From Isurus oxyrinchus (Eukaryota): a DNA stretch of 64,000 nucleotides. The position numbers and the translations under genes are program-made. The notes under the pieces are model-generated. The model saw only the letters and a program-made list of their open reading frames with translations. It made no database searches and was not told where the DNA came from. This document shows, in pieces, positions 1 through 64,000 of the stretch; position 1 is the stretch's first letter; every line of letters starts with the position of its first letter. The stretch covers positions 620,001 through 684,000 of the forward strand of contig JANJGN010000150.1 in assembly GCA_026770705.1 (NCBI GenBank). The letters are read 5' to 3'.

Positions 1-159
1 GACCTCCGACAGTATAGCACTCCCTCAGTACTGTCCCTCCAATAGTGCAACACTTCCACACTACTGACCCTCTGAGAGTGCAGCACTCCCTCAGCACGGA
101 GCGTTTATCTACATTATGGGACTGAATTCCCTGGAGTGAGACTCAGACCAGTGATTTAG

Positions 160-1420
160 GTAGGGTTGTGGGGGCTGGAGGAGGTTACAGCGATAGGGAG
201 GGCTGTAGAGGCTGTAGGAGGTTACAGAGAAAGGGAGGGTTGTAAGGGCTGTAGGAAGTTACAGAGATAGGGAGGGTTGTAGAGGCTGTAGGAGGTTACA
301 GAGATAGGGAGGGTTGTAGGGGCTGGAGGAGGTTACAGAAATAGGGAGGGCTGTAGAGGCTGTAGGAGGTTACAGAGATAGGGAGGGTTGTAAGGGCTGT
401 AGGAAGTTACAGAGATAGGGAGGGTTGTAGAGGCTGTAGGAGGTTACAGAGATGGGGGAGTTGTGGGGGCTGGAGGAGGTTACAGAGGTAGGGAGGTGTG
501 TAGGGGCTGTAGGAGGTTACAGAGATGGGGTGGTTGTGGGGGCTGGAGGAGGTTACAGATGTAGGGAGGGTTGTAGAGGCTGGAGGAGGTTACCAAAATA
601 GACACTGCTGTAGGGGCCACAGTAGGTTACAGAGATAGGGAGAGTTATAGTGTGGAGAGGAGCTTATAGAGTTCAGGAGGATTGTAGGGGCTGGAGGAGG
701 TTACAGTGATTGTGAGGGTTGTGGGGCCTGGAGGATTTTACAGAGATAGGGAGGGTTGTAGGGTCTGGAGCAGGTTACAGAGATAGGGAGGGTTGTAGGG
801 TCTGGAGCAGGTTACAGAGATAGGGAGGGTTGTAGGGTCTGGAGCAGGTTACAGAGATAGGGAGGGTTGTAGGGTCTGGAGGAGGTTACAGTGATCGTGA
901 GGGTTGTGGGGCCTGGGGGAGGTTACAGAGATAGGGAGTGTTGTGGGGACTGTAGGAGGTTACATAGATAGGGAGGGTTGTCGGGTCTGGAGGAGGTTAC
1001 AGAGATAGGGAGGGTTATAGGGACTGGAGGAGGTTACAGAGATAGGGAGGGTTGTAGAGACTGTAGGATGTTACAGAGATAGGGATTGTTGTAGGGGCTG
1101 GAGGAGGTTACAGAGATAGGGAGGGTTGTAGGGGCTGGAGGAGGTTACAGAGATAGGGAGGGTTGTAGGGGCTGGAGGATGTTACAGAGATAGGGAGGGT
1201 TGTAGGGGCTGGAGGAGGTTACAGAGATAGGGAGGGTTGTAGGGGCTGGAGGAGGTTACAGAGATAGGGAGGGTTGTACGGGCTGGAGGAGGTTACAGAG
1301 ATAGGGAGGGTTGTAGGGGTTGGAGGAAGTTACAGAGATAGGGAGGGTTGTAGGGGCTGGAGCAGGTTACAGAAATAGGGAGGGTTGTACGGGCTGGTGG
1401 AGGTTACAGAGATAGGGAGT
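160..1420. repeat. 37-bp G-rich minisatellite (GGGAGGGTTGTAGGGGCTGGAGGAGGTTACAGAGATA)n
   Basis: Direct tandem units visible. Confidence 0.95.
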
Positions 1421-4069
1421 CGCTGAGGAGGGATTGAAAACAAGAATGAGAATTTCAGGGGAAATGACAGAAGGAAATGATGTTAAATTCATAGAGGGTG
1501 ACAATATTAAAGGCACGAACATAATAATATCAAACTGCGGAAGAGACCAGTCTATCTGGGTGGTAGACGTAGAGTCATGTGCAAGAAACACCTCACCCAG
1601 AGGGACATCTCTTAGCTTAACCTCGACAAGGAGAAGAAGTGACTCAGCTGCAGGGAGAGCAGCAAAGTCAGAGTGAACAAGACAAGTCGCCATTTCATCT
1701 GGGAGCTTCCCATCTCTGCCTGTCTCTTCTGATCTTCTGGCTCTGCTTTGATGCTTTGGTTTGTAACTAGAGGAGCTTCCTGCTCTTATACCTGAAACAC
1801 TTGAAGGGGACAGCCGCGGGTGGGTTGCTGTGTGGTATTACACCCATTTCTGGATATTGCAGTGTCGATGTTCCCTGTCCCACTGGCCTGGGACCAGCAG
1901 TAAGGTCACTGGGACATTGACTGTCTGGCGCCGAGAACTATCAGTCCCTCCGCAACGCCCTTCACCTTGTGCAAATATGTGTTCATATTGATGCAACACA
2001 ACATAGCAAAAACATAGGGGCTGGTTCTTATGTCGGCAAATCAGGTGAAGCGCACGCCCCCTAACCCCTTACTCCTCTCATTGCTCTTCCTTCCTGCCAG
2101 ACACTTACTATTTTACAAATTGTGTGCGTTGCTTTTATTTTGGACAAGGGGCCTCGAGGGGGAACTGATTTACGCTGAGGTTTAGGGGTTAACAGCCATG
2201 TCATGTGTTGATCGGTCAGTGTTTACCATGTGGAGACTGTCTGTCACCAGCTTTGTTAATGGTTTATCCAGGAACATTGAAGGGCATGAACGTTCTTGCT
2301 TTGTATGGAACAAGTTACCAACTGGGTTCAGTCATCGACTCAGACTCACATCAACATAAAATGGCTTCTGACAGGTAAGTTTCTATTACATAAGGGTAGG
2401 AGGAGGCCATTTGGCCCCTCGAGCCTGCTCCACCATTCAGTGAGTTCATGGCTGATCTGCAAACTAGCCCCATATGCCTTTGTCCCATCTCCTTTAATAC
2501 CTTTGGATAACAAAAATCTATCAGTCTCACAGGTTTAAAATGAACAACTTGATCGTGCATCAGTTCCTGTTTGGGGAAGAGAGTTCCAAATTTCTCCCAC
2601 CCTTTGTACTTCCTAATTTAATTCCTTTTTAGGCTCTGACCCCGAGTCCCAGACTCCCCCCAACCAGGGGAAATGGTTTCTCTTTATCGCCCCCGATCGG
2701 TTCCCCTTAATATCATGCGAACTTTCATCAAATCTCCTGCTTAACATTCTAACTTCCAGGGAATACAAGCCGAGTTTGTGTTTAATCTCTCCTTGTGATT
2801 TAACCCTTGGAGTCCCGGTCTCATTCTGGTAAACTGACACTGCTCTCCCTCCGAGGTCAATATATCCTTCCTAAGGTGTGGGGCCCAGAATGTCTCACAG
2901 TGACTCCAGGTGTGGTCTAGCCAGGGCTTTATGTAGACTGAAGCATGACCTCTGCCCCCTTATATTCTAATCCGTGAGATAGAAAGGGCAGAGTTCCAGA
3001 ATTGTTGTGTTTATTCGACAACAGAATAACAGAGGAAGGTTTCCTCTCTGCCCTCTTCAGCCCCACTGGGAAGGTCAGGATGAGAAGGTTGGGCTGGGTC
3101 CCCTGTACTGGACACTCGCTGAATCTTCCAATGATAGTTCTGGGCTGGATTTCAAAACGCATAGACAAGGATTCAGTGTTCCATCACATTCTGCCTTTGT
3201 CTCTTTTCCTCTCGTTCTCTTTCTCTACCATCCTCTCTCTCTATCTATCTATCTTTCTCCTCATTCTCTCCTGCTTCATCTCTATCACTTTCTTTCTACT
3301 TCTTTGTGTGTCTCTGTCTGTCTCTCTCTCTCACTCTTTCTTTCCTTGTCCTTATCTCTTTCAGTGTCTCCCTCTTTCTCTCTCTCTCTCTCTCTCTAAA
3401 TGTGACCCTCTCTAACAGTTTGGCCCAGTACTCTTATTTCCCTGTTTTACTGGTGTTCCATTTGAAGGTATACAAGACCAGATCAGACCAGAATGTTTAT
3501 TTTCCAGTGTTTACTGTGTTTTTTTCATTCTGGGTGTCTCTCGACTCTGTCTGTCCCTCTCTGTCCTTTTATTTCATTCTTTCATGTGATGTGGACATCA
3601 CTGCCTAGGCCAGCATTTATTGCCCAACCCTAATTGCCCTTGTTCAGAGGCCACTTTTTAAAAGTGAACCACATTGCTGTGGGTCTGGAGTCACATGTTG
3701 GCCAGACCAGGTAAGGACAGCAGATTTCCCTCCCTAAAGGGCATTTGTGACCCAAATACAAGAATCAGCAATGGTTTCCTGGTCATCATCGGACTTTTAA
3801 TTCCAGGTTTTTATTGAGTTCAAATTCCACCAACTGCTGTGGTGGGATTCTAACCAGGGTCCCAGGACCATTACGCTGGGTCTCTGGATTACTGGTCCAG
3901 TGAAAATACCATCAGGCCAACACCTCCCCACTCTTCCCTTCCACCATCTTTCACACTTGTTCTGTCTCTCTCTCTCTCTCCTTCTCTCTTCCCCCTCTCT
4001 CAGTCTCTGTCTGTCTCTCAATCTCTCTATCGCTCTCTATCTCCTGGAGGCTCTCTCTCTGACTGTCTC

Positions 4070-4655
4070 CCTCCCTATATCTGTAACCTCCTCTCTCTGT
4101 CCCTTTCCTCCAGCCCATACAACCCTCCCCATCTCTGTAACCTCCTCCACCTCCCACAACCCTCCCTATATCTGTAACCTCCTCCACAAGCCCATACAAT
4201 CCTCCCTATCCCTGTAACAACCTCCAGCCCGACAACACCCCTATACATGTCACCTCCTCTAGCCACTGTAACCCTAATAATCTCCCAAGCCTCCACCAGC
4301 CTTGACAATCCTGCCCATCTCTGTAACATCCTCCAACCACCACAACCCTCCCTATTTCTGTAATCTCTTCCAGTCCCTACAACCCTCCCTATCTCTACAA
4401 CCTGCTCCACCCCCTGCGACTCGCCCTATCTCTGTGTCATCCTCCAGCCCCTACAACCCTCCCTATACCTGTAACCTCCTCCAGCCCCTACAACCCTCCC
4501 TATCTCTGGAACAGCTTCCAGCACCTACAACCCTCCCTATCTCTGTAACCTTCTCCAGCCCCTACAACACTCCTTATCTCTGTAACCTCCTCCAGCCCCT
4601 ACAACCCTCCCTATCTCTGTAACCTCCTCCAGCCCCTGTAACCCTCCCCATCTCT
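4070..4655. repeat. 37-bp minisatellite, opposite orientation
   Basis: Units of CCCTCCCTATCTCTGTAACCTCCTCCAGCCCCTACAA. Confidence 0.9.
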
Positions 4656-5277
4656 TGAAGGGTTCTCAAAATTTCCAACTGTCAAGGAACCCTGGGTTGG
4701 TGAGCGTGACCCCTGACCTCTCCTAGTGCAATTTAGTTAGGGTTTGGGGGTGGGACAAGGGTAAGGGCATTAGTAGCGTGATTCTCCCTCGTTATGCCGT
4801 GTGTTCCCCATTCTTAACTCAGTGTACTTTGTAAGTCTGTATAATCTCAGTGTCATCCTAATGTTAGAAGTTCATTTGTGACTTCAGTAAACTCAGTTTT
4901 TGTCTTGCACCAAAACCAGTTGTCTGCTGCACTTTGTGACAAGCCCCGAATAAGTCCAAGGTCTAGAACCCAGGGAGTGGGAGTGATTCAGACGGCTCAG
5001 AAGTCGCAGGTGAAGCTGACACACACCACCACACCCTACAAGGGGCTGAATGGCCTCCTCCTGTTCCTGTGTAATGGGCTTCAGTGGCTGAATGGGCCTC
5101 GTCCTTTTTCTGTATAACGGACATAAGTGGCAGAATGGCCTCCTCTTGTTCCTGTGTAACGGACATAAGTGGCAGAATGGCCTCCTCCTGTTTCTGTGTA
5201 ACAGTCTTGAGGGGGCTGAATGGCCTCCTCCTGTTCCTGTGTAACAGGGTCGAGGGGCTGAATGTCCTCCTCTCATT

Positions 5278-5494
5278 AAAAATAAATACTGCAGATGTTG
5301 TAAATCTTCAATAAAAATGGAAAATGCTGCCTTAACTCAGCAGGTCTGGCAGCAGCTGTGGAGAGAGAAACAGAGTTTTTGCTTTGAGACTCTGAAGAAG
5401 GGTCATACGGACTCGAAATGTTAATTCTGTTTATCTCTCCTCAGATGCTGCCAGACCTACTCAGTTTCTCCAGCATTTTCTGTTTTTATTTCAG
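5278..5494. mobile_element. Palindromic dispersed repeat (Penelope-associated/MITE-like) with hammerhead-like core
   Basis: Long inverted arms (AAATGCTG...CTCAGCAGGTCTGGCAGCA / TGCTGCCAGACCT.CTCAG...CAGCATTTT) around CTGAAGA...GAAA. Half copy at 13938-14071. Confidence 0.65.
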
Positions 5495-5830
5495 GTGCTC
5501 TCTTGTTCCTGTGTAGCAGGTTCGAGGGGGCTGAATGGCCTCCTCCTGTTCCTATTCAATGGGCAGTCAAAGTATGCATCTGATTTTGGACCTCAAACCC
5601 AATTCTGTCCTCAGGACATTGACAGAAGGAGAGACCAGTTACAGATCAATGCAGGAGGATTATTTATTTTCCCAATCTTTTATCCAAGAATGTCATCAAA
5701 CATAGAGCAGAACCAGGATCAAGGATGTTGGTCTCTGTGATCTGTAACACATCGCACAGTCCACCCATCCACTCAGCCTTCAGGATGGATGCTAATTGTA
5801 CTCTCCAAGTGTGAAAGACTAAAATGGTGG

Positions 5831-5836
5831 TTTATT
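5831..5836 (-). terminator. Candidate polyadenylation signal of gene A
   Basis: AATAAA on the minus strand about 780 nt after the stop codon. Confidence 0.35.
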
Positions 5837-6609
5837 GCAGCTATATCTCATTCTGTTATCAAAGATGTCTCATCCATCCATGACATATTGAAGAAGATAA
5901 ACCTGCAACCAATTTTTCACATCATAATTTCCTATGTTCATTGGCAACATCAATGTAAACATGTCACGCTGAAATGATGTCCTCCCACCAGTGGTGGCAC
6001 TGTAGCACATCTGTTATCCTCTGAGCTGCAGAGAATTTCTCAAATCTCCAAACAAATTGTTTCCCTGTTTCCCAGATTGCTGTTAGTTTTGCTGTTTTAC
6101 GATGAAGTGTAAAATCCAAATATATATCTGAAAATACATTTGATTACAAAACGCTGAGTAAATTTTGCCAATCTCCTCTGCTCCAATTATCCACCGATCC
6201 TGCATTTCCTGAAGTCTACACTGGCTGATGAATATTCTGTAAACACTGACAGACAGGAAGGTGAATAACAGAATGAAAATTAACTCATAATCAAGGACAC
6301 GGGATTGAATTTGTCCGTTCTGTCCTGGTACATCATCGAACGATATCTAAAGACATTTACAATCAGATTGGAGAGAAGGATGTTTCCAACAGGGAGGGAC
6401 AATTCTGAAGGAGGATGTTCGAATTGAAACCCACAGACAATCATCCTGGATAGATCATTCCGAAGAAATTCCATCAGATTGTAACAAGAGGTTTAAATCT
6501 ATTTCCTGGGAGTGAGTTCCTGTGGATATTAGGAAGGTAAATTGGAGTTTTGAATGATTCTCCCGTTCTGTATTCTCCCCACACTGTGTGTGTCTCATTC
6601 TTGCTCAGT

Positions 6610-6726
6610 TTATAAATTCCCATAAACAGAATCCTTGGCAAATTCACCGTTTGCGTAAAGATCATCATCTGTATCAGGATTGACTCCGCGGTTAGATTTC
6701 ATTTCCAGATCCTTCTCATCATTCTT
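6610..6726 (-). CDS. Gene A terminal exon with LYAN and SVYGNL (ITIM consensus)
   Basis: Phase-0 acceptor. KNDEKDLEMKSNRGVNPDTDDDLYANGEFAKDSVYGNL* with TAA at 6612-6610. Confidence 0.8.
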   Translation of the reverse strand, partial: KNDEKDLEMKSNRGVNPDTDDDLYANGEFAKDSVYGNL

Positions 6727-6824
6727 CTGTAATAGAAACAGAAATGATCAGAGTGACAATCAGAGTGATCAGTGTTTAGTATTATTGATCCAAATCGAAA
6801 ATTCCACCCACAATAGATACATTA

Positions 6825-7275
6825 ATTATTGATACTGAACAGGGTTTTATTATTGATAATGAACGGGGTTTGATTATTGATACTGAACGGGGTTTGATTA
6901 TTGATTCTGAACGGGGTTTGATTATTGATTCTGAACGGGGTTTGATTATTGATTCTGAACGGGATTTGATTATTGATACTGAACGAGGTTTGATTATTAA
7001 TTCTGAACGGGGTTTGATTATTGATACTGAATGGGGTTTGATTATTGATTCTGAACGGAGTTTGATTATTGATACTGAACGGGGTTTGATTATTGATACA
7101 GATCGGGGTTTGATTATTGATACTGAACGGGGTTTGATTATTGATACAGATCGGGGTTTGATTATTGATACTGAACGGGGTTTGATTATTGATACAGATC
7201 GGGGTTTGATTATTGATATCGAACGGGGTTTGATTATTGATACTGAACGGGGTTTGATTATTGATTCTGAACGGT
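6825..7275. repeat. 24-bp tandem repeat, about 19 units (GATTATTGATACTGAACGGGGTTT)
   Basis: Direct tandem units. Reads IIKPRS(V/E)S on the minus strand. Confidence 0.95.
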
Positions 7276-7407
7276 GTTGGGTGTGAGTTTGGTTGGGTTT
7301 GGGAGTGACTGTATAAAACATTGCAGATGCAGGACTGGAGCAGCCATATCAATAACCAGGCTACTGGAGCAGCTGAGAGGCTGGGGATCCTGTGGTGTGT
7401 GACTCAC

Positions 7408-7512
7408 CTGATTCCTCCAAGCCCAACCACACTCACAGTTTTCATAAACAGGACCTCGATATTCATCAACACGATGGTTCGATTTGATTCCTGCTTTCCC
7501 CTCGCCTCTCTT
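7408..7512 (-). CDS. Gene A cytoplasmic exon 2 (YEN motif); alternative donors after 7437 (phase 1) or 7408 (phase 0)
   Basis: TATTACAG acceptor. KRGEGKAGIKSNHRVDEYRGPVYEN(CECGWAWRNQ). Two GTGAGT donors. Confidence 0.7.
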
Positions 7513-8023
7513 CTGTAATAGAGATGGAAATGGACAGAGTGACAATCAACATGATGTGTATTCGGTGTTGGGTTTGATTATTGGGGAGAGAGTTCCAGAT
7601 TTCCACTCCCCTTTGTGTGAAGAAGTGCTTCCTGAAATCACCCCTGAATGGCCTGGCTCCAATCTGAAGTTCCAGCCCCCTTGTTCTGGACTCTACCCGA
7701 CCCCCACCACCCACCCCCACCCGAGGGAATAGTTTCTCTCTATCGACCCTATCGAGTGTTTAATCAGTTTGAACCCCTCAATTAGATCCCTCCTTAATCT
7801 TCTAGACCCGAGGGAATATAATCGTAGACTGTGTGTAACCTGTCTGCATAATTTAACCAGAAAGATGTTCTGTACAACAGACTTGAGCCTCACACCCAGA
7901 TCTCAATAATCAGTAGAAATCTTTCAAAGGCATCAATCATTGGAATCTGTCTTTATAAAGTCACAACATCAACAAAGGACGGTGTTGGTGGTGGAAGTGA
8001 ATTCCAATCGTTCCGTTACTTAC

Positions 8024-8108
8024 CCAGGACCTGTCCGACTGCTCGCCTGGGGAGGAACTGCCCACACGCTCTGCTTGGGCTGAATGACCTCTTCCTGTGC
8101 TGCTCCCT
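8024..8108 (-). CDS. Gene A cytoplasmic exon 1
   Basis: 85 nt, phase 2-0, which is the phase needed after the TM exon. (K)GSSTGRGHSAQAERVGSSSPGEQSDRSW, donor GTAAGT. Confidence 0.65.
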
Positions 8109-8864
8109 CTGTGTATTTAATGAGAAAGGGTTGATGTGTCTCTGTGAGTCAAATCAGGAATTGGGGAACAATTGTGAAAACCCTTTCACTGAAACGTAGT
8201 GCCTTAGTGTTGTGTTGTAAACAAACTGTTAACCCTTTGTGTCCTGACTCTGTGACGTGATTCCTGTGTAAAGCTGAGCAGTCGTTGAGCGACTTTCAAT
8301 TCACTGCTCAGTCCAGATGTTGAGGTGGATCTTCTGAAGGAGCAGATGTTGCTCAGCACTCCTTAAAAATGTCAGATACTGAACATTGTGTAAGAGGACA
8401 AGAGAGAGAATGAGAAGGAGAGCATTAGTGGAGATAAGAGAGAGAGTGAATGAGAGAGAGAATGAGAAGGAGAGAATTAGTGGAGATTAGAGAGAGAGTG
8501 AATGAGAGAGAGAATGAGAAGGCCAGCATTAGTGGAGATAAGAGAGAGTGAATGAAACACGGAAAATGGAAAGAGATTGCATTCACTAACAAAAGAAAGG
8601 TTTTCATTTATATAGCACCTTTCACATCCTCAGGAGGTCACAATGTATTTTATGGTCCGGGTCAACACTGCCTGTTACAGGACTGAGTTGTGAAACAGTG
8701 AAAGGTGGATGAGATGTTAAACAGTAGGTGAACATCAAAACTCTTCAGGGGCTGTGAAGGGTTTTGGATGGTAAAAGGTGCTATTGAAATGCAAGTTCTT
8801 TCTATAAGGAGAGAAGGTTGAAGAAAAAATGTTTGAAATCAACCAATTAAACCTTCGCACTTAC

Positions 8865-8961
8865 TTTCTCACACACTTGAAGATGAAGAATCCACTCAGT
8901 CCAACATTCAAACAGATTCCAGCTCCAAGCAATCCTGCTTTCCATTCATTGGAATCTCGCC
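8865..8961 (-). CDS. Gene A transmembrane exon
   Basis: TTTTACAG acceptor, 97 nt, phase 1-2. RDSNEWKAGLLGAGICLNVGLSGFFIFKCVRK, donor GTAAGT. Same length and phase as the gene C TM exon. Confidence 0.85.
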
Positions 8962-9149
8962 CTGTAAAATCAGCCAATGAATGACTCCGGTACAGTTTGA
9001 GAATGGTTCCCTATGTACATGTAGTAATTCTGAACTTGTGAAGTGATATTTTCTATGCATGAAAGGTCTATACAAATAACATATATCTATGTAATATTTA
9101 TTGATAATATCCATGTACATGCAGGTTTCTATAAGGAGGATTCACATAT

Positions 9150-10195
9150 AACAGAGGTGCCAAGCTGCTGAGGTGACACACAGGACTACATACACACCAA
9201 ACAGCGGAAACAACATGCTATAGACAGAGCAAAGCGATCCCACAACCAACGGGTCAGATCTAAGCTCTGCAGTCCTGCCACATCCAGTCATGAATGGTGA
9301 TGGACAATTAAAGATCTAACAGGAGGAGGATGTTCCACAAATATCCCCATCCTTAATGATGGGGGAGCTCAGCACATCAGTGCAAACGACAAGGCTGAAG
9401 CATTGGCAACCATGTTCAGCCAGAAGTGCTGAGTGGATGCTCCATCTCGGCCTCCTCCAGAGGGTCCCAGCATCACAGATGTCAGCTTTCAGAAAATTCG
9501 ATTGACTCCACGTGACATCAGGAATCAGCTGATGATACTGGATACAGCAAAGGCTATTGGCCCTGGCAACAACCCAGCAACTGGAAATAATGTGGCTACA
9601 AGAGCGGGTAAGAGGCTGGGAACTCTGTGGTGAGTAACTCACCTCCTGACTCCCCAAAGCCTGTCCACCATCGGACAAGGCACAAGTCAGGAGTGTGATG
9701 GAATAATCTCCACTTGGCTGGATGAGTACAGCTCCAACAACACTCAAGAAGCTTGACACCATCCAGGAGCAGCTTGTTTGATCGACAGCCCATCCACCAG
9801 CATAAACATTCATACCCTCCACCACTGGCACACAGTGGCAGCAGTGTGCACCATCTACAAGATGCACTGCAGCAACTCACCAAGGCTCCTTCGACAGCAC
9901 CTTCCAAACCCTTAACCTCTTCCACCGAGACAGTTCCAAGTCAGTGAGGTGTGTGACTTGGAGGCGAACTTGTGGTGTTGGTCTTCCATGAGATTTGGAA
10001 ATATATCGGCCGTACCTTCACCGTCGCTGGGACAAAATCATGGAACTCCCTCCCTAACAGCACTGTGGGTGTACCTACACCACATGGACTGCAGTAGTTA
10101 AAGAAGGCAGCTCACCACCACCTTCTCAAGGGGCAGTTACAGATGGGCAATAATTTCTGGCCTTGTCAACAATGCCCATATCCCATGAGCTAATA
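9150..10195 (+). mobile_element. Degenerate CR1-clade LINE 3' fragment
   Basis: Decayed RT C-terminal peptides and the 3' tail GGGCA.TTA.GGATGGGCAATAA shared with copies at 27050-27510 and 30140-30600 (+), and 22915-23655, 59670-60135 and 62640-63105 (-). Confidence 0.75.
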
Positions 10196-10226
10196 AAAAC
10201 AGAATGTTCAATTCTGTGTAACTCAC

Positions 10227-10508
10227 GTTCCACAGTGATGGTTATGAACCCGTCCACTGCTCCATGTTCATTCTCTGCCACACACTGATAGTCTCCAGTG
10301 TCCCTGGATGTAACGTGAGGAATCACCAACCACAGCTCATTGTTGGAACTTGTTCTGTTCATTGGGACATTAAGATGTCGCCACGTCAGGTTAGAAGCTG
10401 GGAAGCTCTCGACAGAGCAGATTATCACTGCAGGATTCCCCTCAATTATATTGATCGATGAAGCGTTAATCATATCAAGAGAAGTAATTGATAGGTTCCG
10501 TGGTGCAT
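10227..10508 (-). CDS. Gene A C2-set Ig exon
   Basis: 282 nt, phase 1-1. DAPRNLSI...IICSVESFPASNLTW...DTGDYQCVAENEHG...ITVE. Confidence 0.92.
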
Positions 10509-11541
10509 CTAAATACAAATAAAGGTTTCATTGTGAGCAAACACAGTGCACAGCAAGACTCCATGATACATCTCTCTCTATTTGGTGTCTATGTGCATTT
10601 CAAGGTTTCTGTCCAGTTTTAAGTTCCTATGTCAACTTTTATAATGGTCACTGCCGGCGTTTTTCTTTTTGTACATTCATGGGAAGTGGCTGTATCTATC
10701 TAGACCAGCATTTATTACCCATCCCTAATAGCCCTTGAGGAGGTGGTGGTGAGTTTTTCACCCCCGCAGAATTCCCAGCCTCTGACCGGCTCCTGTAGCC
10801 ACAGTATTTATTGGCCGGTCCAGTTCGGTGTTTGGTTAACATCCCCCAGGATGTTGATTGTGGGGGATTCAGTGATAGGAAACTCACTGAACATCAAGGG
10901 GAGATGGTTAGATTCTCTCTTGTTGGAGATGCTCACTGCCTGGTGCTTGTGATGCATTATTTCTCATTTCTCAGCCCAAGCTGAGTGTTATTCAGCTCTT
11001 GCTGCGTGTGGACATGTAAACTGTCACGCTGTAATTACAGCCTTCCACCAGAGGAGACACTGTCGGGCTAGGAGAAAAGAAAATGTCTTTCACATCATCA
11101 GGATGTTCACAGGGATTTGACAGTGGAGGAATTGCTTTAGAATAATGGGGTATTGAGTGATAAACCTACAATTCTCTGTGCAGGGGGCTGCTCGTCCAAT
11201 ACAGGGTCTTGTTCAGCTGATGTCGTCAGTGTTTCAGAGCAGAATCTGGAGCAACACTCCAGTGCAGCACAGGGAGAACAGACAACTCACACATGTCTGT
11301 GTGTGTGTGAGCAAGCACACGTGTGATTCTGTGTATGTTTCCTTCTGTGTGTGTGCATGCAGGTGTACACACCTGTGCACATGTGGGATTGCACATGAAT
11401 GCNNNNNNNNNNNNNNNNNNNNNNNNNNNNNNNNNNNNNNNNNNNNNNNNNNNNNNNNNNNNNNNNNNNNNNNNNNNNNNNNNNNNNNNNNNNNNNNNNN
11501 NNNNNNNNNNNNNNNNNNNNNNNNNNNNNNNNNTAACTCAC

Positions 11542-11822
11542 ATTCCACAGTGATGGTTCTGAATCCCTCCACTGCTCCATGTTCATTCTCTGCCACACAC
11601 TGATAGTCTCCAATGTCCCTGGATGTAACGTGAGGAATCACCAACTACAGCTCATTGTTGGAACTTGTTCTGTTCATTGGGACATTAAGATGTCGCCACG
11701 TCAGGTTAGAAGCTGGGAAGCTCTCGACAGAGCAGATTATCACTGCAGAATCCCCTCAATTATATTGATCGATGAAGCGTTAATCATATCAAGAGAATTA
11801 ATTGAGAGATTCTGTGGTGCAT
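11542..11822 (-). pseudogene. Gene A C2-set Ig exon copy with 1-bp deletion (frameshifted, skippable)
   Basis: 281 nt versus 282 nt for the paralogue. Plus strand CACTGCAGAATCCCC versus CACTGCAGGATTCCCC. Reads DAPQNLS...IIEGILQ* while the splice sites are intact. Confidence 0.8.
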
Positions 11823-11954
11823 CTAAAAACAAATAAACATCAATTACGTTACACTGACTGTGAAGCACTTTGAAAGACACTGAGAATGTGAAAGGTGTGA
11901 TATCAATATAGGTTCTTTCACCACAAAGCCCATAATTCAGCCAGACACCTCAGT

Positions 11955-12645
11955 TCAGTACTGAGGGTGTGCTGCACTGTGGGAGGGTCAGTACTGAGGG
12001 AGTGCTGCACTGTCAGAGAGTCAGTGCTGAGGGAGTACTGCACCATCAGAGATTCAGTACTGAGGGAGTGCTGAACTGTCAGAGGGTCAGTACTGAGGGA
12101 GTGCTGTACTGTCGGTGGGTAAGTACTGAGGGAGTGCTGCACTGTCAGAGAGTCAGTAAGGAGGGAGTGCTGCACTGTCAGAGGTTCAGTACATAGGGAC
12201 TGCTGCACTGTCTGATGGTCAGTACAGAGGGGTTGTTGCACTGTCGGAGGGTCAGAAATGAGGATGTGCTGCACTCTCAGAAGGTCAGTACTGAGGGGGT
12301 GCTGCACTGTCGAAGAGTCATTACTGAGGGGGTGCTGCACTGTGGGAGGGTCAGTACTGAGGGAGCACTGCACTGTTGAAGGGTCAGTACTGAGGGAGTG
12401 CTGCACTGTCGAAGGGTCAGTACTGAGGGAGTGCTGCACTGTTAGAGGGTCAGTACAGAGGGAGTGCTGCACTGTCAGAGGGTCAGTACTGAGGGAGCAC
12501 TGCACTGTTGAAGGGTCAGTACTGAGGGAGTGCTGCACTGTCAAAGGGTCAGTACTGAGGGAGTGCTGCACTGTCAGAGGATCAGTACTGAGGGAGTGCT
12601 GCAGTGTTGGAGAGTCAGTATTCAAGGACTGCTGCAGTGTCAGAG
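11955..12645. repeat. 33-bp minisatellite (CAGTACTGAGGGAGTGCTGCACTGTCAGAGGGT)n
   Basis: Tandem units. Other arrays at 1-100, 25635-25815, 28620-28900 and 61380-61660. Confidence 0.95.
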
Positions 12646-12765
12646 GCGGATTTGTATCAGTTAAAGACTATTGATTTGTTGCTAAACACAATGCAGTTGT
12701 GGGATCTTGCAGTGTACTATGAAGAGCATTCTAGCTAACGTAGATGGAAGGGTGTCCGTTCTTAC

Positions 12766-13062
12766 CTTGCACAGTTAGTATGAGGGTCCGCTCCGATGAA
12801 ACAGATGGATATCTCACTCTGCAGCTGAGAGTGTGTCCGTGGTGTTTGAGTGATGGGATCAGGGTCAGAACAGAAGTATAGGTCAGAGTGACACCATGCT
12901 GAGTTACAGTGTTTGAGACTGATCCAGGTACGTCAGTGGGAGTGTCCCAGGTTAAGACAGGTGCTGCTGTTCCATTGCACGTTGTGTTGAAGGTGCAGCT
13001 TACATCCACACGCTTTCCTGCAATAATTTCAGCAGGGAATATCGTGGGTTTATCTGTGAAAT
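12766..13062 (-). CDS. Gene A Siglec domain-2 type C Ig exon
   Basis: 297 nt, phase 1-1. DFTDKPTIFP...VSCTFNTTCNGTAAPVLTW...LSCRVRY, including the extra BC-loop Cys typical of Siglec domain 2. Confidence 0.92.
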
Positions 13063-13433
13063 CTAACAGACAGGGAATGGATCCTTTTAGAGAAATATAA
13101 TGTGAAGCATCAGTTCAAATAGAAACCACAGTCCCATAACAGAAAGCACTTTTACAAGGATGATATCAGAACTGAGATGTTTTAACGATCCTGATAGACT
13201 GTTAGACACGATTCGAGAGATCGATGGGAGTGGAATACATTTAATCATTGATATTAAAGTGAGTTTTAAATGTTGCTTTAGGACTGAACTGGAAGCTATC
13301 ACCAGGTTATTGAGAATCAGACAGTGTGTTATAATAAGCTGTGTTTTGTGTTAATATGTAAACGTCACAGTTTGTGTTATTTCCCATTGAGTGTTGAATG
13401 TGAATTGTTGAGTAATTATAACACAGCACTTAC

Positions 13434-13802
13434 CAGAAACGTGAAGCTGGGTTACAGGGTAATAGTTATGTCTCGGACCATTGTCAAATTCTATTCTGAA
13501 AAAATAAGGTCCTGCATCTTCCCGTCTGATGTTGTTTATAATCAGGGAACAGTCGCCATCTTTCAGGTCTCCAGACAGCCGGGTCCGATGGTGGAACCGT
13601 GGTAACTCGTGACTGTGATCCTTGGAGTGAAAGGCTATGGGAGCCCAGGGAATCTGTTTCTCATTATTAAACCAGACTCCACCTCGCGGTTGGTTTTCCA
13701 GACACAATGGATAACTGTAATGACATGGAATCTGTACACACGAACCTTCCTGAGCTGTCACCTCTCGTGGAGTGTCACCTTTCCACTCTTGTGAGGGTTC
13801 AG
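13434..13802 (-). CDS. Gene A Siglec-type V-set Ig exon V2
   Basis: 369 nt, phase 1-1, starts AEPSQEW, YFFR Arg retained, extra Cys in YPLC. Confidence 0.92.
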
Positions 13803-15460
13803 CTGGGGAGAGAAATCTCAATATTTATCTCTGGATGGTTTGTGGATCCACTGAAGCCGATATTTACAGATGAGGCTGAATTGGGGGGATGGTCAATACT
13901 GAGGAGGACTGCAACAAATTGCAGGATGATATACATTCTGATGAAGAATCATACGGACTCGAAACATTAACTCTGTCTTCCTCTCCACAGATACTGTCAG
14001 ACCTGCTGAGATTTTTCCTGCAATTTTTGTTTTAGTTACAGATTTCCAACAGCTGCAGAATTTTGCTTTTACATTACAGAAATATATTAATAAACTTGCA
14101 GAATGGGCAGGTCATTGACAAATGAGTTTCTACGTTAATAAATGTGAGGCATTACATTTTGTTCAGGAAAATGAGGAGCTTGTATCTTACCTCGAAAATA
14201 AGAATCTAATTGGGGTAGAGGAACAACGTGATCTGGGCCGGAAATACAGGAATCAGTAAATGTGGGGACACAGGTTAACAAGGGAATTAAACAATCAAAC
14301 TAAACACTCGAGATTATTTCTCCAGGGATTGAATTGAAAAGTAGAGAAGTGATGTGAAACTTGTCCTGAACCTGGTCTGTCTGCACCTGGAGTCACGTGT
14401 GCAGTTCTGGTCCCCATATTGTAAAAAGGATATGGAGACACTGGAGAGGGTGGTAAAAAGCTTCACAAGGATGATCTCAGCAATGTGAGGCTTTACCTAT
14501 CAGGAGAGGATGAACAGGCTGGGTCTCTGTTCTCTTGAACAGAGAAGGTTGAGGGGGTGACCTCATTTGGCCTTTGAAGTAATGAAAGGTTTTGATCGAG
14601 TAGACATGGAGAGAGTGTTTCCACTCCTCACAATGAACAAAACCAGAGGCTGACAATATAACATCCTCACTAATAAATCCAATGGGGAATTCAGAAGAAA
14701 ATTATTTTCCCAGAGACTGGGGAGAATGTGTACTTAAAGAATCACTTCATTGGCTGTGAATCAGTTTAGGATCGTCCTGAGGTGGTGAAAGGCGCTATGG
14801 AAATGTGAGACTTGCTTTTGTATTTTGAAAGCAGGTTTCCAAGATTGAGATGGGAACTGAGAGGTAACAACAATCAGCAGCAACTTTCCTATTTTCAAAC
14901 TTGGTGGGGAATGTGTCACTGAGCTGAATACACTTTCACTCCCAGACCCTTGAATTGCCAACACTGGGGTGTGGGTGATGGAGCAGCCCACAGCTCATGG
15001 AACCCTGGCTCATCATTCTCTCAGAGATCTGGGTCACTGATCCCATTGCTCTCTGTGGGATCTTCCTGTGCACAAACTCACTGCCACGTTAGACAGTGAC
15101 TATACTTCAAGAATTTCTTCATTTTCTGTGAAGTGATTTGGTACGTGGTGAAAGGTGCTATAGAAATGCAAGTCTTTACTTTGTCGATTTGCCAGACTTT
15201 TAAATAGGGATTAGAGAGTTCTATGTGAGTGGATAACCTGATAACATTGATGGACACAGTCAACACATTTAACCATTGATATTAAAGTGAGTATTAGACG
15301 TTGCTTTAGGACTGAATTGGAAGCTATCACCAGGTTATTGAGATCAGACAGTGTGTTATAATAAGCTGTGTTTTGTGTTAATATGTAAACGTCACAGTTT
15401 GTGTTATTTCCCACTGAGTGTTGAATGTGAATTGTTGAGTAATTATAACACAGCACTTAC

Positions 15461-15829
15461 CAGAAACGTGAAGCTGGGTTACAGGGTAATAGTTATGTCT
15501 CGGACCATTGTCAAATTCTATTCTGAAAAAATAAGGTCCTGCATCTTCCCGTCTGATGTTGTTTATAATCAGGGAACAGTCGCCATCTTTCAGGTCTCCA
15601 GACAGCCGGGTCCGATGGTGGAACCGTGGTAACTCGTGACTGTGATCCTTGGAGTGAAAGGCAATGGGAGCCCAGGGAATCAGTTTCTCATTATTAAACC
15701 AGACTCCACCTCGTGGTTGGCTTTCCAAATGTGCTGGATAACTGTAATGACATGGAATCTGTACACACGAACCTTCCTGCGCTGTCACCTCTCGTGGAGT
15801 GTCACCTTTCCACTCTTGTGACAGTCCAA
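15461..15829 (-). CDS. Gene A Siglec-type V-set Ig exon V1
   Basis: 369 nt, phase 1-1, AG/GT intact. Motifs GSCVQIPC, W, DCSLIINNIRREDAGPYFFR: Siglec-type B-E cysteines and the F-strand Arg. Confidence 0.92.
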
Positions 15830-18800
15830 CTGGGGAGAGAAATATCAATATTTAACTCTGGATGTTTTTTTGATCCATAATTCTTGATATCCACTCCCTC
15901 CATCACTGGGGCACAGTGGCTGCAGTTTGGACCATCTACAGGACACACAAGTAACTCCCCAAGGTTTCACAATGGATCGATGAGAGTCCTGGACACAGGA
16001 GTGGACAAGTTCATTCTACCTTGGCTCATGGTCCTCAGGACTCTATTTAGTTTTTTCAAATTATTCATTCATGGGATTTATTACCCATCCCATGTCCATC
16101 AGAGGCATTTAATAGTCAACCACATTGCGGTGGGATTGGAGTGATATGTAGGCCACACTGGGTAAGGGTGGCAGATTTCCTTCCCTGAAGGTGATCAGTG
16201 AACCAGGCTTTTTAATCCCATTCATCTGCCATGATGGAATTCACACCCAGGGCCCCAGAGCATCACCCTGGGCCTCTGGAATACTAGCCCAGTGACAATA
16301 CCTCTCTGCTACCGCTTCCCCTTAGTGAAGCCAGTCTTCTACCCAACACAGTGTCTACAAGACGCACTATTTGAGATCCATTCAATGCTGATTTACAAGA
16401 CAGGACAATGGATTAGGAGCCCTCAGAACTCCCCCCATTATCACCGTCATGAATCACTAATTAGCCTAACATTCCTGTCTGCTCTTCAACACAGCTGATT
16501 GAATCAGATTAGCCAATCTGATTGGTGTTCATTCCCTCTTCAACTTTTAAGGAATCACCAATCACTCGGCCTCTAGTTATTCCCCTGCCCACAAGAGGGA
16601 ACATTCTCTGTCTACCCAGTCAACCAAAACATTTCATCTAATCCTAGTGGTGCTTGAGTATATAGTCGGGAATCCAGGGCAATGGAGCCTCAGGAGAAGA
16701 GATGGAAACGCTGTGAGGTGGAATGTCACTGAGGCCATCCGAGTTGAAGCGACTTTTGGAGAGAATTCCAAGGCAAGATCTTCGAAGTTGAAGATTGGAA
16801 TCCCTCATGAGAGAAACAGAGTTTCAGTGAGATTGGTTGACTGACAGTGTTCACTGATGTCCGGGTGGGTTGTTGTGAAATCCATGGGATCTGTCTTGGT
16901 CGCGTTTACAATTTAATGAATAATGTGGCTGTGAGACCACAGTTTGTCTGTTAATTCACATGAGCTAATGTTAATCCAGAATGTTAGGGTATAAGGTGGA
17001 TATTGTGAATTATTTTATCTTTCTGAGCTGGTGCAGTCAAGTTTATTTTTGTTTGTTTAAAATCCATGGAATTTTGTAGCTTTATTCTCTTCGCAAGTGT
17101 CTTAAATCTCAAACCTCTTCTACTTGAAACAAAATATTATTGGTTCCTAACTATAAATTTTCAAAAAAATTGGGTGTCTGTTCCTCCATCAGCAACTCTT
17201 CAGAATCCTGCTGAAGTCACGGATATTTCAGAAGGACAGGGAACAAGAAGTTTCTGGTATCAGCGTTTTGTGTGGGGCCCAGTTCAGTTTGAACAAATAA
17301 ACAACACCATCTTTGAAAGTCATGAACCCACCGCAGCGGCACCTCCGACACATGCAGAGCTCAGGCGAGAGGCGCTTTGTTAGTGTGTTTCACAGTGTCT
17401 GCTGGAGTAGGGTCAGTGCTGAGAGGGTCTGCTCAAGGATCATAACAACCTGCACTTGCACCTTCCAAGTAATAAGATTTTGTAAATGTATTCATTCATG
17501 GGATGTGGGCGTCGCTGCCAAGGCCAGCATTTGCTGCCCATCTCTAATGTCCCGTGACATAATCTCTGTAGCAGAGTAGAGACAATCATGATCACTCAGG
17601 ATATTTGACATCTATCCACATGAGCAGCTTTACCTTCCTTCTCTCTTTCAGTTATCTTACTCCCTTATTGAAGTTTCTAGCATGGTGAGAACTGGATGGT
17701 TTGCTCGGACATTTCAGAGGAACCACGTTGCTATGAGTCTGGAGTCACATGTAGGCCAGACCAGATATAGACGGCAGATTTCCTTCCCTAAAGGCCATTA
17801 GTGAACCAGATGGGTGTGTATGACAATCGATGATAGTTTCATGGTCTCCATTACTGAGACTAACTCCCATTAGTGTAAACAGAGTGAACAGTTTTCCATT
17901 GATCCCACCTTTCCCGTTCTCTCCGGTATTTTACACACTATTGCTCGATAATTTGATTCTGCCAAGGACCCCTTGGAAAATTATGGACACCAATTAGACA
18001 ACCGATGGAATAAGGAATCTCGTTGGATCCTCATTGTCTGAGGAATCTCTATGCATTCTCATTGTCTAAGGAATCTCTTTGGATCCTCATTGTCAAAGGG
18101 ATTATTTCTGATCCAAACCCCATATTGTTGTATTGTTGATTCCGATGCAGCATTGTAGACTGACTTGTCCCCAAGCTCAGCACTGACCCTACTCCAGCAG
18201 ACCCTGTGAAACACACTAACAAAGTGCCTCTAGCCTGAGCTCTGCATGAGTCGGAGGTGCCACTGTGGTGGGTTCATGACTTTCAAAGATGGTGTTGTCA
18301 TTTTTTTTGTTCCAACTGAACTGGGCCCCACATGAAGTGTTGATACCAAAGACCTTGTGTTCCCTGTCCTTCTGAAACATCTGTGATTCAGCAGGATTCT
18401 GAAGATTTGCTGATAAGGGTCTTAAATTGTCTGATTGTTGATTGATACAACACAGGAGGAGCTCATGTGACCCATCGTGCATGTGCTGATTCTTTCCCAA
18501 TTCCTCTCCAACACCTTTCGCACATTCCTGCAAATTTCCCTTCAAGTATTTATCCAGTTCCCCTTCTGAAAGTTCCTGTTGAATCTGCTTCCACCGCTCT
18601 TTCAGGCAGTGAGGCAATGGTCTCTCTCTGAGCTGCAAAGTGCCCAGATTCCGTGAAATTTAAACTATGCAGCAGATCAGAGACACTCATGATAACTAAG
18701 AATATTTGTCACCTTTACACACAGACAGCTTTACCTTTCTTCTCTCTTTCAGTTATCTTGCTCTCTTATTGAAGTATCTAGCAAGGTGAGAATGGACAGG

Positions 18801-19286
18801 AAGTGTGACACTGAACAGCCTGTCTATTCTAGGAGCTGCTGTGCTGTCTTCATGGGCAATTTTGAATAAAGGCAGCAAAGGATACAAATTTCAGGCCATT
18901 GCTATCGGAGACCTAACATTAGGATAGACTTCATCCCCCAGTTTTTATCCGTGCTTCTCGACTCAACCCATCACTCCCCATCGCTCACTGACCAACGTCC
19001 GATAGCACCTGGATTTTAAGATTCTGCTCTCGCTGCTACAACCCTGCCTATCCCTGTAAACTCCTCCAGCCCCTACAACCCTGCAAGACCACTGGTCTCC
19101 TCCAATTCTGCTGTCAGACAGGGAGTCAGTGTATATCAGTGAGCACAGGGGTGATGGGTGAATGGGACTTGGTGTGAGTTTGTACACTGGCACACTGCTG
19201 AATCAGTTCCCTATCAGAGCTCAATAAGAATGATCTTTTACAAAGACTATTAACCATAAATCTGTCTGAGCTGACAATGGTATTAC

Positions 19287-19326
19287 CTTGGAGAAGTGAC
19301 AGGAGGAAGTAAGATTTCCCGATCAT
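19287..19326 (-). CDS. Gene A signal-peptide exon (coding part; exon acceptor at 19368)
   Basis: ATG at 19326, MIGKSYFLLSLLQ, phase-1 donor CAAG|GTAATA. Identical peptide in genes B and C. Joins V1 as ...LLQVGLSQEW. Confidence 0.85.
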
Positions 19327-19776
19327 TGTCCACTCCCAGATATTTCCTCAGCTTCTAACTCTGAAGTTCTGAAAGAGAAAGGAGTTAATGAGACTTCACC
19401 TCTTGTCCGACAGCTCTCGAGAGATCAGAACTGCTTTTAGACAATATCTTCACAGACAAATTTGATTCTCTGTGGGATGATAGGTGCTCTGCAGAGAGTT
19501 ACAAGGCTTTAAGAAAGAAAAACACTGAAGGACTTGCATTTCTATAGCACCTTTCACCACCTCAGGACACCCCAAAGCTCATGTCCCTGCTCTTCTCTCA
19601 TCCCTTGAGCTAGAAAGATGTTCTGTACAACAGACTTGAGCCTCACACCCAGATCTCAATAATCAGTAGAAATCTTTCAAAGGCATCAATCATTGGAATC
19701 TGTCTTTATAAAGTCACAACATCAACAAAGGACGGTGTTGGTGGTGGAAGTGAATTCCAATCGTTCCGTTACTTAC

Positions 19777-19861
19777 CCAGGACCTGTCCGACTGCTCGCC
19801 TGGGGAGGAACTGCCCACACGCTCTGCTTGGGCTGAATGACCTCTTCCTGTGCTGATCCAT
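19777..19861 (-). other. Copy of the 85-nt cytoplasmic exon upstream of the gene A leader; possible 5' UTR exon
   Basis: Near-identical to 8024-8108 including flanks. GTAAGT donor intact, about 410 nt from the leader-exon acceptor. Confidence 0.5.
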
Positions 19862-20039
19862 CTGTGTATTTAATTAGAAAGGATTGATGTGTCTCTGTGA
19901 GACAAAATGAGGAAGTTGGAACAAAGTGAGTGAACAGCACTTTGCTGTGCACTGTCAGTAAACCCTGTGTCTGTATAAGAATATAAGAACAGAACAAGTA
20001 GGATCAGCTGGACACCCTGACATTTTCACTCCTTATATT

Positions 20040-22900
20040 CCATCCACTCATTTTTTTATCCACTCACTGAAACTATTTATCTCCCTCTGCAGCCTCTTTG
20101 TGTCCTCCTCACAACTTGCTTTCCTGCCCAGCTTATATATTTCCTACCTATCTTCACCATACAGTCAGAAAATCTGCCGACAGTACAGTCAGTCCCTTCA
20201 TCCAAGTCACTAATGTAGATTGTGAATAGTTGAGGCCTCAGCACTGATCCCTGTGGCTCTCGACTAGTTACAGTTTACCAAGCTGAAAATCACCCATTTA
20301 TCCTGGCTCTCTGTTTCCTGTCAGTTAGCCAGTCCTCTATCCAAATTAATATATCCCCCCCGACACCATCCAATTTCACCCTGTGCAGTATCCTTTGATG
20401 TGGCTCCTTATCGAATGCCTTTTGGAAATCCAATGTCACGAAGAGATATTTGTGTGTAAAATGTGCTTGGAAATTATTAATAAAATAGAATTCTAGTGGT
20501 GGTCCATGTATAGGTGTGTGTCTGGGTGTGTCTTAATTGGATTAAAGCCAACTGGTCTGTGTGTTTTGATGTTTAATAGTTTTGAGATGTTAATTGGGTG
20601 AATTGTGAGGAGAACAGTAAATTGTTCATTTGCAATTGTTGAATAAACCATTCCAGACAGGGGGTAAAATCTTGCACCTAGTTAGAAGGAGCCAAAAGAT
20701 GTGTTTTTTCTTGAACTTACTAATGAAATTGGTGCTATGAAAGGGGGTTTTATTGTTCGAAGAGGTGGAGTTCAGAAGACCGAGTGATACAATGGAAAAT
20801 TTACATTCAAAGGGAAAGCTAGCTATATAAAGGAAGGAGTTTGTGTGTGTGAGGCAGGAGCATTTCAGACCTAACCAGCCTGTAGCCTCCAACCAACTTG
20901 CAAAGGAACCTCATTCGGAATCCGTAATGTCAAATGTGCTTTGCCTGGTGTTTATATTATGTCAATGGTTCATTGTTGCCTTAGTAGAGATTTACGTGGG
21001 GGTGATTAATTGGGGGATTTGTTAAAAAGTTATTATAGTAGTTATTTGTAGCCAATGTGTATGTGTTAAATTAATAAATGGTTTATTTAATTTTATATAA
21101 AAAACCCTCAATCCTCGGTCGTCTTATTCCTACTGAATTCAAAGTCTTCATCTCGAAATTACAAACAGCAAAATTGCGTTACGACAGTTGTTTCAATTTT
21201 CCCTCTGGGATTTGAACAACTCAGCCTTTACCCTTGGCTGTGTCATAGTCCCTAATACACCACATCTACAGGTTCCACTTTATCCAATCCACTTGTTACA
21301 TCCTCGAGGAAATCTAATTATTTTTTCAAACATGATATCCCTTTCACAAACCCATGTTGACTCTGTCTGATTGAATTATGGTTTTCTAAACGTCCTGCTG
21401 CTCCCTCCTTCATAATGAATTCTGGTATTTTCCCATTGACAGATGTTAGACTAACTGACCTGTAGTTTCTTGCTTTCTGCCTCCTCCCTTTATTGAACAG
21501 AGATGTTTTATTTATGTTTTTCCAATCCGCTGGGACCTTCCCATAATCTAAGGAATTCTGGAAGATTACAACCAATGCATCCACCGTCTCTGCAGCCATT
21601 TCCTTTCAGACCCTCACATTCAGGCCGTCTGCTCCATGGGACTTGTCAGCATCTGTCTCATTAGTTTTCTTAATACTTTTTCTCTGGTGATAGTGATTGT
21701 TTTATGTTCCTCCCTCCTTGTTGCACCGTGACTTTCTCCTGCTATTGGGATGGTTTTAGAGATTTTTACTGTGAAGACAGACACAAAATTCTTGTTGACA
21801 GTCTCTGTCATTTCCTTGTTTCCCATTATTAATTCCCCAGTCTGATTTTCTCTGTGTCCCATTATTACTGGAGCTTCTCTCTTATTTTAATGTACAACAT
21901 CTCACAGACATTGTTTATGGTTCTTGCTAGTTTACTCTCATATCATCATTTCTGCCTCCTTATATTTCTTCCCTCACTTTTCTGGTTTCTCAAATATTCC
22001 CAATCTCCAGCCTATCACTCAGCATCCCAACATTGCCGGCTTTATCTCACAATTGGATACCGTCCTTAGCTTCCTGAGTTAGCCGCCGATGCTCCATCCT
22101 TCTTATAGATTCTTTCTTTCTTACTGGAAAATATCTTCATTGGCATTTATGAAAGATCTCTTTAGACGCCTGTTGCTCCGCATCTACCCACCCCCCCTTT
22201 AACCTGCTGTCCCACCCTACTTGGGCCGACTCTACTTTTAACCCTTGTAATTGCCTTTAGTTAAGTTTATGACACTAGCTTCAGAACCAAGTTTCTAAAT
22301 TGAATATTAAATTTCAACACCGTACGATTACTCTTCCCTTGAGGGTCCTTTACAATGAGATGTTAATTAGTCTTGTCTCATTAAACATTGCCAGGACTAA
22401 AACAGCCTCTTCCCTGGTTGGTTCCATGTTGGATTGTTCTAAAATACTGTCCTGAATACAATCTGTGAAAGCTACATTTGCTAATCTGATTTGTCTAATC
22501 CATATGACGATTGAAAACTCCCATGATTATTGTGGTGCCATTCGCACAGACCTCCGCATGTATTGATTTATAATCTACCCCTGCAGTGTAACTTCTGTCA
22601 GGGTGGAGTAAAACCAACCCATCAGAGATTTCTTTCCCTTGCAATTTCTTATATTCACCCAAACTGATTGTGCATCTTGACATTTGAGCCAAGATCATTT
22701 CTCACTACTTTACAGGTCTCATCTTTTATTAAGAGAGCGACCCCACCTCCTTTTCATTTTTCCTATCCTTTCAAAGATTCCAAATATCCTTCAATTTTCA
22801 ATTCCCAACCTTGGTCACCTTGCAACCAACTCTCTGCAGTGTCCATCTTATCGTACCCATTAATCTCTATTTGTGCTATGACTTCATTCATTTTGTTCCA
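20040..22900 (-). mobile_element. Degenerate CR1 LINE ORF2 interrupted by a solo LTR
   Basis: Peptides IFQNSLDYGKVPADWK, RNYRSVSLTSV.GK and SQHGFVKG, with many stops and frameshifts. Confidence 0.85.
20434..21248 (+). mobile_element. Probable solo LTR inserted in CR1
   Basis: Starts TGTCACG, splits the CR1 LDFQKAFD-coding region, and resembles the 25944-26701 family. Confidence 0.6.
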
Positions 22901-25243
22901 AATTTATGTTTTATATATTCATTCTTCCATGGGAAGTGGGCATCACTGGCTAGGCCAGCATTTATGGCCCATCCCTAATTACCTTGAGAAGGTGGTGGTG
23001 AGCTGCCTTCCTGAACCTCTGCACTCCATGTGGTGTAGGTACACCCACAATGCAGTTAGAGAAGGAAGTCCAAGATTTTGACCAAGTGGCAGTGAAGGGA
23101 CGGCGATATATTTCAAAATCAGGATGATGTGTGGCTTGGAGGCGAACTTCCAGGTGGTGGTGTTCCCCTATGCCTGCTGCCCTTGTCCTTCTCAATGGTA
23201 GAGATCGTGGGATTGGAAGGTGCTGTTGAAGGAACCTTGCTGAGTTGCTGAAGGTCATGTTGTAGATGGGACACACTGCTGCCACTGTGCATTGACGATG
23301 GAGGGAGTGAGTGTTGCTGTGGTTGAGGGGGAGCCAATCAAGCGGGGCTGCTTTGTCCAGGGTGGTGTCGAGCTTTTGAGTGTTGTTGGAGCTGCACTCA
23401 TCCGGGCAAGTGGAGAGTATTCCATTCACACTCCTGCCTTGTGCTATGTTGATGATGGACAGGATTTGAGGAGTCAGGAGGTGAGTTACTCACCGCAGGA
23501 TTCCCAGCCTCTGAGCTGCTCTTGTAGCCACAATGTTTATGTGGCTGACCCAGTTCAGATTCTCGTCAATGGTAACCCCCAGGCTGTTGATATTCGGGGA
23601 TTCAGTGATGGTGCTGCCATTGAATGTCAAGGGGAGATGGTTAGATTCTCTCTTGTGTGCATTCAGATTAAGAACCTTTCTGTCTTTTCCCCATTTCCCC
23701 TACTCTGACCTTATTTGCTGGGACACTGGTTGATGCTGGTTTCAGTCTCAGTTTGTCTCAGTTGGTCACACTCTGGCCTCTGTCTCGAGACTAATGTTCC
23801 CTCTTGGTAGTGACAGTGATGGGGGTGTTGGGGAGGGTGTGGATATTGACCCCACTGCTCCCCCTCCCCCACTCCACCATTCTATCCTGGGATACCTGCC
23901 AGGATCCTTGTTCCAGCTGCAATGGGCAGCCCTTCCACACTTTCCTGTGGGCCCCGCACTTCATGTGTAAAAGCGCTAAGTTAGAGCAGGGATGGAGAAA
24001 TAAACAGAGGGCATGGGATGAGTGTGGGGGTCTCACAGCCAGAACTGATCCTGCCCTCAACTCTGTGGAAGGGGGGAGGTTTCACCAGCTCTCTGTCTTA
24101 ACAGCATCGTAACCACAGTGTGAAGATTGTCCCCATTCCCTGTATCTTAATAATATTGTAAAGACATCTGGGAGATAGCCTGCAGTCTCTGAAAAAGAAT
24201 TTGGTGTGTTTGCAGCACCACCACTGGCAAGAGAGTGTAAGTACAGTGTGACATGTTTACATGAGAAATTTTCATGATAAATGTGCACACAGGAATTTAC
24301 ATAATTTGTTGGGGAAATGCAATGACATGAATTAACAGATTGGAGCAGGAAGGTTGTCCCAGAGTAAGCTGTTTAATAAAAATATATCTGTACAGAGTTG
24401 TCTGGGCATTTCAATCCCTTGTGACAATAAATGTAATATTATAGAAAATGCAAAAGCTTCTTGTAATCTATCACAGAATAAACAAGTTGCAGAATTCAGA
24501 AAGCACATTCTGAAATGTTAACAAAATTCAGTGACGTCACATTTCTGCTAATTACTATTCGGCCATGTTGGCTGCACGCAGTCAGGCAGTCCCTCGGTTG
24601 TGAGGTGTCCACACAGCAGGACAGGGATGCATCAGCATCAAAGGACATGCTTAGTTGTTGCCGTGCAATGCATTTATTGCGAGCCTGTTGCACACACGCC
24701 CTGTCAAAGGAGCCTCCTTGGTTCCATTCTGAATCGAGGCAGGTCCAAGATACTACAACAACTTGCATTAACATAGCACCTTTAATGTAGCAAACTGTGC
24801 CAAAACTCTTTAGGGGATTGCTAACCACATATAAATCCATCTCTGAGACTCATAATGAGATATTAGGGACAGGTGACAAAAAGCTGAGTTAACAAAGCCA
24901 GTTAATAAGGACCATGTTAAATGAGGAGAGAGAGAGAGCGATAGACAGAGAAGCAGAGGGAGAGAGACAGGGAGAGAGAGAGAGCGATAGACAGAGAAGC
25001 AGAGTGAGAGAGACACAGAGAGAGATAGAGAGACAGGGACAGAGAGAGAGACACTGAATCTCTGTCCCCAATGACTCAGCATCAATTCGTTACTGGGGAA
25101 ACATCACCAACCACAGACCCATTCAGTCCCTTCCTCCCTCTCTCCCCCTCTCCCCCAGTGGGTTGCCTCATGTTCCAAGGAATCATAATCCCTGGCCACA
25201 CCCACAAACCTCCTCACCCCCTCTCCCCATTTCACACTCAATT

Positions 25244-25486
25244 TCACTTGAATCTGATCTGTGCGTATTCCGTCTCCTCTTCCCTGTGGACAGACCCATC
25301 ACCACTGGGCACCCTGAAGACTTGGGGATTGGCGTAGAGAAGGTCGGCGGGATTGTCAGGGTTCCCATGTCCAGCATCGCCTCCCACTGCACCTTCAGAG
25401 AGACCCCGGGGAGCTGGGGTCTCCCCCTCACTAGTTGTGTCTCTGGTTGTGTTCCGGGGCTCAGTAATCAGCACGTTCTGTTTACC
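25244..25486 (-). CDS. Orphan terminal cytoplasmic exon (LLYANP, TEYAQI ITSM), ends RFK*
   Basis: Phase-0 acceptor CTGTAG|GGT. Paralogue of gene C 61803-62051. Confidence 0.7.
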   Translation of the reverse strand, partial: GKQNVLITEPRNTTRDTTSEGETPAPRGLSEGAVGGDAGHGNPDNPADLLYANPQVFRVPSGDGSVHREEETEYAQIRFK

Positions 25487-25943
25487 CTACAGAGAAATGG
25501 AAACAGAAGATATCCTCACATCATTTACTGGCACTGATAGGGTTAAATTATTGTGCAGCCTCGTTACTGTCAGTCGTGGCTCAGTGGGTTTAACTCTCCT
25601 TCCCATGTCTTATGATAGAAACCACCTAAGGCATGTGCAGCACTCTCTCAGTACTGACCCTCCGACAGTGCAGTGCTCCCTCGGTACTGACCCTCCGGCA
25701 GTGCAGTACTCCCTCAGTACTGACCCTCCGGCAGTGCAGTACTCCCTCAGTACTGACCCTCCGACAATGCAGCACTCCCTCAGTACTGACCCTCTGTCAG
25801 TCTCGCACTCCCTCGGTAATGGCTCTGGCGAGTGACGGCTTGGATTCTGCACACAGGTGCCTGGTGTGAGGCTCAATAACATGCACCTTGTAATCAGAGA
25901 GAGGATGAGAGAGAGGGATAGAGATGAAGGGACAGAGACAGAG

Positions 25944-26701
25944 TGTTATGAATCTATTAATGTATGTAATGTAATTGGAAATTGTCTATTTAGACAGAAG
26001 TTCAGTCTGTGGGTATGTTTGTGTGTGTTTTAATTGGACTAAAGCCAGCCAGTCTGGGTACTTTGATGTATCATAGTTTTGAGATGTAAACAAAGAGGTA
26101 AAGTGGTAATTTGCATTTTTAAATAGAACATTCAATGTCGGGGGGTGAAATCTTAAACCAATCAACGTTTATATTACTAATAAAATTGAGACTGTGAAAG
26201 GGGATTTATTGTTAAAAGAGGTGTAGTTCAAAGGTCCTGATGATACAATGAGAATTTACATTCAAATAGAAGCGCTGGGTATAACTTGAGCAGTTTTGTG
26301 TGTGCAGAGCAGAGGCTTGTAACATCAAAGCAGCTGTAAGCCTGCACCTGTCTGCAAAGGAACCAAAGTGAAAGGAACCTCATTTGGAATTTGTGAGGTG
26401 AAAATGCTTTGCCTGGAATCTGCTTAAAGTCTATGGGTTGTCTTAGAGGAGATTAGTTTAAGAATTTGTTAAAAAGTTATGATAATACTAGTTTGTAGCC
26501 ATGTGCATATGTTTAACTTGTGTAAATTAATAAATGTCTCAAGTAGTTTGATATAAAACCATCTTGAGAACTGGTGGTCTTATTCCTGAATTTAAAGCTG
26601 CATCTCACACATTCCATTGGGAAATATAGGTTATGACAGTTGTTTAAAGTTTCCCTCTGGGATTTTAAACAACAGCCTTTACCAGTTGCTGTGTCATAAC
26701 A
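25944..26701 (+). mobile_element. Probable solo LTR (copies at ~29032-29786, ~60482-61230 and 63451-end)
   Basis: Inverted termini TGTTATGA...TCATAACA, internal AATAAA. Carried along in each tail-module duplication. Confidence 0.65.
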
Positions 26702-26836
26702 GAGAGACAGCATGGTACTGAACCATTGCTGACTCCACAGGTACAAATCAGTGGGTAACTGGGCTGGGAATCTGGGACATGTGTTGTCTACACACTGAGA
26801 TTGAAGCTTTGGAGTGAGTGTAAACAGTTCCTGTAC

Positions 26837-26918
26837 CTGGTGCTTCACAGAGAGTGGACTGGGGGTCAATGCAATGTCACTGGTCCCTGAAACTCTCTCC
26901 TCCATCGCTGTCTTTCTC
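26837..26918 (-). CDS. Orphan cytoplasmic exon 1 (RKTAMEERVSGTSDIALTPSPLSVKHQ)
   Basis: 82 nt, phase 2-0, AG/GT intact. Paralogue of 60265-60346. Confidence 0.65.
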
Positions 26919-28226
26919 CTGCAATAACACAATATCACACTGTGGTTATCATATAGCAGAGAGTCAGTGCAGCACAGACACAGAGCACACTGTAACCTTA
27001 CACCAATGACTCGACTGTCTCTTTAAATCACTTCTGCACAAAGCACAGAATTAAGAAGCTCGACACCATCCAGGACAAAGCAGCTCGATTGATCGACACC
27101 CCATCCCCCACATTAAACATTCACTCCCTCCACCATGAACACACAGTGGCAGCAGTGTGTGTACCATCTACAAGATGCACTGCAGCAACTCAGCAAGGCT
27201 CCTTCAACAGCACCTTCCAAACCCACGACCTCTACCATCTAGAAGGACAAGGGCAGCAGACACATGGGAACACCACCACCTGGAAGTTCCCCTCCAAGTC
27301 ACTCACCATCCTGACTTGGAAATATATCACTTCACTGTCACTGGGTCAAAACCCTGGATCTCCCTCTCTAACAGCACTGTGGGTGTACCTACACCACATG
27401 GACTGCAGCGGGTCAAGAAGGCAGCTCACCACCACCTTCTCAAGGGGCAATTAGAGATGGGCAATTAATAGCGGCCTCACCAGTGACAGCCACATTCGAT
27501 GAAAGAATTTAAAATCTCACAGCTCAGGAGGAAGCCACTCAGCCCATCGTGCCTGTGCTGGCCCTTTGAAAAAACTGACCAATTAGTCCCACTACCCAGA
27601 CTGTTCAATCATTCCTGATGGTTATAACCACCACTGTCGATGGACCCTCTGATTTACCATTCTGAATCGAGGCAGATCAACTTTCCTGCAACAACTTGCA
27701 TTTATATGGCACACTTAATGTAATAAACTGTCCCAAATCTCTTCAGGGGATTTTTACCTACATATAAATCCATCTCTGAGACACATAATGAGCTATTAGG
27801 GACAGGTGACAAAAAGCTGATTTCACAAAGCCAGTTAATAAGGACCNNNNNNNNNNNNNNNNNNNNNNNNNNNNNNNNNNNNNNNNNNNNNNNNNNNNNN
27901 NNNNNNNNNNNNNNNNNNNNNNNNNNNNNNNNNNNNNNNNNNNNNNNNNNNNNNNNNNNNNNNNNNNNNNNNNNNNNNNNNNNNNNNNNNNNNNNNNNNN
28001 NNNNNNNNNNNNNNNNNNNNNNNNNNNACTGAATCTCTGTCCCCAATGACTCAGCATCAAGTCGTCACTGGGGAAACATTTCATTCCAAACCACACCAAC
28101 CACAGACCCATTCAGTCCCTTCCTCCCTCTCTCCCCCTCTCCCCCAGTGGGTTGTCTCATGTTCCCAAGAATCTTCATCCCTGCCACCACCCACACACCT
28201 CCTGACCCCCTCTCCCCGTTTCACAC

Positions 28227-28475
28227 TCAGTTTCGCTTGAATCTGATCTGTGCGTATTCCGTCTGCTCTTCCCTGTGGACAGACCCATCACCACTGGTCA
28301 CCCTGAAGACTTGGGGATTGGTGTAGAGAAGCTCGTTGGGATTGTCAGGGTTCCCATGTCCAGCATCGCCTCTCACTGCACATTCAGAGAGACCCCGGGG
28401 AGCTGGGGTCTCCCCCTCACTAGTTGTGTCTCTGGTTGTGTTCCGGGGCTCAGTAATCAGCACGTTCTGTTTACC
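28227..28475 (-). CDS. Orphan terminal cytoplasmic exon (LLYTNP, TEYAQI), ends RFKRN*
   Basis: Open frame with intact acceptor. Second tandem copy. Confidence 0.7.
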   Translation of the reverse strand, partial: GKQNVLITEPRNTTRDTTSEGETPAPRGLSECAVRGDAGHGNPDNPNELLYTNPQVFRVTSGDGSVHREEQTEYAQIRFKRN

Positions 28476-29922
28476 CTACAGAGAAATGGAAACAGAAGAC
28501 ATCCTCACATCATTTACTGGCACTGATAGGGTTAAATTATTGTGCAGCCTGGTTAGTGTCAGTCGTGGGTCAGTGGGTTTAAACCTCTCTCACATGTCTT
28601 ATGAAAGAAAACACCTATGGCAGTGCAGTGCTCCCTCAGTACTGACCCTTCGATAGTGCAGCACTTCCTCAATGCTGACCATCCAACAGTGCAGCACTCC
28701 CTCAGTACTGACCCTCCAACAGTGCAGCGCTCCCTCAGTACTGACCCTCCAACAGTGCAGCGCTCCCTCAGTACTGACCCTCCGACAGTACAGGTCTTCC
28801 TCAGTACTGACCCTCTGACAGTGCAGCACTCCCTCAGTACTGACCCTCTGACAGTGCAGCACTCCCTCAGTACTGACCCTCTGTCAGTCTTGCACTCCCT
28901 CGGTAATGGCTCTGGCGAGTGTCGGCTTGGATTCTGCACTCAGGTGCCTGGTGTGAGGCTCAATAACATGAATCTTGTAATCAGAGAGAGGATGAGAGAG
29001 AGAGAGAGAGATGAAGGGTCAGAGACAGAGCGTTATGAATCTATTAATGTATGTATTGTAATTGGAAATTGTCTTTTTAAACAGAGGTTTAGTCTGTGGG
29101 TGTGTGTGTGTGTGTTTTAATTGGAATAAAGCCAGCCGTCTGGGTACTTTGATGTATAGTAGTTTTGAGATGTAAACAAAGAGGTAAAGAGGCATATTGC
29201 ATTTTTAAAAGGAGGATTCAAAGCCTGGGAGTGAATTCTTAAACCAATCAATGTTTATATTACTAATAAAATTGATACTATGAAACGGGATTTATTGTTA
29301 GAAGAGATGGAGATCAAAGGTCCTGATGATACAATGAGAATTTACTTACAAAGAGAAGCACTGGGTATAACTTGAGCAGTTTTGTGTGTGCAGAGCAGAG
29401 GCTTGTAACATCAAAGCAGCTGTAAGCCTACACCTGTCTGCAAAAGAACCAAAGTGAAAGGAACCTCATTTGGAATTTGTGAGGTGAAAATGCTTTGCTT
29501 GGAATCTGCTTAAAGTCTATGGGTTGTCTTAGAGGACGTTAGTTTGGGAATTTGTTAAAAAGTTATGATAGTACTAGCTTGTAGCCATGTGCATATGATT
29601 AACTTGTGAAAATTAATAAATGTCTCATGTAGTTTGATATAAACCCATCTCAAGAACTGATGGTGTTATTCCTGAATTTAGAGCTGCATCTCAAACATTC
29701 CACTGGGAAATATAGGTTATGACACTTGTTTAAAGTTTCCCTCTGGGATTTTAAACAACAGCCTTTAGCAGTCGCTGTGTCATAACAGAGAGACAGCATG
29801 ATACTGAACCATTGCTGACTCCACAGGTACAAATCAGTGGGTAACTGGGCAGGGAATCTGGGACACATGTTGTCTACACACTGAGATTGAAGCTTTGGAG
29901 TGAGTGTAAACAGCTCCTGTAC

Positions 29923-30004
29923 CTGGTGCTTCACAGAGAGTGGACTGGGAGTCAAGGCAATGTCACTGGTCCCTGAAACTCTCTCCTCCATCGCTGTCTT
30001 TCTC
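29923..30004 (-). CDS. Orphan cytoplasmic exon 1 copy
   Basis: 82 nt, phase 2-0, AG/GT intact. Confidence 0.65.
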
Positions 30005-31177
30005 CTGTAATAACACAATATCACACTGTGGTTATCATATAGCAGAGAGTCAGTGTAGCACAGACACAGAGCCCACTGTAATCTTAGACCAACGACTGGG
30101 ACTGTCTCTTTAAATCAGTTCTATACAAAGCACAGAATCAAGAAGCTTGACACCATCCAGGACAAAGCAGCCCGATTGATCTACACCCCATCCACCACAT
30201 TAAACATTCACTCCCTCCACAACGAACACACAGTGGAAGCAGTGTGTGTACCATCTACAAGATGCACTGCAGCAACTCAGCAAGGCTCCTTCAACAGCAC
30301 CTTCCAAACCCACGACCTCTACCATCTAGAAGGACAAGGGCAGCAGACACATGGGAACACCACCACCTGGAAGTTCCCCTCCAAGTCACTCACCATCCTG
30401 ACTTGGAAATATATCATCGTTCCTTCACTGTCGCTGGGTCAAAATCCTGGAACTCCCTCCCTAACAGCACTGTGGGTGTACCTACACCACATGGACTGCA
30501 GCGGGTCAAGAAGGCTGATCACCACCACCTTCTCAAGGGCAATTAGGGATGGGCATTAATGCTGGCATCACCAGTGACAGCCACATTCGATGTAAGAATT
30601 AAAAATCTCACAGCACAATGTATTTATTGGGATCCTCCTGCACACACGCCCTGTCGAAGGACCCTTTGTGGTTCCATTGTTAATCGAAGCAGATCAGACT
30701 TACTGCAACTACTTGCATTTATATAGCACCTTTAATGTAGCAAAATGTCCCAAGGCTCATCCGGGAATTGTTAGTCACATCTTCACCTGACTCTGAGGCA
30801 CATGAGGAGATATAAGGGACAGGAGACCAACAGCTGAGTCAACAAAGTCAGTTATTAACGGGCATCTTAAAGGAGGAGCTGGAGATAGAGAATGAGTGAC
30901 AGACACAGAAAGAAAGACAAAGAGAGGGAGAGAGAGAACAAGAGAGCGAGAGAGAGAGAGAGAGAGACAGAGAGAGACAGTGAATCTCTATCCCCAGTGG
31001 CTCAGCATCCAGTCCTCTCTGGAGAAGCATTTCATTCCAAACCACACCAACCGCAGCCCAATCCCATCCCTTCCTCCCTCTCTCCCCCTCTCCCCCAGTG
31101 GGTTGTTTCCTGTTCCCAGGAATCTCAATCACTACCCCCACCCCCACACCTCCTCACTCCCACTCCCCATTTCTCAT

Positions 31178-31426
31178 TCAGTTATGCTCGAACCTGATCT
31201 GTGCGTATTCCGTCTCCTCTTCCCTGTGGACAGACCCATCATCACTGGACATCCTCAATACTTGGGGATTGGCGTAGAGAAGGCCGTCGGGATTGTCGAT
31301 GTGCCAATGTCCAGCATCGCCTCCCAATGCACCTTCAGAGAGACCCCGGGGAGCTGGGGTCTCCCCCTCGCTAGTTGTGTCTCTGGTTGTGTTCCGGGGC
31401 TCAGAAATCAGCACGTTCTGTTTACC
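31178..31426 (-). CDS. Orphan terminal cytoplasmic exon (LLYANP, TEYAQI), ends RFEHN*
   Basis: Open frame with intact acceptor. Closest to the gene C terminal exon. Confidence 0.7.
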   Translation of the reverse strand, partial: GKQNVLISEPRNTTRDTTSEGETPAPRGLSEGALGGDAGHWHIDNPDGLLYANPQVLRMSSDDGSVHREEETEYAQIRFEHN

Positions 31427-31569
31427 CTACAGAGAAATGGAAACAGAAGACATCCTCACATTATTTACTGGCACTGATAGGGTTAAATTAATGAGCAGCC
31501 TCGTTAGTGTCAGTCTTGTCTCAGTGGGTTTAACCCTCTCTCTCATGTCATCTGAAAGAAACCACCTAT

Positions 31570-32345
31570 GGCAGTGCAGTGCTCCCTCAGTACTAACCCC
31601 CCCGACTGTGCAGCACATCCTCAATAGTGACCCTCTGTCAGTCTCACACTCCCTCATTACTGACCCTCTGTCAGTCTTGCACTCCCTCTGTACAGTGCAG
31701 CACTTCCTTAGCACTGACCCTCTGACAGTGCAGCACTTCCTTAGCACTGACCCTCTGACAGTGCAGCACTCACTCAGTACTGACCCTCCATCAGTGCAGC
31801 ACTCCCTCAGTACTGACCCTCTGACAGTGCAGCACTCCCTCACTACTGACCCTCCAACAGTGCAGCACTGCTTTAGCACTGACCCTCTGACAGTGCAGCA
31901 CTCACTCAGTACTGACCCTCCAACAGAGCAGCACTCCCTTAGCCCTGACCCTCTGACAGTGCAGCACTCCCTCACTACTGACCCTCCAACAATGCAGCAC
32001 TGCCTTAGCACTGACCCTCTGACAGTGCAGCACTCACTCAGTACTGACCCTCCAACAGTGCAGCACTCCCTTAGCCCTGACCCTCTGACAGTGCAGCACT
32101 CCCTCAGTACTGACCCTCCAACAGTGCAGCACTCCCTTTTCACTGACCCTCTGACAGTGCAGCACTCCCTCAGTACTGACCCTGCAACAGTGCAGCACTT
32201 CCTTAGCACTGACCCTCTGATGGTGCAGCACTCCCACATTACTGACCCTCTGACAGTGCAGCACTCACTCAGTACTGACCCCTCCAACATTGCAGCATAC
32301 CCTCTGCACTGACCCTCTGACAGTGCAGCACTCCCTCAGTAATGA
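31570..32345. repeat. 33-bp minisatellite at the junction of opposite-orientation segments
   Basis: Units of CAGTACTGACCCTCTGACAGTGCAGCACTCCCT. Confidence 0.95.
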
Positions 32346-32619
32346 TACCACAGATTGTCGACATGGACCATATGGCCAGAGACCTGTATTGGGAACTCTT
32401 ATCGCTTGAGTTTCAGCCTCCGAGGTGAGGGGAAGGGATCTAATCCCACAGAGCCAATGGAGAAGCTTCATGACTACAGCTGCCCAAATATGAGCTGACA
32501 GATCACACATGGTAAACGTTTTGCTGAGAGCACAAAACATCCTCAATCTTCTCACTGGTTACCCACTTCCTCATTTTGTCTCACAGTGACACATCCACCC
32601 TTTCTAATTAAACACACAG

Positions 32620-32704
32620 AGGGAGCAGCACAGGAAGAGGTCATTCAGCCCAAGCAGAGCGTGTGGGCAGTTCCTCCCCAGGCGAGCAGTCGGACAGGTC
32701 CTGG
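32620..32704 (+). other. Copy of the 85-nt exon upstream of the gene B leader; possible 5' UTR exon
   Basis: ACACAG|AGGGAGC...TCCTGG|GTAAGT, matching 8024-8108. Confidence 0.5.
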
Positions 32705-33154
32705 GTAAGTAACGGAACGATTGGAATTCACTTCCACCACCAACACCGTCCTTTGTTGATGTTGTGACTTTATAAAGACAGATTCCAATGATTGATGCCT
32801 TTGAAAGATTTCTACTGATTATTGAGATCTGGGTGTGAGGCTCAAGTCTGTTGTACAGAACATCTTTCTAGCTCAAGGGCTGAGGGAAGAGCAGAGACAT
32901 GAGCTTTGGGACATCCTGAGGTGGTGAAATGTGCTATAGAAATGCAAACCCTTCATTGTTTTTCTTTGTTAAAGTCTTGTGACTCTCTGCAGAGCACCTA
33001 TCATCCCACAGAGAATCAAATTAGTCAGTGAAGACATTGTCTAAAAGCAGTTCTGATCTCTCGAGAGCTGTCGGACAAGAGGTGAGGTCTCATTAACTCC
33101 TTTCTCTTTCAGAGTTTGAGAGTCAGAAGTGGATGGAATATCTGGGAGTGGACA

Positions 33155-33194
33155 ATGATCGGGAAATCTTACTTCCTCCTGTCACTTCTCCAAG
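33155..33194 (+). CDS. Gene B signal-peptide exon (coding part; acceptor at 33113)
   Basis: ATG, MIGKSYFLLSLLQ, CAAG|GTAATA. Confidence 0.85.
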
Positions 33195-34459
33195 GTAATA
33201 TCATTGTCAGCTCAGACAGATTTATGGCTAATAGTCTTTGTAAAAGATCATTCTTATTGAGTGTGATTGGGAACTGATTCAGCAGTGAGCCAGTGTACAA
33301 ACTCACACCAAGTCCCATTCACCCATCACCCCTGTGCTCACTGATATACACTGACTCCCTGTCTGACAGCAGAATTGGAGGAGAATAGAGATCTCAGAGG
33401 GTTGTAAGAACTGGAGGAGGTTACAGAGATAGGGAGGGGAGAGGGTGGATTGCGGGTAAGAAATCAATGATGAGAATTTGAAATTTGAGTCATTGCTGGA
33501 CTGGGAGCCAGTGTAGGTCAGCCAGTGACAGGGGAGCGATCGGCTGAATAGAGAAATAGGGATAAAAACTGAGGAATGAGGTCTATCCTGATGCTAGGAC
33601 TCGGATAACAATGCCCTGAAATTTTGTGTCATTTGCTGATTTTAGTCAGAATTTCCCATGAAGACAGCACAGCAGCTCCTAGAATAGACAGGCTGTTCAG
33701 TGTCACACTTCCTGTCCATTCTCACCATGCTAGATACTTCAATAAGGGAGCAAGATAACTGAAAGAGAGAAGGAAGGTAAAGCTGTCCGTGTGTAAAACT
33801 GTCAAATATTCTGAGTTATCATGAGTGTCTCTGACCTGCTGCAGAGTTTAAATTTCACAGAATCTGAGCACTTTGCAGCTCAGAGAGAGACCATTGACTC
33901 ACTGCCTGAAAGGCCGGTGGAAGCAGATTCAACAGGAACTTTCAGAAGGGGAACTGGATAAATACTTGAAGGGGACATTTTGCAGGGCTGTGGAGGAGAG
34001 AGCAGAGGTTAGAGTGGGACTTATTGGACAGAACTTTCAAAGGTCCAGCACAGGCTCGATGGGCCAAATGACTTCCTTCTCTTCCAGATCATTCTACAAT
34101 CTGATAAATTAAGCCCCACATCAATAACTCTTAAGGCTCCTGCTGCAGGGATGGATCTTTGAGAAGGACAGAGAATAAGAGGTTTCTGGTATCATTTTCA
34201 TATTGTACTGAATCTTGCTGCCAGAATGTTTGGCCACCGCTGATCACCATGTTGTGTTTTTATAATGATATAAAGGCACCAGCCACTGATACGGAATTGG
34301 GTAAATACATTGTGGGTTCAGTTATTTAGAACAGGGACATGAGAACAGATATACAAGGATAGAAAGCTGGGAGACACCTGCAGCCAAACTGTGTGAGCTG
34401 TGTTCTGCTCACAGACCAAAGTGAAACTTGGACTGGATGGTGTTATCATCCCAGCTGAT

Positions 34460-36695
34460 GTTACTACTGGGCAAGTCAGATCCCAGGGTGGAACTCAGCT
34501 TGATAGGTCCTAACTTATATTTTTTATTTAGGAATGTGGAGTGCGGCTACTGAACAGAGTCATAGGAGTCATCTGATGAACTTCTAACAAAAGAATAAAA
34601 CATTTATTAAACTAGGAAAGACAAACTATATGACATTACTCCTTCACCCAGATCTATACATTTACAGTTTCATAAGGATAACGCAATTACAATAACTAAC
34701 TTATACTCTCATGTTCACACTAAGTACACAGTCGATGTAAAACAGTAGACGACCTGGGGTCAGGGACACCACATTCTGAAACCAAGTGACAGAACCCACT
34801 TGGAACAAATGCTCCGGGTCCCTCCTCAACTGACTCTAGACGCTTGTTACACCGTGAGGCAACTGGTCTAACGAAACTGCTTCTTTCACATGAGGGTTTC
34901 CAATCTCTACTCACCAAGAACTCACTTTGGAATCTTCTCCAACATGACACTTTCACTCAGACACCTTCCACAAGGGTCCACTTTCACTATTTCAAACTCT
35001 CCTTCCCATGTTCCTGCCCCCTGGATCGCCACGTGCATTCAGCCTTCCTTCCACGCCCTGTCTCTCCAATGCTCAGCCGTGTCAATGGAACACCATGGCT
35101 TCACATGGCCGTAGTAATGAGTCACCAACCTGTGGTGTCTCCTAGGATCTTCTGGCTTCTCACAAGCCTATTTTGCTTTGGGTCTGTGTCCTTTTGCCCA
35201 TTCTCTTTTAGCTTGGATCCCTCCTCTGAACCTCAACCTTAACTTGACTTAACAGGACCTTGTCCAGATTCCTGATCTTCCTTGGACTAGAAGGTCTTCT
35301 TGGCCCTTTCTCCTGTTCCACTCGATAGTTTTGGCTTCATCTTTACTTTGGGACTGACTATCTGTCCCGCTCCTTTGCTGCTTCTCCTGGCAACTCCTTT
35401 CAACAGAACTGAAAGTACATTTCTGTTTTTCTCGGTCTCTGTGAGTCCTTCCCTCTGGATCACTGTTGCTAGGCAACAGCACAGTTTCTTACACCTTGTA
35501 TTTGTTTTGACTTCCCTTCAACAGTCACCAAACCTCATTAGATTGCTGGCTTCTATAAAAATGAAACTAAAAGTCAAGTTTCCCCCTTTCTTAACACACA
35601 AATACAGAAATCAAACTAAACTTGAACTTAAAGATAGACCTTATCCCTAACACACACAAATACACATAGAACTTACTTAACCTATCCCCAGTTCCTAAAA
35701 ATCACATGACACACTTCCCCTCGAGTGATGTCATGCTGCTATCCCTGAAAGGCATATTACAACAGTGTTATCACTTGGCAGGTGATGTGTGCCAGGCAGA
35801 CCAAGTCCATGAGAGAAAGGTGGTCACACGATCATAATGATTTTGCAATTTGTATTTATTATGAGATGTGTGCACTGAATTCAGAAGCAATAATTACTCT
35901 AGGAACTTTAGAGATTTGAAAATTAAATTAAAATACTTGCTCTCAGAATAAATGATATCATGCATGTACATGAAACTACAATTACCATTTTAATAATAAT
36001 TCTTAAAATTCCGAAATAACCTGACTCCCAGTTACACTCCCTTTAAGGCAACGGTCCAAAAATAGAGTTTATATTTAAAACAAACCCAGCAAGTTAACAC
36101 AATATAAAAGCAATACCCTGCACAGAGGAATTCCAAGTGGCTTTTCCCCAACTTCAGTTCCGTTGGATAGCAGGCTTGTGCACAAATGCTAGTGGTTTCA
36201 TTAAGACTATATCACACACTCGTGTTAGATCTTACATGGCATTCTGACACATAGCCTTTCATTCTCCCTGATAGATATATATTTCTCTCTTTGTAACATG
36301 AGTATTCTATTGTTCCAAATGTTTTTGAAACTGTATCTTCCTCATAACAAATTCTTTTGTGGTGCCCATATTGCCAGGAGCCTTTGAGAAAAATAAGCAC
36401 ATTCCTTAGTCTTGCTTATCTGGCTAGTTGTAAACAAACTAAGATTCCTTTGAAATCCAACAACCCCTTCATTGAAATAAAAATGCAAATTCTCTTCATA
36501 CCTTCCATGCTAAGCAGCATCCATGTTTACTCAATAGCATGTCAAGCACCTAGCTCCTTTTGATCATTTTAAACTTCCAATCTAATTAACTCCAAATGTA
36601 CTTAAATCACATGCAGACCCATCATGCGTACCCCCATAAACCTACTTCACAATATACTATAAAATATTATGAAAATTATTATACTTTCATCACAA
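34460..36695. mobile_element. Adjacent or nested LTR-like elements in a gene B intron (partial copy at ~49790-50610)
   Basis: TG...CA-bounded non-coding blocks that interrupt the intron homology shared with gene A. Confidence 0.45.
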
Positions 36696-37085
36696 TAGGA
36701 ACCACTGCCTTAGACACTGAGGATCTAGGACAGCTAGGCCAATTCATGATTCATGATGGTGATAATGGGGGAATTCTGAAGGCTCCTAATCCATTGTCCT
36801 AGTTTGTAAATCAGCAGTGAACTCACTTCAATTAGTGTGTCTTGTAGACACTGTGTTGGGTGGAAGACTGGATTCACTAAACAGGTTCCTGAGGGCCACG
36901 AGCCAATGTAGAATGAACTTGTCCACTCCTGTATCCAGGATTCTCTTCAATGTGTTGTGAAACATTGGGGCATTCATTGTGAGTCCAGACTGCAGCCACT
37001 GTGCCCCAGTGATGGAGGGGGTGGATTTTGAGTCTAGTGGATTGACAAAACATTCAGGGTTAAATATTGATATTTCTCCCCCTAG

Positions 37086-37451
37086 TTGGACTACCACAAG
37101 TGTGGAAAGGTGACACTCCACGAGAGGTGACAGCGCAGGAAGGTTCGTGTGTACAGATTCCGTGTCATTACAGCTACCCATCATATTTAGTACCGAGATC
37201 ACCTGTTGGAATCTGGTATATGAGACGGAATTGGGAAACATGGTCTATAGCCTTTCACTCCAAGGATCACAGTCGCGAGTTACCACGGTTCCACCATCGG
37301 ACCCGGCTTTCTGGAGACCTGAAAGATGGTGACTGTTCCCTGATTATAAACAACATCAGACGGGAAGATGCAGGATATTATTTATTCAGAACAGATTTTG
37401 ACAGCAGGAATAGATACAACGACCGTCCTGAAACCCAGCTTCATGTTTCTG
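37086..37451 (+). CDS. Gene B V-set exon V1
   Basis: 366 nt, phase 1-1. GSCVQIPC, DCSLIINNIRREDAGYYLFR (Arg retained), divergent loops. Confidence 0.92.
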
Positions 37452-38329
37452 GTAAGTGCTGTGTTATAATTACTCAACAATTCACATCCAACACTCAATG
37501 GGAAATAATAGTGTTTGATTTGCTTGTTTTTTGGCCGTGTTAACCAGCGTCACTATTTTTAATGATTTGTCTATTTCTGCTCCCAGATCCATGAGCTTAT
37601 TGTGTGTGATTGAATCCACATCATAGCTGTAACGTAAACCGAGCTGAGGGGTGATGACACCTCCCCCCTGAGTGAAGTGTCTCCTCCCCACTACACCATC
37701 CACCCCTCACACTGTCTGTGTAATCTCCCGTCCCATCCCCAGCCTCTCTTTCCCCTCCAAAGTCCTGCAACGTGTTTCCATCTCCCGAATCCGTTCCCAT
37801 CTTTCCCGGAACTCCATGTTTGAATCCCTCCAATCAGGTTCCCACCCCAGCCACTGTGCTGAAACAGCTCTTATTTTTATTGAGCCAATGCCAAGCCCCG
37901 ATACCGAGCGAGAGCCTCCTCATTTGCTGAGTTTAAGGTGATGAGTCAGCCCCTTAGTCCGTAGAGGGGATTCTCCTCGGTAATGTGCAGCCTTGTTTGT
38001 GTCTCTCCACAAGCGCATGAGGGGTTTGTACAGAGGCTGCAGCGCTGGAGGGGGTCTGCACAGGGGTCCTGGCCTGTCCTGAGCCAGTTTTAGCAAGGAC
38101 AACTCTGGCCTTGGCAGCTGAAAGCCAGCCATTGGACAGACGGGGCCTGACACAAGGAGCCTGTTAGTCACTACCCCCCGTGTCTCCTGTGCTCAGATCC
38201 AGACCATGTTGGCTGGTGGATCTGGCTCAGGAAGGGTCCTCCCCATGGGACCCCCAGAGGGAAGGTGGGTCGAGCGGGTCAGTCACTTCATGTTTATTCT
38301 GCAGCTTTAATATTTTAGGAAGGTAAGAA

Positions 38330-39060
38330 TGTAGGAACATAAGAAATAGGGACAGGAGCAGGCCATTCGGTCCCTCCAGCCTGCTCTCACTGATCTGGTT
38401 GCGGCCTTAACTCCATTTTCCTGCTTGTCCCCCAAACCGTTGACTCCCTTGTCGATCAAAAACCTGCCTCACTCAGCCTTGAGTCTATTCAATGGCCCAG
38501 CCTCCACTGCTCTCTGGGGAAGAGAATTCCACAGGCTAGCGCCCCTCTGAGAGAGGAAATTCCTCCTCATCTCAGTCTTAAATGGGAGAGCCCTCATTCC
38601 GAAACTGTGCTCCCTGGTTCTAGATTCCCCCACGAGGGGGAAACATCCTCCCAGCATCCACCCTGTCAAGCCCCCTCGGAATCGGATATGTTTCAATAAG
38701 GTCACCCCTCATTCTTCTAAACTCCAATGGATACAGGCCCAACCTGCTCAACATTTCCTCACAGGACAAACCCTTTAATCCCAGGAATCAGCCCAGTGAA
38801 GCTTCTCTGAACTGCCTGTACACAATGATCCTGTTACAATCTCACTAACACCCTGTGCAGCTGCTGCAAGACTTCCCTCCTTTTATACTCCATCCCTTTG
38901 CAATAAAGGCCAACATTCCACTTGCCTTCCTCATTCCGTGGTGTTCCTGAATGCTGACTTTCTGTGATTCATGTACCAGGACACCCAGATCCCTCTGTAC
39001 TGCATTCTGCAGCCTGTCTCCATTTAAATTATATCCTGTTTTTCTATTCTTCCTGACAAT
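38330..39060 (-). mobile_element. CR1 LINE 3' fragment (paralogous copy at 53660-54430)
   Basis: QRDLGVLVHESQK and FKTEMRRNFLSQR peptides. Confidence 0.85.
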
Positions 39061-39180
39061 ATAATTTGTTGCCATTCTCCTCAGTATTGACCATCCCCCC
39101 AATTCAGCCTCATCTGTAAATATCGGGTTCAGTGGATCCACAAACCATTCAGAGTTAAATATTGAGATTTCACTCCCCAG

Positions 39181-39546
39181 CTGAACCCTCGCAAGAGTGG
39201 AAAGGTGACACTCCACGAGAGGTGACAGTGCAGGAAGGTTCCTGTGTACAGATTCCATGTCATTACAGTTATCCATCGTGTCTGGAAAACCAACCGTGAG
39301 GTGGAGTCTGGTTTAATAATGAGGAATGGAGAACATCGTCTATAGCCTTTCACACCAAGGATCACAGTCACGAGTTACCACGGTTCCACCATCGGACCCG
39401 GCTGTCTGGAGACCTGAAAGATGGCGACTGTTCCCTGATTATAAACAACATCAGACGGGAAGATGCGGGTCCTTATTTTTTCAGAATAGAATTTGACAAT
39501 GGTCCGAGCCATAACTATTACCCTGTAACCCAGCTTCACGTTTCTG
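39181..39546 (+). pseudogene. Gene B V2 exon, inactivated
   Basis: CGA->TGA stop at 39297-39299 and donor changed to G|ATAAGT. Confidence 0.88.
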
Positions 39547-40274
39547 ATAAGTGCTGTGTTATAATTACTCAACAATTCACATTCAACACTCAATGGGAAA
39601 TAACACAAACTGTGACGTTTACGTATTAACACAAAACACAGCTTATTATAACACACTGTCTGATTCTCAATAACCTGGTGATAGCTTCCAGTTCACTCCT
39701 AAAGCAACCTCTAATACTCACTTTAATATCAATGATTAAATGTATTGACTGTGTCCATCAATGTTATCAGGTTATCCACTCCTATCGATCTCTCTAATCC
39801 TGACTCGAAGTCTGACTTAGCGACAGAAGAAAGATTCACATTTCTGTAGCACCTTTCACCACCTCAGCATGGACCAAATCACTTCACAGCCAATGAGCTG
39901 ATTCCTGAATTGTAGTTACTATTGTAATGTGGGAAACACAGCAACCAATTTGCACACAGCAAGCTCCCACAAATTGCAAAGTAAAAAATGGCCCAGATCG
40001 CTGAGGGACTGATGGGTTAGTGCACTCCAAACTCTGGTCTGCTCCACCACCCTCACCCACTATTATCAGTTCAAGTGTCTCGGAGTGAACGTGTATTAAG
40101 CTGAGAGACAGAAACACCAAAGTCTCAAAGCAGGAAATTCTCTCCTAATCATTGTAACCTCTCAGATCTGATATCATCCTTGTAAAAGTGCTTTTTCTTG
40201 TGGGACTGTGATTTCTATTTGAACTGATGCTTCACGTTATATTTCTCTAAAAGGATCCATTCTCTGTCTGTTAG

Positions 40275-40571
40275 ATTTCACAGATAAACCCACGATATTC
40301 CCTGCTGAAATTATTGCAGGAAAGCCTGTGGATGTAAGCTGCACCTTCAACACAACGTGCAATGGAACAGCAGCACCTGTCTTAACCTGGGACACTCCCA
40401 CTGACGTACCTGGATCAGTCTCAAACACTGTAACTCAGCATGGTGTCACTCTGACCTATACTTCTGTTCTGACCCTGATCCCATCACTCAAACACCACGG
40501 ACACACTCTCAGCTGCAGAGTGAGATATCCATCTGTTTCATCGGAGCGGACCCTCATACTAACTGTGCAAG
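40275..40571 (+). CDS. Gene B Siglec domain-2 type C Ig exon
   Basis: 297 nt, intact, almost identical to gene A 12766-13062. Donor G|GTTAGT. Confidence 0.9.
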
Positions 40572-40894
40572 GTTAGTTTGGACACCCTTCATTCTACATC
40601 AGCACTCCCTCAGCGCTGACCCTCTGACAGTGCAGCCCGTTCTCAGTGTCCACATTCTCATGCCTCTCAAAGTGCTTCACAGTCGATAGAAGTTAACTGA
40701 TCTTTATTTGATTGTTGCTGAATGAAGAGACAAGCTGTCTAAACTTTACATCTCACACACATTATTTTCCATGGCAACACCTCCTCCAATCAGTGACCAC
40801 TTGCTGATTAACCAGCACTCTCTTCCCTTTAAATATAAATTGTTGTTCACTTTCTGTTGGTAAACCTGCAATCTGTCTTGTTGAGTCCGGTCCT

Positions 40895-41032
40895 GACATC
40901 TGAATATCACAATGAACAGAACAAGTTCCAACAATGAGCTGTGGTTGGTGATTCCTGGAGACTGGAGACTATCAGTGTGCTCAGAGAATGAACATGGAGC
41001 AGTGGAGGGGTTCATAACCATCACTGTGGAAC
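40895..41032 (+). pseudogene. Gene B C2 exon remnant (5' half and acceptor lost, internal deletions)
   Basis: Only the MNRTSSNNELWLVIP...ENEHGAVEGFITITVE part is recognisable, with deletions relative to 10227-10508. Confidence 0.8.
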
Positions 41033-42153
41033 GTTAGTTAAGACAAACTTCAACATCTCTCTCAGATTGAAACACTACAAAAACACACATAAATATCCAG
41101 CCTTAAATAGACACCTGCAGACACACAATCCCACATCTATGAGCACACACAAAGACATACTCACAAACAAACACACTAGCACATACTCCCCTGTGGATTA
41201 CCTGACCTCCCTCAGTGCTGCACCGGAGAGTTGACCTGGATTCTGGGATTTGTGTTCCCTTTCATATTTATGGAAGAATATGGAAATTGCAAAGTCTATT
41301 ACAGACACTCAGATGCACAGAGATACTCACAGATACTCTCTGCCTCTCCAACTCTCTATCCTACTTTAAGAACCTTCCTGAAATCTAACTCTTTGACCAG
41401 TCACCAGTCCCAATTCCTCCTTACGTGATTTTCTGTGAAATTTTGTTTGAGTATCTGAGAGTAAGAGGGAAGTGGAGAGGTTTAGGAAGGGAATTCCTGT
41501 TGCTGAAAAGCTTACATCAAGTTCTCAGCTTTCCAGTGCCCATTTTTCACATGATGTCCAATGTCCTTGTTCATAATGGAGATTGCCTATGTAAACGTCA
41601 CGCTGTAGTTACACTCTCCCACCAGTGGTAGCACGGTCGCACTTAACCCTTGCATCTCCAAGCTTTTCAAGCAATTTCACTTCCTAATTTCCTACTATTC
41701 ACCTCAACCATTCCCTGTGGGAGCGAGTTCCACATTCTCCCCTCTCTCTGGGTAAAGATTGGAACTGTTTATTAAGCGGGGGGTGTAAGTCTGTGGGGGA
41801 GTCCATCTCGATCCTGCCCGATTCGCACACGCGTCCGAGATGGATTTCCACCCGGCACTAAACGTTTCCAGAATTTTCTACAGCACAATCCTGTACACAG
41901 CGATGGAGAGAAACATTGGACAGGGAGTCCAACAGCACAATGATCCATTCTCACCAATGTTCCACGCTAAGGGGAAAGTTCCGATTGTCCACTCTTAGAG
42001 TGTTTACAATGAAAACATTCATTCCACATTGAATCCCAGTGGATGGGTCAATATTACAGCAAATGTTGCAGTGATATGAAGCTTGATTGTTCAGCCAGAG
42101 TGAGAGATTGAAAGCGGAGAGTCAGTGATGATTTCTTTCTGTGTGTTCTCTAG

Positions 42154-42293
42154 ACAGTGGAGGAGAGATTCTGCACGTGATCCTGATCCTGGGAATACGA
42201 GCTGTGATATTCCTTGTGCCTGTGGTTATCACTATCGCTGGAGTCTGTGTCTGGGAGAGACAAACAGTGAAAGGAAGTCGACAGACTGTTTGA
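42154..42293 (+). CDS. Gene B terminal TM exon with intramembrane Arg and short tail (activating type)
   Basis: Polypyrimidine TCTCTAG acceptor, phase 1. SGGEILHVILILGIRAVIFLVPVVITIAGVCVWERQTVKGSRQTV*. Arg codon at 42198-42200. Confidence 0.82.
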
Positions 42294-42409
42294 AGCTTTG
42301 TACAGCAACAATCTGGTCAGTCAGTGCGGACAAATAACGTGTGATGTTGGGTTAAGTTGTAATGAAACTGGTCAGTGTCCTGGTTAGAATCACCTTCGTA
42401 TCAGAGAGG

Positions 42410-43010
42410 CATTCCAGCACAGTGGGAGCCCATTCAGCCCATTGAGTCCATGCTGCCTCTCTGTAAAGCAATACAGTCAGTCCCATTCCCCCGCTCTATC
42501 CCCGTATCTCTGCAAGTTTATTTCCCCTCAAGTGTCCATCCAATTTCCTTTTGAAATCGTTCATCGTCTCAACTTCCACCATCCTCGTAGGCAGCGAGTT
42601 CCAGCTCATTACCACTCGCTGTGTAAAAAAGTTCCTCCTCACATCGCCCCTCTGCCCAAAACCTTCAATCTGTGTCCCCCAGTCCTTGTCTCATCAGCTA
42701 ATGGCAACAGCTTCTCTTTGTCTGCCTTATCTAAACCCATCATCATCTTGTACACCTCGATCAGATCCCCCCTCAATCTCCTTTGCTCCAAGGAGAACAA
42801 CCCCAGCTTCTCCAACCCAACCTTGTAGCTAAAATCCCTCATCCCTGGACCCATTCTGCTCAATCTCCTCCCCACCCTCTCAAGGACCCTCACTTCCTTC
42901 CCAAAGTGAGGAGACCAGAACTGGACACAATACTCTAGTTGTGACATAACCAGAGCTTTATAAATGTTCAGCATAACCTCCCTGTGTTTGTTCTCAATCC
43001 CTCGATTTAT
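42410..43010 (-). mobile_element. CR1 LINE 3' fragment in the gene B 3' UTR region
   Basis: LEYCVQFWSP...LGLFSLEQRRLRGDLIEVYK. Confidence 0.85.
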
Positions 43011-43370
43011 GAAAAGCTTATTCTTTCCATCAGCACAAACAGCAATTTCCAAGCGGACTCCCATCAGCAGACAGAGTGCAATGAAACATCGGCATGCCTG
43101 CTTCTTAATGTACGGAGAGAAACCTGGAACGAGAGATTCTCCTTCTTCTCCTCAGCAAGCTGAAACTTTTCCTTATACCTGGTGCTCCCCAGTCCTGCTG
43201 TGTGGACACATCATAACCACGGCATTGTCTGGCTGTGTGCAGCCAACATGGTCGAATAGGAATGAACAGAAATGTGACGTTGCTAAACTCTGTTCTCTGA
43301 TTGGAATGTGCTTTCTGAATGCTGCACCTTTTTCATGCTGCGATAGATTGTAAGAAGCATTTGTGTTATG

Positions 43371-43376
43371 AATAAA
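43371..43376 (+). terminator. Candidate polyadenylation signal of gene B
   Basis: AATAAA just after a block homologous to the putative 3' UTR at 24.4-24.6 kb (minus). Confidence 0.4.
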
Positions 43377-43729
43377 ATTACATTGATTTACTCAAGTGAT
43401 TAAAATGCTCAGCCTGTTCTGTAAATATTTATAGATTAAAATTCTTATTTTGAAGCCAAATTTTTGGCTCAAAGACATTACTTCATGTTGTCACATTTGT
43501 TCTATCATACAAATTCCTGTGCCCATCTTTATAATGGAAATTTCCCATGTAAACATGTCACATTGTAGTTTCACACTCCTGCCAGTGGTGGTGCCATTCC
43601 AAAGCTGTCTTGCTGCACCAAACTGAGAAATATTCTCGACGTGTACATGATGTTGTTGTTACACGGACATCAGGCGGAACCTTGGGCAGTGCCTAGAATG
43701 CACTTAGGACAGTGCAGACCACGCTCAGA

Positions 43730-45555
43730 ACTGACAGTGCAGCGTTTCCTCAGTGCTGACCCTCCATCAGTGCAGCGTTCCCTCATTACTGTCCCTCTGA
43801 CAGTGCTGCACTACCTCATTATTGACCCTTTTCAAGTGCAGCACCCCGTCAGCACTGACCTTCTGACAGTGCAGCACTCCCTCTTGGATGACAATCTGGC
43901 AGTGCAGCACTCCCTCAGTACTCACTCACCCACAGTGCAGCATTCCCTCAGTACTGATCCTCTGATACTGTATCCCTCCCTCACTACTGACCTTCCGACA
44001 GTTCAGCACTCCCTCAGTACTGACGCTCCCACAGTGCAGCACTCCCTCAATTCTCACCCTCCCACAGTGCAGCCCTCCCTCTGTACACACCCTCCCACAG
44101 TGCAGCCCTCCCTCAGTACTCACTCACCCGAAGTGCAGCACTCCCTCAGTACTCCCCCTCCCACAGTGCAGCACTCCCTCAGTACTCCCCCTCCCACAGT
44201 GCAGCACTCCCTCAATTCTCACCCTCCCACAGTGCAGCACTCCCTCAGGACTCACCCTCCCACAGTGCAGCCCTCCCTCAGTACTCACTCTCCCGAAGTG
44301 CTGTGCGAGTTGTTTCAATCAAGACTGGTGCCCCAAGAGGGAGGTTTCAATGCTAAATCATTGAATTCCGTGAAAATTATTTTTAGGCTTACGGGAACAA
44401 GACTTAGTTCCTCAAATCCTTTCTTTTGCAATAACACACCGTACAAGAATCTCTGTTTAAATAAATTCCAGTTAAACTTTGCCATGAAAGGATATCTCCT
44501 CACGCTCCGCTCTACCTCAGTACTAACCCTCCCACAGTCCGGCACCCCCTCAATACTGACCCTCCAACTGTGCGGAACTCACTCAGTACAGACCCTCCGA
44601 CAGTGCAGCACTCCCACATTACTGACCCTCTGACAGTGCAGCCCTCCCACATTACTGACCCTCTGACAGTGCAGCACTCCCTCATTACTGACCACCTGAC
44701 AGTGCAGACCTCCCACATTACTGACCCTCTGACAGTGCAGCCCTCCCACATTACTGACCCTCTGACTGTGCAGCCCTCCCACATTACTGACCCTCTGATA
44801 GTGCAGCACTCCCTCATTACTGACCACCTGACAATGCAGACCTCCCACATTACTGACCCTCTGACAGTGCAGCCCTCCCACATTACTGACCCTCTGACAG
44901 TGCAGCACTCCCTCATTACTGATCCTCTGACAGTGCAGCACTCCCTCAGTACTCACTCTCCCACAGTGCAGCACTCCCTCAGTACTCACACTCCCACAGT
45001 GCAGCCCGCGCTCAGTACTCACCCTCCCACAGTGCAGCACTCCCTCAGTACTCACCCTCCCACTGTGCTGTGCGAGTTGTTTCAATCAAGACTGGTGCCC
45101 AAAGAGGCAAGTTTCAAAGCTAAATCATTGAAATCTGTGAAAATTATTTTTAGGGTTATGGGAACAAGACTTAGTTCCTCAAATCCTTTCTTTTGCAATA
45201 ACACACAGTACAAGAATTGTGTTTAAATAAATTCCAGTTAAACTCTGCCATGAAAGGATATCTCCTCACACTCCACTCTACCTCAGTACTAACCCTCCCA
45301 CAGTCCGGCACCCCCTCAATACTGACCCTCCAACTGTGTGGAACCCACTCAGTACAGACCCACCGACAGTTCAGCACTCCCACATTATTTACCCTCTGAT
45401 AGTGCAGCACTCCCTCATTACTGACCCTCTGATGTTGCAGCACTCCCACATTACTGACTCTCTGACCGTGCAGCCCTCCCACATTACTGACCCTCTGATA
45501 GTGCAGCACTCCCACAGTACAGTGCCGCTGACAGTGCAGCACTCCCTCCGTAATG
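43730..45555. repeat. 33-bp minisatellite with two embedded ~205-bp unique cassettes, at the B/C duplication boundary
   Basis: Tandem units, cassettes at about 44297-44503 and 45066-45270. Confidence 0.9.
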
Positions 45556-45831
45556 ATAACAGGGATCGTTGAAATGTATCATAAGGCCAGAGACCTGTAT
45601 TGGGAACTCTTATCGCCTGAGTTTCAGCCTCCGAGGTGAGGGGGAGGAGTCTAATCCCACGGAGCCAATGGAGAAGCTTGATGACTACAGCTGCCCAAAT
45701 ATGAGCTGACAGATCATCACATGGTAAACGTTTTGCTGAGAGCACAAAACATCCTCGATCTTCTCACTGGTTACCCACTTCCTCATTTTATCTCACAGTG
45801 ACACATCAACCCTTTCTAATTAAACACACAG

Positions 45832-45916
45832 AGGGAGCAGCACAGGAAGAGGTCATTCAGCCCAAGCAGAGCGTGTGGGCAGTTCCTCCCCAGGCGAGCA
45901 GTCGGACAAGTCCTGG
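45832..45916 (+). other. Copy of the 85-nt exon upstream of the gene C leader; possible 5' UTR exon
   Basis: Same cassette with intact AG and GTAAGT. Confidence 0.5.
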
Positions 45917-46366
45917 GTAAGTAACGGAACGATTGGAATTCACTTCCACGACCAACACCGTCCTTTGTTGATGTTGTGACTTTATAAAGACAGATTCCAA
46001 TGATTGATGCCTTTGAAAGATTTCTACTGATTATTGAGATCTGGGTGTGAGACTCAAGTCTGTTGCACAGAACATCTTTCTAGCTCAAGGGATGAGGGAA
46101 GTGCAGAGACATGAGCTTTGGGACGTCTTGAGGTGGTGAAAGGTGCTATAGAAATGCAAATCCTTCAATGTTTTTCTTTCTTAAAGCCTTGTAACTCTCT
46201 GCAGAGCACCTATCATCCCACAGAGAATCAAATTAGTCTGTCAAGACATTGTCCAAAAACAGTTCTGATCTCTTGAGAGCTGTCGGACAAGAGGTGAGGT
46301 CTCATTAACTCCTTTCTCTTTCAGAGTTTGAGAGTCAGAAGCTTATGAAATATTTGGGAGTGGACA

Positions 46367-46406
46367 ATGATCGGGAAATCCTACTTCCTCCTGTCACTTC
46401 TCCAAG
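46367..46406 (+). CDS. Gene C signal-peptide exon (coding part)
   Basis: ATG, MIGKSYFLLSLLQ, CAAG|GTAATA. Confidence 0.85.
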
Positions 46407-47899
46407 GTAATAACATCGTCAGCTCGGACAGGTTTATGGCTAATAGTCTTTGTAAAAGATCATTCTTATTGAGTGTGATTGGGAACCGATTCAGCAGTGA
46501 GCCAGTGTACAAACTCACACCAAGTCCCATTCACCCATCACCCCTGTGCTCACTGATATACACTGATTCCCTGTCTGACAGCAGAATTGGAGGAGAGCAG
46601 AGATCTCAGAGGGTTTTAGGGTTGGAGGAGGTTACAGGGATCGGGAGTGTAGAGGGGGGATGGTGGGGTAAGAAATCGATGATGAGAATTTGAAATTTGA
46701 GTCATTGCTGGACTGGGAGCCAGTGTAGGTCAGCCAGTGACAGGGGAGCGATCGGCTGAATAGAGAATCAGGAACACCAACTGGGGGATGAAGTCTATCC
46801 TGATGCTGGGACTCGGATAACAATGCCCTGAAATTTTGTGTCTTTTGCTGATTTTGTCAGAATTTCCCATGAAGACAACACAGCAGCTCCTAGAATAGAC
46901 AGGCTGTTCAGTGTCACACTTCCTGTCCATTCTCACCTTGCTAGAAACTTCAATAAGGGAGCAAGATAACTGAAAGAGAGAAGGAAGGTAAAGCTGTCTG
47001 TGTGTAAAACTGTCAAATATTCTTACTTATCATGATTGTCTCTGATCTGCTGCAGAGTTTTAAGTTCTCAGAACATTAGCACTTTGCAGCTCAGAGAGAG
47101 ACCATTGACTCACTGCCTGAAAGGCCGGTGGAAGCAGATTCAACAGGAACTTTCAGAAGGGGAACTGGATAAATACTTGAAGGGGACATTTTGCAGGGCT
47201 GTGGAGGAGAGAGCAGAGGTTAGAGTGGGACTAATTGGACAGATCTTTCAAAGGCCCAGCACAGGCTCGATGGGCCAAATGGCATCCTTCTGTTCTGGAT
47301 CATTCTACAATCTGATAAATTAAGCCCCACATCAGTAACTCTTCAGGCTCCTGCTGCAGGGATGGATCTTTGAGAAGGACAGGGAACAAGAGGTTCCTGG
47401 TATCATTTTCATATTTCTTGACAATTACATAAGTGTATAGATCTGTTGAATATTTGAGTCTCTAAAGCGTAGAGGTAATCTGCTGTTATGTCGAGATCTT
47501 GTGGTGGCAAAATTGTCTGGAGGTCTCTTTAATTGCTCACATTGATCTCTGGGATTGTCATTCTTTGATGTTGTCCCTGGTTTCAACTGACATTACACCC
47601 TTGATGCAATTGAGGAGGCTTTAAACTAATATGGCAGGGGATGGGATCCCGAGAGGAGGTTCAACAGAGAGAGATGCACAGCCAAAATTAGAAGAGAGAG
47701 CAAATGAACCTGGAAGGCATAGAAATTATTGGCCATTTAAGGCTCAAGATAGCATGGCAAAGTTGGATTGTATTAATTTTAATGCAAGGAGTCTGACAGA
47801 CTTGCATTCTCCTGCAGGTGTAATGTTGCAGCTCCCTTGAAACTGCCAATATTGTTGAATCTTTCTGCATATTTCAATGTTATGTCATGAACTGAGCTG

Positions 47900-49530
47900 A
47901 TGGGATAGTTTCTGAGACTGGGACAGACGTAAATCCATTGGTTTTCGGCCGGACCGGACAATCATGGAAGTGGGTGGGGCCAGAAAATCCCACCCCTATG
48001 GGAACATTTTCAGTTTATTTGATGTGCCCAGAGAGATCAATAAAGACCACAATCCACAATTTATTGGCAAGCCACGTCAGGATATGTGTGAGAGGTGGAA
48101 TATCGATCACCGCTCCTAGTCTCGTCGTGTACATCATCGCCATTTCCTGGTTTGTCAGTCACCACATGTATATGTTCCTGATGGGATAGCGGATGGTCAT
48201 TCTTATTGCTTGAAGGTTCCCCGTTGTGCAGGGTTTGTTTGGATCAGCGCACGGCTCTTTGTAGCTGCATCAGCCTTTGCTCTAGTGCCCTGCCGCTGTC
48301 AATGACCCTTTCTGCCACAAGCCTTGCAGGATTGGTGGAAAGCTGGGCATTTCCTTGGTGTCCGCAGAAGGCCACACCTTCCACACGTCTCACTAGGTTT
48401 GGATGTTCTAGTGAGTGTGCCAACAATTGATGTTGTACTGAGGACCTATAAGCTTCGTTGACCTGCGAGGATCACTTCGTATTTATGTCCATCCTAGAGT
48501 AACTCTTCAATGCTATAGGTTTTGGTCTTATCTAGCAGATCTTTCTGGAAGGCTTCCATGGGAGTGGATGCGATCACCAACTCAACAACTGTGTCTGCAG
48601 GCTCTGTGTTTGAAATCACAGTGCGTACCCTTTTCTCTACATCGGCTGATGAAGTGGTCTATGGATTGTGTAGGCTGATGAAATGACATAAACTCTAGTT
48701 GATGAATATGGAGTTTCACCTGATTCTGAACCTGTCTTCCAATGTCGTCCATATCTATTGGGGATCCTTTCGCTCTTCTGCTGTTAATCCTGACGTGTTC
48801 AGCCTGTGTAGACCTTCATTCCCAATCGCGAGGTGAATTTTTATGGGTGGTTCGTCTGGTTCAGTCACACCTGAATCAGGAAACCAGAGCTCTGTACGCT
48901 GTTTAAACATTCTGAATTCAGATAGTCGGTCAGCTACATCCCAGTTCAAACTGGGGAATTTCGTGGACATTCTGACAATATTCCTTTGACGTTCCTTCTT
49001 CTACAGGACCTGGGATGAGTGTCGCTTTAGCCCCTTTTGTGCGCTTTTCTGAAGCTCCGCCCACAGAGACGGGTTGTGGCAGGAACACACCACGGAGTAA
49101 TGGAGTCTTTGTTTTTTATTCAATTTGCTGTTCATCAATCTCAAAGCCGCCCGTTATAATCACTAACTTCTCTGGGCTGATTTTTATAATGGTTTTTGTG
49201 TGTTTGAATCTCCCTCGCTCACTATCGATCCAGCCCACACCCTGGTCACTCGCCTTCCCTGATGAGCTAACCCGCTGCTGGTCCTGGCAATACACACTGT
49301 CCCACTCACTGACCTACAGGCCGTGTGCTGTAATCTCACCACGAGGGATCCGTCTGCTCCCCAGCTCTTTACTTGAGCTCTTTCCCGTCACTGTGTCTTC
49401 AAAGGTTTCCTGAGCAGTCAGTACACTGCGATTTCAACCCTCTCTGATGCTGTGTCTCTGTTGTGGTCTGACCAAAGCGTCGAGGGTCGTCTCATGCCAT
49501 GTAGTTCGATCTAAGGCTGTTCACCATGTC
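47900..49530 (-). mobile_element. Gypsy-like LTR retrotransposon gag remnant
   Basis: Decayed gag-like peptide (FPSLNW...EFRMFKQRTELWF...IGNEG) and PBS-like TGGTG after ...ACA near 49526. Absent from the gene B copy. Confidence 0.55.
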
Positions 49531-50824
49531 ATACCTGTACTGAATCTTGCTGCCAGAATGTTTGGCCACTGCTGATCACCATGTTGTGTTTTTATAATGA
49601 TATAAAGGCACCAGCCACTGATACGGAATTGGGTAAATACATTGTGGGTTCAGTTATTTAGAACAGGGACATGAGAACAGATATACAAGGATAGAAAGCT
49701 GGGAGACGCCTGCGGCCAAACTGTGTGAGCTGTGTTCTGCTCACAGGCCAAAGTGAAACTTGGACTGGATGGTGTTATCATCCCAGCTGATGTTACTACT
49801 GGGCAAGTCAGATCCCAGGGTGGAACTCAGCTTGATAGGTCCTAACTTTTATTTTTTATTTAGGAATGTGGAGTGCGGCTACTGAACAGATTCACAGGAG
49901 TCATCTGATGATCTTCTAACAAAAGAATAAAACATTTATTAAACTAGGAAAGACAAACTATATTACATTACACCTTCATCCAGATCTATACCTTTGCAGA
50001 TTCATAAGTAGAACACAAGTTACAATAACTATCTTATATTCTCATGTTCACACTAAGTGCACAGTCGATACAAACCAATAGACGACCTGTGGTCAGGGAC
50101 ACCACATTCTGAAAGCAAGTGGCAGAGCCCACTTGAAACAATATCTATGTCTCATCTGTCCCCAGACGCTTGTTACACTGTGAGCCAACCAGTCTCACTG
50201 AAAAGCTTCTTTCATATGAGAGTTTCCAATCTCCACTCTCCAAGAACTCACTTTGGAATCTCCTCCAACATGACACTTTCACTCAGACACCTTCCACAAG
50301 GGACCACTTTCACTATTTCAAACTCTCCTTCCCATGTTCCTGCCCCCTGGATCGCCACCTGCATTCAGCCTTCCTTCCACGCCCTGTCTCTCCAATGCTC
50401 AGCCGTGTCAATGGAACACCATGGCTTCACATGGCCGTAGTAATGAGTCACCAACCTGTGGTGTCTCCTAGGATCTTCTGGCTTCTCACAAGCCTATTTT
50501 GCTTTAGGCAAAACAAAATCAGCAAGTTAACCCAATGCCCCAGACAGTGGAATTCCAAATGCATTGTCCCCAACTTCAGTTCTGTTGGAGAACAGGCTTC
50601 TGCACAAACAGGGTCCTGAGGACCATGAACCAATGTAGAATGAACTTTTCTGCTTTTGTGTCCAGGATTCTCTTCCATCTGGTGTGATACCTTGTGGAGT
50701 TCATTGTGTGTCCTGTAGATGGTCCACACTGCAGCCACTGTGCCCCAGTGATGGAGGGGGTGGATAATGAGTCTTGTGGATCAACAAAACATCCAGAGTT
50801 AAATATTGATATTTCTCTCCCCAG

Positions 50825-51202
50825 TTGGATTGTCACAAGAGTGGAAAGGTGACACTCCACGAGAGGTGACAGCGCAGAAAGGTTCGTGTGTACAGATTCC
50901 ATGTCATTACAGTTATCCATCAGATTTGGTAAAGAAACCACATGTCGGAATCTGGAAAATGAGAAGCTACATACGGAACAAATGGTCTAAATGGTCTACA
51001 GCCTTTCACTCCAAGGATCACAGTCGCGAGTTACCACGGTTCCGCCATCGGACCCGGCTGTCTGGAGACCTGAAAGATGGCGACTGTTCCCTGATTATAA
51101 ACAACATCAGACGGGAAGATGAAGGACCTTATTTTTTCATGATAAAATTTGGCAATGGTCCGAGCCATAACGTTTCCCCTGTAACCCAGCTTCAGGTTTC
51201 TG
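50825..51202 (+). CDS. Gene C V-set exon V1 (essential Arg replaced by Met)
   Basis: 378 nt, phase 1-1. EDEGPYFFMIKF. Confidence 0.92.
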
Positions 51203-51429
51203 GTAAGTGCTGTGTTATAATTACTCAACAATTCACATCCAACACTCAATGGGAAATAATAGTGTTTGATTTGCTTGTTTTTTGGCCGTGTTAACCAGCG
51301 TCACTATTTTTAATGATTTGTCTATTTCTGCTCCCAGATCCATGAGCTTATTGTGTGTGATTGAATCCACATCATAGCTGTAATGTAAACCGAGCTGAGG
51401 GGTGATGACACCTCCCCCCTGAGTGAAGT

Positions 51430-52400
51430 ATCTCCTCCCCACTACACCTTTCACCCCTCATACTGTCCGTGTAAACCCCCGTCCCATCTCCAGCCTCTCT
51501 TTCCCCTCCAAAGTCCTTGAACGTGTTTCCATCTCCCGAATCCGTTCCCATCTTTCCCGGATCTCCATGTTTGAATCCCTCCAATCAGGTTCCCACCCCA
51601 GCCACTGTGCTGAAACAGCTCTTATCAAGGTCACAAATGGCATCCTGTGTGACTGTGACAAAGGTCAACTTTCCCTCCTCGTCCTTCTCGATCTGTCTGC
51701 AGCCTTTGACACGCTCGACCACACCATCCTCCTCAAACACCTCTCCACTGTCGTCCAGCTGGGTGGGACTGCTCTCCCCTGGCTCCATTCTTATCCATCT
51801 CATCGTAGCCAGAGAATCACTTGCAATGGCTTTGCAGCATCATCTGAACAGTTTTAGTTTTCACCTGTCCACTGAGGATCCCCAGCTCTACCTCACCACC
51901 ACCTCTCTCGACTCCGCCACTGCTGCTAAATTATCAGGCTGCTTATCCGACATCCAGTACTGGATGGGCAGAAATTCCCTCCAATTAAATATTGGAAAGA
52001 CTGAAGCCATTGTCTTCATTCCCCGCTCCAAACTCTGTTCCCTCGCTACCAACTCCATTCCTCTCCCTGGCAGCTCTCTGAGATTGAAGCCAATCTGTTC
52101 ACAGCTTTGTTGTCCCATTTGATCCTGAGATGAGCTTCCGGCCTCATATCTGCGCCCTCACTAACACCGTCTATTTCCACCTCCGTAACATTGTACGACG
52201 TCACCCTGTCTCAGCTCATCTGCTGCTGAAACCCTCATCCACACCTTCATTACCTCCAGACTCGACTGTTCCAACGCACGCTCTACACTCCATAAACTTG
52301 AGGCCATCCAAAACTGCTGACCACGTCCTTACTCACACCAAGTCCCGAGACTGGTTCCTGGTCAAGCAAAGTCTCAATGTCACAATTTTTGAATATTTTT
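51430..52400 (+). mobile_element. L2-clade LINE RT fragment (shorter copy at 37680-37875)
   Basis: QSG..P.H.AETALIKVTN...LLVLLDLSAAFDTLDH and LQLNIGKTE motifs. Confidence 0.85.
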
Positions 52401-52449
52401 CCTCCCTATTACAGTAATCTCCTCCTCTTCCTTCATCCACGGCAACATT

Positions 52450-53585
52450 CCCTATCTCAGGAGTCTCCTCCTGTCCCTACAACCCTCCCTATCTCAGGAG
52501 CCTCCTCCAGTCCCTACAACCCTCCCTATTTCAGGAGCCTCCTCCAGTCCCTACAACCCTCCCTATCTCAGGAGCCTCCTCCAGTCCCTACAACCCTCCC
52601 TATTTCAGGAGCCTCCTCCAGTCCCTACAACCCTCCCTATCTCAGGAGCCTCTTCCAGTCCCTACAACCCTCCCTATCTCAGGAGTCTCCTCCAGTCCCT
52701 ACAACCCTCCCTATCTCAGGAGCCTCCTCCAGTCCCTACAACCCTCCCTATCTCAGGAGACTCCTCCAGTCTCTACAACCCTCCTATCTCAGTACCTTCT
52801 TCCAATCCCGAAAACCATTCCTATCACTGCAAACTCCTCCGGACCCAACACCCCTCCCTATCTCTTTAACCTCCTCAAGCCCCGATAACCCTCGCGATAT
52901 TTGTAGCCTCCTTCAGTCCTAACAACCTCCCCTATCTCTGCAACCTCCTCCAGACCGAATACCTCTCCCTATCTCTGTAAGCTGCTCCATCTCTTACAAC
53001 CCTTCATATTTCTGTAACCTCATCCAGCCCACTACAACCCTCCCTATCTCTGTAACCTCCTCCAGTCCTTAAAAGCTTCCATTATCTCTGTAACCTCCTC
53101 CAGCCATTATAACCCTCCCTATCTCTGTAGCCTCCCTCAGCCCCAGCCACACTCCATATCTATGTAACCTCGTCCTGCCCCTACAACCCTCCCTATCTCT
53201 GTAACCCCATCCTGCCCCAAAAACTCCCCCATCTCTGTAAACTCCTCCAGTCCCTGCAACCTTCCCTACCTCTGAAACCTCCACCAGCCTTTCCAACCCT
53301 CTCTACCTCTGCAATCCGTCCAGCCCCTACAACTCTTCCTATCCCTGTAAACTCCTCCTGCCCCTAAAACCCTCTCTGCCCTTGCAGCCTCCTCCAGTCC
53401 CTACACGCTCCCCATCTCCATAAACTCCTCAAGTCCATACAGTCCTCCCTATCTCTGCAACCTCCTCCAGGTCCTACCACCCTCCCTATCTGCGTAACCT
53501 CCTCCAGTATCTACAGCCCTCCCTATCTCTGTTACCTCCTCCAGCACCCACAAACCTCCCTATCTGTGTAACCTCCTCCAGCCCC
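52450..53585. repeat. 37-bp minisatellite following an L2 fragment
   Basis: Same unit, including a TCTCAGGAGCCTCC variant subarray. Confidence 0.9.
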
Positions 53586-54553
53586 TGATGGAAGGTGGGT
53601 CGAGCGGGTCAGTCACTTGCATGTTTATTCTGCAGCTTTAATATTTTAAGAAGGTAAGAATGTAGGAACATAAGAAATAGGGACAGGAGCAGGCCGTTCG
53701 GCCCCTCGAGCCTGCTCTCACTGATCTGGTTGTGGCCTTAACTCCATTTTCCTGCCTGTCCCCCAAACCCTTGACTCCCTTGTCGATCAAAAACCTGCCT
53801 CACTCAGCCTTGAGTCTATTCAATGGCCCAGCCTCCACTGCTCTCTGGGGAAGAGAATTCCACAGGCTAGCACCCCTCTGAGAGAGGAAATTCCTCCTCA
53901 TCTCAGTCTTAAATGGGGGAGCCCTCATTCCGAAACTGTGCTCCCTGGTTCTAGATTCCCCCACAAGGGGGAAACATCCTCCCAGCATCCACCCTGTCAA
54001 GCCCCCTCGGAATCGGATATGTTTCAATAAGGTCACCCCTCATTCTTCTAAACTCCAATGGATACAGGCCCAACCTGCTCAACATTTCCTCACAGGACAA
54101 ACCCTTTGATCCCAGGAATCAGCCCAGTGAAGCTTTTCTGAACTGCCTTCAATGCAACTCTATCCCTCCATAAGTAAGGAGACCAGAACTGTACACACTG
54201 CTCCTGATACAATCTCACCAACACCCTGTGCAGCTGTTGCAAGTCTTCCCTCCTTTTATACTCCATCCCTTTGCAATGAAGGCCAACATTCCACTTGCCT
54301 TCCTCATTCCGTGGTGATCCTGAATGCTGACTTTCTGTGATTCATGTACAAGGACACCCAGATCCCTCTGTACTGCATTCTGCAGCCTGTCTCCATTTAA
54401 ATAATATTCTGCTTTTCTATTCTTCCTGCCAAAATAATTTGTTGCCATTTTCCTCAGTATTGACCATCCCCCCAATTCAGCCTCATCTGTAAATTTTGAG
54501 TCTAGTGGATCCACAAACCATCCAGAGTTAAATATTGATATTTCTCTCCCCAG

Positions 54554-54922
54554 CTGAACCCTCACAAGAGTGGAAAGGTGACACTCCACGAGAGGTGACA
54601 GCGCAGGAAGGTTCGTGTGTACAGATTCCATGTCATTACAGTTATCCATCGTGTCTGGAAAACCAACCGCGAGGTGGAGTCTGGTTTAATAATGAGAAAC
54701 AGATTCCCTGGGCTCCCATTGCCTTTCACTCCAAGGATCACAGTCACGAGTTACCACGGTTCCACCATCGGACCCGGCTGTCTGGAGACCTGAAAGATGG
54801 CGACTGTTCTCTGATTATAAACAACATCAGACGGGAAGATGCAGGACCTTATTTTTTCAGAATAGAATTTGACAATGGTCCGAGCCATAACTATTACCCT
54901 GTAACCCAGCTTCACATTTCTG
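54554..54922 (+). CDS. Gene C V-set exon V2
   Basis: 369 nt, phase 1-1. YFFR retained, extra Cys in YPSC. Confidence 0.92.
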
Positions 54923-55626
54923 GTAAGTGCTGTGTTATAATTACTCAACAATTCACATTCAACACTCAATGGGAAATAACACAAACTCTGACGTTTACAT
55001 ATTAACACAAAACACAGTTTATTATAACACACTGTCTGATTCTCAATAACATGGTGATAGTTTCCAGTTCAGTCCTAAAGCAACCTCTAATACTCACTTT
55101 AATATCAATGATTAAATGTATTGACTGTGTCCATCAATGTTATCAGGTTATCCACTCCCATCGATCTCCCTAACCCTGTTTCGAAGTCTGACATAGCGAC
55201 AGAAGAAAGATTCACATTTCTCTAGCACCTTTCACCATCTCAGCACGGACCAAATCACTTCACAGCCAATGAGCTGATTCCTGAATTGTAGTTACTGTTG
55301 TAATGTGAGAAACACAGCAGCCAATTTGCGCACAGCAATCTCCCACAAATTGCAAAGTAATAAATGGCCCAGATCGCTGAGTGAATGATGGGGTAGTGCA
55401 CTCCAAACTCTGGTCTGCTCCTCCACCCTCACCCACTATTATCAGTTCAAGTGTCTCAGAGTGAACATGTATTAACATGTACGGACATCCTGCATTAGCC
55501 ATTATAGTCCACATGTTACACAGCAAAAACCCATAAAATACAGTTTGTTTAACAACAGATCATCTGCTTTTATTGATAAAAATTCACCTCTGACATTGCA
55601 GAGCAACTTCCTGCTGACCCCCCGAC

Positions 55627-57392
55627 ANNNNNNNNNNNNNNNNNNNNNNNNNNNNNNNNNNNNNNNNNNNNNNNNNNNNNNNNNNNNNNNNNNNNNNNNN
55701 NNNNNNNNNNNNNNNNNNNNNNNNNNNNNNNNNNNNNNNNNNNNNNNNNNNNNNNNNNNNNNNNNNNNNNNNNNNNNNNNNNNNNNNNNNNNNNNNNNNN
55801 NNNNNNNNNNNNNNNNNNNNNNNNNAGANNNNNNNNNNNNNNNNNNNNNNNNNNNNNNNNNNNNNNNNNNNNNNNNNNNNNNNNNNNNNNNNNNNNNNNN
55901 NNNNNNNNNNNNNNNNNNNNNNNNNNNNNNNNNNNNNNNNNNNNNNNNNNNNNNNNNNNNNNNNNNNNNNNNNNNNNNNNNNNNNNNNNNNNNNNNNNNN
56001 NNNNNNNNNNNNNNNNNNNNNNNNNNNNNNNNNNNNNNNNNNNNNNNNNNNNNNNNNNNNNNNNNNNNNNNNNNNNNNNNNNNNNNNNNNNNNNNNNNNN
56101 NNNNNNNNNNNNNNNNNNNNNNNNNNNNNNNNNNNNNNNNNNNNNNNNNNNNNNNNNNNNNNNNNNNNNNNNNNNNNNNNNNNNNNNNNNNNNNNNNNNN
56201 NNNNNNNNNNNNNNNNNNNNNNNNNNNNNNNNNNNNNNNNNNNNNNNNNNNNNNNNNNNNNNNNNNNNNNNNNNNNNNNNNNNNNNNNNNNNNNNNNNNN
56301 NNNNNNNNNNNNNNNNNNNNNNNNNNNNNNNNNNNNNNNNNNNNNNNNNNNNNNNNNNNNNNNNNNNAGANNNNNNNNNNNNNNNNNNNNNNNNNNNNNN
56401 NNNNNNNNNNNNNNNNNNNNNNNNNNNNNNNNNNNNNNNNNNNNNNNNNNNNNNNNNNNNNNNNNNNNNNNNNNNNNNNNNNNNNNNNNNNNNNNNNNNN
56501 NNNNNNNNNNNNNNNNNNNNNNNNNNNNNNNNNNNNNNNNNNNNNNNNNNNNNNNNNNNNNNNNNNNNNNNNNNNNNNNNNNNNNNNNNNNNNNNNNNNN
56601 NNNNNNNNNNNNNNNNNNNNNNNNNNNNNNNNNNNNNNNNNNNNNNNNNNNNNNNNNNNNNNNNNNNNNNNNNNNNNNNNNNNNNNNNNNNNNNNNNNNN
56701 NNNNNNNNNNNNNNNNNNNNNNNNNNNNNNNNNNNNNNNNNNNNNNNNNNNNNNNNNNNNNNNNNNNNNNNNNNNNNNNNNNNNNNNNNNNNNNNNNNNN
56801 NNNNNNNNNNNNNNNNNNNNNNNNNNNNNNNNNNNNNNNNNNNNNNNNNNNNNNNNNNNNNNNNNNNNNNNNNNNNNNNNNNNNNNNNNNNNNNNNNNNN
56901 NNNNNNNNNNNNNNNNNNNNNNNNNNNNNNNNNNNNNNNNNNNNNNNNNNNNNNNNNNNNNNNNNNNNNNNNNNNNNNNNNNNNNNNNNNNNNNNNNNNN
57001 NNNNNNNNNNNNNNNNNNNNNNNNNNNNNNNNNNNNNNNNNNNNNNNNNNNNNNNNNNNNNNNNNNNNNNNNNNNNNNNNNNNNNNNNNNNNNNNNNNNN
57101 NNNNNNNNNNNNNNAAACACAGACGCGCACACGCACACACACACACACACAACACAGAGAGGCACACACACACATACACACTNNNNNNNNNNNNNNNNNN
57201 NNNNNNNNNNNNNNNNNNNNNNNNNNNNNNNNNNNNNNNNNNNNNNNNNNNNNNNNNNNNNNNNNNNNNNNNNNNNNNNNNNNNNNNNNNNNNNNNNNNN
57301 NNNNNNNNNNNNNNNNNNNNNNNNNNNNNNNNNNNNNNNNNNNNNNNNNNNNNNNNNNNNNNNNNNNNNNNNNNNNNNNNNNNNNNNNNNNN
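55627..57392. other. Undetermined (N) sequence flanked by CA-rich microsatellite
   Basis: N runs with tiny called islands. Smaller N runs at 11403-11533 and 27847-28027 sit in low-complexity tracts. Confidence 0.95.
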
Positions 57393-57639
57393 ACGTACAC
57401 AGACGCACACACACACCTAGACACAGAGACACACACACACACACATACAGACACACACACAGGCATACACACACAAACAGACAGAGACGCGCACACACAC
57501 ATACACACATACATTTCCTGATATCTCAGTTCCACACTGGATCACTCTGGATCACTGTCCTGGTTTTTGGGCTGTGTTGAAACATTCAGTTTGGACTCTC
57601 TTTAAAACCGATCTCTTTGACAAAGCTTTTGGTGAAACA

Positions 57640-58520
57640 AACATACGAACACAGGAATGAGGAGCAGGAGGAGGCCACTCAGCCCCTCGAGCCTGTTCCG
57701 CCTTTCCATAAGGTCATGGATGACCTGATTGTAACCTCCACCCCACATTCCCTGCTCACCCTTGATGACCTATCACCCCTTTGTGAATCAAGAACCTATC
57801 GAGCTGCGCCTTAAAAATATTCAAAGACTCTGTTTCCTGCCTTTTCAGGAAGAGTTCCAAAGCCTCACGACCCTCTGAGAGGAAACATTTTCTCCTCATC
57901 TCTGTCATAAATGATCAAACCCTTATTTTTAATCAGTGACGCCTAGTTCTAGCTTCTTCCACAAGAGGAAACATCCTCCCGACATCCACCCTGTCAAGGC
58001 CCCTCAGGATCTTAAATCTCTCAATCAGGTCTCCCCTTCCTCTTCTAAATTCCAGTGGATACAAGTCTAACTTGTCCAGCCCGTCCTCATAAGACAACCC
58101 GCCCATTCCTGGTGTTGGTCCAATAAACCTTCTCTGAACTGCTCCTGATGCATTTACACCTTTCCCTAAATAAGGAGGCCAATACTGAACACAAAGCTCC
58201 AGATGTGGTCTCCCCAGCCCCCTGTATAACTGAAGTGTAACCTCCCTACGTTTGGATTCAATGCCCCTCACAGTAAATCATAACATTCTATTCGCTTTCC
58301 GAATTACCTGCTGTTCCTGCACACTAACCTTTTGTGATTCATGCACTAGGACACCCAGATCCCTCTGAATCTCAGAGCTCTGCAATCTCTCACCATTGAG
58401 ATAATAAGCTACTTTTTTATTCTCCCTGTCAAAATGGACAATTTCACATTTCCCCACATTGTGCACTTTTTGCCCATTCACTTAACCTCTCTCTGTCAAT
58501 TTGTAGCCTCCTTACACCCT
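57640..58520 (-). mobile_element. CR1 LINE 3' fragment
   Basis: RPHLELCVQYWPP...RRGRGDLIERFKIL. Other fragments at about 2380-2990, 7580-7860 and 13855-14740. Confidence 0.85.
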
Positions 58521-59191
58521 CTTCACAAGGTCATCTGTCCCTGACATCACCTCATGTGACTCAGGGTCTTGACAGGTTTTAGTCAACAGTAAACAGGCAG
58601 AAATTGGAGATTGATTAATATTCATATATTTCATTGATAACATTATCAATAAATGATGCATTGAAAAGGGTGACCTGTATTTATTGAATGATCAGATCGT
58701 CCCGAAACACTTTACAGTCAACGATATATGTTTGAAGCAATGTCATGTTGTAATGTAGGAAACACGGCACCAACCTGTGCACAGCAAGATCCCACAAAGC
58801 AAGGTGACAGTGATCTGATAATGTATTATTTTAGTGATGTTGGTTGATACGTATATAGAGATCACATGTATAGGGTGGGTCACTAATGTCCCTTTAGGGA
58901 GGGAAACCTGTCCATTTTAACTGGTCTGGGTGTGTATGTGACTCCAGTCTGTAACACCAACATGGTTAACTCTTACCTGCCCTCTGAACTGGTCTCCCAG
59001 TTTGGGACAAACCAGTGGTTCAGGAGGAAGACCCCCCCACCACCTTCTCAAGGGGAAACTAGGGATGGACAATAAATGTCAGCATTGCCCGAGAATGAGT
59101 ATTTAAACACTGAGTGAGTGTATCGCTTCTCGAGATACATCGGAGCATCATTGTAAACCTGTAGTGCAGTAATTAATGGCTGTTTTTACAG

Positions 59192-59288
59192 GTAGAGACT
59201 CCAGTAAATGGACAGTAGGATTGTTCACGGCTGGGATCATGTTGAGTGTTTTCCTGGCTGGAATCTTCATCTTCATCTGTGTCAGAAA
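59192..59288 (+). CDS. Gene C transmembrane exon (uncharged)
   Basis: 97 nt, phase 1-2. RDSSKWTVGLFTAGIMLSVFLAGIFIFICVRK, donor GTAAGT. Confidence 0.88.
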
Positions 59289-60264
59289 GTAAGTCTGAAG
59301 ATTTAACTTGATTTTACTATAAGCATTTGCTTCAATGTTCTTTCCTTAAGTCGGTGATTGTTTCCCTTGGGATCAGCACCAATTCCCTCTCCGTAAGTGA
59401 TCCCTGTGTCCACTGTGATCCGGAGAGAACCTTTCATTGTCCTGTATCCAGGTAAACGATCACGAGACCCAGAGATTCCTCACTCTGCACGATTACTCCT
59501 GGATTGTATCAGGTCACCTTGTGATTCCACACAACCGGAGTGGTGGTTATAACCATCAGGAATGATTGAACAGTCGATTGGGCAGTGGGACTAATTGGAC
59601 AATTTTTACAAAGGGCCAGCACAGGCACGATGGGCTGAGTGGCTTCCTCCTGAGCTGTGAGATTTTAAATGCTTTCATTGAATGTGGCTGTCTCTGGTGA
59701 GGCCGCTATTAATTGCCCATCTCTAATTGCCCCTTGAGAAGGTGGTGGTGAGCTGCCTTCTTGACCCGCTGCAGTCCATGTGGTGTAGGTACACCCACAG
59801 TGCTGTTCGGGAGGGATTTCCAGGAGTTTGACTCAGCGACAGTGAAGGAACGGTGATATATTTCCAAGTCAGGATGGTGAGTGACTTGGAGGGGAACTTC
59901 CAGGTGGTGGTGTTCCCATGTGTCTGCTGCCCTTGTCCTTCTAGATGGTAGAGGTCGTGGGTTTGGAAGGTGCTGTCGAAGAAGCCTTGCTGAGTTGCTG
60001 CAGTGCATCTTGTAGATGGTACACACACTGCTGCCACTGTGTGTTCATGGTGGAGGGAGTGAATGTTTAATGTGGTGGATGGGGTGTAGATCAATCGGGC
60101 TGCTTTGTCCTGGATGGTGTCAAGCTTCTTAATTCTGTGCTTTGTGCAGAAGTGATTTAAAGAGACAGTCCAGTCGTTGGTGTAAGGTTACAGTGGGCTC
60201 TGTGTCTGTGCTGCACTGACTCTCTGCTATATGATAACCACAGTGTGATATTGTGTTATTGCAG

Positions 60265-60346
60265 GAGAAAGACAGCGATGGAGGAGAGAGTTTCAGGGAC
60301 CAGAGACATTGCATTGACCCCCAGTCCACTCTCTGTGAAACACCAG
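60265..60346 (+). CDS. Gene C cytoplasmic exon 1
   Basis: 82 nt, phase 2-0. RKTAMEERVSGTRDIALTPSPLSVKHQ. Confidence 0.82.
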
Positions 60347-61802
60347 GTACAGGAACTGTTTACACTCACTCCAAAGCTTCAATCTCAGTGTGTAGACAAC
60401 ACGTGTCCCAGATTCCCAGCCCAGTTACCCACTGATTTGTACCTGTGGAGTCAGCAATGGTTCAGTATCATGCTGTCTCTCTGTTATGACACAGCAACTG
60501 GTAAAGGCTGTTGTTTAAAATCCCAGAGGGAAACTTTAAACAACTGTCATAACCTATATTTCCCAGTGGAATGTTTGAGATGCAGCTCTAAATTCAGGAA
60601 TAAGACCACCAGTTCTCGAGATAGTTGTATATTAAACTACATGAGACATTTATTAATTTACACAAGTTAAACATATGCACATGGCTACAAACTAGTATTA
60701 TCATGACATTGTAACAAATTCTCCAGCTAACCTCCTCTAAGACAACCCATAGACTTTAAGCAGACACAAGGCAAAGCATTTTCACCTCACAAATTCCAAA
60801 TAATGTTCCTTTCACTTTGGATCCTTTGCAGACAGGTGTAGGCTTACAGCTGCTTTGATGTTACAAGCCTCTGCTCTGCACACACAAAACTGCTCAAGTT
60901 ATACCCAGTGCTTCTCTTTGAATGTAAATTCTCATTGTATCATCAGGACCTTTGAACTCCACCTCTTCTAACAATAAATCTGATTTCATAGTATCAATTT
61001 TATTAGTAATATAAACGTTGATTGATTTAAGATTTCACTCCCAGGCATTGAATGCTCTATTTAAAAATGCAAATTGCCTTTTTACCTCCCTGTTTACATC
61101 TCAAAATTACTTTATATCAAAGCACCCAATTAATCCAAATAAAACACACACAGACACATCCACAGATGAAACCTCTATTTTAACAAAAATAATTTCCAAA
61201 AACATGATATTCATTAATCGCATCATGACAGTCTCTGTCTCTATCCCTACGTCCCTTTCTTTCTCTCTCTCTCTCTCTCTCTCATCCTGTTGCTGATTAC
61301 TAGTTTCATGTTATTGAGCCTCACACCAGACACCTGAGTGCAGAATCCAATCTGTCACTCACCAGAGCCATTACCGAGGGAGTGCGGGACTGACAGCAGG
61401 TCAGTACTGAGGGAGTGCTGCACTGTCAGAGGGTCAGTACTGAGGGAGTGCTGCACTGTCAGAGGGTCAGTACTGAGGGAGTGCTGCACTGTCAGATGGT
61501 CAGTACTGAGGGAGTGCGAGACTGACAGAGGGTCAGTAATGAGGGAGTGTGAGACTGACAGAGGGTCAGTAATGAGGGAGTGTGAGACTGACAGAGGGTC
61601 ACTATTGAGGATGTGCTGCACAGTTGGGGGGGTCAGTACTGAGGGAGCACTGCACTGCCATAGGTGGTATCTTTCAGATGACATGAGAGAGAGGGTTAAA
61701 CCCACTGAGACAAGACTGACACTAATGAGGCTGCTCAATAATTTAACCCTATCAGTGCCAGTAAATGATGTGAAGATGGCTTCTGTTTCCATTTCTCTGT
61801 AG

Positions 61803-62051
61803 GGTAAACAGAACGTGCTGATTACTGAGCCCCGGAACACAACCAGAGACACAACTAGTGAGGGGGAGACCCCAGCTCCCCGGGGTCTCTCTGAAGGTGC
61901 AGTGGGAGGTGATGCTGGACATTGGCACATCGACAAACCTGAAGAGTTTCTCTACGCCAATCCCCAAGTTTTGAGGGTGTCCAGTGGTGATGGGTCTGTC
62001 CACAGAGAAGAGGAGACGGAATACGCACAGATCAGGTTCGAGCATAACTGA
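61803..62051 (+). CDS. Gene C terminal exon with FLYANP and TEYAQI (ITSM)
   Basis: Phase 0. GKQNVLITEPR...EEFLYANPQV...EEETEYAQIRFEHN*. TxYxxI as in the distal motif of CD33-related Siglecs. Confidence 0.85.
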   Translation, partial: GKQNVLITEPRNTTRDTTSEGETPAPRGLSEGAVGGDAGHWHIDKPEEFLYANPQVLRVSSGDGSVHREEETEYAQIRFEHN

Positions 62052-62251
62052 ATGAGAAACGGGGAGAGGGAGTGAGGAGGTATCAAGGTGGGGGTAGTGA
62101 TCGAGATTCCTGGGAACAGGAAACAACCCACTGGGGGAGAGGGGGAGAGAGGGAGGAAGGGATGGAATTGGGCTGCGGTTGGTGTGGTTTGGAATGAAAT
62201 GCTTTTCCAGAGAGGACTGGATGCTGAGCCATTGGGGACCGAGATTCACTG

Positions 62252-62284
<33 letters not shown>

Positions 62285-63232
62285 CCCTCCCTCTCTCGCT
62301 CTCTCTCTCTCCCTGTCTCTGTCTTTCTTTCTGTGTCTGTCTCTCATTCTCTATCTCCAGCTCCTCCTTTAAGATGCCCGTTAATAACTGACTTTGTTGA
62401 CTCAGCTGTTGGTCTCCTGTCCCTAATATCTCCTCATGTGCCTCAGAGTCAGGTGAAGATGGACTAACAATCCCCGGATGAGCCTTGGGACATTTTGCTA
62501 CATTGAAGGTGCTATATAAATGCAAGTAGTTGTAGTAACTCTGATCTGCTTCGATTAACAATGGAACCACAAAGGCTCCTTTGACAGGGCGTGTGTGCAG
62601 CAGGGTCACAATAAATACATTGATCTGTGTGATTTTTAATTCTTTCATCAAATGTGGCTGTCACTGGTGATGTCAGCGTTAATGCCCATCCCTAATTGCC
62701 CTTGAGAAGGTGGTGGCGAGCTGCCTTCTTGACCCGCTGCAGTCCATGTGGTGTAGGTACACCCACAGTGCTGTTAGGGAGGGAGCTCCAGGATTTTGAC
62801 CCAGCGACAGTGAAGGAACGGTGATATATTTCCAAGTCAGGATGGTGAGTGACTTGGAGGGGAACTTCCAGGTGGTGGTGTTCCCATGTGTCTGCTGCCC
62901 TTGTCCTTCTAGATGGTAGAGGTCGTGGGTTTGGAAGGTGCTGTTGAAGGAGCCTTGCTGAGTTGCTGCAGTGCATCTTGTAGATGGTACACACACTGCT
63001 GCCACTGTGTGTTCGTGGTGGAGGGAGTGAGTGTTTAATGTGGTGGATGGGGTGTAGATCAATCGGGCTGCTTTGTCCTGGATGGTGTCAAGCTTCTTGA
63101 TTCTGTGCTTTGTGCAGAAGTGATTTAAAGAGACAGTCCAGTCGTTGGTGTAAGGTTACAGTGGGCTCTGTTTCTGTGCTGCTCTGACTCTCAGCTATAT
63201 GATAACCACAGTGTGATATTGTGTTATTGCAG

Positions 63233-63314
63233 GAGAAAGACAGCAACGGAGGAGAGAGTTTCAGGGACCAGAGACATTGCATTGACTCCCAGTCCACTAT
63301 CTGTGAAGCACCAG
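63233..63314 (+). CDS. Second copy of gene C cytoplasmic exon 1 (next tail module, continues beyond the window)
   Basis: 82 nt, AG/GT intact. RKTATEERVSGTRDIALTPSPLSVKHQ. Confidence 0.65.
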
Positions 63315-64000
63315 GTACAGGAGCTGTTTACGCTCACTCCAAAGCTTCAACCTCAGTGTGTAGACAACACGTGTCCCAGATTCCCAGCCCAGTTATCCAC
63401 TGATTTGTACCTGTGGAGTCAGCAATGGTTCAGTATCATGCTGTCTCTCTGTTATAACACAGCAACTGGTAAAGGCTGTTGTTTAAAATCCCAGAGGGAA
63501 ACTTTAAACAACTGTCATAACCTATATTTCCCAGTGGAATGTTTGAGATGCAGCTCTAAATTCAGGAATAAGACCACCAGTTCTTGAGTTGGTTTTATTT
63601 CAATCATCATGAGATATTTATTAATTTAGACAAGTTTAACATATACACACGGCTACAACCAATATGATCATAACTGTTGAACAAATTCTAAAGCTTACCT
63701 CCTCTAAGACAACCCATAGAATTTAAGCAGACACCAGGCAAAGCATGTTCACCTCACAAATTCCAAATGAGGTTCCTTTCACTTTGGTTCCTTTGCAGAC
63801 AGGTGTAGGCTTACAGCTGCTTTGATGTTACAAGCGTCTGCTCTGCACACACAAAACTGCTCAAGTTAAACCTAACGCTTCTCTTTGAATGTAAATTCTC
63901 ATTGTATCATCAGGACCTTTGATCTCCACCTCTTCTAACAATAAATCCCCTTTCATTGCATCAAATTTATCAATAATATAAATGTTGATTGGTTTAAGAT

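Follow-up and report, generated by a model that had tools for sequence, protein, structure and literature searches.

In human, the clustered genes SIGLEC5/SIGLEC14 and SIGLEC11/16 encode receptors in which like ectodomains are placed either on ITIM-bearing tails or on short-tailed ends with a charged transmembrane (TM) segment. The essential Arg on strand F of the Siglec V domain pairs with the carboxylate of sialic acid, and this residue is missing from the N-terminal V domain of human Siglec-XII.

We analysed 64,000 nucleotides of contig JANJGN010000150.1 from the shark Isurus oxyrinchus (the window), which contained three adjacent Siglec-type receptor genes, here referred to as gene A on the minus strand and genes B and C on the plus strand. 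Two of the ends (A and C) carry motifs of inhibitory type and one (B) is of the predicted activating type. The cluster, like SIGLEC5/SIGLEC14, combines inhibitory-type with charged-TM ends and displays signs of exon-limited exchange. It differs from the human pair in that there are three signalling ends and gene B lacks the shared second V domain (V2), while its first V domain (V1), like that of gene C, is only 70% to 74% identical to the remaining V domains. The proposal of a single ectodomain design on three signalling ends is upheld, and that of strict pairing within the window is upheld in part. The two tandem V-set domains resemble SIGLEC12, and the essential Arg is absent from the N-terminal V domain of gene C, just as it is from that of human Siglec-XII; unlike in SIGLEC12, however, the double V-set is common in the shark family and omission of V exons can leave the frame intact. 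We consider it probable that the window covers a portion of a Siglec-family receptor gene cluster that arose by duplication, with a shared ectodomain kit attached to three old signalling cassettes, in a shark near the great white.

Shared exons of the three genes

The preliminary description suggested a single ectodomain design with an identical leader and double V-set in three genes, and all of this was recovered. The leader MIGKSYFLLSLLQ was found in three identical copies at positions 19326-19287 (minus strand), 33155-33194 and 46367-46406 (both plus strand), and a phase-1 GT donor comes after each copy; all were identified by tblastn, with 100% identity to shark homologues for gene A, where the exon encodes MIGKSYFLLSLLQ plus 1 nucleotide. 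Each gene contains two V-set exons, giving a total of six, which are 366 to 378 nucleotides long, in phase 1-1 and preceded by AG acceptors, and their splice sites are canonical in genes A, B and C, with the exception of the V2 donor of gene B (GT>AT). The V2-type exons are 87% to 98% identical in amino acid sequence, the V2 exons of genes A and C being 98% identical, and the first C2-set exons (C2a) of genes A and B differ by 1 nucleotide in 297 (99.7% identity), with homology fading within about 130 nucleotides of intron. Each gene would draw on a kit consisting of the leader exon, one or two V-set domains of the sialic-acid type and then C2-set domains, and the likeness of these exons probably stems from recent duplication and, as it appears, also from sequence exchange on the scale of exons.

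The V domains have a Siglec fold

Membership in the Siglec family was upheld by several lines of evidence. Every intact V exon scored above the Pfam cut-off for both V-set and Ig_CD22, and the C2 exons matched C2-set_2 and Ig_3/I-set. The domain order is likewise that of Siglecs, with C2-set domains after the V-set and then one TM and a tail, as judged from Pfam and the TM exons. The best 18 matches in a sequence search against PDB were all Siglec V-sets, with Siglec-5, -8, -7, CD33, MAG, Siglec-10 and sialoadhesin at the top ranks (E 4e-16 to 2e-12). The V2-type domains scored best against Siglec-5, -8, -7 and CD33, and the gene B V1 domain against sialoadhesin and MAG, although the score gaps were small. 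An AF2 model of the first V-set exon of gene A had a pLDDT of 92, and all of the Foldseek matches listed for it (to rank 45) were Siglec V-sets with TM-scores of 0.80 to 0.89.

The essential Arg is retained in five of the six V exons, where it lines up with the corresponding Arg in Siglec-5 (YFFRVE) and sialoadhesin (YNFRFE), and it is at least 90% conserved among 30 homologues; the V1 exon of gene C has Met instead. A Trp that aligns with sialoadhesin Trp-2 and the neighbouring aromatic residues are kept in the five Arg-bearing exons, and sialic acid is the putative ligand of the V domains. All V exons contain the Siglec pattern of three Cys residues, with C-x4-C in strand B and the third Cys in strand E (SCVQIPC ... 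DCSL), and C2a holds the extra Cys of Siglec type (SCTFNTTCNG ... SCRV), from which disulphide bonds are predicted, including an interdomain bond between V and C2.

Gene A

The two V-set exons of gene A are located on the minus strand at positions 15461 to 15829, which is V2-like, and 13434 to 13802, and both retain the Arg. They are followed by C2a at 12766 to 13062, a C2-set domain with three Cys residues (Pfam C2-set_2, splice sites), and by C2b at 10227 to 10508 (Ig_3/I-set). A damaged duplicate of C2b at 11542 to 11822 contains a 1-nucleotide deletion and a TGG>TAG change, and 8 nucleotides past its donor the gene A intron is interrupted by an assembly gap (11403-11533). Further downstream are a neutral TM exon at 8865 to 8961 (AGLLGAGICLNVGLSGFFIFKCV), which ends in phase 2, the 85-nucleotide exon cyt0 at 8024 to 8108 (GSSTGRGHSAQAERVGSSSPGEQSDRSW), identified from the homologues P0015 and P0188 and sometimes skipped, cyt1 at 7408 to 7512 (…DEYRGPVYEN…) and the last coding exon with LYAN at 6610 to 6726 (…DDLYANGEFAKDSVYGNL, ending in SVYGNL and a stop).

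The tails of all three genes lie exactly where they had been placed, but the gene A frame needs the added 85-nucleotide exon: cyt0 (8108-8024), between the TM exon and position 7512, is the sole route to the frame with the Tyr motifs. The preliminary description did not include cyt0 in its list of gene A exons.

The 3′ half of gene A is spliced. The GT..AG joints 10227>8961, 8865>7512, 8024>7512 and 7408>6726 were observed in three RNA-like runs, which consist of contigs matched at a 95% threshold, whose RNA nature is guessed from their behaviour and which could stem from close paralogues; none of the four joints was found in the DNA-like run. The joint 8865>7512 corresponds to an isoform that skips cyt0 and has a Tyr-free tail; it was deeper in the contigs in two of the three RNA-like runs, depth being a poor measure here.

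The A tail, which follows a neutral TM and combines a pair of YxN motifs with the ITIM SVYGNL at its C-terminus, may mediate inhibitory or adaptor signalling via SHP-type phosphatases and Grb2, as its motifs suggest. By motif comparison, the combination of YEN, YAN and a C-terminal ITIM is similar to tails of the CD22 and Siglec-10 type, such as that of the turtle CD22-like/Siglec-10 protein P0014, which ends in ...VYENM...IVYSNV. The ectodomain is unlike that of CD22, the V-set of which was a weaker match in the PDB sequence search (E 5e-5) than that of Siglec-5 (4e-16).

Gene B

The first V-set exon of gene B (37086 to 37451, plus strand) retains the Arg in the motif YYLFRTDF and was recognized by Pfam and the PDB sequence search. 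The second (39181 to 39546) is dead, with a stop codon at 39297-39299 and the lost donor. C2a is located at 40275 to 40571 (Pfam, splice sites), whereas C2b is present as a relic at 40897 to 41034 which, by sequence comparison, lacks the 5′ half and the acceptor and has two internal deletions. Skipping of either V2 or C2b preserves the frame. The last exon, at 42154 to 42293, is delineated by splice sites and relatives and encodes the Arg-TM end (...ILILGIRAVIFLV..., EILHVILILGIRAVIFLVPVVITIAGVCVW) followed by ERQTVKGSRQTV and a stop, such that an Arg within a hydrophobic run of 29 residues precedes a Tyr-free tail of 12 amino acids. This end is 93% identical in Carcharodon and 80% identical in Scyliorhinus, the TM type also occurs in Chiloscyllium, and four other shark species have likewise kept the Arg-TM plus short tail. 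Such an end, with its Arg buried in the TM and 12 residues in its tail, would be expected to pair with an ITAM adaptor similar to DAP12 or FcR-gamma; adaptor genes do not occur in the window. Because of this predicted pairing gene B, which we presume to be expressed, would be activating.

Gene C and orphan tail modules

Gene C contains two V-set exons on the plus strand, the first at 50825 to 51202 with Met in place of the essential Arg (YFFMIKF) and the second at 54554 to 54922 with the Arg kept. Four unfilled assembly gaps, separated by just 3, 3 and 68 sequenced letters, are found at the expected positions of the C2 exons (55628 to 57392), which effectively form one unread block between V2 and the TM, and the spacing in gene B places the C2a exon of gene C inside it. 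Beyond the block are a neutral TM exon at 59192 to 59288 (WTVGLFTAGIMLSVFLAGIFIFICV), a cytoplasmic exon at 60265 to 60346 (RKTAMEERVSGTRDIALTPSPLSVKHQ), identified from homologues and splice sites, and the last coding exon at 61803 to 62051 (…FLYANPQV…TEYAQIRFEHN, stop). Gene C is probably continuous across the block and is presumed to be expressed.

Additional C-type tail modules are located on the minus strand between 24666 and 32345, with no TM or Ig exon upstream on that strand. These orphans comprise copies of the last exon at about 25241-25486, 28230-28475 and 31181-31426 and of the cytoplasmic exon at about 26837-26918 and 29923-30004, with a gap at 27847-28027 between tail copies. No reading frame in the window spans a gap.

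As in CD33-related tails, which have an ITIM and an ITIM-like TEYSEI, the C tail has two Tyr motifs at the extreme C-terminus. The likeness is at the level of motifs (E 0.1-0.4), with LLYANINFSKL...TEYAQIRF in other sharks compared to LHYASLSF...TEYSEIR in Tupaia CD33 (P0097). Unlike CD33-related tails and the LLYANI of shark relatives, the proximal motif LYANPQV, with Pro at +3, fails the ITIM consensus in all four copies in the window. With this degenerate proximal motif and a distal TEYAQI that fits an ITSM or ITIM-like motif, on a neutral TM, the C tail may have an inhibitory or switch function, judging by its motifs.

The three ends are conserved in other elasmobranchs

The suspected cartilaginous fish source was confirmed, as the nearest proteins were from Carcharodon and Cetorhinus, with 90% to 98% identity per exon. 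Carcharodon P0172/P0174/P0198, P0159 and P0015 and Cetorhinus P0188 and P0002 display the same leader, the same V1, V2 and C2a exons and the three tail types. Cetorhinus P0188 carries the TM-cyt0-cyt1-cyt2 series of gene A. The gene B-type Arg-TM is present in P0172/P0174/P0198 and in the catshark and bamboo-shark proteins P0006, P0185, P0218 and P0022, and the gene C-type tail in P0159, P0013 and P0002. Tail types A and C occur in sharks and rays; among the species sampled, type B was seen in galeomorph sharks. In lamniform sharks, all three tail types bear the V2-type domain, at 87% to 98% identity. The Arg-TM receptors of Carcharodon keep a V2 that is 97.5% to 98.3% identical to those of genes A and C, and V2 is intact in the B-like gene of Carcharodon but dead in gene B. 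The partial first V domain of P0172 is closely similar by eye to the gene B V1, and P0172 may therefore be the orthologue of gene B. Many matches in the shark family contained two to four stretches that matched the V query.

RefSeq annotation already contains the family: in at least 20 elasmobranch species its pipelines label relatives as Siglec-8/10/12/13/14 or CD33-like, each model taking its name from the best mammalian match. Our literature search found no paper describing an elasmobranch Siglec-like family, and its description and functional test would be new. The suggestion that the shark genes evolved independently was not supported, since each of the three tail types is found again in other elasmobranchs and, at the level of motifs, the pair in the C tail matches that of tetrapod CD33-type tails in kind and in C-terminal position.

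Discussion

Several other explanations were considered. An origin in a different Ig-superfamily group (pIgR, CD300, PILR or TIM-like) would account for weak partial matches to pIgR, TIM-3, JAML and PILR (E 1e-7 to 1e-3), but appears very improbable because Siglecs scored better by 5 to 9 orders of magnitude across the full domain, the Foldseek matches listed to rank 45 were all Siglecs and Ig_CD22 passed its Pfam threshold. It is also rather improbable that these Siglec-fold receptors have ceased to recognize sialic acid, or recognize further ligands beside it, with proteins or other glycans as their targets. The Met in the N-terminal V domain of gene C would fit such a shift, and the V1 exons are far more diverged (84.7% identity) than their introns (96.9%), as expected for changing ligands, yet the predicted binding-site residues are retained in the other five V exons.

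A somewhat stronger case, though still an unlikely one, can be made for gene B as a decaying pseudogene with the Arg-TM exon as a relic, in which case the window would contain no working activating receptor. Its C2b is truncated, and its V2, with the in-frame stop and lost donor, is as diverged from that of gene C (94.5% identity) as the introns (94% to 95%) and therefore fits neutral drift; moreover, the RNA-like splice support covers the 3′ half of gene A, while expression of gene B is predicted. The lesions are, however, confined to exons that cannot be spliced in, having lost a donor or an acceptor, and the skips are frame-neutral. Its leader, V1, C2a and Arg-TM exons, 843 nucleotides together, are open with good splice sites, the C2a is nearly identical to that of gene A, and single-V proteins of the form V-C2a-Arg-TM (270 to 273 amino acids) are annotated in Carcharodon and Scyliorhinus. 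For gene C, the unread gaps of uncertain true size, the missing C2 exons and the multi-copy, inverted and partly orphan tail modules raise the question of whether the V exons (50.8-54.9 kb) and the TM and tail (59.2-62 kb) were joined from different genes or misplaced contigs. Such a chimera seems improbable, given that strand and order agree in the window and that Carcharodon P0159 has exactly the order of gene C, with leader, V1, V2, C2a, C2, a TM that is 97% identical to that of gene C and the same tail.

We favour a duplicated Siglec cluster with a shared ectodomain kit. More tentatively, and with somewhat less than even confidence, we suggest that the three types of end, namely an inhibitory tail of CD33 type, an activating Arg-TM partner and a YxN/ITIM tail as the third, predate the modern shark radiation, the A and C tails also predating the split of sharks and rays, and that paired Siglecs of the CD33-related type date from early jawed vertebrates. 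The ectodomain kit would then have moved among the three backbones by exon-scale exchange, and the 85-nucleotide exon would switch receptor A from a form bearing Tyr motifs to a tailless one.

A 2020 study of salmonid and percid fishes stated that CD33-related Siglecs are absent from fish genomes (PMC7226832), which an early jawed-vertebrate origin, if true, would contradict. Together with its relatives, the locus points to a large family in elasmobranchs that combines Siglec V-sets with CD33-like tail motifs and includes a partner of activating type. If this holds, it would bear on the date at which paired Siglec signalling originated, and the sharing of ectodomain exons by receptors of different sign could be studied in a natural setting.

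Three transcription units with a shared leader

A tblastn scan with V-set reading frames identified exactly 6 V-set exons in the 64-kb window, a stretch of vertebrate DNA with 6 assembly gaps. Two of the exons were located at 15.8 and 13.8 kb on the reverse strand and the other 4 at 37.1, 39.2, 50.8, and 54.5 kb on the forward strand. All 6 were preceded by an AG acceptor, were 366 to 378 nt long and were in phase 1 at both ends, and the donor was GTAAGT in 5 of them, the fourth (the second V-set exon, V2, of gene B) carrying ATAAGT. Given the phase and the canonical boundaries, any V exon could be included or skipped without a change of frame.

The N-terminus of full-length shark homologs is MIGKSYFLLSLLQ. 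This leader was missed by a scan for an ATG followed by a hydrophobic run and a phase-1 GT, and the 200 bp conserved upstream of the first V-set exon (V1) contained no leader; it was located only by means of the database homologs, 3.4 to 4.4 kb upstream. The identical leader reported in the preliminary description was thereby borne out, since MIGKSYFLLSLLQ followed by a phase-1 GT donor was present 3 times, at 19326-19287 (-) in gene A, at 33155-33194 (+) in gene B, and at 46367-46406 (+) in gene C. The corresponding transcription units extend from 19.3 to 6.6 kb (-), from 33.2 to 42.3 kb (+), and from 46.4 to 62.05 kb (+), respectively. The exons were searched one by one and never joined into a spliced protein, and full-length comparisons were made via database proteins.

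The genes belong to the Siglec family

Every intact V exon passed the Pfam thresholds for V-set and Ig_CD22, and the first C2-type exon (C2a) was of the C2-set_2 type. When the V2-type domain was compared with all PDB chains, the best match was Siglec-5 (E 4e-16), followed by Siglec-8, Siglec-7, CD33, MAG, and Siglec-10 (E about 1e-14 to 1e-13), sialoadhesin (E 2e-12), and Siglec-15 (E 4e-8), with pIgR as the first non-Siglec (E 1.5e-7). The first PDB matches of the gene B V1 domain were sialoadhesin and MAG. In the PDB alignments, the Arg in YFFRIE or YLFRTD was aligned with the sialic-acid-binding Arg, and the Trp in EWKGD was aligned with Trp-2 of sialoadhesin; the Siglec cysteine pattern was also found. 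An AlphaFold model of the first V domain of gene A had a pLDDT of 92, and only Siglec V-sets were found down to rank 45 among the PDB matches listed for it, with TM-scores of 0.80 to 0.89. Membership of these genes in the Siglec family, as previously assigned, is thus well supported by the Pfam and PDB matches and by the AlphaFold model, and sialic acid binding is predicted only.

It was also noted that the V2-type exons of all 3 genes contained an extra Cys (YPLCLENQ or YPSCLENQ, in the regions 13702-13704, 39273-39275, and 54646-54648), and that the first V exon of gene A lacked this residue and read YPAHLESQ instead.

Two apparent tail forms of gene A

The V exons of gene A were followed on the reverse strand by a C2-set_2 exon, an Ig_3/I-set exon, a neutral transmembrane (TM) exon at 8961-8865, and cytoplasmic exons at 7512-7408 and 6726-6610. 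Contigs from 3 runs that behave as RNA, which is a guess as to their nature, and from one DNA-like run were placed on positions 6500-10600 at a 95% threshold, at which close paralogs may be included. The RNA-like runs contained the GT..AG joints 10227>8961, 8865>7512, 8024>7512, and 7408>6726, of which 8024>7512 was present in 2 runs, and none of the 4 joints was present in the DNA-like run in this region.

By phase arithmetic, the direct joint 8865>7512 places the last 2 exons in a tyrosine-less frame that ends in RMMRRIWK-stop, whereas the VYEN/LYAN/SVYGNL frame requires an additional exon of 85 nt at 8108-8024 (-), GSSTGRGHSAQAERVGSSSPGEQSDRSW. This exon was also identified in the Carcharodon protein P0015 and the Cetorhinus protein P0188, the latter of which had the whole order of the TM exon and the 3 cytoplasmic exons. 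A Tyr-free frame, derived from the RNA joints alone, was superseded as the gene A tail once the 85-nt exon had been recognized. Since both 8865>7512 and 8024>7512 were observed, forms that include the 85-nt exon and forms that lack it both appear to exist. Skipping of the exon, as in some of the RNA-like contigs, shifts the frame so that a Tyr-free tail of about 45 amino acids replaces VYEN/LYAN/SVYGNL. Such skipping may represent a splice switch, or alternatively reflect noise or paralogs.

A second copy of the C2b exon (the other C2-type exon) in gene A had lost 1 nt and carried TAG in place of TGG, and its donor was located 8 nt from the gap at 11403-11533, which is intronic. In one RNA-like run, a backward joint at 10228-10508 (-) connected the 3' end of a C2b-type exon with the start of C2b, and the one extra letter in this joint matched the last base of the damaged copy. 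Transcripts with 2 successive C2b-type exons hence exist, either from gene A or from a paralog.

Lesions in gene B and gaps in gene C

The TM/tail exon of gene B, at 42154-42293 (+), encodes DSGGEILHVILILGIRAVIFLVPVVITIAGVCVW, then ERQTVKGSRQTV and a stop. The V2 exon of this gene contained an in-frame stop at 39297-39299 in addition to the lost donor, and was 94.5% identical to V2 of gene C, with flanking introns that were 94% to 95% identical. A divergence equal to that of the introns would fit a dead exon. The C2b exon was a relic without its 5' half. The rest of gene B, consisting of the leader, V1, C2a, and the Arg-containing TM exon, was open and spliceable, and matched single-V activating-type models of 270 to 273 amino acids in Carcharodon and Scyliorhinus.

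Gene C ends in a neutral TM exon at 59192-59288, a short cytoplasmic exon at 60265-60346, and a last exon at 61803-62051 with FLYANPQV and TEYAQIRFEHN-stop, all on the forward strand. Its V1 exon had a Met at the site of the essential Arg (YFFMIKF). Four gaps at 55628-57392 effectively form a single unread block between V2 and the TM exon. Searches with C2a and with a membrane-proximal C2 exon like that of the Carcharodon protein P0159 identified no C2 exons of gene C outside the gaps, and from the spacing in gene B the C2a exon should be located inside them. From strand and order, and from P0159, whose architecture is identical, we infer that the Ig and tail halves of gene C form one gene.

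Modules of the C type, consisting of the short cytoplasmic exon and the last exon, all open, were also found in tandem after gene C at 62621-64000 (+), and in inverted orientation in the interval separating the 5' ends of genes A and B, at 24666-32345 (-), where a gap (27847-28027) separated copies. No TM or Ig exon was located upstream of the inverted modules on that strand, and the modules may be orphan exons or the result of misassembly.

The cluster described in the preliminary account is real and well delimited, and the 3 ends are as stated there; the gene models carry the caveats of dead exons in gene B, an extra exon in gene A, and gaps in gene C.

Duplication and apparent exchange among paralogs

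Judging from the sequence, a segment of about 13 kb was duplicated in tandem to give genes B and C, the copies being 92% to 94% identical, and the first V exon of gene A reads as a V2-type copy (96% identical). The C2a exons of genes A and B differed at 1 of 297 nt, and on both sides the homology stopped after no more than about 130 nt. The V1 exons of genes B (37086-37451) and C (50825-51202) were only 84.7% identical, with a dS of 0.28 that far exceeded the intron divergence, whereas the 350 nt of intron directly downstream were 96.9% identical. This pattern would fit the replacement of one of the exons through exchange with a diverged paralog, and the exon mosaics suggest exon-scale exchange among paralogs.

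Copies of the 85-nt exon of gene A were observed at 19777-19854 (-), 32624-32704 (+), and 45836-45916 (+), about 96% identical over 320 bp and about 450 to 530 bp upstream of each of the 3 leaders, so that the duplication unit spanned the stretch from that exon to the next gene. The models of the Cetorhinus proteins P0190 and P0193 appear to continue out of frame from a copy of this kind into the leader and V exon of the following gene, and would therefore be read-through chimeras.

Arrays of a 33-bp minisatellite were located at 11955-12646, 25635-25801, 28621-28905, 31684-32345, 43734-45556, and 61372-61647, in introns and flanks of the tail modules and all 3 genes. Further arrays had units of 37 bp (157-1419 and 52449-53586), a related 74/111 bp (4106-4655), and 24 bp (6825-7278, within the last intron of gene A). 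Minisatellite arrays are possible substrates for unequal exchange. Open frames resembling transposable-element fragments, by sequence alone, were placed inside and between the genes, at 21318-21862 (-), 42639-43064 (-), 51423-52122 (+), and 57933-58271 (-).

Predicted signaling logic and distribution of the tail types

The architecture was read directly, and functions were predicted from established motif rules. SVYGNL matches the ITIM consensus, YEN and YAN match the Grb2 SH2 motif, and TEYAQI matches the ITSM consensus. Receptors that signal via ITAM adaptors are marked by a short tail and a buried Arg in the TM segment. By these rules, genes A and C are probably inhibitory or modulatory and gene B is probably activating.

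When 1.8 billion proteins were searched without a profile, 288 matches below 1e-10 were obtained, many of which aligned the V query in 2 to 4 stretches. The closest were RefSeq models from sharks and rays called Siglec-8, -10, -12, -13, -14, CD33-like, or MAG-like, and the per-exon identity to Carcharodon proteins was 90% to 98%, so that the source of the window is either a species closely related to the great white shark or paralogs that are not annotated. The tail of gene C has 2 motifs at the same C-terminal place as tetrapod CD33-type tails, a likeness at the motif level only (E 0.1 to 0.4). A paper on fish Siglecs (PMC7226832) reports that CD33-related Siglecs are absent from fish genomes; no descriptive paper on elasmobranch Siglec clusters was found in the literature on shark and elasmobranch Siglecs and paired receptors.

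The Arg-TM type was identified in Carcharodon, 2 Scyliorhinus species, and Chiloscyllium; a database search with the Arg-TM region gave 6 candidates, all from Carcharodon, and is uninformative about the breadth of occurrence. The YxN...YxN[ILVM] C-terminus was found in sharks and rays, as was the TEYAQI tail type, in which the proximal ITIM is usually a canonical LLYANI. The V2-type domain was common to all 3 tail types in lamniform sharks.

The family and the receptor logic of the earlier interpretation are right. Strict pairing appears to hold at the family level in Carcharodon, and within the window it does so only in part, because gene B has lost the shared V2. The proposed independent origin is wrong or unproven, as all 3 tail types recur in other elasmobranchs, which makes them old cassettes rather than local inventions.

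Follow-up and report, generated by a model that had tools for sequence, protein, structure and literature searches.

How can hundreds of receptor exons remain almost uniform over most of their length and at the same time carry loops of many kinds? The question is raised by a 64,000-nucleotide stretch of the Isurus oxyrinchus genome (assembly GCA_026770705.1, contig JANJGN010000150.1, positions 620,001 to 684,000 of the forward strand; hereafter the window, whose own numbering is used), in which six Siglec-type V exons lie in three genes, A, B and C. An initial annotation of their first V exons (A-V1, B-V1 and C-V1) had described CDR-like hypervariability confined to three loops and had proposed diversifying selection, perhaps driven by pathogens, on the membrane-distal domain. 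The segments that it quoted are all present in the window, and the contrast that it drew holds: framework DNA of the three exons is 96–97% identical, loop DNA 52–63%.

Shark proteomes already annotate these genes as Siglec-like. The literature searched, outside which most subscription journals fall, yielded no paper on a shark Siglec cluster, and the 12 of 24 supplementary files of PMC8455134 that were searched gave no match; the available part of the whale shark paper mentions Siglecs once.

Results

Three genes in the window

The second V exon of gene B (B-V2; Table 1) is broken and mosaic, combining the common BC loop with a WRTSS CC′ loop; its copy at L009 has the same stop and has decayed further. 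Splicing could still run from leader to V1, constant exon and anchor, past the broken exon. In four public runs whose contigs are presumed to be RNA, the V-to-constant and constant-to-Arg-anchor joints appear in 4/4 and the leader-to-V joint in 2/4, all from paralogues and not from gene B. A half C2-type exon (40897–41031, plus strand) lies in gene B, as it does before most sampled Arg-type anchors, and is skipped in spliced contigs. With its Arg anchor and short tail devoid of Tyr, gene B would be of activating type; where other listed Arg-type anchors have Ala, its anchor has Pro. The uncharged anchor and Tyr-motif tails of gene C would make that gene inhibitory, the Tyr motifs of these genes being recognised by the ITIM/ITSM consensus. 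No constant exon of gene C was seen in the window, where N runs occupy 55628–57392. The anchor of gene A is uncharged too, and one of its constant exons (11543–11820) is broken.

Five orphan Tyr-motif tail exons lie at 25253–31426 on the minus strand, with no anchor or ectodomain in line. They are inverted and 90–93% identical to the tail region of gene C, and are likely the remnant of an inversion. Tandem-repeat arrays, several of them interrelated on either strand, are found in introns and between genes (157–1419, 11955–12646, 31565–32345, 43748–45546 and 52443–53586).

Table 1. Positions of the features discussed (window numbering unless a contig is named)
Feature	Position	Strand	Basis or remark
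Gene A leader, coding part	19287–19326	−	
A-V1, first V exon of gene A	15461..15829	−	common PWAP loop class
Gene A second V exon	13434..13802	−	BC-loop Cys present
Gene A remainder	6613..13063	−	constant exons, anchor exon 8864–8959, two Tyr-motif tail exons
Gene B leader exon, coding part	33155..33194	+	tblastn; leader-to-V GT..AG joint in contigs of 2/4 runs, paralogue-derived
B-V1, first V-set exon of gene B	37086..37451	+	Siglec-type, phase 1-1; AG/GT ends, open frame; pLDDT 90; sialoadhesin TM 0.87
BC loop, hypervariable segment 1, residues 32–39	37181..37204	+	entropy; model strands; silent divergence 0.25–0.33
End of strand C and CC′ loop, hypervariable segment 2, residues 44–53	37217..37246	+	entropy; model strands
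C′-D-E framework, conserved, including CDR2-equivalent stretch	37247..37372	+	silent divergence 0.07–0.08; internal neutral tree length 1.1
Arg101, aligned to sialoadhesin F-strand Arg	37388..37390	+	alignment
FG loop and start of strand G, hypervariable segment 3	37397..37432	+	entropy; silent divergence; model strands
B-V2, second V exon of gene B, broken	39181..39546	+	in-frame stop at 39297; donor is AT
Gene B first constant-type Ig exon	40275..40571	+	single constant exon of gene B
Gene B membrane-anchor exon	42154..42293	+	Arg at 42198–42200, short Tyr-less tail; anchor-constant splice in contigs of 4/4 runs, paralogue-derived
Gene C leader, coding part	46367–46406	+	
C-V1, first V exon of gene C	50825..51202	+	Met replaces essential Arg at 51139–51141
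Gene C second V exon	54554..54922	+	common class, Arg retained
Gene C uncharged anchor exon and repeated tail exons	59191..63314	+	TEYAQI motifs
NFVGRSR broken V class, examples	C52:142884, 396990, 461862, 510655; C150:605546		

A Siglec-type V domain

The initial annotation had taken the V domains to be of Siglec type, and sequence, model and fold agree on an N-terminal V-set domain of the sialoadhesin kind. Among solved structures the best sequence matches of the B-V1 protein are sialoadhesin (Siglec-1; E 5e-15) and MAG (Siglec-4; E 2e-13), both of which outrank CD33 and Siglec-5/7 in sequence as well as in fold, and the predicted structure (pLDDT 90) has the sialoadhesin V domain as its top fold match (TM 0.87). 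We do not class the genes with the CD33-related Siglecs. All protein matches of B-V1 (103/103) come from sharks and rays, the nearest from Cetorhinus and Carcharodon (75–78%); its 20-residue FG string ending QLH recurs unchanged in Carcharodon protein P0023.

Like sialoadhesin and MAG, the shark V domains have the N-terminal Trp, the F-strand Arg and a three-Cys pattern without an F-strand Cys. Cys stands at columns 21, 26 and 90 in 94, 94 and 95 of 95 intact V exons, and column 107 is an invariant Phe; this Siglec-like arrangement (two in the strand-B region, one in E, none in F) would allow intra-sheet and inter-domain disulfides. The essential Arg is found in 82 of the 95, B-V1 and A-V1 included, and is absent from C-V1 (Met) and 12 others. 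Unlike in sialoadhesin and MAG, it is missing in 11/52 first V exons, and in 2/43 later ones, the substitutes being Thr, Met, Ser, Gly and Lys. Constant-type Ig domains, a single membrane pass and either Tyr motifs or a charged anchor complete the set of family features, so that by sequence the genes would qualify as Siglecs, except for the Arg in some V classes.

A large cluster of putative paired receptors

The genome contains 721 exact copies of a 20-mer from the E strand (control 0), a lower bound on V exons given that this 20-mer was found 105 times in 1.664 Mb holding 115 V hits. Exact anchor 20-mers number 223 for the Arg type and 197 and 104 for the two others, at least 524 anchor exons in all, some of them orphans and some perhaps on redundant contigs (L010 equals L012 over 3365 bases); contig C52 alone has 65, 57 and 31 of the three types. 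Our sample takes in about 115 V exons out of 721 or more: 95 intact, 18 broken and 2 partial. The set analysed below comprises 83 distinct intact exons of the main cluster from one assembly, after removal of the broken and partial exons, 9 duplicates and 3 exons from a separate locus on contig C34.

Genes have one to seven V exons in tandem. Of the sampled units, 50 have leader, V and anchor, and in 32 of these neither a V exon nor the first constant exon is broken; the first V is broken in 11 (Arg type 8/23, Tyr-tail type 3/27), and 7 further units are cut off or lack an anchor. Five to seven tandem V exons spaced by about 2.3 kb, several nearly identical, are seen at C189:689535–705196 and C52:602694–614475, and C2-type exons number eight to twelve in other sampled genes. 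One broken V class, with an NFVGRSR BC loop, recurs mostly in Arg-anchor genes; it has been copied many times while broken and possibly serves as a conversion donor pool. The C34 locus (15129543–15189588, on a 20 Mb contig) is small and holds more divergent single-V genes with close matches among Carcharodon and Cetorhinus proteins; with a lone V fragment at C25:36073428 it offers a possible synteny anchor.

The C-V1 class is carried by 4 Arg-anchor genes, 3 Tyr-tail genes and 1 unassigned gene, the B-V1 class by one of each type: one V class sits on genes that would be activating and on genes that would be inhibitory, as in paired receptors. The Arg anchor would couple to an adaptor of the DAP12/FcR-gamma type, a charged anchor residue being what links activating Siglecs to DAP12 (PMC8198044).

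Where the variation lies

Across the 83 exons variation is concentrated in the BC loop, the CC′ loop and the FG/G region. Mean column entropy in the 42 distinct first-V exons is 1.49, 1.50 and 0.91 in these segments and 0.21–0.27 in the frameworks, and variable columns cluster (lag-1 autocorrelation 0.55; 0/5000 column shuffles as high). The three peaks that the initial annotation had seen are therefore real, but variation is not confined to them: the outward-facing positions in strands C, F and G vary too, with alternating variable columns in C and F (strands placed by the predicted model), the Arg column included.

BC and FG are the counterparts of CDR1 and CDR3. As in antibodies and T-cell receptors, variable loops stand on a fixed V scaffold; unlike there, CC′ varies and not C′C″, the classes are germline, and no J segment or recombination signal is seen. 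The CDR comparison is a loose one, the CDR2-equivalent C′-D stretch being conserved. Since ligand-face columns and the BC loop vary while C′-D does not, what varies is the ligand face of a Siglec together with the BC loop, not a set of three CDRs. The variation surrounds the Siglec binding site, the presumed ligand face. The C-C′ loop has a specific role in the glycan specificity of Siglec-7/9. More generally, variable loops round the Siglec site are thought to set fine specificity (PMC11011055).

The emphasis on the membrane-distal domain was well placed: first V domains vary several times more than later ones. A-V1, in contrast, is not a type of its own: in the loops it shares 91% identity with the second V exon of gene A and that of gene C, and it falls in the common class to which most second V exons belong. 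One BC-loop column follows gene position, with Cys in 43/46 non-first V exons and 1/49 first ones. Loops differ in length as described. Within the Trp-rich classes the CC′ steps are of 9 bases (exon lengths 366/375 and 369/378/387), in TGG-led 9-mers, which suggests slippage of a Trp unit; all CC′ length changes in intact classes are in frame.

Loops older than their scaffold

Counted as the fewest possible silent steps, silent divergence among the 83 exons is 0.33 in BC, 0.26 in CC′ and 0.22 in FG, against 0.09 and 0.07 in the two frameworks and 0.01–0.05 in constant and anchor exons (first constant exon 0.03, 49 sequences). Loop values are 3–4 times those of the framework in the same exon and some 7–10 times those of the next exon.

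Could selection for replacements raise silent divergence to this extent? We simulated one shared tree, calibrated on the framework, with omega of 3–6 to match replacement levels in the loops and without multi-base mutations. Silent divergence in BC plus FG came to 0.07–0.09, and the observed 0.27 was reached in 0/200 runs under each of 8 settings; for FG alone the observed value was reached in 0–2/200. Positive selection alone thus failed, in simulation, to yield the silent excess. Private mutations, moreover, are no denser there (15; 0.0022 per base) than in the longer framework (31; 0.0019 per base). Together with the silent excess this means that the loops are older than the scaffold that surrounds them. 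Local hypermutation in the loops was considered and rejected on the same equal rates, which rest on small numbers (46 mutations).

Other measures are less uniform. A strict count at 4-fold sites gave mixed values (BC 0.24–0.27, FG 0.02, CC′ 0.03–0.08), and was set aside for the minimum-silent count and the simulation because it compares mostly within-class pairs; the CC′ alignment is uncertain owing to indels. The intron flank upstream of the V exon has a diversity of 0.11–0.21, above that of the framework, and was given little weight, as homology of the downstream introns probably ends after about 60 bases. At 2.7, the internal neutral tree of FR1 is as long as that of F-FG (2.5), which counts against depth in the loops only. 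The C′-D-E framework, with few silent and few replacement differences, is the shallowest of the segments (1.1).

Recombination and shared loop classes

Segments of the V exon recombine. Four-gamete incompatibility grows with distance from 0.23 to about 0.4 (0/5000 permutations as low at short range), a trend unchanged when CpG sites are left out. At the thresholds chosen there are 9 BC, 12 CC′ and 11 FG classes, found in 25 combinations among the 83 exons; the two commonest CC′ classes (9 and 10) and FG classes (4 and 10) occur in all four combinations, with 5, 5, 44 and 3 exons.

Loop classes recur in many copies and in proteins of other species. Among proteins of other elasmobranchs, which supplied 132 distinct V domains, the PWAP CC′ class spans five groups – lamniform, carcharhiniform, orectolobiform and squalomorph sharks and a ray, the sawfish – with CC′ distances of 0.20–0.45 across groups, compared to 0.69–0.84 between classes inside a group. 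The best matches of the Trp-rich classes of B-V1 and C-V1 are lamniform. For 16 of 23 PWAP domains of other species the framework is closer to own-group paralogues of another class than to the same class in another group, a pattern that fails in the remaining 7, which come from catsharks, a bamboo shark and the sawfish. In a 157-domain framework tree, taxonomic group is tight, with 13 changes (shuffled 86), and PWAP nearly scattered, with 21 (shuffled mean 25; 4/200 as low), so that a slight signal of class is left; on a tree of BC and FG columns without CC′, PWAP requires 15 changes, with 0/200 shuffles as low.

Tests for positive selection

For the three loops together, the 83 exons give a pairwise pN/pS of 0.77 (95% interval 0.54–1.10) and the 42 first-V exons one of 0.92 (0.69–1.26), compared to 0.45 in the frameworks. 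The three first V exons of the window give 0.99–1.18 with averaged paths and 1.40–1.67 with the minimum-silent count; A-V1 against C-V1 gives 1.8–2.1. Codon models with one ratio and a separate tree per segment yield omega of 1.19 for BC+C, 0.93 for CC′ and 1.09 for F+FG, none different from 1, and 0.40 and 0.76 for the frameworks. Loop ratios near 1 roughly match the outcome (1 or below) that the initial annotation had set against its own proposal of diversifying selection.

What survives of that proposal is a set of weak site-level signals. A site mixture (M2a versus M1a, on a grid) favours a class above 1 in F+FG alone of six segments (P = 0.017; columns 104 and 116), and fixed-site tests, seven in number, put omega near 1.7 in the BC loop (P = 0.032), with P = 0.10 for outward F columns. 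Neither the F-FG nor the BC value survives correction for six and seven tests, and recombination inflates site tests of this kind. Outward strand columns, picked post hoc, reach 2.4–3.3 in 22 Trp-rich first V domains. A contribution of positive selection at a few sites is possible and only hinted at. Recent mutations look near neutral in loops (0.94) and framework (0.91) alike.

Discussion

A critical issue is what keeps old loops apart on a young scaffold. On balance, gene conversion and unequal crossing-over probably homogenise the scaffold while selection keeps old, recombining loop classes: a uniform scaffold and old classes are what is likely to result if conversion spreads sequence and selection rejects the tracts that erase a class. 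Conversion and unequal crossing-over, frequent among hundreds of neighbours in both orientations, would homogenise the exon; tracts overwriting a useful loop class would be lost, whereas those ending in the C′-E framework would create new loop combinations. Different classes would presumably bind different ligands. We infer conversion to be the homogeniser, balancing or diversifying selection the keeper, and ligands to be class specific. Selection on the loops appears likely, although omega near 1 and near-neutral recent mutations count against it.

These same two observations feed the main rival, which we regard as unlikely: the surface loops may be tolerant, indels and substitutions accumulating until lost homology blocks conversion tracts, so that the loops age unselected. 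An omega of about 1 in all three loop segments fits this account, as do many recent duplicates of about 99% identity, the 18 broken among 115 V exons and the relaxed constraint reported for converted Siglec-11/16 exons (PMC5701461). It does not, however, lead one to expect a PWAP motif kept across five groups, variation concentrated in first V domains, CC′ length changes that all keep frame in intact classes or the weak omega above 1 at BC-loop and F-FG sites.

Classical positive selection – one gene history, with pathogens driving replacements in the V1 loops faster than silent changes – is improbable. It has the F-FG and BC signals, the post hoc outward columns and the A-V1 to C-V1 comparison to commend it, but the P values fail correction, recombination inflates such tests, segment histories differ, and silent divergence exceeds what the model yields; as sole cause it is largely refuted by the silent excess and the simulation. 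Very improbable is a structural account in which a domain's position in the chain (its packing, its disulfide partner), and not ligands, sets the differences: the BC-loop Cys follows position as it would predict, but this explains one column, and diversity lies among first V domains that share a position. That antigen-receptor-like diversification (rearrangement, AID-type hypermutation) or assembly error made the loops is scarcely credible, for although the variability plot has the right shape and WRC/GYW density is slightly higher in loops (0.104 versus 0.083), strand G lies inside the V exon, a recombination signal (crude pattern) is found at 0/83 exon ends, private mutation rates are equal, and classes recur in copies and other species.

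The combination of conversion and selection that we favour has parallels. Primate Siglec-11/16 and Siglec-5/14 share with the shark cluster a Siglec-type V domain, inhibitory and charged-anchor genes whose ectodomains are nearly identical, and conversion across the V exon, as we propose here (PMC5701461, PMC13324755; for the likeness see also PMC13358205); such conversion is documented in Siglec-11/16 (PMC5701461). Scale differs, with 15 Siglecs in humans (PMC5701461, PMC13324755) against at least 524 anchor exons in the shark cluster, and so does outcome: primate conversion makes the V domains of a pair alike, whereas shark conversion appears to spare the loops, giving many classes. The one to seven tandem V exons of the shark genes also set them apart from primate paired Siglecs.

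CEACAM genes belong to a different Ig family. In Xenopus and mammals they nevertheless resemble the shark cluster, as we interpret it, in that conversion falls mostly within the V-type exon, the CC′FG face varies and the stretch from C′ to F is conserved (PMC5112662, PMC7042247); conversion has been described in Xenopus CEACAM N exons (PMC5112662), and selection against conversion in CEACAM32 (PMC7042247). In Xenopus CEACAM, replacements pile up after conversion with few silent changes (PMC5112662), whereas the shark loops are also silently old, and one shark loop class is common to several orders.

A wider reading, which we offer tentatively as possible rather than probable, credits lamniform sharks with an innate repertoire that is combinatorial and encoded in the germline. 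Hundreds of Siglec-like paired receptors would have arisen by shuffling ancient BC, CC′ and FG cassettes onto one scaffold, the Trp-repeat CC′ loop would change in length by slippage, and several first-domain classes would have given up the sialic-acid Arg to bind non-self ligands, in a lineage where four Siglecs had been assumed for fish.

Variable loops on paired immune receptors are to be expected; it is the scale and the mechanism that stand out. The silent-site contrast within a 366-base exon makes a clean test case of selection holding divergence peaks against conversion, and that dN/dS misreads families of this kind is a warning. With a few dozen loop classes on one scaffold, a small glycan array would directly test how loops set Siglec specificity.

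What the first reader, a model, noticed from the sequence alone, without database searches (positions are those of the whole stretch)
42154..42293. Activating-type TM exon hidden from the ORF track (ILILGIRAVIFLV...)
Seen: a strong acceptor in phase 1, a hydrophobic span of about 25 aa interrupted by Arg in its N-terminal part, a stop in the same exon and no tyrosine. It is unrelated to the TM exons of genes A and C. Established: an intramembrane Arg or Lys mediates pairing with FcR-gamma (LILRA, GPVI, OSCAR) or DAP12 (Siglec-14, -15, -16). Inference: gene B signals through an ITAM adaptor.
Basis: partly seen in the sequence, partly recalled or inferred. Interest (0 to 1): 0.85.

Follow-up and report, generated by a model that had tools for sequence, protein, structure and literature searches.

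The report
Shark Siglec-like receptor arginine membrane exon
This is a real, spliced exon that gives a shark Siglec-like immune receptor a membrane anchor with a buried arginine and almost no tail, the usual build of an activating receptor that signals through a separate adaptor chain. The same exon type is already in automatic annotation of other sharks.

Summary
Window 42154-42293 follows a pyrimidine-rich AG acceptor. In phase 1 it encodes (D)SGGE-ILHVILILGIRAVIFLVPVVITIAGVCVW-ERQTVKGSRQTV-stop: one Arg, no Tyr.

Contigs from four runs in four studies, under two organism labels, carry the GT..AG joint 40571|42154.

One correction: the exon is not terminal. It runs to 42315, has a GT donor at 42316, and is spliced to a 3'-UTR exon starting at 43034.

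The same cassette (invariant ILGIRAxIF...G.CV) closes automatically predicted (RefSeq) proteins in seven shark species. They are Siglec-like, CD22-like, single-V and SLAM-like. Tails are always 6-17 residues without Tyr. Relatives with an uncharged anchor have tails of 55-194 residues, nearly all with Tyr. Neighbouring genes A and C have the uncharged, tyrosine-motif type.

Adaptor pairing fits all of this but is untested. The arginine's position in the outer part of the anchor favours an FcR-gamma/zeta-like partner over DAP12.

Gene B here has a dead V2 exon and a relic Ig exon. It also has a unique Pro in the anchor, so this copy may be decaying.

The scan found this cassette before on other DNA of this genome. 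It is a new member of a known kind.

The parts
33155..33194 (+). Gene B leader exon, coding part: MIGKSYFLLSLLQ plus one base (phase 1), with a GT donor at 33195.
   Evidence: Read directly. It was located through a leader-to-V1 loose end and the pattern search. The same 13 residues open many shark Siglec-like RefSeq proteins.
37086..37451 (+). Gene B V1 exon: Siglec/CD22-type V-set domain, 366 nt, phase 1-1, intact, carrying YYLFR with the canonical Arg.
   Evidence: AG at 37084-5 and GT at 37452-3. Pfam V-set 52.3 bits and Ig_CD22 37.1 bits, both above their cut-offs. The 3' part is identical to the V1 of great white P0017.
39181..39546 (+). Gene B V2 exon, defective: in-frame TGA at 39297-39299 (CGA in paralogues) and donor GT changed to AT at 39547-8.
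   Evidence: Read directly. Every contig covering 39297 reads C, not T, so this copy of V2 is not seen in RNA.
40275..40571 (+). Gene B C2-set exon: 297 nt, phase 1-1, intact. Its last base G starts the codon GAC (Asp), which the next exon completes.
   Evidence: Read directly. Pfam C2-set_2 33.6 bits. An 850-nt contig covers it with 2 differences and joins it to the TM exon. It is 98% identical to great white P0096.
40895..41037 (+). Relic of an Ig_3-type exon: the 5' half is missing, there is an internal deletion, and the donor is lost. The transcript skips it.
   Evidence: 84% identical to gene A exons at 10.2-10.4 and 11.5-11.7 kb. Sequence. Paralogue contigs diverge at the deletion (loose ends 40956 and 41034). 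The joint 40571|42154 bypasses it.
42154..42315 (+). The exon in question: transmembrane segment with Arg (42198-42200), a 12-residue tail, stop TGA at 42291-42293, then 22 nt of 3' UTR before a GT donor at 42316.
   Evidence: The joint 40569->42152 (GT..AG, cut +2) is in contigs of X1, X8, X5 and X6. It matches the C-termini of 8 representative shark proteins at E 1e-13 to 4.5e-4.
43034..43400 (+). 3'-UTR exon: AG acceptor at 43032-3 and AATAAA at 43371-43376. The end coordinate is approximate.
   Evidence: The X8 and X5 contigs continue from 42315 with 30 letters that match 43034-43063 exactly. Sequence.

Best explanation
The stretch is the coding part of the penultimate exon (42154-42315) of gene B, a shark Siglec-like receptor gene. 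The exon supplies the membrane anchor, a single buried arginine, and a 12-residue cytoplasmic stub with no signalling motif.

It is one copy of a strongly conserved 'Arg-TM cassette' (ILGIRAxIF...T..G.CV). Sharks attach this cassette to Siglec-like, CD22-like, single-V and SLAM-like ectodomains.

By analogy with every studied receptor of this build, the arginine would dock onto the paired aspartates of a disulphide-linked dimeric adaptor inside the membrane. The adaptor's ITAM would then carry the signal. That would make gene B the activating counterpart of its neighbours A and C, which have closely related ectodomains, uncharged anchors and tyrosine-motif tails.

The residue is Arg rather than Lys and sits in the outer part of the span, about 18 residues from the cytoplasmic end. 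I therefore rank an FcR-gamma/zeta-type partner (RDD motif) above DAP12 (central Lys), roughly 50:30, with 20 for another partner.

Shown: the exon, its frame, its splicing and transcription, the conservation of the cassette, and its link with short tails. Inferred: adaptor binding, the adaptor's identity, and activating function.
For: - Splicing: the joint 40571|42154 is in contigs of four runs from four studies under two organism labels. One 850-nt contig runs C2 exon, then TM exon, then the downstream exon with 3 differences in 460 nt. The continuation is placed at 43034.
- Frame: the C2 exon ends in phase 1, so the hydrophobic frame is the one read.
- Conservation: a search of 1.84 billion representatives found 8 proteins with this segment at the very C-terminus (E 1e-13 to 4.5e-4). 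They come from Scyliorhinus torazame, Chiloscyllium punctatum, Hemiscyllium ocellatum, Rhincodon typus and Mustelus asterias. Further carriers are in S. canicula and Carcharodon carcharias.
- Invariant positions: across 13 distinct sequences L-9, I-4, L-3, G-2, I-1, R0, A+1, I+3, F+4, V+8, G+14, C+16 and V+17 never vary.
- Tail link: all natural carriers have tails of 6-17 residues without Tyr. Uncharged anchors in the same family have tails of 55-194 residues, nearly all with Tyr.
- Neighbours: genes A and C have uncharged anchors plus tails with SVYGNL or LYANP/TEYAQI motifs.
- Ectodomain similarity between B and its neighbours: V1 88% to gene C, C2 95.6% to gene A.
- Established rule: a basic TM residue docks on an acidic pair. 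Arg couples to zeta-zeta or gamma-gamma, and a central Lys couples to DAP12 (review PMC13107469).
- Adaptor in the genome: an earlier, unchecked note reports a transcribed FcR-gamma gene in this genome.
Against: - No adaptor was examined and no binding test was run.
- Siglec-14 uses Arg with DAP12, so residue type does not settle the partner.
- Akula et al. 2014 (PMC4016189) reported no FcR-gamma in sharks.
- Gene B in this window has a nonsense codon and a lost donor in V2, and a relic Ig exon.
- It has Pro at +7 from the Arg, where all 12 other distinct cassette sequences have A, I or V.
- It has Pro in C2 (40326 C), where every transcript and homologue has Arg.
- The V1->C2 or V1->V2 junction of this gene was not seen among the joints listed.
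Confidence: 0.65

Rival explanations
1. Transcribed but decaying copy. The exon type is functional in sharks, but gene B in this haplotype is a pseudogene or null allele. Its mRNA would either include the V2 exon with the TGA and be degraded, or make a receptor whose anchor is impaired by the Pro substitution.
For: - V2 has TGA at 39297 and an AT in place of the GT donor.
- There is a relic Ig exon at 40895-41037.
- The anchor has a unique Pro at +7.
- C2 has a unique Pro at 40326, where all four runs and all homologues read Arg.
- The great white relative P0017 keeps an intact V2 between V1 and C2.
- No V1->C2 joint was listed.
Against: - The leader, V1, C2 and TM exons are all open, with consensus splice sites and matching phases, so skipping V2 keeps the frame.
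- A lost donor usually causes exon skipping.
- The resulting L-V-C2-TM(Arg) build equals annotated 270-273-residue proteins of S. canicula and C. carcharias.
- The C2-TM-UTR part is transcribed and correctly spliced at 99% identity.
Confidence: 0.22
2. Real receptor, but the arginine does not recruit an ITAM adaptor. It might pair with a DAP10-like YxxM chain or another membrane partner, or serve as a retention/degradation signal that keeps surface levels low, making the receptor a decoy.
For: Unassembled basic TM residues act as quality-control signals in TCR chains (PMC13107469). The adaptor repertoire of sharks is poorly documented (PMC4016189). The cassette is conserved well beyond the Arg, which shows a specific partner but does not name it.
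Against: In all studied vertebrate receptors, a single TM Arg or Lys with a stub tail couples to ITAM or YxxM adaptors. The strict link of the cassette with loss of tyrosine tails is what the paired activating/inhibitory design predicts.
Confidence: 0.1
3. Chance open frame. A hydrophobic reading of a non-coding or UTR exon, with the true frame being another one.
For: Another frame (42125-42337) is also open across the exon. The frame after the TGA stays open for about 107 codons into the next exon.
Against: The phase of the C2 donor fixes the frame. The peptide is conserved at 65-93% in other sharks at protein C-termini, with the stop a few residues after the same point. Contigs under the second organism label (B) carry a 1-nt insertion just after the stop, so the downstream frame is not conserved. 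Such a frame arises by chance at about 0.2% of AG sites.
Confidence: 0.02

Closest known systems
RefSeq (Gnomon) models of shark Siglec-like proteins ending in the same cassette: Carcharodon carcharias 'Siglec 12' (P0016, P0017) and 'CD33-like' (P0019), and Scyliorhinus canicula 'Siglec 13/14' (P0011, P0012)
   Same: Same C2 exon followed by the same Arg-TM exon. TM identity to the window is 93% (P0016/17), 89% (P0019) and about 80% (catsharks). They have the same short tail...TVKGSRQTV. P0017 shares the distinctive V1 stretch YYLFRTDFDSRNRYNDRPETQLH.
   Different: The window copy has Leu for Gln at -5, Pro for Ala at +7 and Arg for Gly at +20 relative to P0017. Its V2 exon is dead, so at best it makes V1-C2-TM rather than V1-V2-C2-TM. 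None of these models has been studied experimentally, as far as the library searched shows.
Mammalian activating Siglecs (Siglec-14, -15, -16, mouse Siglec-H), which pair with DAP12
   Same: They have a Siglec-type V-set with the essential Arg plus a C2-set domain, one basic residue in the anchor, and a stub tail. Like Siglec-5/14, the gene sits beside inhibitory paralogues with near-identical ectodomains.
   Different: The anchor sequence is unrelated. The shark Arg lies in the outer third of the span. The partner is unknown. The shark cassette is shared with non-Siglec families. Shark relatives carry two tandem V domains.
Leukocyte-receptor-complex receptors with an Arg-TM that pair with FcR-gamma (LILRA, OSCAR, GPVI, Fc-alpha-RI, NKp46, KIR2DL4 and macaque activating KIR)
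   Same: Arg, not Lys, lies near the outer face of the membrane, as in the RDD assembly motif (PMC13107469). One anchor type has spread among several receptor families by recombination, as with macaque KIR3DS taking the KIR2DL4 anchor (PMC8102735, abstract).
   Different: Those ectodomains are C2-type only, and there is no sequence similarity between the anchors. FcR-gamma pairing in sharks is unproven.
Teleost activating forms of NITR, LITR and DICP receptor families
   Same: The same design principle in a non-tetrapod: multigene Ig receptor clusters with inhibitory (ITIM) and activating (charged TM, short tail) members. This is established knowledge and was not tested here.
   Different: They belong to different Ig families and have different anchors. 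No homology was found: the HMMER search with the exon returned only shark proteins, plus one weak repetitive hit.

Membership tests
Siglec / CD22-like Ig lectins (ectodomain of gene B) | N-terminal V-set domain of the Siglec/CD22 type | tested here: met
   V1 exon: Pfam V-set 52.3 bits (cut-off 26) and Ig_CD22 37.1 bits (cut-off 27).
Siglec / CD22-like Ig lectins (ectodomain of gene B) | Conserved F-strand arginine that binds the sialic-acid carboxylate, and the Siglec cysteine pattern (C-x5-C in strand B, Cys in strand E, extra Cys in domain 2) | tested here: met
   V1 reads SCVQIPCHYSYP...GDCSLIINN...YYLFR. C2 reads VSCTFNTTCNGT...LSCRV. These were compared with the family pattern from memory, not by structure.
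Siglec / CD22-like Ig lectins (ectodomain of gene B) | Binds sialylated glycans | not testable with these tools
   Needs a glycan array or Fc-fusion binding assay.
Adaptor-coupled (activating-type) immunoreceptors | Single basic residue inside the membrane span | tested here: met
   Arg at 42198-42200 is residue 11 of a 29-residue hydrophobic run. It is invariant in 13 distinct cassette sequences.
Adaptor-coupled (activating-type) immunoreceptors | Short cytoplasmic tail without ITIM, ITSM or ITAM | tested here: met
   The tail is ERQTVKGSRQTV, with no Tyr. All carriers have tails of 6-17 residues without Tyr.
Adaptor-coupled (activating-type) immunoreceptors | The exon is expressed and joined in frame to the ectodomain | tested here: met
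   The joint 40571|42154 is seen in four runs from four studies. The upstream V1 junction of this copy was not seen.
Adaptor-coupled (activating-type) immunoreceptors | Physical, Arg-dependent association with an acidic-TM signalling dimer (FcR-gamma, zeta, DAP12 or DAP10) | not testable with these tools
Shark Arg-TM cassette (ILGIRAxIF...G.CV) | All invariant positions of the cassette, placed at the protein's C-terminus | tested here: met
   The window has all 13 invariant residues and the stop 23 residues after +17. HMMER gives E 1e-13 to the best carrier.
Shark Arg-TM cassette (ILGIRAxIF...G.CV) | Small or aliphatic residue (A/I/V) at +7 from the Arg | tested here: not met
   The window has Pro (CCT, 42219-42221). 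The 12 other distinct sequences have A (8), I (2) or V (2).

The most novel reading that the evidence does not exclude
Galeomorph sharks use one deeply conserved Arg-TM exon as a universal 'activating plug'. Exon shuffling has moved it onto at least four unrelated Ig receptor types: Siglec-like, CD22-like, single-V and SLAM-like. Conservation of a whole helical surface, not just the Arg, would mean a single dedicated adaptor, probably the FcR-gamma chain that an earlier survey reported as absent from cartilaginous fish. That would put Arg-based adaptor coupling of paired receptors at the base of jawed vertebrates.
Probability: 0.4. Interest if true: 0.55.

Novelty: new member of a known kind. 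Interest (0 to 1): 0.38.

Why it matters
It shows that the paired inhibitory/activating design of Siglec clusters exists in sharks. In mammals, that design has an activating twin with a buried basic residue and a borrowed signalling chain. In sharks it uses an anchor unrelated to the mammalian ones.

The anchor is shared among several receptor families, so it is a convenient handle for two tasks. One is cataloguing all activating receptors of a shark genome. The other is identifying which adaptor chain cartilaginous fish use.

For this particular locus the value is modest. The exon type is already in public automatic annotation, and the scan has met it before elsewhere in this genome.

Tried and rejected
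- Pfam on the exon peptide gave no family, as expected for an anchor.
- blastn and tblastn of the exon against the window found no second copy.
- I considered that the TGA is a recent truncation of a longer tail, because the frame stays open for about 107 codons into the 3' exon. I rejected this. All carriers in seven species stop within 6-17 residues of the anchor. Organism-B contigs have a frameshifting +T right after the stop. The downstream frame has no ITIM.
- I considered that the V2->C2 joint (39546->40275) seen in all runs shows that gene B includes V2. I rejected it as evidence for this copy. Every contig reads C at 39297, where B has T. The longest such contig differs from B at 15 of 300 positions, clustered in the CDR1-like loop, so it comes from paralogues.
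- The region-restricted word search with P0001's anchor returned only 3 proteins and missed known carriers, so it is not a census.
- Literature searches for shark or cartilaginous-fish Siglecs, DAP12 or FcR-gamma found no description of this receptor type.
- No complex prediction was run, because no adaptor sequence from a tool was available and I did not type one from memory.
- The spliced model was never joined.

Full report
**What is in the sequence**

The window is vertebrate DNA holding a cluster of Siglec/CD22-like genes. Six V-set exons score above Pfam's V-set cut-off, and the five intact ones also pass the Ig_CD22 cut-off. Earlier notes and my protein hits point to a shark close to the great white.

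At 42152-42153 an AG follows 17 pyrimidines in 20 bases. Reading from 42154 in phase 1 gives (G)AC = Asp, then SGGE-ILHVILILGIRAVIFLVPVVITIAGVCVW-ERQTVKGSRQTV and TGA at 42291-42293. The hydrophobic run has 29 residues. The only charge in it is Arg (CGA, 42198-42200) at residue 11. The tail has 12 residues and no Tyr.

The best 19-residue hydropathy mean is 2.77. This is one of 22 segments in all six frames of the window that reach 2.3, and most of the others are low-complexity or interrupted by stops. Only 17 of 8,995 AG sites open a comparable frame by chance.

**Is the exon used?**

One search found runs that hold the region. I laid four of them, from four studies and two organism labels, on 36900-42640.

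- All four carry a contig with the joint 40569->42152, ends GT..AG with the cut two places to the right.
- The shorter side of the joint is 27 to 164 letters.
- In run X8, one 850-nt contig covers the whole C2 exon (2 differences) and the whole TM exon (1 difference), and then continues for 390 letters.
- The first 30 of those letters match 43034-43063 exactly, just behind an AG.

So the exon runs from 42154 to 42315, has a GT donor at 42316, and is spliced to a 3'-UTR exon with AATAAA at 43371-43376. The stop lies 22 nt before the last junction, which is compatible with a stable mRNA.

The runs are only guessed to be RNA, but GT..AG-spliced contigs in four small assemblies are hard to explain otherwise. 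Contigs cannot show levels or ends.

**Frame**

The C2-set exon (40275-40571, 297 nt; Pfam C2-set_2 33.6 bits) ends with the first base of a codon. The hydrophobic frame is therefore the one entered.

Another frame is open across the exon. The frame behind the TGA stays open for about 107 codons into the 3' exon. Neither is conserved. Contigs under the second organism label (B) carry an extra T directly after the stop. All relatives end within a few residues of the same point.

**Gene B as a whole**

Exons were handled one at a time.

| Exon | Coordinates | State |
|---|---|---|
| Leader | 33155-33194 | MIGKSYFLLSLLQ, phase 1 |
| V1 | 37086-37451 | Intact; Siglec cysteine pattern and YYLFR |
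| V2 | 39181-39546 | TGA at 39297-9 where paralogues have CGA; AT for the GT donor |
| C2 | 40275-40571 | Intact |
| Relic Ig exon | 40895-41037 | Truncated, donor lost |
| TM | 42154-42315 | The exon in question |
| 3' UTR | from 43034 | AATAAA at 43371-43376 |

All coding exons are phase 1-1, so skipping V2 keeps the frame and would give 280 residues.

I did not see the V1 donor joined to anything among the joints listed. The V2->C2 joints in the runs come from paralogues. Every contig reads C at 39297, and the longest differs from B at 15 of 300 positions. Whether this copy makes L-V1-C2-TM mRNA is therefore inferred, not shown.

**Neighbours**

The exon has no relative in the window. Gene C's anchor exon is 59192-59288, and gene A's is 8962-8864 on the minus strand. 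Both are uncharged and related to each other. Both are followed by tail exons with tyrosine motifs:

- SVYGNL in gene A (6726-6613);
- LYANP and TEYAQIRFEHN-stop in gene C (61779-62048).

The TEYAQI motif recalls the distal TEYSE[IV] motif of CD33-related Siglecs; this is from memory. B's ectodomain exons are 88% (V1, to gene C) and 95.6% (C2, to gene A) identical to those of its neighbours. This is the layout of a paired inhibitory/activating receptor cluster.

**Relatives elsewhere**

A full HMMER scan of 1.84 billion representative proteins with the 45-residue peptide gave nine hits. Eight carry the segment at the very C-terminus. They are RefSeq or GenBank predictions from five shark species:

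- Scyliorhinus torazame ('CD33-like', 'Siglec 12', and a hypothetical SLAM-like protein);
- Chiloscyllium punctatum ('Siglec 13', 'CD22-like');
- Hemiscyllium ocellatum ('CD22-like');
- Rhincodon typus (a 171-residue single-V 'sialoadhesin-like' protein);
- Mustelus asterias ('SLAM family member 9-like').

Further searches added S. canicula 'Siglec 13/14' (272-273 residues, L-V-C2-TM) and Carcharodon carcharias 'Siglec 12' and 'CD33-like'.

The closest anchors are the great white ones (93%). One of those proteins, P0017, shares B's distinctive V1 stretch but keeps an intact V2.

Across 13 distinct cassette sequences, thirteen positions never vary, including the Arg. Among 58 family members with a recognisable anchor:

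- every natural cassette carrier has a tail of 6-17 residues without Tyr;
- uncharged anchors have tails of 55-194 residues, nearly all with Tyr;
- a stingray protein has a different Arg-anchor with an 11-residue tail.

**How it most likely works**

The established rule is that one basic residue in a receptor's anchor docks on the paired acidic residues of a dimeric signalling chain. Arg pairs with zeta-zeta or gamma-gamma (RDD), and a central Lys pairs with DAP12 or CD3 dimers (KDD). Placement of the basic residue alone suffices for assembly (PMC13107469).

The shark residue is Arg and lies about 18 residues from the cytoplasmic end. I therefore favour an FcR-gamma/zeta-like partner over DAP12, without being able to decide. 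Siglec-14 is a counter-example, since it uses Arg with DAP12.

A 2014 survey found no FcR-gamma in sharks (PMC4016189). An earlier follow-up of this scan reports a spliced, transcribed FcR-gamma gene in this same genome. I did not check that note.

Conservation of many anchor positions besides the Arg argues for a specific packing partner.

**Doubts about this copy**

Besides the dead V2 and the relic exon, B has two unusual residues.

- Pro at +7 from the Arg, where all 12 other distinct cassette sequences have Ala, Ile or Val.
- Pro in C2 (40326 C), where all four runs and all homologues have Arg.

These may be private to the assembled haplotype, or they may be signs of relaxed constraint. 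I give about 0.2 to the reading that this copy is a transcribed pseudogene or null allele.

**Novelty**

The kind is known: an activating paired receptor with a basic anchor residue. The exon type is already modelled in RefSeq for other sharks.

The scan has reported the same cassette on other DNA of this genome. Follow-ups there reached the same reading, including reuse by three receptor families.

I found no paper describing it in the library searched.

- direct splice evidence;
- the correction that the exon is penultimate;
- the full gene model with its lesions;
- the inhibitory nature of the neighbours;
- the unique Pro.

I score it as a new member of a known kind, of moderate-to-low interest.

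Noticed in passing
window 25241-31546, minus strand: Orphan tail-exon modules. Three copies of the last cytoplasmic exon (31546-31181, 28499-28230, 25510-25241, with TEYAQIRF) alternate with two copies of the juxtamembrane exon (30024-29899, 26938-26813). No Ig or anchor exon lies upstream of them on that strand. They look like relics of an inverted, tandemly duplicated gene C-type 3' end.
   Followed up: partly
window 19854-19777 (-), 32624-32704 (+), 45824-45916 (+): A copy of the gene A-type juxtamembrane exon (STGRGHSAQAERVGSSSPGEQSDRSW) lies about 450-540 bp upstream of the leader exon of each of genes A, B and C. The duplication unit of the cluster therefore seems to start inside the previous gene's tail.
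   Followed up: no
window 40326 and 42219-42221: There are two window-specific proline codons in gene B. At 40326 the window has C (Pro), where contigs of all four runs read G (Arg, as in all homologues). CCT at +7 of the anchor is unique among 13 distinct cassette sequences. This could be a private haplotype, an assembly error or decay.
   Followed up: partly
window 42294-42315 plus 43034-43353: The reading frame stays open for about 107 codons after the TGA, through the 3'-UTR exon, with no ITIM. Organism-B contigs have a +T behind 42296, so it is probably chance.
   Followed up: partly
window 1-2000 with the Siglec-like genes from about 6 kb on: Hepcidin gene copies (earlier notes) lie next to the Siglec-like cluster. 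This recalls the human HAMP-MAG-CD22 neighbourhood on 19q13. If the synteny holds, the shark cluster sits at the ancestral MAG/CD22 position. The human gene order is from memory and was not tested.
   Followed up: no
window 12.0-12.6, 25.6-25.8, 28.6-28.9, 31.5-32.3, 43.7-45.5, 61.4-61.7 kb: Arrays of a 33-bp satellite, which reads ..PLTVQHSLSTD.. in one frame, flank and separate the receptor genes. They account for many long spurious ORFs.
   Followed up: no
P0092 (Hypanus sabinus 'Siglec 10'): A stingray family member has a different Arg-containing anchor (ILLISLAVRGVLFLLATVAVI) with an 11-residue tail. Batoids may therefore have an independent activating anchor.
   Followed up: no
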